64,000 nt of DNA, taken from NCBI RefSeq assembly GCF_021028975.2, contig NC_059427.1, forward strand, positions 161,820,001 through 161,884,000, read 5' to 3'. A model generated the notes under the pieces. The model was not told the origin of the DNA, did not search any database, and saw only the letters and a program-made list of their open reading frames with translations. Made by a program: the position numbers and the translations under genes. This DNA comes from Sphaerodactylus townsendi. Taxonomy: Eukaryota. Numbering within the stretch: the first letter of the stretch is position 1; every line of letters starts with the position of its first letter. Below, in pieces: positions 1 through 64,000 of this stretch.

Positions 1-428
1 GATGTGGCGACCAGAACTGAACACAGTACTCCAAGAGCGGTCGCACCACTGCTTTATATAAGGGCATCACAATCTTTGCAGTTTTATTCTCAATTCCTTT
101 CCTAATGATCCCCAGCATAGAGTTTGCCTTTTTCACAGCTGCCATGCATTGAGTTGACATTCCCATGGAACTATCAACTAAGACGCCCAAATCCCTTTCC
201 TGGTCTGTGACTAATAGCACTGACCCCTGTAGCGTGTATGTGAAGTTTGGATTTTTCGCCCCTATGTGCATCACTTTACATTTTGCTACATTGAACTGCA
301 TTTGCCATTTCCTAGCCCACTCACCTAATTTATCAAGGTCCGCTTGGAGCTCTTTGCAATCCTTTGCGGTTCTCACCACCTTACATAATTTGGTATCATC
401 TGCAAACCTGGCCACCATGCTACCCACT
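1..428 (-). mobile_element. CR1 LINE fragment (RT C-terminal region), runs off window start
   Basis: Near-identical to the CR1 at 35951-36266/38615-38720; minus strand encodes KFADDTKL and LEYCVQFWSPH-type CR1 motifs. Confidence 0.9.
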
Positions 429-615
429 GTGTTTTCCTGACATTTCACCTACAGTAGCCGTGCTTTCCTGACGTTTCACCTACATCAGATGATCCTCTGA
501 AGATGCCAGCCACAGATGCAGGCGAAATGTCAGGAAAAAATGCTACTGGAACACAGTCCTACAGCCTGGAAACAACACCCCAGTGATTCCATCTGTGAAA
601 GATTTCAACAATACA
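429..615 (+). mobile_element. Penelope-like (Poseidon-type) 3' pLTR fragment with short inverted duplicated pieces
   Basis: Matches 54150-54280; 434-485 holds two reverse-complement copies of TGTAGGTGAAA(C/T)GTCAGGAAA. Confidence 0.8.
493..535 (+). ncRNA. Minimal type-I hammerhead ribozyme motif (stem III CpG-mutated)
   Basis: TCCT-CTGAAGA-T-GCC..GGC-GAAA-TGTC-AGGA; stem I is TCCT/AGGA. Confidence 0.6.
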
Positions 616-1698
616 ATTCAAAACATGCTTTTCCTTTCCACTTAGAGGGGCCGTGCATTACCCAGAGTGAGATTCTAGGAAGATTGTGGGTGAGAGATGA
701 TCTTTCGGGAAGACAGAGTCTGGTCTTGGTTCCTCAGAGTGCCTGGTTATGAATGGCTAGGAAAAAAAGTGTTTTTAATGTCATTGGTCCTACTGACCAC
801 TTGAGTTAGAATATGGAGCTGGGAAAAATCCAATTTGGGTTAGAACTTCCAAGGGGTGCTTGAGAGTCTACCTGGAAATGAGAAATGAGATGACTAGACT
901 GGGTGGTGGACAAAGCATTAAAGTCCTGCTTGTCTGGGTGACTCTGGATGCCTGCTTTCATTTGGGGTGAAATTGATCATTTGGAAATTCTAAAAGGGGA
1001 AGGCAGCATTCACAGACATCAGCCTGGTTGAGTATAGAAATCCATGCATGTCCAAGACAGGCCATTCACAACACTACCCCAAAGCTTACCAAGATTGTAT
1101 TGGCGTATTAGTTCCATATACAGTTTGCAAATCTTAACTCTTTACTAGCAGAACAAGTACTCCAAGAAGTGGGGACCTTAGTGCCCCATTTCCCTTCTCC
1201 AGTCTGCCAGGGATGGATTCCAAGGGTGGGGGCTTCCAAATAACTAATCACCATGTCAATGTGTTGGCAGGGCAAAGGGGGAACTGTCAATGCAGCAATA
1301 GCCTTGTGGAGCTGGGTTAGGGATCAGAAAGCTCCTGACTGCAAACGAGTCCTTCTGTGAGTTCTGAAACAGTTCCAGGTCCCATTTCCAGACTCTTTGG
1401 GCATGAAAGGGGTAAAAGCTTATGTCTGGGCAATCTCTCTTGTGCAGAGAACCAGTGAGATGCTGGATCCACCCATACAGTGGACCCTTGTGCTAACAAT
1501 CCCATCCTTTCCTCATTCAATGCTAGCTATGCGGTGAAGATACTAAAGCAAGGTATTTTGATTAACTAGTCATTGATATTTCTTAACTGTGCAACTAGAA
1601 GAAATCTGCACGGAGTAGAGTATCAGACCCTAATTAGTAAAGTTGAGAAGTTTTGTTCTCCACTTTTCCTTGGCCTTCCCTTTAATCCCTTTGTAACA

Positions 1699-2217
1699 GC
1701 CGAATACCTATTTTATTAGCTGAAGCTAAACTTCAGCGGGCATTAACTCTCGCAAGATGCAATGTATTACCCTCAGCCCTACGCCAGGGGAGGGCTCTAA
1801 AACTTCCACATCACCAAACATATTGCATTTGCGTTATGAATTGCGAAGAATCTGTAGTGCATGTATTGCATTATTGCCCAGTTTATAGCACAGCTAGGGC
1901 CAAGCTTTTACCTCTCGTATTTGTGGGCACTGATTGTTTATCTGACTTGCAAACAACTGTATTTGTACTGAACAATGAAGATATGTGAACAATGAACAAT
2001 GCATATTTTAGAGATGACAGCCAAGTTTCTTTGTCATATTATTACGACAAAGTCATTCCAAAAATTTGTAATTACTACTTTTATTATGACTTTTACCTAA
2101 AAGGAATATTTTATTATCCTTTTTAACCCTAATGTGTTATATTATCTTCAATTGTTCATTTATTTTGGTCTTACTATGCCATTAAAGGTGATGATGATGA
2201 TGATGATGATGATGATA

Positions 2218-2263
<46 letters not shown>
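1699..2263 (+). mobile_element. RTEX-like non-LTR 3' fragment ending in ATGCCATTAAAGG+(GAT)n
   Basis: Degenerate RALTLARCNVLPSA...C.C...ESVVHVLHYC zinc knuckle; (GAT)n tail at about 2190-2263. Confidence 0.6.
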
Positions 2264-2264
<1 letters not shown>

Positions 2265-2364
2265 CAGTAGAGGAGATTCTAGGCGGACCTACTAAGGATT
2301 GTCCTCTAAAACTCTTTCTCTACCCAGCCCTACAGGAAACCTGCTAATGCATATTGGAAGCAAA

Positions 2365-3321
2365 ATGCCCAACCTAACCTCCACATCAGAATTTCTGCTC
2401 CTGGAATTTTCGAACATTCGAGAAACACAAATCGTATATTTCTTTGCATTCCTCACAGTCTACCTGACTGCAGTGACTGGCAATCTTCTTATCATCCTTG
2501 CTGTAGCCCTGGATCACCATCTGCACACTCCCATGTACTTCTTTCTCATGAACTTGGCCATTCTGGACCTTGGCTCAGTTTCTGTCATGGTACCCAAAGC
2601 CATGGCCAATTCCCTCACGAACAGCAGGTCAATTTCTCATTCAGGATGTGTAGCTCAAGTTTTCTTCTACATCTTCCTTGGAGGGTCAGACTTTTTCATC
2701 TTGACAATAATGGCACATGATCGGTATGTCGCTATCTGCAATCCATTGCAATACGAGACAATTATGCACAGAGGAGCCTGCATTCAGATGGCGGTCGGTG
2801 CATGGATTGCTGGTATACTCTATGGTGTGTTAAATACCGGAGGAACTTTTGCTATCACCTTCTGCTCCAACATGATCAATCAGTTCTTCTGTGAAATACC
2901 CCAGATTCTTAACATTGCCTGTTCAGACATCTATCTAGAAGTTGGTATGCTTATGTTTAGCTGTTCCCTTGGACTAGGATGCTTCATCTTCATTGCTGTC
3001 ACTTATGTGCACATTTTTGTAGCTGTGCTCAGAATCCCTTCTGCGCATGGACAGAAAAAGGCCATCTCCACTTGCCTTCCCCACCTCACTGTGGTCTCTT
3101 TGCTTCTCTTTACTGGCATCTTTGCTTATGGGAGACCTCGCAGTTACTCTTCATCAGACCTGAATGTTCTTTTTGCAATCATTTATGCTGTAGTTCCTCC
3201 ATTGCTCAATCCATTCATTTACAGCATGAGAAACAAAGAAATCAAGACCGCATTGTTGAAGCTCTCCTACTGTGGGCATTTTTCTAAATTAATTGCTAGC
3301 AAAACTTTTCTACAAAAATAA
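2365..3321 (+). CDS. Olfactory receptor, family-14-like, intact (318 aa)
   Basis: N-glycosylation site MPNLT; LHTPMYFFL, MAHDRYVAIC, FFCEIPQ, KAISTCLPHL, PPLLNPFIYSMRNKE; splice acceptor CTACAG ends at 2335, so the TTG start at 2299 is not used (in-frame ATG at 2347 is an alternative). Confidence 0.95.
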   Translation: MPNLTSTSEFLLLEFSNIRETQIVYFFAFLTVYLTAVTGNLLIILAVALDHHLHTPMYFFLMNLAILDLGSVSVMVPKAMANSLTNSRSISHSGCVAQVFFYIFLGGSDFFILTIMAHDRYVAICNPLQYETIMHRGACIQMAVGAWIAGILYGVLNTGGTFAITFCSNMINQFFCEIPQILNIACSDIYLEVGMLMFSCSLGLGCFIFIAVTYVHIFVAVLRIPSAHGQKKAISTCLPHLTVVSLLLFTGIFAYGRPRSYSSSDLNVLFAIIYAVVPPLLNPFIYSMRNKEIKTALLKLSYCGHFSKLIASKTFLQK

Positions 3322-3370
3322 GGCTGAATCTTCATGTGCAGAGAATTATTGTATTTTATTTATGCTTTAG

Positions 3371-3553
3371 CAGAGCCGTAGCAGGGGGGAACTGTGCCCG
3401 GGGCAAGTGTGTGCCCTGCGCCCCTGCCATGCCCCTGTCTGCCCCCGGCACACCCCGGCACACCCCAGAACTCCCCTGCCATGCCCCGCCATGCCCCTGC
3501 ACTGGTGCATGCCCGGTGCAAGATGTCCCCGCCCGCTGGGTGCTACGCCACTG
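3371..3553. mobile_element. hAT-type MITE 50 bp downstream of the OR stop
   Basis: TIRs CAGAGCCGTAGC / GCTACGCCACTG; TSD TGCTTTAG/TGCTTCAG. Confidence 0.75.
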
Positions 3554-3897
3554 TGCTTCAGATGTAATACACAAGAAAGATTAGATTGATTTTTTGAAGT
3601 ACTTGAGCAAGTGCAGTTAGAGGCAGGCATTTTTGCTTTTCCTCAGCATGCTCCTTTGGATGGCTGAAAATGTGGTTCTGAGTGCTGGCAATTTAACAAG
3701 GAATGGGATCCATCCCAACAATATGGCTGTAGTGAGGAGGGAGGAGATTTCAGAAAGAGATTTCAGACCAAATCTTGACCATTACATGACAATGGGAAAT
3801 GGACAATAGATTACACATCATATCTGACTGAAATATATCACCTCATGAATAATATGTAGGATTTGATCTGCATGAAATATAATATAGAGACAGATTA

Positions 3898-4050
3898 GAA
3901 GAAGAAGAAGAAGAAGAAGAAGAAGAGGAGGAGGAGGAGGAGGAGGGGAGGAGGAGGAGCAGGAACAGGAACAGGAGCAGGAGGAGGTGTTTGGATTTAT
4001 ACCCCCCTTTCTCTGCTGTAAGGAGACACAAAGGGTCTTATAATCTCCTT
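3898..4050 (-). mobile_element. Squam3-like SINE 3' end with (GAA)n/(GAG)n tail
   Basis: TTTGGATTTATACCCCCCTTTCTC..GGAGAC.CAAAGGG matches the SINE tail at 33100-33168. Confidence 0.7.
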
Positions 4051-4602
4051 TAAATGTTTGATTTCCTGTTTTCAGATGCTATTTTAGGGCAAGATTATAA
4101 GAAATCTAACTAGCAGAGACAAACTAAAATCCACGGATCCTTTGCCCTGATTGTCATATTTACAGGCTTCCAATTTTGTGGGTCTGATTTAGAAGATCTG
4201 CATTACATTATGATTGGGCTCTCTACATTTAGGGAATCAGGTTTGTTTCCACAGATAAATAAAAAAATCAGACCCCTGTTTGGTTCATCTGTCTGAGTCC
4301 CAATCTGTCATTCTTCCCATTGCTTCCATGATGAATCATATTGGTTTCCTATTAGAGAGAACAAAGAGGATCCCTACAGTTGTGACTTATGTTATCTGTC
4401 TGACCTTTTCCAGAGATAAATCCACACACTGGGGACCAACCAGTCGGCATACTTGTTGGGGCACTCTCAGTATTCCGCATTATCCCTTGGATTCATATGT
4501 TGAATACAGATCAAGAATGTTTATTGAACATGTCTCTGCACAGACTGAATGGCCCCTTCCGCACACGCAGAATAATGTGTTTTCAAACCACTTTCACAAC
4601 TG

Positions 4603-4820
4603 GGGTGCTGTGTGGTTTCCGGGCTGTATGGCCCGGAAAAATCCACTTGCAAACAGTTGTGAAAGGGTATTGTATTGTCGAAGGCTTTCAGATCCTCTGA
4701 AGATGCCAGCCACAGATGCAGGTGAAACGTCAGGAGAGAATGCTGCTAGAACACGGCCATACAGCCCGGAAACCACACAGCACTCCAGTGATTCCGGCTG
4801 TGAAAGCCTTCGACAATACA
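4603..4820 (+). mobile_element. Penelope 3' fragment with inverted pieces, inserted in the MITE
   Basis: TSD CTTTCACAACTG at 4591-4602 and 4821-4832; ends GAAAGCCTTCGACAATACA. Confidence 0.85.
4693..4735 (+). ncRNA. Minimal type-I hammerhead ribozyme motif
   Basis: TCCT-CTGAAGA-TGCC..GGT-GAAA-CGTC-AGGA. Confidence 0.7.
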
Positions 4821-5538
4821 CTTTCACAACTGTTTGCAAGTGGATTTTGCTATTCCGCACAGCTTCAAAGAGCACTGAAAACAGTTTGAAAGTGCATTAT
4901 TCTGCGTGTGCAGAAGGAGCCAATGTGTCTGCCAAGGAGAACCAGGTGTGGTGAGAATACAAAGGCACATGATAAAGGAACCAGTTTTCCTGTTTTCCCA
5001 TTCACATGTGTTCTGTGAAGGCAGCGATTGGAGGTCACAGAAACAATCCAGGTTGCTGTCACACCTTTGCAAGGAGACAACTCTCCTTTTGAAAATTGTC
5101 CTGTAACACATGAATAGCTACGCAGGCAAGGCTGAAATAAACCTCCACAGCCATACTGATGTCCCACAATATGACCAGCTGCATCTGCATAGCTATGCAG
5201 CTGCAAGCTACAAAACATTTTTTCAAAGGGAAAAGAGGTCACCCTGCAGTGGCCGGGCAATGGTGGGCAGCTTCTCCCTCACCATGGAAGATGGAGTGGA
5301 AGGGAAGGAAATAAAGCACCTCCTGCCTGGCCGTTCGCTCAGGAGCAGCTCCAACCTGGGATTTTTCAAAAGGATTGCTTGTTTAGCAATAAAAAAATTG
5401 GGTTGGAGGAAATAACATGGGGGCAGACATGTTTTGGGGGGTGGGACCTGTGTGAAGTACTTCCCCCCAAAATACAGGTTATATAGCATCCCACACCCAT
5501 GTTTGTTGGCCTGTGCAGAATGGGTCATAATTCTTCCT

Positions 5539-6052
5539 GGCCCTTGCCGCATGGGTGGAATATGGTGGCCTGGGGACAGCAAAAACACAGTCCCCAGGCC
5601 GCCATTCGCACAGGGGGCGCAGCTGCTTTGCAGCTGCGCCGACCTCGCACCGCCCGACCGGCGCCAAACCGGTGTTTCCAAACCACGCTTCCCCAGCGTG
5701 GTTTTTTGGAAACGCCGGCTGAAAGCCGGTGCCATGCGAACGGCAGCGGCTTCCAGGCGCTTCCCCCCCACTCCCTTCCTTCACTTACCTGCTCTCCGGC
5801 CCTCCGGCACATTGCCGGGCCTGGGGACACGCCCCCCTGCTCTGCGACGCGGAAGCAGGCGCGCACGGCAGGGGAGGCGTGTCCCCAGGCCCCGGCAACG
5901 CGCCGGAGGGCTGGAGAGCAGGTAAGTCGACCGGGCGATGGCGCCCAGCGGCGCCGTCTTCCCGGTTCTTTCTGCAACGCCGGTTCTTTCTGCAACACCG
6001 GTTCTTTCTGCAACACCGACCCAAGCCCTTCCGCCTCCGTGTGGAAAGGGCC
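5539..6052. mobile_element. GC-rich PIF/Harbinger MITE family D
   Basis: TIRs GGCCCTTGCCGCA / TGTGGAAAGGGCC; TSD CCT; internal 3x18-bp tandem CCGGTTCTTTCTGCAAC(G/A). Confidence 0.8.
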
Positions 6053-6583
6053 CCTGAGACATATTTGGTCTTACTTCATGCATAGCCATGTGTTGCTAGT
6101 GGTCTATTTCTGCTAGTTATAAAAATAGAAGTAATAATGCAACACAGGAAGAAGACTTTAGCAACACTTGGCAGTTAAGTCAGGTAAACTCTTGGGAGCC
6201 AATTGCCAGGAACAGAATGTCAAGTAAACTCTGCCTCATTCCTGATTCCTTTTTGATTACAAGTACATGGCAGCAAACCCTCTATGGAATGGCGCAAGCA
6301 AATGGATGCATGAATTTAAATAGCTGAGAGAGCAATCAAACGTTATCATCTCTCTTTTGTCAAGGACCATTATGACAGTTATTGATTCATTGGTTCAAAT
6401 CCACATCAAGGATGAAAAAAAATAGTATTCTGTGATTTGATCCTACAGCAGACACTGACACGGGGAACTTAAGAGGAAAAGAACTGGGGAAGAAAGACGA
6501 CTCCAATGTATTCAGTCATGTTTGATATTGAGAAATTTGTGTGTGAGTGTAGAATGACTGCAGCAAAATTACAAAGAGATTCA

Positions 6584-7230
6584 AAGCAAAGCAAAGCCTT
6601 TATTGGCATACATAAAACAACAGCAACAAAACACAGCAAACATAAAAAAATTTAAAAGGCAAAAAGGATAACCTCAGATACATACATATTATTACTAGCT
6701 CTGAATTATTTCCATAACAAAGCTTGCAACCTCTTCACAAAAAACAGAATCAGAATTGTTCAACAAGAGAAATAATCTAATTGAATCTGTTAACTCAGAT
6801 TGGAAGAGAGGGTGTAGATTGACATATTTAGATCTAATTTTAGCAAATTTAGTGCAATGTAACAGTTTAGCTGGTGGAGCCAATGTTTCAAATCTACGCC
6901 TAGAATTACAGCTACAGAACCTTTTAGATTTTTCCAGGTTATTAAACCTGCCATGTAGTAAGGCAGATGGCATAAAATTGAATCTAGCAATTGTGAAGGC
7001 TCTCCTTGAGCAGGGGTTAGTTAGAAAATGTAAGTTGTGGGCCATACGACCCTGCTCAAATGGAATTAAAAATTGGGTGGGAGAGCAAGTTCTTTTAGCT
7101 GCTAGATACAGTTCTGCAAATTCCCAATCTAAGAGTCGGTCTTTGAGTAGTTTGTACGCTTCTGAGCAGGAAAGAGAGTAGAGTGATTCGAGAGACAAAC
7201 TGATAGATACAATTTTCTTTTCTTTTTAAA
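6584..7230 (-). mobile_element. RTEX-like LINE 3' fragment
   Basis: ORF 6695-7198 RRAFTIARFNFMPSALLHGRF..FCSC..LLHC; tail ATGCCAATAAAGG(CTTTG)n. Confidence 0.65.
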
Positions 7231-7235
7231 AAAAC

Positions 7236-7661
7236 ATTTTTATTGATATTTTGGAATTATTACAGATTTATATTGTATATTTTGTATTCATCCTCCATAT
7301 CCTTTCCCCCACTTTCCCCCCTCCCCTCTGTTCTTCTTTTCTTTAGATGCGCAGCAGCAGGTCCATTCTTTTCAATCTTCTTGTCCATTTTTCTTCTGTA
7401 ATTCCAATTTCGTTTAGCCAGTCTTTGAATTCCATCCAAATCCACTTCATATCTTTTTGTTTTTCTTGCCATATTTGATTTCTTGACATTATGTCAAACA
7501 TTTCCAATTGTATTTGCTCCCATATATATTCCAACCATTTCTGCATTGTCCATATTTTTTTGTCTTTCCACCCCAGTGCTATTACTGCCTGGGCCGCTCT
7601 GATCATGAGTTTGAAAAGCTTTCTCTTTCTTTGTTCTATTATTGTGTAATCTGATATGCCT

Positions 7662-7753
<92 letters not shown>

Positions 7754-8080
7754 ACCTTTATTAGGCATAGATGCCTATAAATAATAAATCTATATTTATC
7801 TTTATTTTTACCTTCACATATTTTTCTATATATATTATCACATTTTCCCACATATTTTTTACTTCTGTACATTCTAGCCACATATGGGTATATATTGCAT
7901 TTTTCTCCCCACAATGCCAACATTTAGGACTGAGTCCACTTATCATATATGCCAACTGTTTCGGTGTTCTATACCATTTTAATATTAGTTTCTTCTCCAG
8001 TTCTGCATATTTATCTATTTTTATCTTATTTATATTGTCTATAGTCCGTTTAATAAGATCTATGTCACAATTTTATTTTC
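7236..8080 (-). mobile_element. L1 ORF2 3' end (CCHC zinc knuckle)
   Basis: WYRTPKQLA..KCWHC..YTHMWLEC..MW and AAQAVIALGWK; interrupted by a (TAGA)n insert. Confidence 0.8.
7661..7770 (-). repeat. (TAGA)n microsatellite attached to an RTEX-like polyA-signal tail
   Basis: About 22 TAGA units plus TAAACCTTTATTAGGCATAG; flanked by duplicated ATGCCTATA. Confidence 0.8.
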
Positions 8081-8407
8081 AATCAGAGAAAACCAGGGGT
8101 TAGCCTGTGTACAAAGAGATTCCTTCCAGTCCTTTTCCATTTTTTTGCTATATTACCTAGAAGTGTTCCATTAAAGCTAAATCCTCTTGGAAAAAATGAA
8201 ACTGGCATCAGAGGGTTCCGGTTGCCATGGTGCCAGACTTCTTAGATGCACTCATAGACCCATGTCCGTTTAAGTCAAGGTTGGTAGTTTGTCTCCAAGA
8301 AATGCAAAGTGGTCAAGGGCTTTCAAACCATACACATTCATTTAGAAATCTCCATTGAATAGACCACAGTATGGTTCTGGGGAGACCTGATGAGGATTGT
8401 TCTCTAA

Positions 8408-8548
8408 GGCTCATTCCGCATATGCAGAATAATACACTTTCAAACTGCTTTCGATGCTCTTTGAAGCTGTGCGGAATGGCAAAATCCACTTTCAAACAGT
8501 TGTGAAAGTGATTTGAAAACACATTATTTTGCATGTGCTGAAGGGGCC
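8408..8548. mobile_element. Harbinger MITE family A, about 60 bp upstream of the OR ATG
   Basis: TIRs GGCTCATTCCGCA / AAGGGGCC; TSD TAA. Confidence 0.9.
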
Positions 8549-8606
8549 TAAAACACTTTCTCTGGTCAACCCTGCAGGTAATCTGCAAGTGAATATGGGA
8601 AGCAAA

Positions 8607-9566
8607 ATGCCCAACCTGACCTCCACAGCTGAATTTCTGCTCCTGGAATTTTCAGACATCTGAGAAGTACAGCTCTTGTACTCCTTCATATTCCTCACAG
8701 TATACCTGACTGCAATGACTGGTAACCTTCTCATCATCCTCGCCGTAGCCCTGGATCGCCATCTGCACACACCCATGTACTTCTTTCTCATGAATTTGGC
8801 CATTATGGACCTGGGATTAATTTCAGTCACGTTACTCAAAACTATAGCCAATTCCCTCCTGAACAGCAGGTCAATTTCTTATTTGGGGTGTGTCGCTCAA
8901 GTGTTCTGCCTTTTCCTGTTCGTAGGAGCAGATTTTGCCATTCTAACAGTAATGGCACACGATCGTCACATTGCGATCTGCAATCCGTTGCAATATGAAA
9001 TAATTATGCACAGAGGAGCCTGTATTCAAATGGCAGCCAGTGCATGGATTGCTGGTCTACTTAATGGCATGTTACAGACTGGAGGAACTTTTGCCATCAC
9101 CTTTTGCTCCAATATAATCGATCAGTTCTTCTGTGAAATACCACAGATGCTCAAACTCTCCTGTTCAGACTTGTATCTGGTGGAAGTTGGCTTGATGATA
9201 CTCAGCTCTTTCCTTGCATTAGGTTGCTTCATCTACATCATTGTCAGCTATGTGCGGATTTTTGAAGAAGTGCTCAAAATCCCTTCTGTGCATGGCCAAA
9301 AAAAAGCCATCTCCACTTGCCTTCCCCACCTCACTGTGGTCTGCTTGCTTATATTTACTGGCATCTTTGCCTATTTGAGGCCTCAGAGTTACACTTCATC
9401 TGACCTGAATGTTATTTCTGCAATAATTTATGCTGTAGTCCCTCCCTTGCTCAATCCGTTCATTTATAGCATGAGAAACAAAGAAATCAAGACTGCATTG
9501 CTGAAGCTCTCTGACTGTGCACATTTTTCTAAAATAATTGCTAGGAAAGCTTTTCCTCAAAAATGA
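8607..9566 (+). pseudogene. OR family-14-like pseudogene, premature TGA at codon 19 (8661-8663)
   Basis: ATG CCC AAC CTG.. GAC ATC TGA GAA, where the paralog at 2365 has CGA; DRY is DRH; the rest of the frame is open. Confidence 0.9.
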
Positions 9567-9572
9567 GACAGA

Positions 9573-9714
9573 GGCCCCTTCCGCACATGCAAAATAATGC
9601 GTTTTCAAACCACTTTTACAACTGTTTGCAAGTGGATTTTTGCTATTCCGCACAGCTTTAAAGAGCACTGAAAGCAGTTTGAAAGTGCATTATTCTGCAT
9701 GTGCGGAATGAGCC
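9573..9714. mobile_element. Harbinger MITE family A immediately after the OR stop
   Basis: TIRs; TSD AGA. Confidence 0.9.
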
Positions 9715-10000
9715 AGAATATCCCTCAGCAAATATTTTTGGGGTGGGGGTGTCAGACACAATACACAAGAAATACTAGGGTAAATTTTTTTAAAGCACTC
9801 CAGAAGATCCCATCAGATGTAGAGGTTTTTTTAATTTCCCTTTCTCCCCAGCATATACTTCTGAGCATAGAAAATGTGATGGGTTTTCACAGTACAATAT
9901 ATGATATTGATAGATAGGCTGTCCATCAAAATCTGAACATGGCTTATGCTAAGTCTTTTTAAAAACACCATCGACAATGTGGATTTTGAATAAGCAAAGT

Positions 10001-10155
10001 CCATGGTGGCAAACCTTTGGCACTCCAGATGTTATGGACTACAATTCCCATCAACCCCTGCCAGCATGGCCAATTGGCCATGCTGGCAGGGGCTGAGGTT
10101 AGAAATCTGGCAAAGTCCATTTCCTTCGCAGTGCTAAAGGTTCGCCACCACCTCG
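10001..10155. mobile_element. Degenerate palindromic hAT MITE
   Basis: GGTGGCAAACCTTTGGCAC..CCAGCATGGCCAATTGGCCATGCTGG..GTGCTAAAGGTTCGCCACC. Confidence 0.6.
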
Positions 10156-10199
10156 CTCGGTAGTTATGTGGCGGAACCGCATTTCGAATATGTCGATTG

Positions 10200-10236
<37 letters not shown>

Positions 10237-10549
10237 TGGCAATCAATGGAATGACGGATATCTCAGCCAGATCACCCTCAGAAAGCCTTATTGATGTATG
10301 ACATCTTATTGGAAATGCATAAATATATGAGAATGGCTGTATAACATTTGGAATATTTCATATTTGAACAAAATGAATGATTATCTGATGAGGTTTTTTT
10401 GAAAGTGGACTTTTCTTATTATGGCCTTTCCCCCATGAATTGTTTGCAATGTATCTTGCTACCTAATGCTATGGGTCCCCCCCCTTTTAATTCCACATCC
10501 CCCCCCCCGTTTGGTTTTGGGAATGTTTTCCCTTCATTTTAACCTTCCC

Positions 10550-11055
10550 TTCATCTTAACCTACTGCATCTGTGTATGGTTCTCCAGTTGCACAGTGGCA
10601 GATAGGAAGGCGCTCCAAAGGGTGATCACTACTGCACAGAGGATTATCAGCTGCCCTCTCCCCTCCTTGGAAGAACTCTATAATTCCCGAAGCCTAAAGC
10701 CCAAGATATTCTGAGAGACCCGTCTCATCAAGCACACTCTCTTTTTGAACTGTTACCGTCTGGCAGACAATACAGGTCTATAAAAACTAGGACAAATAGG
10801 CTTAGAGACAGCTTCTACTCTAGAGCTGTGGCTAAGCGTAGAACTCCATGGCTTTGTGTGTTGATGTGGGGTTATGCTTTGAACTCCATGGCTTTTTGTG
10901 TTTGGGAGCTGTATGGTAGGGATGGGCGGGAGAAAGGGGAAAGTGAGGATGGGGGTATGAGTCTGAAATTGTGTGCATCGAGTGAATGCTGCTGTAAAGG
11001 GCTGTTTCATTGTAAATTTTTAATGACAATAAAAAATGCTTATGCTTATGCTTAT
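10550..11055 (+). mobile_element. Rex1/Babar-like LINE 3' end
   Basis: YCICVWFSSCTVADRKALQRVITTAQRII..PLPSLEELY; AATAAA plus (ATGCTT)n tail. Confidence 0.75.
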
Positions 11056-11124
11056 CTCTGTTGTTTTCCCAAGCATTTTACTACAATTTTTTAAAATTCA
11101 TTTCCATGTCGAAGAAGCTTCCCA

Positions 11125-11255
11125 AGAAGAAGGAAGAAGAAGAAGAAGAAGAAAGAAAGAAGAAAGAAGAAGCAAAGAAGAAAGAAAAAAAAGAAGAAGA
11201 AGAAGAAAAAAGAGGAGGAGTTTGACGATTTATATCCCCCCTCTTTCTCTCCTGG
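11125..11255 (-). repeat. (GAA)n-rich tract plus Squam3-like SINE tail remnant
   Basis: GAA repeats followed by GATTTATATCCCCCCTCTTTCTCTCCTG. Confidence 0.65.
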
Positions 11256-12431
11256 AGCATGCGGGATCATGTTGAAACTGTATTTATTCTTTGCCAATTC
11301 CCACCAAACACCCTGACCCTTCATCCATGTCCCTATGTAGTCACTCCAACCTCTCAGCCAGCCTTTTTTTCCTCCTCCCCTTCCTCCCTCCAGAACTTTC
11401 TCCCTCTGTCATATTGTTTGTTTTTTTTCAATGTAAACATAAAGGCACAGAAACAAGCCAGGTTGATTTATCAGCTTTGTCAATTTCATCCCATAGTGAC
11501 TGATGTCACATTAATAGTGCAGAGATACTCCATGTCCATACTGGGGAGTGAGTGAAATTGGTAAGAAGGAATTGATTGCTGCCTGATGAGCAGCAAGCTA
11601 CTGCCAGTCCACAGACCACTGCATCTGCCAGATGCTGGAGCCTTGCTGGTCTCACATGCCAAGACCCAGGCAGCAAACTAGGAAGTGAAGCAGCCAAGCT
11701 GCATGCTCACCTTTGCCCGGCCAGCTGCAATATAGCCGCTTGTGATGAAGTCGCGAGCACGCATTTTTTGTTGATGCTAAGGACTTTGATTCACGTGGGA
11801 GGTGACCACCCAGCCCTGAAGTGGGGGGGGAAATTCTAAGCCCAGATATTTAAAATGAGCTTAACTTGCTCCAATTGTTTAAGCTTCTGTCAAGAGGGGT
11901 GTCAGGATCTTAGAAAAAAACCATAACCTTTAGACTTAGTTTTACCTGATGACAAGGTTGTTGGTACTTCAATATTTCCCACACATTGGTTTTAGAAATT
12001 AAATTTAGGCCCTGCTTTGTGCATGTAAAGCAGGATAGCATCATCTACAGCGTAAAGCAGAATAGGGAATCCTCTTGAATTCCACAGGGAAGGACCTACG
12101 TGAATCAGCTCCCCTCAGGTCCAGGCCTAAGTCATTTAAGAAAAAGTTAGGAGTGTAGGGTCAAGAATACAACCCTCTGTTTAACCCCCCTCTGTTGGAT
12201 GGAATTTTGGCGGTGAGTGCTCCTTCATTGGTACATTTCACTCTAACAAGCAAGTTGTTAAGCAATGGAATGTAATAATGAGAGAAAGTAGTCTTTTTTT
12301 CTATACCCATCCCATTCTAACTTAACTTGCTCCAAAGGGGAGGTCTCTGGGAACAGAGTCGAGAAGGCAAGCACAGAGATCAAGAAAGGCAACATAGAGG
12401 TTTGAGCTTTTTTCTCTAGTGTATTTAGTCT

Positions 12432-12590
12432 GGCTCATTCCAAGACATGCAAAATAATGCTGCACTTTCAGAAAAGCTGCTTCTCAGTGCTCTTTTTGAA
12501 GCTAATGCAGGAATAGCAAAATTAAACTTGCAAAACAGTTGTGAAAGTGGTTTGAAAACACACATTATTTTGGCGTGTGTGGAAGGGGCC
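12432..12590. mobile_element. Harbinger MITE family A (indel-rich copy)
   Basis: GGCTCATTCC...GTGGAAGGGGCC. Confidence 0.75.
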
Positions 12591-12939
12591 TTAGGAGTGT
12601 TCAAAACCAAACAGTGGTCAATACAGCAGAATTGGCTCCCCACTTAAGAAGCCAATCTGCTCATAGTCGAATTATGCTGTTGTCTGATATCCATGTTCAG
12701 GCGGTTTTAGCATACAGTTTCCTGGTAACTGATAACAGAATTTCTTCACTATCCCTCCTTTATTCCTACACGGATGGGTCCTGGAATTTGCCTCTTTTGG
12801 CCGCCATCCAGAAGTCTCCCTTGCCTTTCTACCTTGCACGTGTAAGATAGAACCTGTAGTTTGCCAGAATGACAGCAGCTGGAGACTACCAGAGATCTGT
12901 TCCCCTGGAGGAAATGGCACCACCAGAGGAAGGACTCCC

Positions 12940-15900
12940 ATAAGAACAAGCCAGCTGAGATCACACCAGAGTCCGTACAGACCAGCGCTCTGCTACACCA
13001 AGCGAGTGGCCCACCAGGAGCCTTTGGGGAGCTCACATGAGGGATGTGAAAGCAAGAGCTCTTTGCTGCTGCCTGCTCCCGAGCACCTGGTCTGCTAAGA
13101 CATTTGCAATCTGAGATCAAGGAGGATCAAGATTGGTAGCCATAGATCAACTTCTCCTCCATAAAGTGTCCCGAAGCCCTTTTTTAAAGCTATCACGGGT
13201 TAGTGGGCCATCACCCTCCTGTGGCAGCATATTCCAAACACTAATCACACGCGTTATTGTGAAGAAGTCATTTCCTTATTAGTCAGTCTAATTCTCCCCT
13301 CCCAGCATTTTCAATGTATGCACTCTGGGTTCTAGTGACAGGAGATTGTGAGAGAATTTCTCTCTGTCAACATTTCTACCCCAGCCATAATTTTATAGAC
13401 TTCAATCATATGCCAGTCCAGGTGCTTCGGGGAGCAACAGCCACAGAAGGCTGAAGATTGCTTTCACCTCCTGCATGTAATGAGCCTCAAAGGCACCTGG
13501 TGGGCCACTCTGCGGTAACAGAGAGCTGGACTAAATGGACTCTGGTCTGATCCGGCGCTGGCTGGTTCTTATGTTCTTATGTTCTTATGCCTCTCAGATG
13601 TCTCACCTCTCAAAACTAAAGAGTCCTAAAAGCTGCAGCTCTCTCTTCATAAGGAAGGTGCTCCAATCCCTCAATCATCCTCGCGTTGCCCTTCTCTGCA
13701 CTTTTTTTCTGTCTCGCCGATATCCTTTTTTGAGATGTGGTGACCAGAACTGAACACAGTACTCAAGTTCGCTGCACAACTTCTGCTTTATATAAGGGCA
13801 TGATAATCTTTGCAGTTTTTTTATTATCCAGTTCCTTTCCCTAATGATCCCCAGCATAGAGTTTGCCTTTTTTCACAGCTGCCATGCATTGAGTTGGACA
13901 TTTCTGCATGGAACTACTCAACTAAGACATGGAAATCCCCTTTCCTGGTCTGTGACTGATAGCACTGGACCCCCTGTAGTGTGTATGTGAAGTTTGGATT
14001 TTTTCTGCCATTATGTGCATCACTCTTACATTTTGCTACGTTGAACTGCATTTGCCGTTTCTTAGCCCACTCCACCTAATTTATCAAGATCCGGGTTGGA
14101 GCTCTTTCAGCGAAATCGCCTAGCGGTTCTCACCACCCTACATAATTTGGTATCATCCACAAACTTAGGCCACCATGCTACCCAGCACCCTACTTCCAGG
14201 TCATTTTATGAATAGGTTAAAGAACGCACTGGTCCCAAAGCGGATCCTTAGGGGACACACCACTCCCCAAGCATCTCTCCATTGCAAGAACTTCCCATTT
14301 ACACACCCACCCCTTTGCTTTCTGTTCCTCAACCAGTTTTAATCCATAGAAGGGACTTCCCCTCTTATTCCATACGGTTGGTGAGTTTTCTCAATAGTAG
14401 TCTCTGGTGAGGAACTTTGTCAAAGAAATATTTTAAAATCCAAGTAGACAATGTCTATTGGTTCCCCCTTATCCCACATGCCTGTTTACACCCCTCAAAG
14501 AACTCTTCCCTCAGCAGGTCTTGCTTTTCTACATGTTCTATAATTTTATCTTTAATGTTAGATTCCACTAATTTACCAGGAACAGATGTCAAAACTGACT
14601 GGCCTGTAATTTCCCGGGTCCCCCCCCTTGATCCTTTCCTTAAAGATTGGTGTGACATTGGCCATCTTCAGTCTTCAGGGATGGAGCCTTGGATTTCAGG
14701 GATAAAGTTGCATATTAAAGTGAGAAGATCAGCAGAATTTCATGCTTAGATGCTCAGCTAGGAACCTCTTGGGTGAATGCAATCCTGGGCCGGGGATTTG
14801 GTAGGCATTTAGTTTATCAATGGCTGCCAGAACTTGGCTTACATGTCTACCACCATTCTCTTGCTAGTTCGCTTGGATCTAAGCCTCCCTAAGAAGCTTG
14901 GTTCAGGGCAGGAATTTTCCTCACCTCCTCTTGGGTGAAGACAGATGCAAAAGTAATTCTTTCAGCTTCTCTGCAATCTCCCTGTCATCTTTTAGCACAC
15001 CTCATTGTTCCCTTTGTCACCTAATGGGCTCCTACTGCTTCCCTTGGCTGGCTTCCTGCTTTGGTGTACTTGAAGAATTGTTTGTTGCTGATCTTGATGT
15101 TCGCAGCCATGCGTTTCTCATAATCTTTTTTTTCCTCCCTTACCCGGCTAACTTTCTTCTCTTTTAGCCACCATTTGTATTGTTCCCTCTGGTATTCCCT
15201 CCCCAGTCAAGTTGGACTTCCATTTTCTAAAGACATCTTTTTTCCTATGAATTTCCTCAACCTCCCTTATTAACCATGGTGGCTTTCTTCCTGGACTGGG
15301 GCACTGCGCTTTTCCTAACCTCTTGGAACATAATTCCAGCTGAGCTTTTTATAACTGTGTTTTTAAATAACCCCCCAAGCATCTTGGACAGTTTTGACTT
15401 CTCTTGATTTTCTCTCCTTTTCAGCTTCCCAAGCACTCATCCCCCTCTCATCTTTAAGAAATTTCCCTTTCACGAAATGAAGGCGGTAATGTAACTACAT
15501 TAGTAGTTGTCACTTTGTTCACATGCTGAGATACCAGAATCCCGATACAGAATGTGTGGTCACTGTTCCCTATCGGCTCAACAACACTGACTTCCGCACC
15601 AGGTCCTGAGTCCAACATAGAATTTATCTGGGATCACTCTCTCCCCTGGTTGTTTCCACAACCATCTGCTCTTAGCCACAGTCATTTAGGCATATCCAGG
15701 AATGCTCTCCTCACTCACTATGACCTGAACACATGCATTTTTTCCAGTTTATGCTTTGGGGATAATCGATAAGCACTTCCATTACCAACTACATTTTTTT
15801 GCTTTTGTTGACCCTCTCGAATTTCTTTTTTCCATCTCAGAATCTTCTTGTGCACTTTGAAGTCATTAAACTATCCTTCACCCCTAGGTATTGATATCCA

Positions 15901-16085
15901 CTGAAATGCTTCTGTAGGGGGAATCAGCTCCCCTTTGCATTGTCTATTTTATGTGACACTGTGCCTTCTCTTGACCCTTAAATTCACCCCCAATCACTAC
16001 CTCTATCCCATCAACATCCTGTAGAGCTCTGTAACCTGGGATAAACAGCATCCCACTTGGTCTCTCCTCATCTCCGCCATGTCTC
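12940..16085 (-). mobile_element. Long, indel-riddled CR1 LINE (3' UTR to ORF2 endonuclease region)
   Basis: Collinear with the CR1 at 35346-40728; fragments LTSVPGKLVES and LEYCVQFWSPHLKK. Confidence 0.85.
13415..13589 (+). mobile_element. Short CR1 3' UTR inserted antisense within the long CR1
   Basis: Ends (TTCTTATG)3; opposite orientation to its host. Confidence 0.75.
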
Positions 16086-16949
16086 TGTGTGGTTCTCTAT
16101 GGTGTGGTAAACTCTGTGCAGAAAACAGAAATAAGAGTAATATTATATTCCTACTGAGATCTCCTCCTAGATGCCTGTCCCAGGATTTCCAGGAATTTCC
16201 TGGCCAGAGTTGGCAACATATTTCTCAGACAGTTGTGCCCTGCTAGCAGTGAAGCTCATGGAAGTCCCTAGCATGGCGATGATAGGGAACACCCTCCTTG
16301 CCTCTCCCCTCTTTAACATCTTGGGGAGCTGTGACTTCTGGGAAGGTTTTTTAAGGATAGATTTTTAATGCTGGACCCCAAGTGGTTTTTGTAAAAGCGC
16401 TGTAATTTTATAAGTTTTTATGATGTTATTTATATTAATTATTTATTGGTTATGTGGTATTTATTTGTTAAGTTCAATGCCTAAGACTCCTCAGGGATGG
16501 AAGGTCTATAAATATGATAATAAATAAATAATAAATAAAAATAATAATAAATAATAAATAAATAAAATTGTATGGTACGGCAATTTTCAGAACCAAGTTA
16601 TTTGTCAGTTACACAATACTAGAATTGAAGATTAGCTTCCTCATGGGAAAAATTCACTAACTGCTAGAAGAGAGAGGGTTTTTTTTAACCACCTGGAGAT
16701 ACCCAGAAAGACAACACATAAAACTATATGAGATGAAGTGGCCAGATTCACCAGCAAACTCTGGTCACTGGTGAAGAAAAGTTGCACATGAGTTGACAGA
16801 CATCTGCATAACATTGGTATGTTATCCAAGATACTTTATACTTTTGGGTGATCAGATAAATTAATTCTTACTCTACATACTCGAAATGCTCACCCAGGCA
16901 TAGCCCTTCTGGGTGCAGCAGCATGGTAATGATGGCTGTGAGTGGCTAA

Positions 16950-17221
16950 GAGCAGTGGCTAAAGAGCAGGTGCACTCTGATCTGGAGGAACGAAGGTTTT
17001 GATTCCCAGCTCATTGCCGCCCGAGTTGTGGAGGCTTATCACAGAATTCAGGATTAGCCTGTCCACTCCCACACATGCCAGGCTGGGTGACCTTTGGTTT
17101 AGTCACAGCTTCTCAGGCTTCCTCTCAGCTCCCACCCACCTCACAGGGGTGTTTGCTGTGTGGGGAAGGGCAAGCAGATTATGAAGCCCCTTTGAGTCTC
17201 ACTGCAGGAGAGAGAAAGGGG
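16950..17221 (+). mobile_element. Squam3-like tRNA-derived SINE (noisy, ends at gap)
   Basis: Similar to 32864-33168. Confidence 0.75.
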
Positions 17222-17654
17222 NNNNNNNNNNNNNNNNNNNNNNNNNNNNNNNNNNNNNNNNNNNNNNNNNNNNNNNNNNNNNNNNNNNNNNNNNNNNNNN
17301 NNNNNNNNNNNNNNNNNNNNNNNNNNNNNNNNNNNNNNNNNNNNNNNNNNNNNNNNNNNNNNNNNNNNNNNNNNNNNNNNNNNNNNNNNNNNNNNNNNNN
17401 NNNACCTACTACTTGACAAACAAAGCTGGATGGACGTCTCTCAATGACCAAGGATTTTTCCACATGGTAACCAAGGATGCATTCTACAGCTGCTCTGCTT
17501 ATTTCTTTTGTCCCTGTGTATGCTTGCTCCTTTACTCATTCAGTCATATAAGCTGTGAGGTCAGATCTTATCAAATAATATTCTTTGCATGGGGCCTTTT
17601 CCCCTGGTTAGTATCTCAATGGAAGACCATGAAGCAAGCAGCCAATGCATATGG

Positions 17655-18171
17655 CAGTGGTGAGGTGAACCTATGGCACAGGTGCCAGAGGTGGCACTCA
17701 GAGCCCTCTCTGTAAGGCACAGGCAAACAGAGTGCTCCCCCCCACACATCTATATAGGGCTGGCCTGGACCACTGGGCTTTCGACATTAGCATTAAACCC
17801 AACACCTAGTTTTGGGAAAGCAGTGTGGGTAACCCAGTTAAATGCTTTTAAACCCCTTCGAATTTTCAATGCTAAGAACTAAAGTGTGATCCTTCTTTAC
17901 CTGGGAGTAAGCTGGGTTGCTGGCAAAGGGCATTGCTTCTGAATAACCCCTCCTAGGGTCATGATTGGAAGAGTTGCCTATGGTTGCTTCAAAGCAAAGC
18001 CACCAACTACCACCAAGTTTATTCGAAGGTAATGCAATTGGAGCCAACTGTTTTTTTCTAAACTGAAACCTCAGTATTCAGGTAAAATTGCCGTGTTGGC
18101 ACTTGGCGATAAATAAGTGGGTTTTGGGTTGCAATTTGGGTACTCGGTCTCGAAAAGGTTCACCATCACTG
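17655..18171. mobile_element. hAT (Charlie-like) non-autonomous element
   Basis: TIRs CAGTGGTGAGGTGAACC / GGTTCACCATCACTG; related to 54742-55192. Confidence 0.75.
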
Positions 18172-19369
18172 CTATATGGAGGCAGGAAATAGCACTTCAC
18201 GCGGTCTCTTGCTTTGAAAATGCAATTCGGTTACCATAAGTTGGTTGTGACTTGATAGCACTTTCCACCATGACCACCAGTGATTTTCAAGGAGCCCTTG
18301 CCCAAACTGAAGGGCTAGATGAGCAGGAAGCCCTCACCGCAGCAGAGGTCTATAGCACACAGGATCCACGCCCAAATTTAATTTAATTTGCAATGTGTCT
18401 ACAGTCAGAAGTTAACCCAAAACCAACTTCACAGTTATCTAAATATTATTATTATTATTATTATTTATTATATTTCTAAACCGCCCTCCCCCGAAGGGCT
18501 CAGGGCGGTGAACAAACAGATAGATAGAGCACAATAAAATCAATAATCATTAAATAACGGCTCTATATACTTAAAACCAACCCCATTAAAATGCAGCGTT
18601 CTAACATCAATATATCGATGGTGTCCTATTAAACATCCCCTAACGGAAGAGGGGGAAGAAAAGAGGAGAAGAGAGACAGCAGGGTCCACAGATGTTAAAA
18701 AGGGAGATCATTTTTCCCCCCTCTGGTTAAATATGGCAGATCATTTTTCCCCCCTCTGGTCTATTATTTATTCTGCCAGATTAAGAGAATGTATTCTCTC
18801 ATGGAGCAGCCAACAGAACAAAATAACTTTCTCCTATGGCACCGGGACCTACATGCAATCAATGCCATCTTAATCTTCTGGAACCCAGAGATTCATAATT
18901 TCTCCTCAGGTTTGACAAGAGGGGTCTGAGGGGCTTTATAGTACAGTGGGAAAGAACTCTGTTTCTTTGCTAACGAGTAAGGAATAAAGAGCAAATTTCA
19001 CTTTGCAATGGAAAGGTTTTAGATACAGGAGATACCTGAATGCAAAGCTTCAGAATTGCTTGGAAAGGGAGAGGATCAAAAATAGAGTGAAACAGAACCC
19101 TTGTAATATTTATATCGCACTATGTTCCCTGCCTCTTAAATCAACATCATGGAGAACTGAGGTTTGGATAGAAGGGAAGAAGGTTCAATTTCTTTCACGT
19201 TTTGTTTTCCCTCTCCTCAGCAGTTAAACTTTTATGTACATTCAGCATTGCCATGTTTAGATCAGGTTCATGTCTGATGACAAGAGAGAGGCAAGCATGT
19301 GAGAAGTTGTTCATTGATGAAACTGTCTTGTTGTAGCCTTGAGGCTGGATGCCCCCCAAAACCTTGTCA

Positions 19370-20280
19370 GGTGGATTCCACATGGGCCAAAAAACAGCGG
19401 TGTGAAAACGGTGTAAAATGGCTTAAAATGGTATAAAAGGGCTTACACCGTTTTCACACTGTTTCAGGGGTGTAACAAGGCAAACTGTAGCCCTGGGCAA
19501 AACCTGAGTTGGATGCCTGCCCCCGCATGGGCGGCCACCCCACCACGACCAATTTTGTTTTTGCAGCAGGACATTGGTGCCTTCAGGGAGATGGGGCTAT
19601 CCTTTTGAAGGTCCATAACTTTGGACCCCCTGAACCAAACTGCACCAAAATTGGGGGGTGCCATTAGGACAGTCTCCAGATGATACTCTGAAATTTTGGT
19701 GCTGATACATCCAAAAATGCACCCCCTGCAGGAACATCCCAGAAATTTGCCCAAGAATCTTTGTTCTGCATTGAGTTTTCTGCATTGCTGTCAACGGGGG
19801 TTGCAGGCTGGGGGGGGGGTACATTTCTGAAGGCACAGTCTCAAAACTTTCAGGGTCTCATCAGGAGACTTCCTTAATGATACCCCCCCGGTTTGGTGCA
19901 GTTTGGTTCATGGGGGCCAAAGTTATGGACCCTCAAAACTGTAGCCCCCATCTCCTATTAACTCCCATTGGAAACAATGGGGGATGGGGCACCCCCTTTG
20001 GGAGTCCATAACTTTGGACTCCCTGAACCAAACCTCACCAAACCTGGGGGGTAGCATAAGGACAGTCTCCTGATGATACTCTGAAATTTTGGTGCCACTA
20101 GCCTAAAAGCTGCGCCCCTGCAGGCCAAAAATGGAAAATTACTAAAAATACCCAAACACGAACCCTGCATTTTGATGCCCCCCACAAGGTGGTGCCCTGG
20201 GCAGCTGCCCACCTTGCCCAATGGGCATTACGCCCTTGCACTGTTTTCACACCGCTGTTTTTGGCCATGCGGAATCCGCC
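19370..20280. mobile_element. Harbinger MITE family C, interrupted by a hAT
   Basis: GGTGGATTCCACATGGGCCAAAAAACAGCGGTGTGAAAA ... TTTTCACACCGCTGTTTTTGGCCATGCGGAATCCGCC. Confidence 0.8.
19465..20238. mobile_element. Non-autonomous hAT with foldback internal modules
   Basis: TIRs CAGGGGTGTAA / TTACGCCCTTG; 8-bp TSD CACTGTTT. Confidence 0.85.
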
Positions 20281-20503
20281 TCTGTCTTTGCTCCTTGTGA
20301 TATAAAGAGAAGCTGGGGAGGCTCTTGAGATTTGGCAAGTGTCTGTCACACAATTGAGTGAGGAAAGAGTTAACTGTCTGTATGCTAAGTAGACACTGAG
20401 GCCACTGTTTAATGAGAGAGTAAATGGGCTAACCATTGGTCAGCTTAGTCGGACATAGCTAGCAAGTCTTATAGCACGTGTGACCAAAGTTATAAAGCTA
20501 ACC

Positions 20504-20651
20504 CAGGGGTAGGGAACCTGCGGCTCTCCAGATGTTCAGGAACTACAATTCCCATCAGCCCCTACCAGCATGGCCAATTGGCCATGCTGACAGAGGCTGA
20601 TGGGAATTGTAGTTCCTGAACATCTGGAGAGCCGCAGGTTCCCTACCCCTG
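20504..20651. mobile_element. Near-perfect palindromic hAT MITE family E
   Basis: CAGGGGTAGGGAACCTGCGG..centre CCAATTGG..CCGCAGGTTCCCTACCCCTG; TSD AGCTAACC. Confidence 0.9.
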
Positions 20652-20954
20652 AGCTAACCTGTTCCCTTTGTTCCAGCAGAGATAAGAGAAGGCCACGTGT
20701 AGAATGTAGACCAGACTTGCATCAGCTAGCTGGATGCAACTGACAGAAAGCATTTATCTTTTTGTAACCTTGTTTCCCATTATCATAGTTAGTAAAGTTT
20801 TTCTCTTTTTATAAAGCAACTGTCATTGACTCTGTCTTGTTTATTCCTGAAACTCTGCTAAGCTGTGGTTATAAGCACATAATTTTTCCGTCGAGACTCC
20901 TGCCTGAATCTCAGTTCCTGTAACAAGTGAGATTCAATACTCTTCTCCTACATT

Positions 20955-21300
20955 ATTTTTATTTATTTATTTATTTATTTATTTTTAATTTATAATCAAT
21001 TTTATATACCGCCCCTCCCCCGAAGGGCTCTGGGCAGTGAACAACACAATAATAACAGCAATGACATTAAAATCGCAATTAAAACAGCGGATTAAACAAA
21101 ATTACAGCGGCATCCGACAAAACTTCATAAAACGTAATAAACCCACCCTGGAAAACAGACCCAAAAAGCTGAGGGCCCCATAAAATTAAGGGCCCAGAGT
21201 GTAAAAAAGGGGGGAGGAGGAGGAGGGCGCACATCAGCGGTCGGCCCCTCCAAACGCCTGGTGGAACAATTCGGTCTTACAGGCCCTGTGGAACTCTCCG
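20955..21300 (-). mobile_element. L2 LINE 3' end (a related end lies at about 18447-18640)
   Basis: (TTTA)n tail plus CCGCCCTCCCCCGAAGGGCTC.GGGC.GTGAAC; reverse-complement similar to 60230-60293. Confidence 0.7.
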
Positions 21301-21603
21301 CAGACCATTTGGAAAGGTGACTTGGAAAAGCCTGGGGGAGGGGGTTCTGAAGAAGAGGTTTTGGGGAGACATGAACAGAGGCTCCAGAATATTGGAAAGA
21401 CCTATCTGTATCACTAAATGGTATAAGCAGAACAGGAATAACATAACATTTATGGAGGTGGAATAAAGGTGGAGAGAGATGCTGTTCACTAGGGTGTGAT
21501 ATGGTGATCCCAAACAAGCTGCCCACTCATGTGTTTACTGAAGAACCTTTATATTTTCAGGGAGTACCTATTTTAAAATAGTTGCTTCCATCATACGATA
21601 ATA

Positions 21604-21860
21604 CCCTGTTTCCCTGAAAATAAGACCTACCCCCAAAATAAGCCCTAGCATGATTTTTTGGGATTTTTGGAGGATGCTTGAAATATAAGCCCTACTCCAA
21701 AAATAAGCCCTAGTTACAGACTCCCCAGCGCAGCTGATCTGGCCTTGTGGGGTGAGCAAAATCATGGAAAAAAATAAGACAGCCCCTGAAAATAAGCCCT
21801 AACGCATCTTTTAGAGCAAAAATTAATATAACACCCTGTCTTATTTCCGGGGAAACACAG
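21604..21860. mobile_element. Tc1/mariner-type MITE
   Basis: TIRs CCCTGTTTCCCTGAAAATAAGAC / GTCTTATTTCCGGGGAAACACAG; TA TSD. Confidence 0.8.
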
Positions 21861-22518
21861 TACTAAGGGCTGCAGCGAGGAGGAACTGTGCCCTTTGAGT
21901 CTCCTTACAGGAAAGAAANNNNNNNNNNNNNNNNNNNNNNNNNNNNNNNNNNNNNNNNNNNNNNNNNNNNNNNNNNNNNNNNNNNNNNNNNNNNNNNNNN
22001 NNNNNNNNNNNNNNNNNNNNNNNNNNNNNNNNNNNNNNNNNNNNNNNNNNNNNNNNNNNNNNNNNNNNNNNNNNNNNNNNNNNNNNNNNNNNNNNNNNNN
22101 NNNNNNNNNNNNNNNNNNNNNNNNNNNNNNNNNNNNNNNNNNNNNNNNNNNNNNNNNNNNNNNNNNNNNNNNCTTTCCCATGGGCGATTTATACCAGTTT
22201 TAGAGATTTATAGCAAACAGATCGTGCATAGTATATGTACACTCAGTATTACCATGTTTAGGCCATGTCAAATCACGTTCAAGTCTAAAAACTGGAGAGG
22301 GGTGCACGTGTGAAGTTGTTGACCATCCCCCCACCCCCCATTTTTCCCCTATTCAAAATGTCTAGATAATTCTAAAGGATTTCCATTATCTCCTGGTTCA
22401 ACACTGGATTACCTGGGGAACTGGATTCAAAGAACAGGAAAGAATGTAGTGATTAACTGTTAATACAGCCTTCTCTATTTTGACCGACAGGGAACCTGCA
22501 GCAAAATAAAGAGGCCAA

Positions 22519-24206
22519 ATGCACAATCTAACCTCTTTTTCTGATTTTTTGCTCTTGGGATTTTCAGACATTCAAGAACTACAGATCTTAAACTTCTTTG
22601 GGTTTGCAGCAATATATTTGGCAGCAATGACTGGTAATCTTCTCATTATTGTGGCTGTAGCCCTTGACCATCACTTGCACACCCCCATGTACTTCTTCCT
22701 CGTGAACTTGGCTATTGTGGACCTTGGCTTAATTTCTGTCCTTGTACCCAAAGCTATGGCCAACTGCCTCATGGACAGCCGGTCAATTTCTTACTTTGGA
22801 TGTGCAGCTCAAGTATTCATGTATCTCCTTTTTGCTGGTTCAGATTTTTCCTTTCTAGTTATAATGGCACATGACCACTACGTTGCTATCTGCAGTGCAT
22901 TGCAATATGAGACGATTATGCACAAGGGATCTTGCATTTGGATGGCAGCTGGAGCATGGATTAGTGGCCTCCTCTATGCTGTATTGCACACGGGTGGCAC
23001 TTTTGGCATTACCTTCTGCTCCAATATTATCAATCAGTTCTTCTGTGAAATTCCACAGTTACTGAAGCTGTCCTGCTCTGACTTATATCTAGTTGAAATG
23101 AGCCTCCTTATTTTTAGCTTTGTCTTAATGATGGGATGCTTCACCTTCATTGTTTTAACTTATGTCAAGATCTTTGCAATCGTACTCAGAATCCCTTCAG
23201 TGAAGGGTCAGAAAAAAGCCCTCTCCACTTGTATCCCTAAGAACATAAGAACATAAGAACTAGCCTGCTGGATCAGACCAGAGTCCATCTAGTCCAGCAT
23301 TCTGCTACTCGCAGTGGCCCACCAGGTGCCTTTGGGAGCTCACATGCAGGATGTGAAAGCAATGGCCTTCTGCTGCTGCTGCTCCTGAGCACCTGGTCTG
23401 CTAAGGCATTAGCAATCTGAGATCAAGGAGGATCAAGATTGGTAGCCATAGATTGACTTCTCCTCCATAAATCTGTCCAAGCCCTTTTTAAAGCTATCCG
23501 CACGTTGAGTGGCCATGCTCCCACCTCCTGTGGCAGCATATTCCAAACACCAATCACACGCGTTGGTGAAGAAGTGTTTTCCTTTTATTAGTCCTAATTC
23601 TTCCCCAGCATTTTCAATGAATGCCCCTGGTTCTGAAGTATTGTGAGAAAGAGAGAAAAAATTTCTCTCTGTCAACATTTTCTACCCCATGCATAATTTT
23701 ATAGACTTCAATCATATCCCCCCTCAGACGTCTCCTCTCCAAACTAAAGAGTCCCAAACGCTGCAGCCTCTCCTCATAAGGAAGGTGCTCCAATCCTTCA
23801 ATCATCCTCGTTGCCCTTCTCTGCACTTTTTCTATCTCTTCGATATCCTTTTTTGAGATGTGGTACGACCAGAACTGAACACAGTACTCCAAGTGCGGTC
23901 GCACCACGGCTTTATATAAGGGCATGACAATCTTTGCAGTTTTATTCTCAATTCCTTTCCTAATTATCCCCAGCATAGAGTTTGCCTTTTTCACACCTCA
24001 CTGTTGTATCTCTGCTTGTTTTCACTGGACTGTTTGCTTATGGGAGGCCTCCTGCGAACACGTCATCTGATCTTGATATTGTATTCGCAGTAATCTATGC
24101 TATACTCCCTCCACTGCTCAATCCATTCATCTATACCATGAGAAACAAAGCAATGAAGGGTGCTTTGTTGAAGTTGTTCAGATCTGAACATTTTTGTAAT
24201 CACTAA
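22519..24206 (+). pseudogene. OR family-14-like pseudogene split by a CR1 insertion in TM6
   Basis: MHNLT..KALSTCIP (to 23238) | HLTVVS..NPFIYTMRNK (from 23994); also DRY>DHY and AICNP>AICSA. Confidence 0.93.
23239..23993 (-). mobile_element. 5'-truncated CR1 inserted in the OR CDS
   Basis: (TAAGAACA)n tail at left; ORF KKANSMLGII..LEYCVQFW..LFSLERRRLRGDMIEVYK. Confidence 0.95.
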
Positions 24207-24678
24207 CAAAAACTATTCCATGACACTGCGGCTGTGCAATCTACTTCATCTGAATGTTTGTCTTGAATGATTTTTAACCTTGGCTTTTAACACTGGTGTA
24301 TAGAAACATTGATTGCAATGGAACTANNNNNNNNNNNNNNNNNNNNNNNNNNNNNNNNNNNNNNNNNNNNNNNNNNNNNNNNNNNNNNNNNNNNNNNNNN
24401 NNNNNNNNNNNNNNNNNNNNNNNNNNNNNNNNNNNNNNNNNNNNNNNNNNNNNNNNNNNNNNNNNNNNNNNNNNNNNNNNNNNNNNNNNNNNNNNNNNNN
24501 NNNNNNNNNNNNNNNNNNNNNNNNNNNNNNNNNNNNNNNNNNNNGCCTCCAGGCCAATCCTACCACAGAATATAACTAATTATTACATCAGAAGCAATTC
24601 ATTACAGGAGGGCCAGTAACTTACGGAAAAAGAAAGGTTAAATGGAGTTGCTCTACTGGTCCCTGAAACTAGATCTGG

Positions 24679-24972
24679 GAAGAAGAGAAGAAGAAGAGGA
24701 AGAGTTTGGATTTATATCCCCCCCCTTTCTCTCCTGCAGGAGACTCAAAGGGGCTTACAATCTCCTTGCCCTTCCCCCCTCACAACAAACACCCTGTGTT
24801 GAGAGAGCTCCAAAAAGCTGTGACTAGCCCAAGGTCACCCAGCTGGCGTGTGTGGGAGTGTGCACAGGCTAATCTGATTCCCCAGATAAGCCTCCACAGC
24901 TCAGGCGGCAGAGCTGGGAATCAAACCCGGTTCCTCCAGATTAGATACATGAGCTCTTAACCTCCTATGCCA
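24679..24972 (-). mobile_element. Squam3-like SINE
   Basis: Reverse complement of 32864-33168 with (GAA)n tail. Confidence 0.85.
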
Positions 24973-25869
24973 TATAGAATATGTGGTAATATCAAGGCAT
25001 TATTAGCTTTTACAAGTGCTTAGCAGAGATGAAATTTTGGTAAAGTGTGGATTCTCAGACCCAATGCACTTTTCCTGCAGCAACACTGCAGCTGAAGGAA
25101 ACATAATTATTAAAGCCTGCAGAAGTTATTTTTAGGAAGGGGGAAGGATATCCTGCCCTCCCTACAAGCCTTTGTCCTGAGTCAGAAAGGCCCTGTTGGT
25201 GTTTGTTTTCATAACTTCAGAGCTACAAGGGCTCCTTCAGCAATTCCAAGGAATCCTTTCTGACTTAAGAAAAAGTGTGTGCAGGAAGGCTTGAGCCCTT
25301 ACTTGCAAGCCAGCTCCATTTCCAATTAGGGGAAAAACACTTGGAAGTAAGATCTGGACTCAACTCCTCTATCATGTGAGAAGCCTGATACTTCATGTTC
25401 TCTCCTCTTCCCATTGTGCATGGGCCACATAATGTCAGGCCTGCACCATACTTGGCCTGGCAGCTCGCATGTCTGCACCAAGGTCACAGATGGCTCTGCC
25501 ATTATCATCACCCGAGGCTAAGGAGGCCTTCCCCTGCTTTCATGTACTAGTCAAGAGAGCTTAAACGTTCATTCTTATCTGCCTTTCTCCAAAGGAGTGA
25601 ACTGTCTGTCCTAAACAATGCCTCTGTTCCCACCGTCCTTTCAAATGCTGATATTAGGGGAATGTGAGGGTGGGGGGATTATGGGTTGAACTTTTCTGTA
25701 ACTTACAGGTGTATACCAAAGACAGAGAGCCAAACTTTAGTATCAGCTATCTGAGCCTTGGGCTGACAAAGTTCCAATAAAGCTCTTGAAACCTTCTTGA
25801 GTCTTGTTTGATAACCGGCGTAGCAGACCCTTACACATATGTTGTAATGCAAAAACTGATTTTCTCAAA

Positions 25870-26010
25870 GGCTCATTCCGCACGTGCAGAATAATGCACT
25901 TTCAAACTGCTTTCAGTGCTCTTTGAAGCTGTGCGGAATGGCAAAATCCACTGGCAAACAGTTGTGAAAGTGGTTTGAAAACGCATTATTTTGCGTGTGC
26001 GGAAGGGGCC
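25870..26010. mobile_element. Harbinger MITE family A
   Basis: TIRs; TSD AAA. Confidence 0.9.
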
Positions 26011-26624
26011 AAACTTACACATTCAGTTTCACCATCTTAAGTGCTGAAAATATTTTTTTCTTAGGAGAAGTAAATCTGTAAGGCTTAAAAAATTTTTTTG
26101 CACCACTTCCTGTTTTGTTTAGTTTCCTTTCCTTTAAAATTGTACCAATTTTCCGATTTTATTTGTATATTAACTGTATAATTGTATACATTCCATAAAA
26201 ATAACAAAATAATAATTAACAACAATAAGAAAAAACAAAAAGACAAAAAGAAATGACATGGACATTTTAGTAATTTTTAAAATTGTATAGTATGATTTGT
26301 ATTGTATTGGGTTTTATTGTTCTTGGTTTTATTTTGTTTTGTTGCATTTTGCAAGTTGCCTTGAGTATGGCTATAGAAAAGTGGGATATAAATACTTTTA
26401 ATACAGGCAGGTGTTGCCCTACCCTTCATATCCTGCCATATTGAAATATGGATTTAATATGATTTTTCTGCAATAATGTACTGACAAATGCCAGCAACTG
26501 TGTGTGTAGCAGAATGTCCAAATCAACAATGGGCCAAGTGCAAAAAGGCCTACTAGCAAAATTAAATCACTGAATGAGTTATTCCAGCTAACAGAGACTG
26601 GAAGCCTCATGGACATGTATCTTG

Positions 26625-27111
26625 GGCCCTTTCCGCACAAGCGTTCTATGGTGACCTGAGGACGGCAAAAACGCCATCCCCAGGGAGCCATTCACACAGG
26701 GGGTGCAGCTGCTGCGCAGCCGCACCGCCCTCGTGCCGCCCGACCGGCGCAAAGCCGGCGTTTCCAAACCTCGCTTGGCAAGCGAGGTTTCCTGGAAATG
26801 CTGGCTTCCAGGTGCCTCCCCCACACTCCCACCCTGCACTTACCTTGTCTCCGGCCCTCCGGCACGTCGCCGAGGCCTGGGGACACGCCCCCCTGTCCTG
26901 GGACGCTGAAGCAGGCGCGCAGGGCCGGGGGCATGTCTCCAGGCCTTGACGACGTGCCGAAGGGCCAGGGACACGCCAGGTCGGCCAGGCAACGGCACTC
27001 CGCGGCGCCGTCTGCCTGGCTGTTTCTGGGACCGTTCGTGCGGTCCCAGGGGGGTTGGGTCAGCACGGAATGAGCCAACCCAACCTCCATTGACGCCGTG
27101 CAGAAACGGCC
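26625..27111. mobile_element. GC-rich Harbinger MITE family D nested in the LTR
   Basis: GGCCCTTTCCGCAC / GTGCAGAAACGGCC. Confidence 0.8.
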
Positions 27112-27821
27112 CTGATTACCACACCCTGCCAAGATTGCTGTAACACAAAGGAACTGGGATACACCTTGTCACAAGATTTCCATCTAAACGTCTTTAACAA
27201 CCATCAACGTTTACAATTGTTCCTTCCCTGATCCACTCAAAGCCTCAGCCAAATTTAAATAACATATCTGGACAGAGGCTCCTAAAAGAAACTCTGCCTA
27301 AGCCATTCAAGGCAAACCCTGATCCAATCACAAGACAATTGATTCTACTGTCCCAACATTTAGAAAACAATAGATGAGCTATTAATTAGCTCAACCCAGC
27401 AAACCCAGCATGGAAATCCAGGAAGTTCCAGGAAGAGAGCTCCTAGCTCCTGCCCCAAAATATGCTATGGGTATAAAAGCACAGCGCACCCCAAGTTCCA
27501 CGCTCGCTTGCTGGCAGGCTTGTAGGCTGTCTGGCTCACAGGCTGGCTTGCTGCTGCTCTTTACTAACTCTAGCGCTAGCTGGCTAGCTGGCTAGCTCCT
27601 AGTGAGCTCGCTGGCTCTTCCAGCTCTTTACTAGCCTGAACCTCTCTTTGGTTGGTTTTGAGTCACGATATTGTCCTTCACTTGGATTCAAATGCTGGCC
27701 ATTTGAATCCTTGCCTTCTCCAAGAACTTCTCAGCTGAACCTAGGTAACGTATAAGTCCCTGCTACCCCCTTCCTAATCTATCATCTACTTTCCTACTTT
27801 CCACCCTTTTTATATCTCTTA

Positions 27822-27962
27822 GGCTCATCCCGCACATGCAGAATAATGCACTTTCAAACAGCTTTCAGTGCTCTTTGAAGCTGTGTGAAATAACAAAATC
27901 CACTTGCAAACAGTTGTGAAAGTGGTTTGAAAATGCATTATTTTGCGTGTGCGGAAGGGGCC
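27822..27962. mobile_element. Harbinger MITE family A nested in the LTR
   Basis: Family A TIRs and body. Confidence 0.85.
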
Positions 27963-28729
27963 TTTGGAACTGTGTGTAAGCTTCTCTATGTCTCACTGTA
28001 TGAATGCTTTTCATCAAAAACTTATAAAAGTATTTGGTCTCTTTGTATACTCTGTGGTACGTTTCAAGCCATTTTCTGGTATAGTTGTTCTAAAGATCCC
28101 ACTGCTAGCCTACCTCTTGCTGCCAAGCCGAGTTATTCCCCATCACCATTTTAAAACGCTTTAACTGTTAAGCTAGCGTAACACAGGAGGGAAGGCAGGT
28201 GTTACCAGGAGGGAGCTAGCAGTGTGTGAGACAGGCACATCCATGTCCACCTCCATCTACCGCCTAGATGTTGAGTTCTGCAGCAACAGTTTAGCTTACT
28301 GCTGCACCCTCCCCTTGGGATGTCACCCTGGTAGGGAGGCAGCTGCAGGTGGCTGGTGGTGGCAACAAAGGCAGGTGGGAGGCACAGGCTGCTGGGGAGG
28401 AACAGGGGGAGGAAGAGGCAGCAGAAAACACAATGCTTTAATCCCTTACTCCTGGGATAGGGAGGGAGGAGGCTGGCAGCCAAACACACCCCACCAAAGT
28501 TGCACCCATGGCTTGAGCCCCCCCTGCCCCCCTCAAGATGCCTATGGTTTAACAGCACCCATCCTATGAAATCCAGTATAGTATAGCAGTTACAGCTTCA
28601 AACAAGGGTCTGAGAGACCCAGGCTCAAATCCTCATTTTGCTATGGTGATTTTGGACCAATCCTCATTTTGCTGTGGGTGATTTTGGACCAATCACATAC
28701 TTGCAGCCTAATCTAATCTAATGTGAATA

Positions 28730-28879
28730 GGCCCCTTCCGCACATGCAGAATAATGCACTTTCAATCCACTTTCACAATTGTTTGCAAGTGGATTTTGCT
28801 AATCCGAACAGTAAAATCCAGCTGCAAAGTGCATTGACAGTGGATTGAGTGCATTATTCTGCATGTGCAGAAGGGGGTC
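28730..28879. mobile_element. Harbinger MITE variant B (another copy at about 31658-31800)
   Basis: Same TIR as family A, internal TTCAATCCACTT / AGTGGATTGA palindrome. Confidence 0.8.
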
Positions 28880-29135
28880 TATATAGTGGTTTCACAGATA
28901 AAAAGAAGAAGAGACTAATGTAAGCAAGTTGCTTTGGTCCCCGGTAGGGAAGAAGACTAGTTGGGTAGTATAGGCACAATATTAGCCACAGCGAGGTCTC
29001 CTCTGTTCTTTTCATCTTGCAGGACTTTAAATCTGATCCTAGTTTTTTGTGATTTCAAATAAATGTGTTTATGCGAGATTGCCATTCTCAGCGTCTGACA
29101 CACTGACCACTGATGCCACTATTGTGGGTAGTCAT

Positions 29136-29734
29136 AAGAACATAAGAACATAAGAATCTCTCCCTCTAAGAAGAGGAGGAGGAGGAGAAGGAGGAGGAGG
29201 AGGAGGAGGAGGAGGAGTTTGGATTTATATCCCCCCTTTAGAACATAAGTACAAGCCAGCTGGATCAGACCAGAGTCCATCTAGTCCAGCTCTCTGCTAC
29301 TCGCAGTGGCTCATCAGGTGCCATTGGGAGCTCACGTGCAGGATGTGAAAGCAATGGCCTTCTGCGGCTGTTGCTCCCGGGCACCTGGTCTGCTAAGGCA
29401 TTTGCAATCTCAGATCAAAGAGGGTCAAGATTGGTAGCCATAGATCGACTTCTCCTCCATAAATCTATCCAAGCCCCTTTTAAAGCTATCCAGGTTAGTG
29501 GCCATCACCACCCCCTGTGGCAGCATATTCCAAACACCAATCACATGTTGTGTGAAGAAGTGTTTCCTTGTATTAGTCTTAATTCTTCCCCCCAGCATTT
29601 TCAATGGATGCCCCCTGGTTCTAGTATTGTGAGAAAGAGAGAAAAATTTCTCTCTGTCAACATTTTCTACCCCATGCATAATTTTATAGACTTCAATCAT
29701 ATCCTCCCTCAGACGTCTCCTCTCCAAACTAAAG
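29136..29734 (-). mobile_element. 5'-truncated CR1 with chimeric double tail (CR1 tail - SINE tail - CR1 tail)
   Basis: TSD AGTCAT at 29130-29135 and 29735-29740; ORF ERRRLREDMIEVYK..RTRGHPLK. Confidence 0.85.
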
Positions 29735-30084
29735 AGTCATGTTTGCATCTGTTCCAGTACTTACTAATTGGTACTGATTATCAGTTCATACTCATTAGTA
29801 ACCTTGCTTAGATCTCCAAAGAACTTCGCTATGCAGAACTCTTGAGAACAAAAACTCTCCCAAGCGCTACATAGGCATTGATAGAACCCTTACTCTGTCT
29901 ACATGGGCACAGAGCAGCTCCATATTTTCTAGGTGGATTTTTAAAAGGTTATATTTTGATCAACACAAGTAGATGCATAATTCCATTCTAAACTGAATGA
30001 AAGCTCCAACTGAAAAGGGGGAAAAAGTAAGTTATTAATTTATCTATCCCATAAGAATGTTCTTTTGGTGTTCTATCAACAATG

Positions 30085-30363
30085 TTCCATCCTCTGTTGG
30101 CAGCAGAGGGTAGGATTCACAACAATGGTATAGATTACAGGGGAAATGGTTCTGACTGGATACTAGGGACATTGAAAAAAAATTAAAGAGTTATGCAGCA
30201 GTGGAATCAGCAGTTTATGGAGATAATGAGTGCCCCCTCACTGGCAATCCTTAAGCAGCAGCTGGACAAACATTTGTATGGAATGCTGTAGACTGATTGT
30301 GTATTGAACAGGAGGTTGGGCTAGATGGCCTGTACTGCCCTTCCAACTGCATGATTCTATGAT
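30085..30363 (+). mobile_element. Older CR1 3' end
   Basis: Ends CCCTTCCAAC..ATTCTATGAT, the CR1 tail. Confidence 0.65.
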
Positions 30364-30451
30364 CATTCCTTTGTTTTCTCTCTTTCAACCCCCCTCCCCT
30401 GCTCAATTGTACAATGTAGTGGTATAATGCACTTCTAGTGGTCAAGACTAA

Positions 30452-30592
30452 GGCCCCTTCCGCATACGCAAAATAATGCGTTTTCAAACCACTTTCACAA
30501 CTGTTTGCAAGTGGATTTTGCTATTCCGCACAGCTTCAAAGAGCACTGAAAGCAGTTTGAAAGTGCATTATTCTGCATGTGCGGAATGAGCC
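30452..30592. mobile_element. Harbinger MITE family A
   Basis: TIRs; TAA/TAT flanks. Confidence 0.9.
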
Positions 30593-30646
30593 TATGTTAC
30601 TAAATTACTATGCATATTCACTTAAAACTTATTGTCACAAATCAAA

Positions 30647-30893
30647 GGCTGATTCCGCATGGGCCAGAAACAGCAGTGTGAAAACGGTGTGAAAATCGTG
30701 TAAGAGGGTTTAAAATGGTGTAAAAGGGTTTATACTATCCTCTGAAGATGCCAGCCACAGACGCAGGTGAAACGTCAGGAGAGAATGCTGCTAGAACACA
30801 GCCATACAGCCCGGAAACCACACAGCACCCAAGGGTTTATACTGTTTTCACACCGTTTTCACACTGCTGTTTTTGGCCCATGCGGAATCAACC
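30647..30893. mobile_element. Harbinger MITE family C containing a Penelope fragment
   Basis: GGCTGATTCCGCATGGGCC / GGCCCATGCGGAATCAACC; TSD AAA. Confidence 0.85.
30737..30830 (+). mobile_element. 94-bp Penelope pLTR fragment (hammerhead motif at 30738-30780)
   Basis: 13-bp TSD AAGGGTTTATACT at 30724-30736 and 30831-30843; TCCT-CTGAAGA..GAAACGTC-AGGA. Confidence 0.85.
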
Positions 30894-31904
30894 AAAGAGT
30901 TTCCAGCAAATAAGTCTGCAATTCTGAAAGAAAAATTTCCTGGATGTAAGCCCTGCTGAATTAAATAGGACTAACTTTTGAGTAGACCTGTTAAGGGTTG
31001 GTCTCTATATTGGGCCGTATCTCCAGAAGTTCCAGGATCTAAATGTTAGCCTCAAACTCAAGGGAAGGGCTTAGACAAATTCACTGTCCATAACTCATTC
31101 CAATCTCTGCTTCCGTTCGGCTACAGGGTGATAGCTAAACTGACATTTTCCAACTTGCTGTAAGGATAGCAAAAATTATATATGCTAAACAAATGGAAAA
31201 TTCAAAAATGCTTACAAAATTATATATATGTGTGTGTGTGTGTGTGTGTATTTATTTATTTTAAAACAGACAGAAGCCTTTATTGGCATTATAATTTTCA
31301 ATATTACAATTTTAAAAACAAAAAGGAACGTTTATCTATTAACTGAACCCACTAAAATACATTAAAATATGCATTAAATATCTACATACAGACCCTGCAT
31401 ATGGAACACAAAGAGAGCTAAATTAACCATGACTGTTTTGTGGAGAATAATTACGCTTAGCCAGGTAATGCTTCAGAAAGTTCGCAACAAATTAAATATT
31501 ATTTCCCCCTTTGCTTCTTTTCCAGTGTTTCATTACTTTCTTTTCCAGTGTTTATTTTTGTTCACCATGTATTCTCTCAGTCAATGAGATCAAAGGGACT
31601 ATCTATGGCTGTATAAATCTGATTACTTCAGCTTTTCAAGGTTGAGAACTAAGTCTCAGACCCTTTCCACACATGCAGAATAATGCACTTTCAATCCACT
31701 TCCACAATTGTTTGCAAGCGGATTTTGTGATTCCGCACAGCTGCAAAGTGCACTGAAAGTGGATTGAAAGTGCATTATCCTGCATGTGCGGAAGGGACCC
31801 TAGAGATTCTTTGCCCTGGTTGTGTGAAGGGCTGTCAGAGGAAAGTTATTATTATATGCCTCTTATGTCTGCCTTCATTAACATCGCTGTATGAAATGTG
31901 AACT

Positions 31905-32690
31905 AATAAAATAAACCCTGGATTACCCCTGGATAAGCAGGTGGCAGCTGTGGCCAGGAGTGCCTTTTATTAGCTTTGATTGGTTGGCCACTGCAGTCTT
32001 GACTGGGCAAAAAATTCCTGACTACTGTGGTGCCTGCCCTTGTTCCATCTATATTGGAGTACTGCAATGCACTCTTGTTGGACTTCTTAACTTAACATAT
32101 TTAGCAGAGTAGCAGAAGAAGAGACCATTAGACAGTTGCTGGTTTTATATAAATGAGTTTACTTTCTATTAGGGAGGGTTTACATGGAAGAAAATAAAGA
32201 ACAGCTTCATATAGTTACATAGCTTAGCACCATGTGATTTGCCTACCTAGGTTTTTCCTCGTGTGGTTCAAACAAAGAAACATACTTTATAACTTCTGTC
32301 TACGTGACTAGTCTCACATAGGCAATGCTGGGGTTAGCTGACCAATAGCTTAATCAATGGACTGGCCATAAAACTCTGACCTCAGTAGCTAATTAGCATG
32401 CACACAGTTAACCCCTTTATGTCTGAATTGTGACAGACACTTGCAAATTCCAACAACTCTGGGTGGAATTTCCCTTGAGGAGTGTTCAGAAAGTTCAATT
32501 GGCACACAATGTTGCAGCCCAGGATGTTGACTGGATTGGTAATAGGAAGCGTACTGCTCTGGTCCTGTTCCATTTTCACTGGCTTTCTGTAGAGCATTTC
32601 CAGATGCAATCCAAGGTGCTGGTGTTGGCCTTTAAAACTTGATATGACTTCAAACCAACATAACTGAGAGACTGCCTTCTTCCTTTAGAC
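31905..32690 (+). mobile_element. Old L2 LINE RT C-terminal remnant with an internal insertion
   Basis: VQKVQLAHNVAA..FHWLSV..SKVLVLAFK resembles L2 LQLVQNAAA..LHWLP..FKVL. Confidence 0.6.
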
Positions 32691-32838
32691 CAGGGGTAGG
32701 GAACGTGCGGCTCTCCAGATGTTCAGGAACTTCAATTCCCATCAGCCTCTGTCAGCATGGCCAATTGGCCATGCTGGTAGGGGCTGATGGGAATTGTAGT
32801 TCCTGAACATCTGGAGAGCCGCAGGTTCCCTACCCCTG
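32691..32838. mobile_element. Palindromic hAT MITE family E
   Basis: TSD CTTTAGAC. Confidence 0.9.
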
Positions 32839-32863
32839 CTTTAGACCCTACTTGTATGTTAAG

Positions 32864-33168
32864 GAGCAGCAGTGGCGTAGGAGGTTAAGACCTCATGTAT
32901 CTAATCTGGAGGAACCGGGTTTGTTTCCCAGCTCTGCCGCTAGAGCTGTGGAGGCTTATCTGGGGAATTCAGATTAGCCTGTATACTCCCACACCTGCCA
33001 GCTGGGTGACCTTGGGCTAGTCACAGCTTCTCAGAACTCTCTCAGCCCCACCTACCTCACAGGGTGTTTGTTGTGTGGGGGGAAGGGCAAGGAGATTGTA
33101 AGCCCCTTTGAGTCTCCTGCAGGAGAGAAAGGGGGGATATAAATCCAAACTCTTCTTCTTCTTCTTCT
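32864..33168 (+). mobile_element. Squam3-like tRNA-derived SINE, full length
   Basis: A-box-like TGGCGTAGGAGG, B-box-like GGTTTGTTTCC, tail GGGGGGATATAAATCCAAAC(TCT)n. Confidence 0.85.
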
Positions 33169-33306
33169 TAAGGTCATTTGCTGAGGTACTACTTCAGGCA
33201 CCCCAACATTTTTAGGTTGGTTGAGATTAGGTGAGCACCAATGAAAGAGAATGTCTTTTTGGCCACAGTATCAAAATTCTGCCAAGAAATTTTTATTTGT
33301 CTTCTT

Positions 33307-33446
33307 GGCCCCTTCTGCACACGCAAAATAATGCATTTTCAAACCACTTTCACAACTGTTTGCAAGTGGATTTTGCCATTCCACACAGCTTCAAAGAGCA
33401 CTGAAAGCAGTTCAAAGTGCATTATTCTGCATGTGCGGAATGAGCC
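33307..33446. mobile_element. Harbinger MITE family A
   Basis: TSD CTT. Confidence 0.9.
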
Positions 33447-34024
33447 CTTCTCTCACTGTCTTCTGTGAGNNNNNNNNNNNNNNNNNNNNNNNNNNNNNNN
33501 NNNNNNNNNNNNNNNNNNNNNNNNNNNNNNNNNNNNNNNNNNNNNNNNNNNNNNNNNNNNNNNNNNNNNNNNNNNNNNNNNNNNNNNNNNNNNNNNNNNN
33601 NNNNNNNNNNNNNNNNNNNNNNNNNNNNNNNNNNNNNNNNNNNNNNNNNNNNNNNNNNNNNNNNNNNNNNNNNNNNNNNNNNNNNNNNNNNGCGGTGTAC
33701 AGGGCCCATAAACAAGGCTGATAAAACAATAGATACAAATATAAACATTAACATTAAAACCCTCCATGATCCCTCATTGCTGCCCTTCCTGTTAATATTG
33801 ATAACAATACTATTTATTTTAGGTTTTTTTGTTTCTTATTAATTATGCTTTCATCATGTTTTATTTTAATTGTTAGCTTCACAGAAATATGTGGCATACA
33901 CATATTGTAAGCAAATAAATGCATGTATAGCTATAGTGCTCCAGGCTATCTCAATAGCAATAGTTTAACTTTTTTTCCTTTTTCCTCCTGTAGAGCATTC
34001 TGCAGTTTCAAACTGAGAGAGGAA

Positions 34025-34942
34025 ATGTCTAACCGAACGTTCATAACTGAATTTTTGCTCTTGGAGTTCACAGATCTGCGAGAATTTCAGATTGTTCATT
34101 TCATCGTCTTCCTGGCTTTGTACTTGACTGTGGTTGCAGGAAATCTTCTGATCATCTCTGTGATAGCTCTCGATCAACATCTTCACACCCCCATGTACTT
34201 CTTTTTGATGAACCTAGCCGTAACAGACCTTGGCTCCATTTCTGCCACCATCCCCAAATCCATGCTCAATTCCCTTATGAATACTAGGTTGATTTCCTAT
34301 TCTGGCTGTGTCGTGCAAGTTTATTTTTTTCTGCTGTTTGCAGCATTAGACTGCACCCTTCTCACAGTAATGGCCCATGACCGATATGTAGCTATCTGCA
34401 ACCCACTTCGCTATGAAACTATTATGAATAAAGGAGCATGCATTCAAATGGCAGCCAGCGCATGGCTTAGCAGCCTTCTCTATGCTATGTTGCACACGGC
34501 TACCACCTTTGCCATGAAATTCTGTTCCAATATTGTTGACCAGTTTTTCTGTGAGATCCCACAACTAGTTAAGATCTCTTGCTCTGATTTATATTTAGTT
34601 GAAAGCATACTTTTGATATTCGGCGTTGCAGCAGCATCAGGCTGCTTTGTGTTTATAGTCGTAACATACATACAGATCTTCACTACAGTACTCAGAATCC
34701 CTTCATCCCAGGGGAGGCAAAAGGCCTTTTCCACCTGTATTCCTCATCTCGTTGTTTTCTCCATGTTTCTATTTGGTGGCATGCTTGTCTACCTGAGACC
34801 GATACCCCACCCCTCTCCACATACCAACTTGGCATTTGCCATCATATACTCTGTAATCCCACCCATGATGAACCCTGTAATCTACAGCATGAGAAACAAG
34901 GAGATAAAGCTTGCAATGTGCAAACTTTTACACTTGAAGTAG
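34025..34942 (+). CDS. Olfactory receptor, family-14-like, intact (305 aa)
   Basis: MSNRT, LHTPMYFFL, MAHDRYVAICNPLRY, KAFSTCIPHL, PPMMNPVIYSMRNKE; strong acceptor (pyrimidine tract + TAG at 33993) argues against the ATG at 33923. Confidence 0.95.
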   Translation: MSNRTFITEFLLLEFTDLREFQIVHFIVFLALYLTVVAGNLLIISVIALDQHLHTPMYFFLMNLAVTDLGSISATIPKSMLNSLMNTRLISYSGCVVQVYFFLLFAALDCTLLTVMAHDRYVAICNPLRYETIMNKGACIQMAASAWLSSLLYAMLHTATTFAMKFCSNIVDQFFCEIPQLVKISCSDLYLVESILLIFGVAAASGCFVFIVVTYIQIFTTVLRIPSSQGRQKAFSTCIPHLVVFSMFLFGGMLVYLRPIPHPSPHTNLAFAIIYSVIPPMMNPVIYSMRNKEIKLAMCKLLHLK

Positions 34943-36266
34943 TTTTGCCAGAATACTTTTTAAAAAGTTTATCCTGTAAAAACATACTTAATATGCTTTT
35001 AATGAGGTTAATAATGACAAAATTAAAATAAGTAGAGTCCTGGCGGATTATACATTTAACCCACGCCATTTAACAAACAACATACTTTTTTTAAGAAATG
35101 CTACAATATTAACACTATTATAAATGCAATACTTTAGTGATATGACTGATGAGTTAAGCCCAGAATCTCTCCCTTTCTTTCCTGTAAGGAGACTCAAAGG
35201 GCACAGTTCCTCCTCGCTGCAGCCCTTTGAAGAAGAAGAAGAAGAAGAAGAAGAAGAAGAAGAAGAAGAAGAAGAAGAAGAAGAAGAAGAAGAAGAAGAA
35301 GAAGAAGAAGAAGAAGAAGAAGAGTTGGATTTATATCCCCCCTTTAGAACATAAGAACAAGCCTGCTGGATCAGACCAGAGTCCATCTAGTCCAGCTACT
35401 CTGTTACTTGCAGTGGCCCACCAGGTGCCTTTGGGAGCTCACAGGCAGGATGTGAAAGCAGTGGCCTTCTGCGACTGCTGCTCCCGAGCACCTGGTCTGC
35501 TAAAGCATTTGCAATCTCAGATCAAGGAGGATCAAGATTGGTAGCCAAAGATCAACTTCTCCTCCATAAATCTGTCCAAGCCCTTTTTAAAGCTATCCAG
35601 GTTAGTGGCCATCACCACCTCCTGTGGCAGCATATTCCCAACACCAATCACACGTTGTGTGAAGAAGTGTTTCCTTTTATTAGTCCTAATCCCCGCCCCC
35701 CCCAGCATTTTCAATGTATGCCTCTGGGTTCTAGTATTGTGAGAAAGAGAGAAAAATTTCTCTCTGTCAACATTTTCTACCCCATGCATAATTTTATAGA
35801 CTTCAATCATATCCCCCCTCAGACGCCTCCTCTCCAAACTAAAGAGTCCCAAACGCTGCAGCCTCTCCTCATAAGGAAGGTGCTCCAATCCTTCAATCAT
35901 CCTCGTTGCCCTTCTCTGCACTTTTTCTATCTCTTCGATATCCTTTTTGAGATGTGGCGACCAGAACTGTACACAGTACTCTGCACCACGGCTTTATATA
36001 AGGGCATGACAATCCTTGCAGTTTTATTATCAACTCCTTTCCTAATGATCCCCAGCATAGAGTTTGCCTTTTTCACAGCTGCCATGCATTGAGTTGACAT
36101 TCCCATGGAACTATCAACTAAGACACCCAAATCCCTTTCCTGGTCTGTGACTGATAGCACTGACCCCTGTAGCATGTATGTGAAGTTTGGATTTTTTTGC
36201 CCCTATGTTAATCACTTTACATTTTGCTACATTGAACTGCATTTGCCATTTCTTAGCCCACTCACC

Positions 36267-38614
36267 TAGGGTTGGTCAATACTAAAAAATTCGGTAAAAT
36301 TCGGATTTGGGTATTTTGGGGCATAAAATGATTTGTATGCCCGAATCCGAATCATAGCCGATTCGGATATGCCTGAAAATTTGGGTAAATCCGAAAAATT
36401 CGGGTCCGTTATATTATTTTTTTGAATTTTTTGTGTTTTTACACGTTTTGGCCTGCAGGGGGTGCAATTTTAAAGCTAGTGGCACTAAACTTTCAGGATA
36501 CCATCTGGAGACTGTCCTGATGATTCTCCCCAAGTTTGGTGCAGTTTGGTTCAGGGGGGGCAAAGTTATTGACCCTCAAAAAGGGTGCCCCATCCCCCAT
36601 TGTTTCCAATGGAAGCTAACAGGAGATGGGGGCTACACTTTTGAAGGTCCATAACTTTGGACCCCCAGAACCAAACTTCACCAAGCTTGGGGAGTATCAT
36701 AGGGACAGTACTTGTATGATACCCTGAAATTTTGGTGACAGTAGCTCTAAAACTGCACCCCTCACAGTCACCCAAAGAAATTTCCCCAGATTCTGTGCTC
36801 TGTAGTGGCTGGCTGGCTCCATTGCAGCCAATGGGAAATTTCTGTGGGAGGGCTGTGGAGTGCACATTTCTCATGGTAAACCCACAAAACTTTCAGGGTG
36901 TCTTCAGGAGAGTCTCTTCATGACACCATCCAGGTTTGGTGACCGTTGCTTCAAGGGGTTCAATGTTATGGGTAGGGTTCATCTCCCACTGCCCCCATAA
37001 GCAAAGTTCCTCAAACCTGGATGGTGTCATCCAAAGACTCTCCTGAAGATACCCTGAACATTTTGTGACTGTACCTTGATAAATGTGCACCCACCACCCT
37101 CCACCAGAAATTCCCCATTGACAGCAATGCAGAAGTCACTGCAGAAAAAAGAATCTTGGGCACCATCTCCTTAGCTCTCATTGGAAACAATGCGGGATAG
37201 AGGCCTCCCTTTGAGGGTCCATAACTTTGCCCCTCCCCCTGAACCAAACTGCACCAAACTTGGGGGATGCCATCAGGCCATCAGGACAGTCTCCTGATGA
37301 TACCCTGAAATCTGGTGCCACTAGTTTTAAAAATTCCGATTTTCATGTTTCACCGCTCCTGCACATGAAGCCTGCTGGAGTGAGTGAGCGGTGAAACACG
37401 CAAACCAGCATTTTTAAAGCTAGTGACACCAAACTTTCAGGGTATCATCAGGAGACTGTCCTGATGATACCAAGTTTGGTGCAGTTATTCAGAAGGCCAA
37501 AGTTATGGACTCTCAACGGTGTAGCCCCCATCCCCTATCAGCTCCCATTGGTAACAATGGGGGATAGTTGCACCCCTTTTGAGGGTCCATACCTGAACCA
37601 AACTGCACCAAACTTGGTGGGCAACATCAGGACAGTCACCTGATGATACCCTGATAATCTGGTGTCGATACATCTCAAAATGCGTCCCCTGCAGGCACCC
37701 CCAGAAATTTGCCCAAGATTCTTTGTTCTGCAGTGACTTAGCTGTATTGCTGTCAATGGGGAATTTCTGGTAGAGGGCTGTGAGGTGGACATTTCTGAAG
37801 GTATGGTCACAAAACTTTCAGGGTATCTTCAGGAGAGTCTCTGGATGACACCATCCAGGTTTGGGGAATTTTGCTTCAGGGGGTTTAATTCTATGGGGCC
37901 CAAAAAGGGTAGGGCCCATCTCCCACTGCCCCCTGAAGTAAAGTTCCCCAAACCTGGATGGTGTCATCCAGAAACTCTCCTGAAGATACCCTGAAAGTTT
38001 TGTGGGTTTACCATGAAAAATGTGCACTCCACAGCCCTCTATCAGAAATTCCCTATTGACAGCAATGCAGCTAAGTCACTGCAGAACAAAGAATCTTGTG
38101 CAAATTTCTGGGGGGTGCCTGCAGGGGTGCATTTGTAGATGTATCGGTACCAATATTTCAGTGTATCATCAGGAGACTGTCCTGATGATACCCTCCAAGT
38201 TTGGTGCAGTTTGGTTCAGGGGGGGGCAAAGTTATGGACCCTCAAAAGGGTAGCCCTCATCTCCTTAGTTCCCATTGGAAAGAATGGGGGATAGGGACAC
38301 CCCTTTTGGGGGTCCATAACTTTGGCCCCCCTAAACCAAACTGCACCAAACTTGGAGGGTATCATCAGGACAGTCTTCTGATGATACCCTGAAATTTTGG
38401 TGCTGATATGTTTAAAAATGCGCCCCCGGCAGGCCGAAACGTGAAAAAAACAAAAAAAAATAAAAACGCAATTCGGCTGGTGATCCGAATCCCATGGATT
38501 CGGATCTGTTAGGATTCGGACAGCACAGATTCGGACCCTGCTTGTCCGAATCCGTCCGAATCAGTGCAGATTCGGTAAAAATTCGGATTTGGACTGTCCA
38601 AATCTCCAACCCTA
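36267..38614. mobile_element. 2.35-kb non-autonomous hAT (Ac-like termini) with foldback interior
   Basis: TIRs TAGGGTTGG / CCAACCCTA; 8-bp TSD CACTCACC; subterminal TTCGG/CCGAA repeats. Confidence 0.9.
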
Positions 38615-38720
38615 CACTCACCTAATTTATCAAGGTCCGCTGGGAGCTCTTCGCAATCCTTTGTGTTTCTCACCACCCTACATAATTTGGTATCATCCGC
38701 AAACTTGGTCACCATGCTAC

Positions 38721-39854
38721 TGTTACCCAGCTTAACAGTATACGAACTTATTTTTATATAGCAATGGGGAATTACTCGGCTTGGCAATGCAAGAGGTAGG
38801 CTGGGAGGGGATCTTTTTAGACAACTATACCAGAAACGGCTTGAAACGTATCTGCAGAGAATTCACAAGAGACCAAATTGCAGTTTAAATATTTTTATTT
38901 AAGTTCTGGTTGCAAACAATCACACAGTGAGACGTTAAGGCACATACACACAGTTACTAAGTATATAAACAGGGAGGAAAAGATAGGTTGGATGATAGAA
39001 TGGGAGTTGGGGAAGCAGGGGACTTATACGTTACCTAAAACCTGCAGAGAAGTTCCAGGAGAAGACAAGGATCTCTATGCCAGCATAGGGACCCAAGCAA
39101 AGGACGATATATCGTGTCTCACACCAACTTGACCAAGGGAGTTTCAGGTTAGAAATGAGCACTGAGGCTCTGATGAGCAGAACTTTTATACTCCTTTGCG
39201 CAGGTAAGGGGGGAAATTCAAACTTAGGTTTCGTTTCTTTGCAACTGCTTGGGGTTTCCTTGCTGGACTTGCAGGGTTGAGCTAATTAGCAGCTCTATCT
39301 ACTGTCTCTACTCCCCGGGACAATGTGGTCAATTGGTCCTAGATTATATCAGTGAAACCTTGAATGGTTTATGCAGAGGTGCTCCCTAAAGTCTCTGCCT
39401 TAAGTATTCAAATTTGGCTGAGGCTTGAGTGAATCAGGAAGGGATCTTGTTGTTAGGGAGATCATATCTGAGAGGTGGGGGAAATGCAAGGAAGAGGCAA
39501 TTGTTTGGAGAAATGTTTTTCAAGAGCACAGTATCAGGGGCTTCCAAAAAAACAGCTTAGCAAGGTGTGGTGTTCAGGAGTTGTACAGATTCCATTATGT
39601 TAACGGAGTATTCTGGCAGGGTGGGATAATCAAAGATGCATGTCCAAGTTATGAGGCGTCCAGACTGTATCACTGGAGTAACTCATAGATCTAATCTCTG
39701 CAAACATATTGTTTTGCCTTAGGCTTGCTTTCAGCTTGGACACTTTGCTATTCACCCATACAAACACGGAAACTGGCATTTTGTAGCACACAGTATGAGA
39801 AATAATATTAAAATCCAATATTTCATAAGGCAGGGGATAAAGGCCATGCTAACA
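38721..39854 (-). mobile_element. Solo LTR (1134 bp) in the CR1
   Basis: TGTTA...TAACA; 4-bp TSD CTAC; minus-strand TATAAAAG at about 39185 and AATAAA at about 38896. Confidence 0.88.
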
Positions 39855-41434
39855 CTACCCACCCCTACTTCCAGGTCATTTATGAATAGGTTAAAGAGCA
39901 CTGGTTCCAAAATGGATCCTTGAGGGATACCACTCCTTACATCTCTCCATTGCGAGAATTTCCCATTTACACCCACCCTTTGCTTTCTGTTCCTCAACCA
40001 GTTTTTAATCCATAGAAGGACTTCCCCTCTTATTCCTTGATTGGTGAGTTTTCTCAATAGTCTCTGGTGAGGAACTTTGTCAAAAGCCTTTTGGAAATCC
40101 AAGTAGACAATGTCCACTGGTTTCCCCTTATCCACATGCCTGTTTACACCCTCAAAGAACTCTAGTAAGTTTGTAAGACAGGACTTGCCTCTGCAAAGGC
40201 CATGCTGACTCTTCCTCAGCAGGTCTTGCTTTTCTACATGTTTTATAATTTATTTTTAATGATAGATTCTACTAATTTACCAGGAACAGATGTCAAACTG
40301 ACTGGCCTGTAATTTCCCAGGTCCTCCCTAGATCCTTTCTTAAAGATTGGTGTGACATTGGTCATCTTCCAGTCTTCAGGGATGGAGCCTGATTTCAGGG
40401 ATAAGTTGCATATTAAAGGGAGAAGATCAGCAATTTCATGCTTGAGCTCTTTAAGAACTCTTGGATGAATGCAATCTGGGCCAGGGGATTTGGTAGCATT
40501 TAGTTTATCAATGGCTGCCAGAACTTCTTCCTTGTCTACCACTATCTTTGTTAGTTCCTTGGATTCACCTCCTAAGAAGCTTGGTTCAGGGCAGGAATTT
40601 TCCTCACCTCCTCTTGGGTGAAGACAGATGCAAAAAACCCATTCAGCTTCTCTGCAATCTCCCTGTCATCTTTTAGCACACCTTTTGTTCTTTTGTCATC
40701 TAACGGGCCTACTGTTTCTCTAGCTGGCTTTCCCTTCCTCTCCTATAGGAGACTTAAAGGGGCTTACAAACTCCTTTCCCTTCCCTCCTCACAAGAAACA
40801 CCCTGTGAGGTAGGTGGGGCTGAGAGAGCTCAGAAGAACTGTGACTAGCCCAAGGTCACGCAGCTGGCGTGTGTTGGAGCGTACAGGCTAATCTGAATTC
40901 CCCAGATAAGCCTCCACAGCTCAGGCGGCAGAGCAGGGAATCAAACCCGGTTCCTCCAGATTAGAGTACACCAGCTCTTAACCACTACGCCACCGCTGCT
41001 TTTGAAGTTTACAAAATTTAGTGACAGTAGAAACTGGATTATTGGCAACCAAGTAATTCTGTATAGTGATGGTGAGGATTGTTTAAGGCTTAATGTTTCA
41101 ATATTTGAATATCTTTAGGTTAAATGTCAACTAAATGAAACTGATACATAGAAAACCCCTATTATAACTGTGCAATCTAAATGGGTAGGGGGAGGGCTGA
41201 AACCACATTGGAAATGGCAGAAGGGTTGCTCTGGTGTCTGAGCCCCCAGGACCATGCATGATGGCATAGTTACCAGCCCAGAGAGGTTTATCCTGGCAGT
41301 GGGGCACCATGACACAGGAACCAGGAAGAACTTTCCATGCCACCATTCCTGCACTGCAGGAATCGGGACTCCAGAGGGTGTTCCAGAGGGATTCCCAGGA
41401 GCAAAGATTTCAGCCTGGGGAGGCCCCCTCCACT

Positions 41435-41749
41435 CACAACCAACTTATACTACCAAAAACTGTGGTGAAAGTCTGTGACACATCTGTGTGAAATATGTTT
41501 GTTGTTTGTCAACATGGATTTGGGGACAGTGGTAGAAAAGACACAGGTACCTCTCAATGATAAATACATTAAGAAAAAGTGCATTGGGGGGTGGAGATGA
41601 TGCTTCAAGGCCATGGCTGCAACAAGACTATTCCCTATTACAGCTAAGAAATAAGCGGAGAGAAAAATCACAAAAAGTAAAATTTGCATGCCACGGTCAT
41701 TAGAAAATGTCATTAGAAGAAAGCCTTCCACAGTAGACTGATTAGCCAT
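41435..41749 (-). pseudogene. Truncated OR pseudogene (N-terminus to start of TM3)
   Basis: MANQSTVEGFLL..GN..LHPPMHFFL..STTVPKSM..CV, then frameshift and loss of OR similarity. Confidence 0.85.
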
Positions 41750-41802
41750 TTGGTTCCTTTGAGCCATTCTGAGGAGAGAAAGGAAGTTCTTAATGAAGAA
41801 CA

Positions 41803-42208
41803 TGACAGAGTAGACAGTTTAACAGTGGAAGGTGCGTTACCGAAGTAGGATAAGTGCGGCTGCAACAGGCTTGGCAAGGCAGAAGAAACAACACGACACC
41901 ATAAAGTGGTTTCACTTCCAAAGAAGACTTTATCTTTAGGTGCAAGTTATTTACAGGGTATCAGTAAACAATCGGGCAGCATGTTCCGCAGCAACTCAGA
42001 AATCTCTAGAACAAAGTACAATGGAACATGCTCTGCCTATATACTTCTGCTAACCAATCACAGTAAAGGTCAGTGATCAGGATTAAACTGGTTCTGTACA
42101 GTTGCATCAGGTTCTGCCTAGTGTTTCTGTATGACAGGTGCTGTCACCTAGATCACATTGATCTGTCTGCTCACAAGATGCACACCACATATTTTTTATT
42201 CCCTGACA
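41803..42208 (-). mobile_element. Small solo LTR (406 bp)
   Basis: TG...CA with 5-bp TSD GAACA; CCAAT and TATA-like motifs at 42036-42060. Confidence 0.7.
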
Positions 42209-42528
42209 GAACATCCAGTTTTGGAGAACAATTATTGCATCTATATCTTTCATTTTAGAAACATATTGTTGTTCTATCTATTTAATAGAGCTGTGCATCT
42301 GGAAAAAAGGCAAACTGAAACATAACCCAGATTTTCCCAGATTTATTCCCCCCACCTCCAAATTGTTAATTTAAAGGAGATGAAGAACAGACCCTGAAAA
42401 AAGGTGTTTCTAGTATTTTGGGGCTGCTTTGGCCACACTACCATTAAAAATGGGGGACCCCTCTCCTCCTCTCACTGTCACTCAATTACCTGCTGAGCAG
42501 TGCTTCCAAAGTCCACATGAGCTCAGAG

Positions 42529-43114
42529 CAGAGGTGGGATCCAGCAGGTTCCCACCAGTTCCCAAGAGGGGGTTACTAATTACTTGTGTGTGCCGAGAGG
42601 GGGTTACTAATTGGGTCTGCTTTTCCATTAGAAATTCCATTAGGTCCAAAAATCATAAAGTCCTGTGGTTTCCTATGTGGCTGGTTAGCGAAGGTAGAAA
42701 ACAGGATAATTCTCCCTGTTGGGCTGTTTTAAAAACATATTTTAGAAATATGGTAAAGTTTCTTGTTTAAGGAAAGTATTCTTCTTTTGATTTCTAGAAA
42801 CAAAATTAAGTATTTGAAAGTATTAAGTATTTGACAAGCAGTCAATTAGAGGAGAAGTAGTTGTTTCTGTTGGCAGTAGTTTAATGAGTTTAATAATGAG
42901 TTTAAATTATGGACAGAAAGATACCAGCTGGAAATTAGGAACTTTTTTTACAGTATTAGTTTTTTACAGTAACAGAGAAATTATTAATGCCCCGCCCCTG
43001 GAATGCCCGGCCATGCCCCCGTCATGCCCCGCCCAGCCCCATTGGCGCTACGCCACTGTTTGAATCCCACCACCATGGGAACCTGTTACTAAATTTTTTT
43101 GGATCCCACCCCTG
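42529..43114. mobile_element. Non-autonomous hAT (CAG(A/T)GGTGGGAT family)
   Basis: TSD GCTCAGAG/GCTCAGAA; relatives at 47587-47687 (TSD GTTACATC), 49111-49445, 56705-56839 (TSD GTCATGAT) and 58885-59252 (TSD GCCCAGAG). Confidence 0.85.
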
Positions 43115-43507
43115 GCTCAGAATCAGCAGGCAGCTGAATGTTGGGCTGGGCTGGACCCAGCATTCAGCTCTCCCCCACTGCCACTTGGCCTTCAGAGATG
43201 GTAGGGAAGCACAGAGATGAATGCTGATCTCAGCTCAGCTGATCCCAGCAATCAACTCTCTCCTAAGACTACTTGACTTTGGAAGCAGCTGGGGAGGCAC
43301 AGAGCTGAATGTTAGACTCTGAGCCCAGCATTCAAATCTGTGGCTTGGCATTTTTGGGGCTTAGGTTTAAAAGATCCACAAAACTCGGAAGAAGTAAAAA
43401 AGAAAAGAAAAGCTGGGAGGTTGGCTTCTTTTGGCCTTTTTGAAAGATTCTGGGTCTTTTAAACACAAGCCTGAAAAATTCTGGAAAAAAAATGGTGCAC
43501 ACCCATA

Positions 43508-43933
43508 GACCCTTTCTGCACAGGCCAATTAAACCGGGATTAACCCAGTAAAAAACTCGGGTTGGGGGAGAACTTCGCACGGATCCTGATCCGAACGTAG
43601 ATCTACTCCATGTTCCCCCCCCCACCTGATTTTTTTACAATCGCAGCATGTACAATTTTTTGTTTTAACACAAATTCTCAACAACCCCTTCTGAGGCTCC
43701 CATCTGCAGAGCTATGCAGGGGAAATGGGCTGTCTCATAGCCCACGGGGTCGGTCCTGCTTGCAGGCAGGAAAACAAAAAAGACAGGCAGGAAAGTGGGA
43801 GGGAAAGTGCCTTTGTGTGAAGGACAGCCAGCTGTGCGAAGGGGCCGGGGTGAGGGCAGGTTCATGTAACCACTTAACCACTTAACCACTTAACCACAAT
43901 TAACCACTTTTATTGGCCCATGCGGAAATGGCC
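43508..43933. mobile_element. Harbinger-type MITE with (TAACCACT)n
   Basis: GACCCTTTCTGCACAGGCCAAT / ATTGGCCCATGCGGAAATGGCC; TSD ATA. Confidence 0.7.
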
Positions 43934-43949
43934 ATAGTATCTAATCTAG

Positions 43950-44447
43950 GGCCCTTTCTGCACGGGCCAAATACAGCGCCCTGGGGACGGCAAAAACGCC
44001 ATCCCCATGTAGCTGTTTGCAAGGGGGGCACGGCTGCTTTGCAGCCACACCGCCCTCGCTCCTCCCCAGCGGCTAAAAGCTGCTGTTTCCCAACGTTTTT
44101 GGGAAACAGCGGCTTCCAACCACTGCCATGCGAATGGCAGTGGCTGGAAGGCGCCATCCCTCCCCCCTTTCCCAATCGACCTACCTTCCCTGCAACCGTC
44201 TGGCGCATCGCCGAGGCCTGGGGACATGCCCCCCCTGCCCTGCGACTCCGGAGCGGTCACGCAGGGCAGGGGGCGTGTCCCCTGGCCTCGGCGACGCGCC
44301 GGACGGTCGCAGGGAAGGTAGGTTGATCGGGCGACGGTGCAGCGTGGCGCCGTCTTCCCGGTAGTTTCCCAGTCCGTTCATGCGAACGGTCCCAGGGGGG
44401 GTTGGGTCGGCATCATGTACCCCCAGCGTGGCCGTGTGGAAACGGCC
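43950..44447. mobile_element. GC-rich Harbinger MITE family D
   Basis: TSD TAG. Confidence 0.85.
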
Positions 44448-45771
44448 TAGAGGTAATGATAGTACCTCCATACCTCTCCCCAAAATAAAATGTGTTCTCC
44501 AATCATTTGCAGAGAACATACCTATCTTTCCAAGACTGCTAAGCCAGGCACAAAGCCCCCATTTTCACTCCCAGTTGTTTAAGATCTTTCCTTATTATAG
44601 GAATCAAACAAATCTTGATTTTTCTGCGGCACCAGGAATGCTATAGATTGTTTAAGGAGAAAAATATTAATACTGAAAGTAGGATTCATTCCAAAGTTAT
44701 TCTATACATAGAATCAAGAATGAAAAGGGATTTCTAGTGTAGTATTTAATGTACAGCAGGTCAATGTTCATTATGCTATTTGTTGCTAATTGTAACCAGC
44801 AACATGTTTCCATGCCACAACTTATTAATATGAAGGTGGTTCTTTCATCAACTGTGCTAACCAGATTTTCCTTTACAATGTATTTCAAATTAGTTTTGCA
44901 ATGTATTTATTATTCCTGCATTCCAGAATTTAAAAAGACAAGTTCAAATAATGGGTTAAATTAACACTTCATTAATGACTGACCAGTCACAGCAATGCAA
45001 TTGTCACTTCACAGCCTCTTCAGTGTGAGGTACTCTAATTAATGGTAACCATATAGGCTGCCATTCTTCAAATTAACTAGCTCACCAGATACAAATTTCA
45101 GCTCTCTTTTTTATGTTGATGATTGCTGCTTCTCCATACAGCCAGTTTGAAGGAGCGTACAAAGTAAATCATCATCATCATCATCATTTAAAAAACCTTT
45201 AATCGGCATTAAAAAATACAGAGTCAAAAACTAACAAACAGTGCAAAAATCTGAAATACAGGGGAGGATCAACATAACAGAACCCTTCCCAAGAAATCTG
45301 CAACCGTCTCCAATATCACAGATGAGCTATTATTTAACAAAAAACAAGGCCAAAGATTAGGAGTAGAATGCCTTAACAGAGGAGGGATAATATAATGTAA
45401 ATCAGGTCTAAAATCAGATCCCATAAAGGTTAAAACAAGGAACGAAATAGTAAAAAGGCAGCACACAAAACTCAGCAAGAGCACAAAACTGTATAGCGTC
45501 TTAAAACAAGTATTCTAGAATAGCTGTCAGGCTAAAAGCAAACTGTCAAAAAGCAAGCATTTAAAAGAATCAACCCCTTGATAGGAAAAAAATGTTTTGA
45601 TCTGGCACCTAATATAAAGTAAGATAGGTTCTCCCTTTCCTTCCAAGGCTCTGTCAAGACCACGCACATTTGCCAAATCTCCAGGAATTTACCAAAGCAA
45701 TGCTTGCTGTGTGTATGTGTGTGTGTGAGAACCAGTGATTTTCAGTTCCTTTGGTTTTCTTTACCGAGGAC

Positions 45772-46704
45772 CTACAAGAAGGCTTTTAACTTTTTTGATA
45801 TTTTGCACACAGCCTCTTGGATATCCTTGTTTCTAAGGCTATAAATGATTGGATTCAGGACTGGGGGTAAAACAGCATACAAAACAGCAGACAGCAGGTC
45901 GACAGTGGGAGAGGAGAGGGCTTTGGGCCTCATGTATGAAAACACAGCGGTGAGAATAAATAAGGAAAACACTGTCAAGTGGGGAATGCAAGTGGAGAAG
46001 GCTTTGTATTTGCCTTGAACGGATGGAATCTTCAGCACGACGGAGAAAATGTAGCCATAGGAAACGAAGATGAACACAATGCAGAAGGAATCCAAAATGA
46101 ATCCAAGAACAAGTATCAGGACTCGATTGGCTTCTGTATCCATGCAAGAGATCTTATGTAGCTGAGGGATATCACAGAAAAACTGCTCAATAATATTGGA
46201 CCCACAGAAGTTTAAACTAAATGTAACGCCAGTTTCTATTATTGCATGGATCACACTGCTGGCCCAGGAAGCAGACGTCAGGTGAGAGCAGGTATTCCAG
46301 TTCATGATCAACATATACTGCAGAGGATGGCAAATTGCTACATAGCGGTCATAAGCCATGATGGTAAGAAGGGCTAACTCAGCACTCACAAAAGTCACCA
46401 CTAAGAAAATCTGTGCCACACACCCATAGAAAGAAATCAGCTTACTGTTTGTTAAGGAGGTGGCCATGGATTTGGGAACAGTGGTGGAAATAAAGCATAT
46501 ATCTGAGAATGATAAGTTCACCAGAAAAAAGTACATAGGAGTATGAAGCTGGTGATTGAGGAACACCAGTGAGATTATGAGAACATTCCCAGATAGGGCT
46601 ATGACATAAATGGACAGGAATATCCCAAAATGCACTATCTGTCCATTGGGGTCATCAGAAAAACCCTTCAGAAGGAACTCCATAACTGTGGATTGGTTTG
46701 ACAT
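45772..46704 (-). CDS. Olfactory receptor, family-14-like, intact (310 aa)
   Basis: MSNQS, LHTPMYFFL, MAYDRYVAICHPLQY, FFCDIPQL, KAFSTCIPHL, PPVLNPIIYSLRNKD. Confidence 0.96.
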   Translation of the reverse strand: MSNQSTVMEFLLKGFSDDPNGQIVHFGIFLSIYVIALSGNVLIISLVFLNHQLHTPMYFFLVNLSFSDICFISTTVPKSMATSLTNSKLISFYGCVAQIFLVVTFVSAELALLTIMAYDRYVAICHPLQYMLIMNWNTCSHLTSASWASSVIHAIIETGVTFSLNFCGSNIIEQFFCDIPQLHKISCMDTEANRVLILVLGFILDSFCIVFIFVSYGYIFSVVLKIPSVQGKYKAFSTCIPHLTVFSLFILTAVFSYMRPKALSSPTVDLLSAVLYAVLPPVLNPIIYSLRNKDIQEAVCKISKKLKAFL

Positions 46705-46845
46705 GTGGTTTGTTTGAAATATTCTGTGAAAAGAAGGAAAGTCATGAATGGAGGAAAATGTTTAGTGAAACATAGTTGTCTACTTAAACTATTGGTGGTC
46801 AAGTCACAATCAATTTATGGCAACCCTGTAAGGTTTTCAAAAAAA

Positions 46846-46986
46846 GGCTCATTCCGCACAAGCAGGATAATGCACTTTCAAACTGCTTTCAGTGCTCTTT
46901 GAAGCTGTGCAGAATAGCAAAAGCCACTTGCAAACAGTTGTGAAAGTGGTTTGAAAACGCATTATTTTGCGTGTGCGGAAGGGGCC
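46846..46986. mobile_element. Harbinger MITE family A (inverted partner at 47406-47546)
   Basis: Family A TIRs and body. Confidence 0.88.
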
Positions 46987-49899
46987 CAAGAGACAAAAAG
47001 AGATGGTTTTCCATTGCCTGTCTTTGCATAGCCGTTGTGGATTTTTTTTGTTAGTCTCCCAACTAAATACTAACCAGTGTTTTTTTAATTCATTCTCACA
47101 ATTGATCAGCTTTTGAGATCATACAGTTGGAAGAGATCCCAAGGGCCATCAAGTCCAAACCCCTGCAATGCAGGAACACACAATCAAAGCACTCCTGTCA
47201 GGTGGCCATCCAGCCTCTCTTTAACAACCTCCAAAGAAGGAGACTCCACCATACTCCAAGGTAGTGCATTCTGCTGTCAAACAGCTCTTACTGTCAGGAA
47301 GTTTTTCCTGATGTTTAGGTGGAATCTCTTTTCCAGTGAGATCAGATCAAATGAGATCAGATTAGCTTGGGCAATCCATGTCAGGATGTTACACTATTAT
47401 ATTCTGGCCCCTTCCGCACACGCAAAATAATGTGTTTTCAAACCACTTTCACAACTGTTTGCAAGTGGATTTTGCCATTCCGCACAGCTTCAAAGAGCAT
47501 TGAAAGCAGTTTGAAAGTGCCTTATTCTGCATTTGCGGAATGAGCCTTTGAATAATATTCAGTGTAATCCAATGCAAAGTTACATCCAATGGTGAGATTT
47601 AAAAAATTTAACAACTGGTTGTTTACAAGCAGCATTTTAACAATCGGTTCTGCAGAAATGGTGCGAACCTGCTAAATCCCACCATTGGTTACATCCAAAG
47701 TTACTGAAATCAAAGGGCTTAGAACAAAATAATTCTGACCAACACCCCTTTCATACTGGCTACTTGTTTTGGCTTCTGGAAGAAAATGGATTTTTTAAAA
47801 GATTTCAAACACTTGAAATATTTTTTAAAAAAATTCTTAGGTTTGCACCTAATATGGTGATGGAGTTTGTGAGGTAAGGGTGTGTCTCAGGGAAGCTAAC
47901 AGCAATACTGTGAAGGAGTTCAGACCCTGTCAAAAGGCTAAACTCCTAGCAGAGTTACTCAAGATCACAGTTGAGACATCAGACTTACATGCATGTACCC
48001 GCCCTTTCGGAAGCCATATCATGTACCCCCTTTAGGAAGCAATGGTCATATCAGCAGAAGAGAATGATCACTTCCAGTTGTGACAGGTGCCAAGAAATCC
48101 TTGAAGGGTAGCTACTGAGCAGCAGAAGTAGTGGAAGGTGAAACTGGTAAAGATTCTTTTGTAGAGAATGGCAGTAACACTTTGGCTAACTCTGGTTAGT
48201 ACTGTACAGAAGGTGGCAATGGTCAACTACTTCTGATCATCTCTTACCTGGAAAAACCTGTGGTGTTTAATTTTTGTCTTCAGAAACCAAAGCAGATTTA
48301 AGGAGACCTTATGAAAGGAATGCAAGATTTCAATGATTGTTTAACCACAGCATGCATTATACTACAGTTTAATATTGTAATATATCTATTGTAGTGCATT
48401 TATTTGCCACATCGACTTCTCTCAGCATCAAGAAAAGTACAGAAATCAAACTGAATGGCTATTTCCTGTTTTTTTCACCAAAGGAGGCTGATCCTTGGAA
48501 TAAAGGAAAGAATTTAAATTATATTTTCATCTTTAACAGAGTAACACGAACAACAACACCAACACACAATATGACTGTGACGTTTTTCTTGAAGATGACA
48601 ACAAAGAAAAAACCCTAATCTATTATCTGCAAGATAATAATTTTTTTAAGAAATTGCTATCGTGACATTATTATTATGCTTTTTGTCCAAGGTATGCAGT
48701 GTCATGTTTGAAAGTCACAAAACACTGTTTTGAATCCAACTTTTGAACTAAACAGACTTATTGACCCATTTTTTTAAAATCCATTTTTAAAAAATCCTCC
48801 CAATGTTTTATTTCTGTTAAATCTTCCATAAATCATAATTTTTCTATTATCAAATGGCTGGAGGACAAAATTTTTTCACCTGTATCTGTTTTCTCATTTG
48901 TTCCTGGAAGTAAGGAGATGGGCCCGCATGAGAGAGATTTAGCCATGCAAATTCTTATATGTGATGTAAGGGCTGACTCAGTAGAACTATGTATTATATC
49001 TCAGGAGCAGAAACAGTAGAACCAATTAACACTGTTGCTTTTCAACTCTCTGAAGAATTATCAAAATGGGGACTTTGCTGTTCAGAGATTTGGAGACAAT
49101 ACAGAGCAGCCAGTGGTGGGATTCAAATAATTTTTTAAGGAAAGAATAAAGGAAAGAATTTAAATTATATTTTCATCTTTAACAGAGCCCCCAGGGGATG
49201 GGNNNNNNNNNNNNNNNNNNNNNNNNNNNNNNNNNNNNNNNNNNNNNNNNNNNNNNNNNNNNNNNNNNNNNNNNNNNNNNNNNNNNNNNNNNNNNNNNNN
49301 NNNNNNNNNNNNNNNNNNNNNNNNNNNNNNNNNNNNNNNNNNNNNNNNNTTGGGATTCAAATAATTTAACAACTGGTTGTTTATAAGCACCCCTTTAACA
49401 ACTAGTTCTGCTGAAGTGGTGCGAACCTGCTGACTCCCACCACTGAATACAGCCATCAGGAGTGAAAACTGATAATGGAATGGAGGTGAATCCAATCCAC
49501 TCAAGTTTCTAACTAGTGTCTATCTGAGTTACTTAGCACTTGTCTAACACACGAACAAATACCCCTCTAACATGTATGGACTTTTACAGGGTCTGTCTAT
49601 TTCAGGTCATACCAGGCATTTGGCCATCATGAGTGAAAACGGATAATGGAACAGAGGGGCAAATTCTGTGGGCATCCATTTGAAGGTGAACCTGATGCCC
49701 ACAGAACTAATGCCCAGCCATGCAAACTTCAGCAAGGTTGGCTAGTTCCTTTCAGGAGACACATCAACAGCCCTGCGGGAAATAAGTGCTCCCACCCAGA
49801 GCAAGACCCCCCACCGAGCCCCCAATAAAATCTCCAGCAAAGAGCTAGTTGGGCATAACAGCAAGCCCCATTGAAGTCTGTGGTGGGAAAAACAATTAA

Positions 49900-50400
49900 T
49901 TTTTCCCACCATAGAACTTGCTGAAGAGAGCTGGGAGATTCTGTGCTCTGAAGTGGCTCCATTGAAGCCAATGGAGAATTTCTGGGGTGCACATTTTTCA
50001 AGGTAGAGGCACAAAACTTTCAGAGCATCTTCAGGAGACTCTCTTGATGACACCACCCAAGTTTGGTGAACTTTGGGGAGTGAGGCACTTATTTGGGGGG
50101 ATCCATAACTTTGCCCCGCCTGAACGAAACCTTACCAAACTCGGGGAACATCATCAGGACAGTCCCTGGATCATACTCTGAAGTTTTGGTGCCATTAACT
50201 TTCAAACTTTGCCACAACTTGAAGAAACACCCTACAATACAAAAAAATTCAAATAGACCCGAATTTTTCGGATATACCCAAATATTCGAATATATCCGAA
50301 TATGTGATTTGTCTTATTCAGGCCTACAGATAATTTTAAGCCTGAATAAATCCAAATTTCTAGGGTATTTACCAAGCCTATTTTATTTCCGCTCCATCTT
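49900..50400. mobile_element. Fragment of the foldback-module hAT family
   Basis: CCATAACTTTG..ACCAAAC..CATCAGGACAGT modules and CCGAA subterminal repeats. Confidence 0.65.
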
Positions 50401-50404
50401 TAAT

Positions 50405-50945
50405 TAGTAAATCTTTATACCTAATCAAATTGTCACTGTAAGTTGGATTCATTAAAGAAGCTTCATATGGAGAGATCCAATTGGGGGTTTGTTTCACATT
50501 TATTTTTCTATATTCCTCCAAAATTTAAAAATTGATTTCCTTATTATGTGATCTGTAAACAACTTAAATTCTTTACCCTGAGCCGACCAGATATAAAAAT
50601 GCCAACCGAAAAAAGGTCAAAGCCTTCTAAGTTCAAAAGTTCCTTTTTCTCCAGAAGCATCCATTCTCTGAACCAGACTAATCCTGTGGCTTTATGATAA
50701 AGCTCCAAATTTGGTAAATTAAATCCTCCCCTTTTTATATTATATTATCACATAATATCTAGTAGCTAATTCTCGGTTTCCCCTTATCCCAAATAAAGTT
50801 CACCAGGTCTTTTCTACATCTATCAAAAATTTTCTTGGGATACTAATGGGTAAGTTTTGAAACAGAAAATTCATTTTTGCTAAAATGATAATTTTCATTA
50901 GGGCAATTTTTCCCAAAAAGAGACAAATTTAACTTAACCCAATTA
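50405..50945 (-). mobile_element. L1 ORF2 fragment
   Basis: WVKLNLSLFGKIALMK..NFLFQNLPI..GGFNLPNLELYH. Confidence 0.75.
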
Positions 50946-52214
50946 CATAATTTTTGAAGCAAGCACCAAAGCATTCTATAAGAAAAACATTAAAGAGTGT
51001 ACTTAAAAACATCCAGTAAAACATTTGAAATGTAGGCACAAATCAGTAAAAAGGAACAGAATGCTAGATATTATTAATAAAAAGATTGTCTGATAACAGT
51101 CTTATGTATCTAACTAGTGGGTTAGAAGGATAAGGAAGGATTGAAGAATCTATATGTAAACTGCTTTTCAGTCCAAGAAATAAGTTAGAGGGATAATGTT
51201 ATACTATGTATATTATCTATAGGTAAAGGAATAGAATAAAAAATTAAATAGCTTTTTTCTTTTTCTTTTTAAATGCTGGTCTAAATAGTAATGTAAAATC
51301 ATTTTAAAATAATAGGAAAAGCGGGCTGGAGGTGGGGGTGGGCAAAGAAAACCATTAGAAGAATTACATGCTAGGAAAAAGACAAAGACAGCTGTGAATC
51401 ACCACGGGCTGCAGTTGCCACTTGGGGTGGGTAGGTGGAGCTGCGCCAGCTGCAGCTGCCCAAGTATGGGCGGAAGCAGAACCCTGGCCTTGTTAGGTCA
51501 GGGCAGGTGTCACTGGAAGAGGGAAGGCAGACCAGAGCCTTTAAAAGGCCAAGCCCTCCCTTGTACTGGCCATGTACTTCGGCCGGCCAGCAATTTGCCC
51601 ATTCACCTCTTCCCTTTTGTACGGTCTTGTTAATGCATGTTATTCTGTCATAGCCACTGGGGGTTGGCGTATGGGTATTGATTTGGAAGGGCAGGGGAAG
51701 GGAGATAGGGAGCTATCTCTCCCCTCCTTTCGAGTGGCCAATGGCGGCAAGAGGCAACCGCCCTGCCGAACTCAGCAAAAGGGGAACACCTCTTGCCAGG
51801 AGCATCCGCCCGGCAGAGTCCCTCAGTGGAGCGAAGCTCCAGTACGAGGCAGCCACCCGCGGGAGCTTCACCACGATGCAGACACAATCAGATCAAGACC
51901 CACGCTAGGCCTCATGCTTCCATTTTTTGTTTAATAAAATGGCGATGGCTAATTGATTTATCCCAGCTAAGGTGTGGTGTGGTTATTGGGGGAGGGTCCA
52001 CTCAGGAAGTTCCCACCCTCGAACGGCAATTGAAAAGTGGCTTCCTGAAAAACCTCTGGTCAAAAGTAGTCTCAAAAGAGCTGGGGAAAAGTGGTGGTGG
52101 TGAGGGAGCACAGTGAAAACCAAAGGCACAAAAATGCATGCAGAAATGAAGAGATAAAACAAAGCAGTATGGGGCCAGAACCAATGGGGGGAAAGTTTAT
52201 GCAGAAAACTCTAA

Positions 52215-52788
52215 GGCCGTTTCCTCCGCCACTGAAGCCACAATGTAGGGGTTGAATTGGTCGGGTGTTACCACTGACGCCGACCCAACCCCCAACTAAG
52301 GGTACCCGTTCTCGCCACGTAATGGTCCCAGAAACCACCAGGAAGACGGCGCCGCTGAGTGCTGTCGCCCGGTCAACCTACCGTCTCTGCGGCCGTCCGG
52401 CACGTCACCAAGACCTGGGCACACGCCCCCTACCCTGCGTGACCTCTCTGGCATCGCAGGGCGGGGGGGCTTGTCCCCAGGCCTCAGCGACACGCCGGAT
52501 GGCCGCAGAGACGGTAGGTCGACAGGTCAGAGGGGGGAGGGATGGCGCCTTCGAGCCGCTGCCATGCTCGAAACCGCCATTTTCTGTAAACCTCGCTGGG
52601 GAAGCGAGGTTGGAAAACGACGGCTTTACGCGACCTTTTGCTTCGGCAGGAGAGCATAAAGCGGGCGCCGCTGCTGGCAGCAGCTGCATGCCCCTGTCTG
52701 GTGCGAGCAGCTCCCCTAGGGGACGGCATTTTGCCATCCCCAGGAGCACTGCTTACTTGGCCAGCCCCCACGTCTTGCGGAAAGGGCC
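52215..52788. mobile_element. GC-rich Harbinger MITE family D (reverse orientation)
   Basis: GGCCGTTTCC / GCGGAAAGGGCC. Confidence 0.8.
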
Positions 52789-52999
52789 AGAGTCTGAAGA
52801 GAGTCACCATATAAAGAGGCAGCAAAGCTCTGAATGCTGGTGTTGTTGGGCAATCTCAGGAAATTATCTCAGCCTTAATATCCTCTTTGTTGGCTCATCT
52901 AAGATAACTAGTGGATCAGTATGTGAAAAAGGATGCTGGACTAGATGGACCACTGGGCTGATTCAGCAAGCTTCACTGATGTACCTATGATTTCAACCA

Positions 53000-53488
53000 T
53001 TCTAGAGAATATCCCTTGGAACAAACCTCTCTCAGGGCGAGTTCCCTAACACCTTCCTCTCTTTGTCACTGCAGTTTACTCCCAACAGAACTTGGCTTAA
53101 CAAGACCCCTATGGAATCAGTTTGCCTTTTATTGCCTCCGAGAGGTCGTGGTTTGATTTGCTGCCTGCAATACAGACAGTTGTTTTTCAAGCCCAGGTCC
53201 ATTAAACACCTGGATCCAGAAGTTGCCAGCTGGGAAGCTCTGGTTTTTCTACAAAGGGATACAGGTTACTTAAATGGAATTCATCTGGGCAGACTTACTG
53301 GGGGTCTGGCTGGCTGTGAAATTCTGCTTTCTGCCTTTAGCCAAAATCTATGGAAAGGGTCAGACTGAACCTTCAATAGAGGTCCTTCGTGTTCACAAGT
53401 ATCTTCCTTCTTCAGCTATCAAAGGTCCTCTGCCATTGAGGGAGTAAAGCTGAGGGATTGCATGGCACAAGGAAGTTTACTGGTGAGT
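53000..53488 (+). promoter_or_regulatory. Candidate promoter and non-coding first exon of the OR at 57384
   Basis: Paralogous to 62215-62829; conserved CTTAA..AGACCCC.ATGGAA (homeodomain + O/E-like) and TG|GTGAGT donor at 53483. Confidence 0.55.
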
Positions 53489-53680
53489 AAGGAAAGTCCT
53501 TTCAAGAGGTGCCTTGTGAATGTCTAATGCTAGCCGGCTCTAAGAGAAAAGATGGCTATCGTATTGAACCGGTTTAATGTGAAGACTGCTTCAGGCTTAA
53601 TCAGTCAAAAATCAAGCAAAGGAAAGACTTGGGTGCTGTGTGGTTTCCGGGCTGTATGGCCGTGTTCTAGCAGCATTCTC

Positions 53681-53723
53681 TCCTGACGTTTCGCCTGCAT
53701 CTGTGGCTGGCATCTTCAGAGGA
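53681..53723 (-). ncRNA. Minimal type-I hammerhead ribozyme motif
   Basis: Reverse complement reads TCCT-CTGAAGA-TGCC..GGC-GAAACGTC-AGGA. Confidence 0.75.
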
Positions 53724-54152
53724 TCTGATGGTAGGAATGGAAAGCAAGTGGAGTATATATACTGTGAGGTGAAAAGGTGAGGCCCTCTGAATAGAGTAGC
53801 CTGGCATGTGAGTCACAGAGGAAGGAAGGGAAGAAACCATGAAAATGAACAGAATTTGGCTGCCAGTGTTGAAAAACTCTAGAATCAAGACAGTGACGAT
53901 CCTGGCTCAAAGGCTCCACACACAAAAACACAGGGACAACTTCTGATAGACTACTTAGCACTCAAAGGGAGACAAGACTTTTCAGGATACTACTATTTAG
54001 ATCCATTCAACTATTGCCCTTGCTAGCTTCATTGTTACTCCCATGCTACAGACTTCTCTGTGACTCACATGCCAGGCTACTCTATTCAGAGGGCCTCACC
54101 TTTTCACCTCACAGTATATATACTCCACTTGCTTTCCATTCCTACCATCAGA

Positions 54153-54195
54153 TCCTCTGAAGATGCCAGCCACAGATGCAGGCGAAACGTCAGGA
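54153..54195 (+). ncRNA. Minimal type-I hammerhead ribozyme motif
   Basis: Intact core CUGAAGA..GAAA, GUC cleavage triplet at 54189-54191, palindromic ACGU in stem III. Confidence 0.75.
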
Positions 54196-54741
54196 GAGAA
54201 TGCTGCCAGAACACGGCCATATAGCCCGGAAACCACACAGCACCCAAGTGATTCCGGCCGTGAAAGCCTTTGACAATACAAAGGAAAGACTGATTATCAG
54301 TCTCCCAATATCTTCAGCAAGGTTCAGATGGTTGTATTCTCACTGGCTTGGAGCAGATACAATCCAGCAAAAAAAACAAAAACAAAAATGAAACATGTCC
54401 TTCCAGAAGTGGTAGGAAATTCTTCCAGGGCTGCCCACAAGCATGAAGAAAGAAGTCCTCTCCCTCGAACAGAAGCTGACTGCATTGAAATGGGCAGATG
54501 AAGTTTTTCAGGCCAATTTGGTAAATAGTATCTTCTGGTACATACTATTCCATGAAGCCTCTGTTAAGAGAGAAGATATTTTTCCTGCAGATATTGTTAA
54601 GGTCCAGATGAAGAGGGTAAGTTGAGACTGTCAGTGGGAAGAGACGGTGTGGGAGAGGGAAGATAATCCACATTTGGTCATTTGATCTGCGATGACTCGC
54701 AATTGAGTGTTTGAATTGCTACCCCTACATTGACTATAGAT

Positions 54742-55192
54742 CAGTGATGGAGAACCTTTTTGAGACCGAGTGCCCAAATTGCAACTCAAAACCCACTTAT
54801 TTATTGCAAAGTGCCAACCCGGCAATTTAACCTGAATGCTGAGGTTTTAGTTTAGAGAAAACTGGTTGACTCCCTCTTCCTCCACCCCACCCGCTCGAGC
54901 AGGGGCCAGCAAGTTCTGCACGTACTGCTCTGTGCCTCTCTAGCATCTCTGCCTCCTCTGTGCCCCCCCTCGGGCAGCAGCCACCTGGAGCACAGGCACC
55001 AGGCCTGCCAGCTGAGTCCTCCTTGCTCACCACAGTGCGGGCATGTCGTGCTCAGTGCCCCAGGCCAGCCTAGATGTGTGTGTGTGGGGTGTGTGTGTGA
55101 TTTTCCACCCCCCCCACATGACGAACTCTGTGTGCAAGTGGCCGCAGAAAGGGCTCCGAGTGCCACCGAGTGCCATAGGTTCGCCATCACTG
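54742..55192. mobile_element. hAT Charlie-like element
   Basis: CAGTGATGGAGAACC / GGTTCGCCATCACTG; TSD CTATAGAT; empty paralogous site at about 56260. Confidence 0.92.
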
Positions 55193-55435
55193 CTATAGAT
55201 GAGCCACCTGTTTGTGAACATTTACTCCCACAGACGAAACTATCTGGGATGAAAGAGTCCACTTTACAGAACGGTTCTAGGTTATTTGGGAGGGAAAGCG
55301 TCAGATCTCATTCAGACAAATGCTCTCCAAAGCAGTTCTTCTCAACCTTTTGGGCAGAATGATCCATTGTCTAAAACTGAAATGGGTAGGCATGGTGACC
55401 CATCCTGGGCTGCTCCAACTTTTTTGGCACTCTAG

Positions 55436-55576
55436 GGCTCATTCCGCACATGCAGAATAATGCACTTTCAAACTGCTTTCAGTGCCCTTTGAAGCTGTGT
55501 GGAATAGCAAAATCCACTTGCAAACAGTTGTGAAAGTGGTTTAAAAATGCATTATTTTGCTTGTGCGGAAGGGGCC
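55436..55576. mobile_element. Harbinger MITE family A
   Basis: TSD TAG. Confidence 0.9.
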
Positions 55577-55876
55577 TAGGCAACCTATGCCATTGATACT
55601 CATTGAGTTCAGAGTTCCATTTTCTAGTGGGCAACCACGTATTTTGGAGAAACCAACAAAGATCCCACCAGTCTGCTTCAAAGCAAGCAGCATTTCAAAG
55701 GCATATCCCTTTGCCCATGGAAATTGCAGTCCAACCTTGACTCACAATCCCCAACATGCCCTCCAGTCCCTAGTGAGTTTCTAGAAAACTATCTTTAGTA
55801 GCCATAAAGACATGCTTTACTTCACTTTATCAACCCGCATGCACCTACAGGAAAGAAAACATAGCAATGAATGTAT

Positions 55877-55995
55877 GGCTGATTCCACATGGGCCAAAAG
55901 CAGCAGTGTGAACATGGTGTAAAAGGGTTTTAAAATGGTGTAAAAGGGTTTATACTGTTTTCACACCGCTGTTTTTGGCCCATGAGGAATCAGCC
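55877..55995. mobile_element. Harbinger MITE family C (uninterrupted)
   Basis: GGCTGATTCCACATGGGCC / GGCCCATGAGGAATCAGCC. Confidence 0.85.
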
Positions 55996-57383
55996 TTTGA
56001 CATAGAAGATACTGTTTCCAGCGGCAGGCCTTGATTTCCAAAATGCATGTCAAAGCTTTGGCACTAGTTCAACACTGAAATTGGTTGTTCTAATAGGCAC
56101 TATATTTCTCCTCCAGATATTGTTAAGGTCCAGACGAAGAGGAGAAGTTGAGACTGTCAGTGGGAAGAGATGGTGTGGGAGAGGGAAGAGAATCCATATT
56201 TGGTCATTTGATCTGTGATGACTCGCAACTGAGTGTTTGAATTGCGACCCCTACATTGACTACAGATGAGCCACCTGTTTGTGAACATTTACTCCCACAT
56301 ACGAAACTATCTGGGATGAAAGAGTCCACTTTACAAAACGGTTCTAGGTTATTTGGGAGGGAAACCATCAGATCTCATTCATACAAATGCTCTCCAAAGC
56401 AGTTCTCAACCTTTTGGGTAGAATGATCCATTGTCTAAAATTCTATATAGGAAAATAAACTCTAAAACTCTAAATAGGACTCTATATAGGAAACTGTGTT
56501 TACCTCTTACTGGCGGTCAAATGTCATGAGACTTTTTGTGATTTATATGCAATTGGTTGCATTCACCACGCATGACAACATGTTTGCTCTAAAAAGCAGA
56601 AACACCAAGGAAGGTAAGAACACATCAACATGTCATACTTTACAGCTTTAGAACAGTGCAAGTAATGTCATCATGCTGCCCGTCAAATTGGGTTGTGTCA
56701 TGATCAGTGGTGGGATTCAGATAATTTAACAACTGGTTCCGGTGGTGGGATTCAAATAATTTAACGACTGGTTTTTACAAGCACCATTTTAACAACTGGT
56801 TCTGCCGAAGTGGTGCGAACCTGCTGAATCCCACCACTGGTCATGATGTTCCAAGAACCAACACAACTAATAGGGGCGATGGTAACACAGGTTCAGGGTT
56901 GAAAACTAATTTTACGCTCATTTTTGTTATTTGTATGGAAATAAATGTGTACTGTGGGCTTTAAAGGGCCCTACCTGTAAGTGTGTTAATGTTTGTGTGT
57001 GTATATAATTATAGGTATATAACATTGTACATTATATTTTTTCTAACATTTATGTAATTTTCATAATTGAAACTTTTAACCCGCAATATGAATTTAGTCT
57101 TGACCTTTGGGTACTTAATTTTGTTGTTCTAGAGTTAAGTGTTGCCCCCTTTTCTATTTGCTTTAGGGTTTGTTCAAGGGCATCATAGTCCTGCGAAAAA
57201 AATTGACCCAAATGGTCCCAGGAAACTCCAGGACACTTCTGCCGAAGGGAGAAGCCATTGTTGAAATTTGCTTTCCCTCCTTTTATCGTTCATTGTAGGT
57301 CCTAATTGTCGGGCATGTAGAAGTGAGAACTTCTGATCACGACCGGTTCCATAAATGTTATTTTTTTCCTCTCTAGCTAAACC

Positions 57384-58316
57384 ATGGAGAAAAAGAACCA
57401 AACATTAGTCTCTGGATTCATCCTGCAGGCAATCTTCAACCAAGCAGGGCACGGAAACCTTGTCTTCTTTGTCCTCCTCCTCGTATATATGTTGAGTCTT
57501 GTGGGAAATCTGATGATTGTCTTTGTGATCTGGTGTGATTCACATCTCCTCCACACACCCATGTATTTCTTCCTCAGTTACCTTGCTCTGGCTGATGTGG
57601 GTTTTGCCTCCTCCACTGTCCCAATAACGCTACGCAGCCTAGTTTCCTGGGACAAGATAATCTCCTATGGTGGGTGCTTTTCTCAGCTGTATTTTTTCTT
57701 GGCTTTTGGCAGTAGTGACAGCTTTCTGCTTGCGGCTATGGCCTATGACCGCTACATGGCTATCTGCCACCCCCTGCATTATATTGCCTTGATCAACCCC
57801 AAGCGATGTCGCTTGATGGTCTCTGGATGTTGGCTCCTGGCCTTTCTACACTCCGTGCCATATGCATTGATGGTTTCCCATCTCTCATTTTGTGCATCCC
57901 GGGAGATCCCCAATTTCTTCTGTGATGTCAATCCACTCTTGGGACTATCTTGTTCGGACACCAGTACCATCAAGATGATGCTATGGACAGCAGGCACGTT
58001 ATCTCTTGCGGGACCCTTTCTGCTTGTTGTGATCTCCTATGCACGCATCTTCCTGACCATAGTGAAGACTCCATCTGCAAGCAGCAAACGCAAGGCCTTC
58101 TCCACATGTGGTTCTCACTTGGCCGTGGTTATCTTATACTTTAGCACCCTCATCTGGGTCTATTTGCTGCCTACCTCTGGGAATAAGACCCTGGCTTCTC
58201 TCATGTACACTGTCATTGCCCCGATGCTGAATCCCTTCATTTACAGTCTGAGGAACAGTGAGATGAAGGGTGCCCTGAAGAGACTCACTGGCCGGATGCG
58301 AGTCTCTGTAGAATAA
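57384..58316 (+). CDS. Olfactory receptor, family-1-like, intact (310 aa)
   Basis: NQT, LHTPMYFFLS, SDSFLLAAMAYDRYMAICHPLHY, FFCD..PLL.LSCSDT, KAFSTCGSHL, PMLNPFIYSLRN; acceptor TTTTTTTCCTCTCTAG ends at 57376; Kozak ACCATGG. Confidence 0.96.
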   Translation: MEKKNQTLVSGFILQAIFNQAGHGNLVFFVLLLVYMLSLVGNLMIVFVIWCDSHLLHTPMYFFLSYLALADVGFASSTVPITLRSLVSWDKIISYGGCFSQLYFFLAFGSSDSFLLAAMAYDRYMAICHPLHYIALINPKRCRLMVSGCWLLAFLHSVPYALMVSHLSFCASREIPNFFCDVNPLLGLSCSDTSTIKMMLWTAGTLSLAGPFLLVVISYARIFLTIVKTPSASSKRKAFSTCGSHLAVVILYFSTLIWVYLLPTSGNKTLASLMYTVIAPMLNPFIYSLRNSEMKGALKRLTGRMRVSVE

Positions 58317-59711
58317 CTGGAAATCAATTAAGTTTCTCCTAGAACCACCAACTTTTTATTTGACCCTTTACACGTATGTGCAGACAGCAGCCATTGACAA
58401 TTGTGATCTCTATTATGTGAAAAACTTAACCGTGCTAATCTGTATACACAGGGCTGGTGCTCAAAGCTGAAGAACAGGCCAGGTCATTTGTTTCTTGAAA
58501 CTGTCTGTTTCCACACAAGTCACCTAAAACATTTTAAAAACATTTTAGATCCCTTGAAATAACAGGATTTTTTGTCCACACTCACAACTTGGCTGGGTCC
58601 AGCTTTAAATGGCAGGCTTCAAAGCTGCAATTTAAAGCTCCACCCAGCCAGGCTGAGCCCAGGGTCAAACGGAACACTTGCTCCAACCCCCAAACTCCCC
58701 TTGACCTTCAGAGGAAGAGCTGGGGGTGGGGGTGGGGGTGGCAGCAAAGGCAGCAGTATAAAGTTGAAACTGGTCAGAGTGAGTGCTCATTTTGACCCTG
58801 GGATGAACTGGGTTGGGTCAAGCTTTAAACTGCAGCCTTCAAGAGTGAAGTTTAAAGCTCAACCCAGCCCAGTTGAGCCCAGAGCAGAGGTGGGATCCAG
58901 CAGGTTCTCACAGGTTCCCGAGAGTAGGTTACTAATTATTTGTGTGTGCCGAGAGGGGGTTACTAATTGGTGATTTTGCCACGTGATTTTTGCCTTAGTT
59001 ACGCCCCTCCTCTCAGCAGTAGCGCGCAGAACTTGAAGCAGTCTAGCAGGAGGTGCACCGGTGTGCGTGGCAGCCTGCGCCTGCGTGCATTCGTTTCCCG
59101 CCCAAGGACCGGTGCACCGGCTGCGTCCTTGCCACAGCCCCTCCCAGGAATGCCCCACCCTGGAATGCCTAGCCACACCCCCGTCGTGCCCCGCCCAGCC
59201 CCATTGGCACTACGCCACAGTTTGAATCCCACCACCATGGGAACCACCACTGGCCCAGAGTCAAAATGAGTACTCAGTTGATTGACTTAAGCGTTATGCT
59301 GCTGGGTCTTCCCCCAAGATCTACCTGACCTTTAGAGGTGGAGCTTGGGCAATGGAGGGATTCAAACAATTTAACAACTGGTTGTAAAGAGGGGATTGGA
59401 ATGTGACACTTTTTCCTAACGCCTGTTTTGCTGTTTCAGTTTGTGCTATCTCTTCCTCGGCACTATTCTGGCCTTGCCTGTGAAAGTTTCGGAGGAGTCT
59501 AGACCAGAGTTCTCTTGATCACTGTCTATACTTTTGATATTCAGTTCTGTCAAGGACTATGACTAATCTGGCCATATTATTAAAAAATCTTTCTGCTTTT
59601 ATGAAGATTCTATTGTACAGACTCAGTTTGTTACACTGGTTTTGATGGTGGGATTAAAATAATTAAATTAATTAAATTAATGGGTGGGGTTGCAACCTCC
59701 AGTGGCACCTG

Positions 59712-60293
59712 GGGAACATACCGTCTCACCCCATATGTCCCACCCCTTCGTGACCATCTCACCCCATATGTCCCAGGTAGGCCTCTGCGGTCGGCAGAGG
59801 CAAATTTACTGGTGGCCCCTGGCCCCTCCATGATGCGGCTGGCCTCTACCCAGGCCAGGGCTTTTACGGCCCTGGACCCTGCCTGGTGGAACACTCTTCC
59901 ATCAGAGGTGCAGGCCCTGCGGGATCTTGGTGAATTCCGCAGGGCCTGTAAAACAGTTCTGTTCCACCGGGCCTTTGGGGAGGCCAGCCACGGACTCCCC
60001 CTCTAGGATGCTCTTGTGTTGTGTGCCATCATTGATATGCCTGATACCATCTAATTAGCACTGTCCCCGCTCGGCCTTGGGATTGGGCGCCACATATATT
60101 ATTGCTGCTGCTGTGTTTATGGTTTTAGATTTGTAAATTGTTTTAAATTACCTTAGTTTTATGTGTAAAATGTTGTTTTTAGCCTGCTGTGTTTTAATGC
60201 TATTTTGTATTGTTGCTGCAGGCCTGCTGTACGCCGCCCAGAGCCCTTCGGGGATGGGCGGTTTAAAATCCAACATATAAATAAATAAATAAA
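59712..60293 (+). mobile_element. L2 LINE 3' end
   Basis: LRDHLTPYVPGRPLRS..RAFT...WWNTLP..FRRACKTVLF; (TAAA)n tail. Confidence 0.85.
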
Positions 60294-60640
60294 AATACAT
60301 ATACCTGGGGAATATACATTTCAATTCTCTCGTTTTCTTATTTAATCTTTTTTTCTGTTTAGATATAAGTCAATATTATTTACTGTTGTACTTTGTAATG
60401 ACTATTTGATTTTAAATGCAATTCTGTAATAAATCTCATTAAAGTAAAAAAAGAAGAAGATCTTGTGGTACTTACCAAACTTGCCTCTTTTTAACCCGAG
60501 AGAGCAAGAAATGCAAAAGCCAAGGGGAAGGGCCCAGGCCAGAAACCAGAGGTGTAGCTAGGGAAAATGGGTCAAATCTGAGTTTTTGCCTCCCCCCCAT
60601 GGGCGGCCGCTCTCCCCCACCACAGCCAAACAACCTAGTA

Positions 60641-60792
60641 CACAGGTGTCAAACTCGCGGCCCTCCAGATGATCATGAACTACACCCCACTGGCCCCTGC
60701 CAGTAGAGCCACCGCTCAAGTGCTGGGAGGGACCGGTGGGAATCTGTAGTTCTCAGGAACATCCGAGTGGGTCATGGAGTTTGACACCCCTG
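60641..60792. mobile_element. hAT MITE
   Basis: CACAGGTGTCAAACTC / GAGTTTGACACCCCTG; TSD ACCTAGTA. Confidence 0.85.
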
Positions 60793-60974
60793 ACCTAGTA
60801 GCAGTAAAGCCCATTGCTGGGGAGATGCAATGAGCCCTAGAAAAGGGTAGAAGAGGAAGGACCACCCCATCAATGGGCTTTAGTGGGGCTGTAGCAACCT
60901 CCATTCCACCCTTGCTCAAGGTGTGACACTTACGTGGGTGTGCATCTGTGGCTCAGGCATGGGACAGGTTGAAG

Positions 60975-61930
60975 AGTGTGGCTTGAGGTAGGAAGGAAGG
61001 TGACGATAGGTGCAGGGTGGAGAGGAGTGGGGTAGGCGTAGGGTGCCAAAGTGAGGGCTGGAGTGGAGGAGGATGGAACAGAGTGGCTTGGGGTGGTGGG
61101 AGGGTTGAAAGGGCAGGCTTGGGGTTGCAGATGGGGAGAGAGTGGAATGGGAGGCTTCAGGTGGGGGATGTCAGAAAGCTAAGGGTTCTGGTGGGGCAAG
61201 GTGGCGAGGCATGAGAGAGTGTTGAAAGGTGGTGGGGTGGAAGGTGGTTAGGGGTGGGGGATGGTTGTAGGAGAGCACAAGGGTAGGTAAGGTTATCAGG
61301 TGAGGGGTGGAAGGTGTGGCTAGGGGTGGTCGATGGTTGGAGGAGAGCATGAGGGTGGGTAGGGTTATCTGGTTAGTGTTGGGGTGGGGCAGGGTGTCAA
61401 GGTGGTAAGGTGATGTTTGGGTGGGGAGAGTTGAAAGGTAAGGCTTTGGGTGGTGGAGGGTTGGAAGGTGTGGCTACGGGAGGGCAGGGTTGGTAGGTGG
61501 GTATGAAGGTGGGGGGTTAGCAGGTTAGTATTGGGGTGGGGGAGAGTGACAAGGTGAGGGATGGGGTGGGAGGGTTAGAAAGGTGAGGCTTAAGGCAGGG
61601 GAGCATTAGAAGTAAGGATTGGGTTGGGGAGGATTGGAAGGTGTGACTAGGGGTTGGGGAGGGTTGGGAGTTAGTATTGGGGTAGGGGAGGGAGGCAACG
61701 TGAGGGTAGGGGTGGGGAAGGTTAGAAAATTAGACTTGGATGGGGGAGTGTGGGAAGCTGTAGGTTGGGGGGCTGGCAGGGCTCGGGCTTCCTCGTGGGG
61801 TGTGGGAAGGTAGGGAAGGGTCTGTGGGCTTGCTGAGCATGGGAGGGAGAGACCAGGGGGAGACCGGGAGAACTGGTGGGTGTAGGAAGGTGGGGGCTTT
61901 CCTGGCAGGGTGCAATGGTTGGGAGGGATC
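60975..61930 (+). repeat. G-rich low-complexity tract
   Basis: Dense GGG/GGGG runs, C-poor. Confidence 0.85.
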
Positions 61931-62214
61931 TGGCATGGGGCCGCCTGGGTGCACCTGCTGGCAGCTGGAGCCTGCCTGGATGGCAGCGTGGAGGGCTCGC
62001 AGGGCGGCGGCGTAGATGGGCACTGCAGTTTGCCAGGCTGCCAGGGCTACTGAATGGCTGGCTACTGAATGGCTGGCCACTTCCCGCTCCTTGGCTCTGG
62101 CACCTGCTCAGTGTGCACCCCCGCCATATACATGGGACAACTATTGGATCAGTATATGTAACAGAATGCTGGACTAGATGGACCACTGGGCTGATCCAGC
62201 AAGCTCTTCTTGTG

Positions 62215-62829
62215 TGATTTCCAGAGCGCATCCTTTGATGTGAATCTCTCTAGAGCTCAGTGCTCCTGCCACCTTCCTCTCATTGTCATTGGGACTTGTT
62301 TTCAACAGAGGTTGGCTTAATGAGACCCCCATGGAAATAGTTTGCCATCTATTGCCCCCCGAGAGGTTCTGGTTTGATCGTATGCAGTGCAAATGGTTGT
62401 TCTTATAGCGCAGGTTTTCTACTTTGCAGGCACCACAACCTGCTTTGGGGCACATCGACTGGTTCATTTAGACTCCTGTTTCCAGATGTTGCCAGCTGTG
62501 TGGCTCTATTCCTTCTAAAGAGAGACGTGGTTTGTCTGAAATGAAATGAAGCAGGCCAGGCTCAGGGATGGCTCCAAAAATAGCAAACCCGCAAAGGACT
62601 GAAGTTATCGAATAAACACTGCCCAGTGAATCCGAAGCCAAACATGTAATTTCTGTTTACTGCTTTGAGCCTAGCAGTATGGAACAGGCCAAGCTGAACT
62701 TCCTTCTTTGGATAACATCCAATATCTTCCTTCTTTGAATATCTTCCTTTTTTGGATAACAAAGATTCATTTCCATCGATGGAGTGACGTTTAAGCATTG
62801 CAGGATACGGAAAAGTTTTATTGGTGAGT
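62215..62829 (+). promoter_or_regulatory. Second copy of the candidate OR promoter/first exon
   Basis: TAATGA at 62318, CCCCATGGAA at 62327, donor TG|GTGAGT at 62824. Confidence 0.5.
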
Positions 62830-63755
62830 AGTAGAGTAATCCCAGTGGTCTATCGCCACAAAGTAGCATCCAGGGTAAGCCCCAGGTGCCCTTTCCAGCC
62901 CCCTCTGAACTCTCCCTGCTCCCCATAAACTTCCTCGCCACCCCTCCCGTCGCCACACTGTGCTGCCGCTGCAACTGGGAAAAAACCCCAAACAACCAAC
63001 CTCCTCCCCTGTATGTGTGGTGCTGGCTGGCACAGCTCAGGGATGGAGTAAGATTTGAGGTTTGGGTTTTTTTTAATGGTTGTGGCAGCAGTGGAACAGC
63101 GGGGTGGCAGGTGGATGGGGAGTTTGGCTGGGGGCTGGGTGAGTGAGTGGGGGGGGTGCCTGGTGCCTGGGCCAATGACCCCCCTTGCCCCTCCATACAT
63201 ATGCCACTGGGTAATCACTTTCAACAGGTTCCATGCATGTGATTAATTCTAGTCAGCTCGAGGGGCAGACAAGGCTAACAGCAGGAATGTCCAGTTAAAC
63301 TGTCCAGTTCAACTGAAATCTCCTTTATGCCTAATCGGAAGCATTGGGAGGTAGTTATTCTCGCCATTTTAGGGAATGATGTTGGAGAAGTCCGCCTTTT
63401 GCCCTACAAAGACTTGGGTAGTAGGGTGGTAGAAGTGGAAGACTTCACATTTTGTTGTGGTTTTTTTTAATGTTCATGTCATCTCTTCATGAGAGCCACC
63501 TGGAGTGGCATACAAAACAAAAATCGTGAGCAAATAAAACTTAACAATGAATAAAACCCAGCCTTGAAAAACTCAGAGGACAAAACATGGAGCATCTTAA
63601 ATGCATCTTAAAGCAGTGTGCAAGTGGTATAATAGCAGTTTGGTTGTAAATTCCCTGATTTTATTCCCCAATACTTGAAATTGATTTTCCAAGTTGGATT
63701 TTCTTTCTTGTAACAGTTCCTCAGGTTTAGTTGCTCTTTCTTGAGCCTTCTAGAT

Positions 63756-63847
63756 CAGGGATCTGCAAGCCAATTGGCCATTCTGGCAGGGGCTGATGGG
63801 AATTGTTGTCCATGAACATCTGGAGAGCCACAGGTTGCAGACCCCTG
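63756..63847. mobile_element. Internally deleted hAT MITE (family E-like)
   Basis: TSD TTCTAGAT. Confidence 0.8.
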
Positions 63848-64000
63848 TTCTAGATTAATCTGCCATACACACACGCAAACACACACACACGCGCGTATAC
63901 ATACATATGTATACATATGTATACACACACACACACACATACATATGTTGTCCATGAACATCTGGAGAGCCACAGGTTGCAGACCCCTGTTCTAGATTAA

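Follow-up and report, generated by a model that had tools for sequence, protein, structure and literature searches.

The five hammerhead ribozyme motifs in the window (the whole 64-kb stretch of DNA analysed here; Table 1) are very probably known transposon ends, carried in four independent, 5'-truncated insertions; their position ahead of olfactory receptor (OR) genes is likely due to chance, and no catalytic activity is predicted for the stranded copies.

Table 1 Olfactory receptor genes, hammerhead motifs and Penelope insertions in the window
Feature	Position	Strand	Remarks
OR1, intact olfactory receptor	2365..3321	+	PF13853 E=3e-42; candidate AG acceptor some 30 nt ahead of ATG
OR2, pseudogene	8607..9566	+	Premature TGA at codon 19
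OR4, intact olfactory receptor	34025..34942	+	PF13853 E=2e-48
OR6, intact olfactory receptor	57384..58316	+	PF13853 E=2e-52; AG acceptor candidate ends at 57376
Predicted OR2 promoter and non-coding exon	6053..6557	+	Upstream block kept in 12 aligned close paralogues; putative role
Hammerhead motif	493-535	+	Helix III ATGT instead of ACGT; predicted cut after 531
Hammerhead motif	4693-4735	+	G10.1.U11.1 wobble
Hammerhead motif	30738-30780	+	G10.1.U11.1 wobble
Hammerhead motif	53681-53723	-	Inverted copy
Hammerhead motif	54153-54195	+	Sense copy
pLTR copy, older subfamily, 5'-truncated	493..615	+	82.8% to L206 pLTR; variants common to other older copies
Two short inverted copies of hammerhead 3' half	432-453, 464-486	-	pLTR fragments, no whole motif
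pLTR insertion in palindromic MITE	4603..4819	+	Inverted 5' pieces and sense pLTR 4688-4819; 96.9% to L206
Short pLTR insertion without tail, in second palindromic MITE	30737..30833	+	96.9% to L206
Single Penelope insertion, two copies	53630..54278	.	Inverted 5'-truncated copy and sense copy

All five motifs listed in the first-pass annotation were present, with the letters and strands described, and, as that annotation saw none elsewhere, so a generic minimal type-I descriptor returned exactly these five on the two strands of the window; 30 order-1 Markov simulations each gave 0. Every copy has the CUGANGA/GAAA core with an NUH cleavage triplet, a TCCT/AGGA helix I and an unpaired U before helix II, and the G10.1-C11.1 pair is kept in three of the five, with G.U in the others. 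Stem II is longer than first described, comprising 3 bp, an A.A mismatch and 2 bp closed by a 7-nt loop. The palindromic ACGU of the 15-16 region, found in four of the five copies, gives a predicted intermolecular helix of -3.1 kcal/mol; the 493 copy is mutated here, as had been noted, and its AUGU gives +1.2 kcal/mol. None of the motifs has a stable helix III, the palindrome presumably serving for dimer pairing as in PLE minimal type-I hammerheads. Predicted monomer folds are not more stable than those of shuffled sequences (z 0 to -0.8), a comparison uninformative in either direction. A covariance-model scan had been suggested as a check, but the Rfam hammerhead models were silent on these motifs even at E<=1, where the window gave 19 matches, none to a hammerhead family. 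The matches obtained were sub-threshold miRNA and CRISPR models only, on MITE hairpins and microsatellites.

Judged by their letters, the window motifs are minimal type-I hammerheads of Penelope pLTRs. With the minimal hammerheads of metazoan PLEs, as set out in the accessible sections of Cervera & de la Pena (2014; PMC4209133), they have in common the CUGANGA/GAAA core and 4-bp helix I, the unpaired nucleotide between 9 and 10.1, G10.1-C11.1 and the palindromic 15-16 region; both groups also comprise thousands of single copies left by truncated elements and form opposite-strand pairs 100-700 bp apart. Helix II differs (3+2 bp around a mismatch here, 7-8 bp in the Schistosoma motifs), and a further difference is the high sequence homogeneity of the family here. 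Tandem head-to-tail repeats each bearing a hammerhead, by which non-LTR retrozymes are recognised, are absent from the window, where copies are single or in inverted pairs.

Exact matches to the motif number 13,948 in 1.81 Gb (6,988 forward and 6,960 reverse, with 0 for the reversed control), a density of 0.49 per 64 kb or 7.7/Mb. In one full-length copy, L206, an ORF of 819 aa is open and has its ATG inside the motif (offset 10). The product matches Pfam RVT_1 (E=1.1e-12), has YVDD at residue 506 and carries, from residue 700 onward, a GVY...YIG motif with Cys/His that gives no Pfam GIY-YIG match; Pfam likewise found nothing in the EN region or in three partial PLE ORFs, and a PDB search returned weak RT matches only (best E=6e-4). 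Copies end at two fixed points measured from the ATG of the RT ORF, +84/+86 and +118 (56 long and 34 short 3' ends in the sequence examined), bear 12-13-bp TSDs and frequently have an inverted 5' piece. Another notion, that an insertion takes up an inverted copy of the target DNA downstream of it, was dropped; only 3 of 86 ends showed this, and each of the three had a palindromic MITE as its host.

The single RT ORF, its start inside the pLTR hammerhead and the two 3' ends 30-40 nt apart are common to this element and the Penelope/Poseidon EN+ PLEs. The same holds for PAc, the Poseidon element of Anolis carolinensis (Frangieh et al. 2024; PMC11167929): in the portions of that study consulted, stem II begins with the ORF ATG, which C3 and G8 precede, the two 3' ends are about 30-40 nt apart (the tail), with the later at +111-118 (+118 here), and the ORF comprises an RT plus, at its C terminus, a region of GIY-YIG type (a candidate one here). 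The predicted cut lies 29 nt after the ATG here and 26 in PAc, and the hosts differ. Assignment to the Poseidon clade is by architecture, rather than by alignment to PAc or a tree.

The four Penelope-like insertions from which the five motifs derive are 5'-truncated, and the evidence supports the view, already proposed in the first reading, that they arose independently. That a single ancestral insertion was duplicated along with the OR genes was rejected because the hosts differ and so do the 13-bp TSDs where visible (4590-4602/4820-4832, 30724-30736/30831-30843 and 53617-53629/54279-54291); none was seen for the 493 copy, which lies at the margin of a CR1-type LINE fragment (1-426). Window copies are 96.9-98.1% identical to the L206 pLTR, the 493 copy excepted. 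A 5' truncation with a neighbouring inverted copy, reported for Penelope elements in the consulted part of PMC8557442, is found at 53630-54278, 4603-4819 and 432-615. The arms of the first form a 200-nt inverted repeat (98%), and at the second an antisense pLTR fragment without a whole motif occupies about 4599-4690. At the OR6 insertion (53.6 kb) a related organism (X4) has an empty site, and across the 493 site OR1 aligns collinearly with its closest paralogue, which lacks the insertion.

These features can be joined in a simple scheme. The motif is part of the element's pseudo-LTR and contains the ATG of the RT ORF. If reverse transcription begins, as in the Anolis homologue, at an internal point of the RNA some 85-118 nt past the ATG, then even the shortest insertions would usually carry the hammerhead, which would account for the roughly 14,000 copies. 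Lacking a stable helix III, the ribozyme would, to go by that homologue, cleave only as a dimer or with bound element protein, and after insertion the copies would decay at CpG sites. Because ORs in this cluster are spaced roughly 11 kb apart, four insertions in a local run could land upstream of receptors by chance.

The first-pass annotation had placed sense copies 1.8-3.9 kb upstream of four + strand OR ATGs (2365, 8607, 34025 and 57384), and the measured distances of 1872, 3914, 3287 and 3231 bp agree. It had further suggested that the motifs could lie in OR pre-mRNAs, which the predictions support in part. Promoters and introns here are predictions from sequence and not mapped, but on these the 493 copy falls within the OR1 5'-UTR intron, whose predicted donor is about 1.1 kb left of the window, and the 54153 copy lies in a 5'-UTR intron between a predicted donor (53482/53483) and the OR6 acceptor candidate, its insertion beginning about 150 bp after that donor. 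The 4693 copy is predicted to be non-intronic and upstream of the predicted OR2 promoter block: it lies 1372 bp past the OR1 stop and about 1360 bp ahead of that block, which has a donor candidate at 6507/6508 and, at 6188-6197, a site that we take to be O/E-like. The promoter-block HMM found no match upstream of OR3, OR4, OR5 or OR6. Among the other receptors, the OR at 22519 is interrupted at about 23257-23988, and the nearest paralogue of OR4 (91%) is a 5'-broken fragment.

Both predicted intronic copies are expected from folding to be paired off by the adjacent inverted copy, with predicted occlusions of the hammerhead fold of 85 and 20 kcal/mol; for the 493 motif the fold costs 20.3 kcal/mol in 343-643, where the inverted copies at 432-486 are predicted to pair with it and block it. 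Three of the four sense copies have CpG-decay changes at conserved positions. The only sense pair able to share a transcript is 493 and 4693; helix III between them is predicted at only -1.3 kcal/mol, and the 4693 copy is preceded by an AATAAA at 4258. In the sections consulted, a single minimal hammerhead gave no cleavage (PMC4209133), and the Anolis homologue neither cleaved without the element's protein nor yielded RNA-seq reads ending at the cut site (PMC11167929). The window motifs might self-cleave as a dimer or, as this homologue does, with protein.

Chance is the likely explanation for the position ahead of OR genes, since the arrangement is not repeated at the further receptor genes analysed in this genome. 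The sample comprised 167 OR loci in 1.86 Mb, a part of the repertoire lying outside the OR cluster on C6; a degenerate DNA pattern for listing OR genes was dropped (34 matches vs 54 in the control). The suggestion of OR-specific placement is not supported here, a strict sense motif being found within 4 kb upstream at 2 of the 161 loci outside the window against 2.29 expected (P=0.70), with 3 against 4.58 for the core-intact set and 9 against 9.86 for all whole motifs. Nor is there a strand bias over the Penelope background, sense and antisense copies upstream numbering 3 and 6 (core-intact) and 9 and 10 (all whole motifs). Strict motifs in OR clusters outside the window number 11 in 1.80 Mb (6.1/Mb, vs 7.7/Mb genome-wide), so a modest bias could be missed. 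The C15 block gave no pLTR match in its first 231 kb, a stretch with 28 OR rows among which are most of the closest paralogues of OR1, and among 13 genes with a predicted promoter block only in OR1 does a whole motif fall between that block and the start codon. In this sample the outcome is the one that the first-pass annotation had named as refuting its reading, with neither enrichment nor strand bias above background.

Within the window the figures look different, but all are post hoc, because distance and window were picked after being seen: at least four insertion events per 64 kb has P of about 0.001 (about 30 such windows genome-wide); given four events, P for four distinct ORs with an upstream sense copy is 0.0008, 0.002 and 0.006 for 4, 5 and 6 kb; 4 of 6 ORs in the window vs 2 of 161 outside gives a Fisher P=7e-6; and the strict 0-4 kb test with the window included gives 6 against 2.69 expected (P=0.026). 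They still carry some weight. There are two other readings. In one, which we regard as very unlikely, Penelope insertions are drawn to the small C3 cluster or to chromatin that is open around OR promoters, so that the clustering is real, mutational and non-functional. Palindromic MITEs were indeed hit by two of the four insertions, and strict motifs number 7 in the 264 kb of the C3 block vs 9 in the remaining OR blocks (1.6 Mb); however, the 200 kb on either side of the window contain only 2 of them in all, other ORs show no upstream excess, and a chromatin bias alone would give no strand preference.

The other, recent exaptation, in which sense hammerheads in OR 5'-UTR introns would cut the pre-mRNA (alone, as a dimer or aided in trans by Penelope protein) and so lower the frequency of OR choice, is extremely unlikely. 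The within-window arrangement, the 493 and 54153 copies between predicted donor and acceptor and the existence of domesticated intronic type-I hammerheads in amniotes (RECK, CTCL and DTNB; PMC6155905, sections consulted) speak for it. The latter are likewise retroelement-derived and intronic (here by prediction), but they are kept across lineages, whereas the window copies are young and multi-copy, are absent from paralogues and, at the OR6 site, from X4, and lack a monomer helix III. Conservation of the RECK type was not seen at the 493 site, on comparison with the closest OR1 paralogue, or at the OR6 site, on comparison with X4. Against exaptation there is also the lack of replication at 161 ORs; the predicted pairing of both intronic copies with antisense RNA transcribed first; the pseudogene status of OR2, with its copy placed upstream of the predicted promoter; the loss of the G10.1-C11.1 pair in two copies and of the ACGU palindrome in one; and, for the sole pair that might be co-transcribed, the weak helix III and intervening AATAAA. 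A self-cleaving motif at an OR locus is also described, in the consulted part of PMC11620745, for human OR4K15, but that ribozyme has a Twister-sister-like fold, is antisense to the coding region and is unrelated to hammerheads or Penelope.

Penelope pLTR hammerheads are already known in reptiles, with one studied biochemically in Anolis, and as things stand the significance of these insertions ahead of OR genes is small. Were OR pre-mRNAs cut, this would be a new route for tuning singular receptor choice, though the data here point the other way. It is conceivable, if extremely doubtful, that the thousands of intact Penelope hammerheads in this genome are latent protein-gated cut sites, such that RT-EN expression would activate sense copies in host pre-mRNAs (here in the 5'-UTR introns of OR1 and OR6); if true, they would act in trans on the choice of receptor or on the amounts of host mRNA. 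With about 14,000 near-identical young copies, the family would therefore provide a well-powered system for learning if host transcripts are ever cut by these ribozymes in vivo.

The five 43-nt hammerhead motifs of the first-pass annotation are present in the window at the positions and on the strands claimed. A minimal type-I descriptor (paired stems I and II plus the core), applied to both strands, finds the same five and no others, with 0 matches when the window is simulated 30 times under an order-1 Markov model, whilst an Rfam scan of the window leaves all five unreported even at E≤1. Every motif opens a 95–130-nt segment common to all copies, and the exact pattern (the strict motif) recurs 13,948 times across the 1.81 Gb of the genome, the strands being evenly represented, with 0 for the reversed control. 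Longer copies run into a reverse transcriptase (RT) ORF. L206, a full-length Penelope copy elsewhere in the genome, has an uninterrupted 819-aa ORF that starts at the ATG within the motif and matches Pfam RVT_1 (E=1.1e-12); a GIY-YIG-like motif was seen by eye at its C-terminus, where Pfam gives no match. The window copies are 96.9–98.1% identical to the pseudo-LTR (pLTR) of L206, except for the 493 copy (82.8%), whose variants are common to other older copies. Counted from the ATG, copies terminate at +84/+86 or +118, and 45 of the 86 ends examined show a direct target duplication (TSD) of 8–14 bp, 12–13 bp long in 29. The RT ORF, the pLTR identity, the ends and the TSDs bear out the reading of the motifs as Penelope pLTR minimal hammerheads, a class already known, reptiles included. 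In ORF start and 3' ends the copies match Anolis Poseidon, whose ORF begins at stem II and whose tail is defined by two internal start sites of reverse transcription (accessible text of PMC11167929), and truncation plus an inverted copy fits general PLE anatomy (PMC8557442, in part).

Features of the window and of two other genomic loci
Feature	Position	Strand	Remark
Hammerhead	493	+	
Hammerhead	4693	+	
Hammerhead	30738	+	
Hammerhead	53681	-	53.6-kb insertion
Hammerhead	54153	+	53.6-kb insertion
53.6-kb insertion	53630-54278		
OR1	2365	+	
OR2	8607	+	TGA, codon 19
OR3	22519	+	split; 3' part resumes ~23989
LINE-derived insertion	23257-23988		in OR3
OR4	34025	+	
OR	46704	-	
OR6	57384	+	
Palindromic MITE, ~145 bp	4550-4925, 8408, 9574, 25870, 27822, 28730, 30452, 31659, 33307, 46846, 47406, 55436		12 copies
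Nested direct and inverted repeats	36420-38470, 19590-20160, 49940-50220		complex family
Inverted-tail junction	4599-4690		5' junction of insertion
L206	C3:109286-112963		full-length Penelope
L007	209-577	-	Cys/Pro-rich ORF

The four insertions were held to be independent, and this stands because their hosts (the edge of a CR1-type fragment, two different MITEs and unique DNA) and their TSDs differ. At the inverted-tail junction the element tail is joined to ~29 nt matching downstream target DNA, and looks as if made by fold-back during integration; such junctions occur at 3 of the 86 ends, only in palindromic MITE hosts. One copy of the ~145-bp palindromic MITE family lies ~60 bp before the OR2 ATG. 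Words like CTGATGATA in the nested repeat family resemble the hammerhead core and fail the descriptor. At L007, ~0.9 kb separates an inverted pLTR pair from the Cys/Pro-rich ORF, which presumably resembles a reptile gene for a corneous beta-protein or for epidermal differentiation. The repeat content points tentatively to a lizard or another squamate as the source of the DNA.

Six OR loci lie in the window, and PF13853 was confirmed in all three tested. The closest paralogues of those from 2365 to 46704, upstream DNA included, lie on another chromosome in the C15 block (22.28–22.58 Mb), which suggests that the small OR cluster on C3, to which the window belongs, derived from C15 by segmental duplication or transposition. 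A ~500-bp upstream block is common to twelve aligned close paralogues, with a conserved AAG/GTA donor candidate and a site that we take to be O/E-like (this and the block's other motif labels being our assumption). The predicted donor of OR1 lies about 3.5 kb before its ATG, which would put the 493 copy in an intron. The OR2 block starts at 6053, and the 4693 copy would thus sit about 1.4 kb upstream of the predicted promoter, outside the transcript; the OR1 stop, at 1372 bp, is as near. Aligning OR6 with the next OR gives a common G/GTGAGT donor candidate at 53482/53483, which would place the 53.6-kb insertion in an intron. The proposal that the copies lie inside OR pre-mRNAs is thus favoured by prediction for the 493 copy and the 53.6-kb insertion but not for the 4693 copy. 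A whole motif falls between block and ATG in one of 13 genes with the block.

Folding predictions bear on cleavage. The whole 54153 motif pairs with its earlier-transcribed inverted twin in a 200-nt, 98% stem, and forcing the hammerhead fold would take 85 kcal/mol; antisense fragments just upstream of the 493 copy cost that fold 20 kcal/mol, and the 4693 and 30738 copies pay only 3–4 kcal/mol. The conserved G10.1-C11.1 pair is changed to G.U in the latter two and the ACGU palindrome is gone from the 493 copy; each of these three is a C>T substitution at a CpG site, as neutral decay would be expected to produce. Among the sense copies, just 493 and 4693, on either side of OR1, might be joined in one transcript, and their predicted helix III is -1.3 kcal/mol; AATAAA at 4258 precedes the 4693 copy. 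In the accessible part of PMC4209133, a single minimal hammerhead did not cleave and dimers cleaved only at a low level. The Anolis motif, in the text of PMC11167929 available, cleaved only upon addition of the element's protein and was dispensable for insertion in vitro, and RNA-seq gave no reads that stop where it would be cut.

Is the arrangement beside OR genes more than coincidence? When close motif pairs are merged into single events (a ratio of 0.88 events per motif, judged by eye over the first 100 genome matches), at least four events in 64 kb have P of about 0.001, which corresponds to about 30 windows of this kind in the genome. For a window with four events, a sense copy upstream of four distinct ORs has P=0.0008 (4 kb), 0.002 (5 kb) or 0.006 (6 kb), and within the window the arrangement looks more than chance. 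Outside it, we used 1.8 Mb of OR-dense DNA picked from OR search hits (C3 flanks, two C15 blocks and one C2 block), giving, window included, 167 loci after fragments below 600 bp were dropped; the OR search gave 727 candidates, so the sample covers roughly one quarter of the repertoire. We relied on all OR rows, the 'intact' flag being loose (OR2 passed). The strict motif occurs 11 times outside the window (6.1/Mb vs 7.7/Mb genome-wide), and of the 161 ORs there, 2 have a sense copy in the 4 kb upstream, where circular shifting predicts 2.29 (P=0.70; upper 95% bound 4.4%). The placement upstream of four ORs in the window does not extend to these loci, in which no enrichment by upstream position and strand is seen. 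The other strict classes outside number 1 (antisense upstream), 5 (sense downstream) and 1 (antisense downstream); sense/antisense counts are 3/6 upstream and 7/3 downstream for 29 core-intact motifs, and 9/10 and 10/13 for all 60 whole motifs. Including the window, the strict test for sense copies at 0–4 kb upstream gives 6 against 2.69 (P=0.026), an excess that the window itself drives; compared with outside ORs (Fisher P=7e-6), it is an outlier, not an instance of a rule. In the C15 block, the first 231 kb (22.25–22.48 Mb, L031–L054), with 28 OR rows including most OR1 paralogues of about 75–82% identity, contain no pLTR match; roughly 12 would be expected from the average over the blocks covered (96 in 1.86 Mb).

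Chance is very probably the explanation of the OR association. A local insertion bias strikes us as improbable, and a function of the hammerheads at OR genes as slightly more so. The sense excess is missing at the ORs covered outside the window. Related retrozymes are reported as depleted from introns and exons in Xenopus, in the accessible part of a preprint (10.64898/2026.07.22.740005), which would agree with selection acting against insertion into genes rather than in its favour. The sole OR ribozyme met in our literature search, the OR4K15 motif, is unrelated to Penelope hammerheads in the portion of PMC11620745 available, and no link of the latter to OR genes was found in the literature listings searched, which take in only a minority of subscription papers.

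One contig from X4, a run of a related organism, passes through 53629 and on into the sequence from 54292, with 19 differing letters in 430; its exact junction reads as the empty site of the 53.6-kb insertion, with a single TSD copy, in this one contig of one run. X1 and X2, runs of another organism, enter the insertion; that organism is possibly the source of the assembly, so these runs do not count as independent. The paralogue nearest to OR1 aligns collinearly through the site of the CR1 plus pLTR insertion and lacks the insertion. Many Penelope-like copies are 96–98% identical at protein level. Judged by sequence, the Penelope-like family is of recent age, and it may have active members today.
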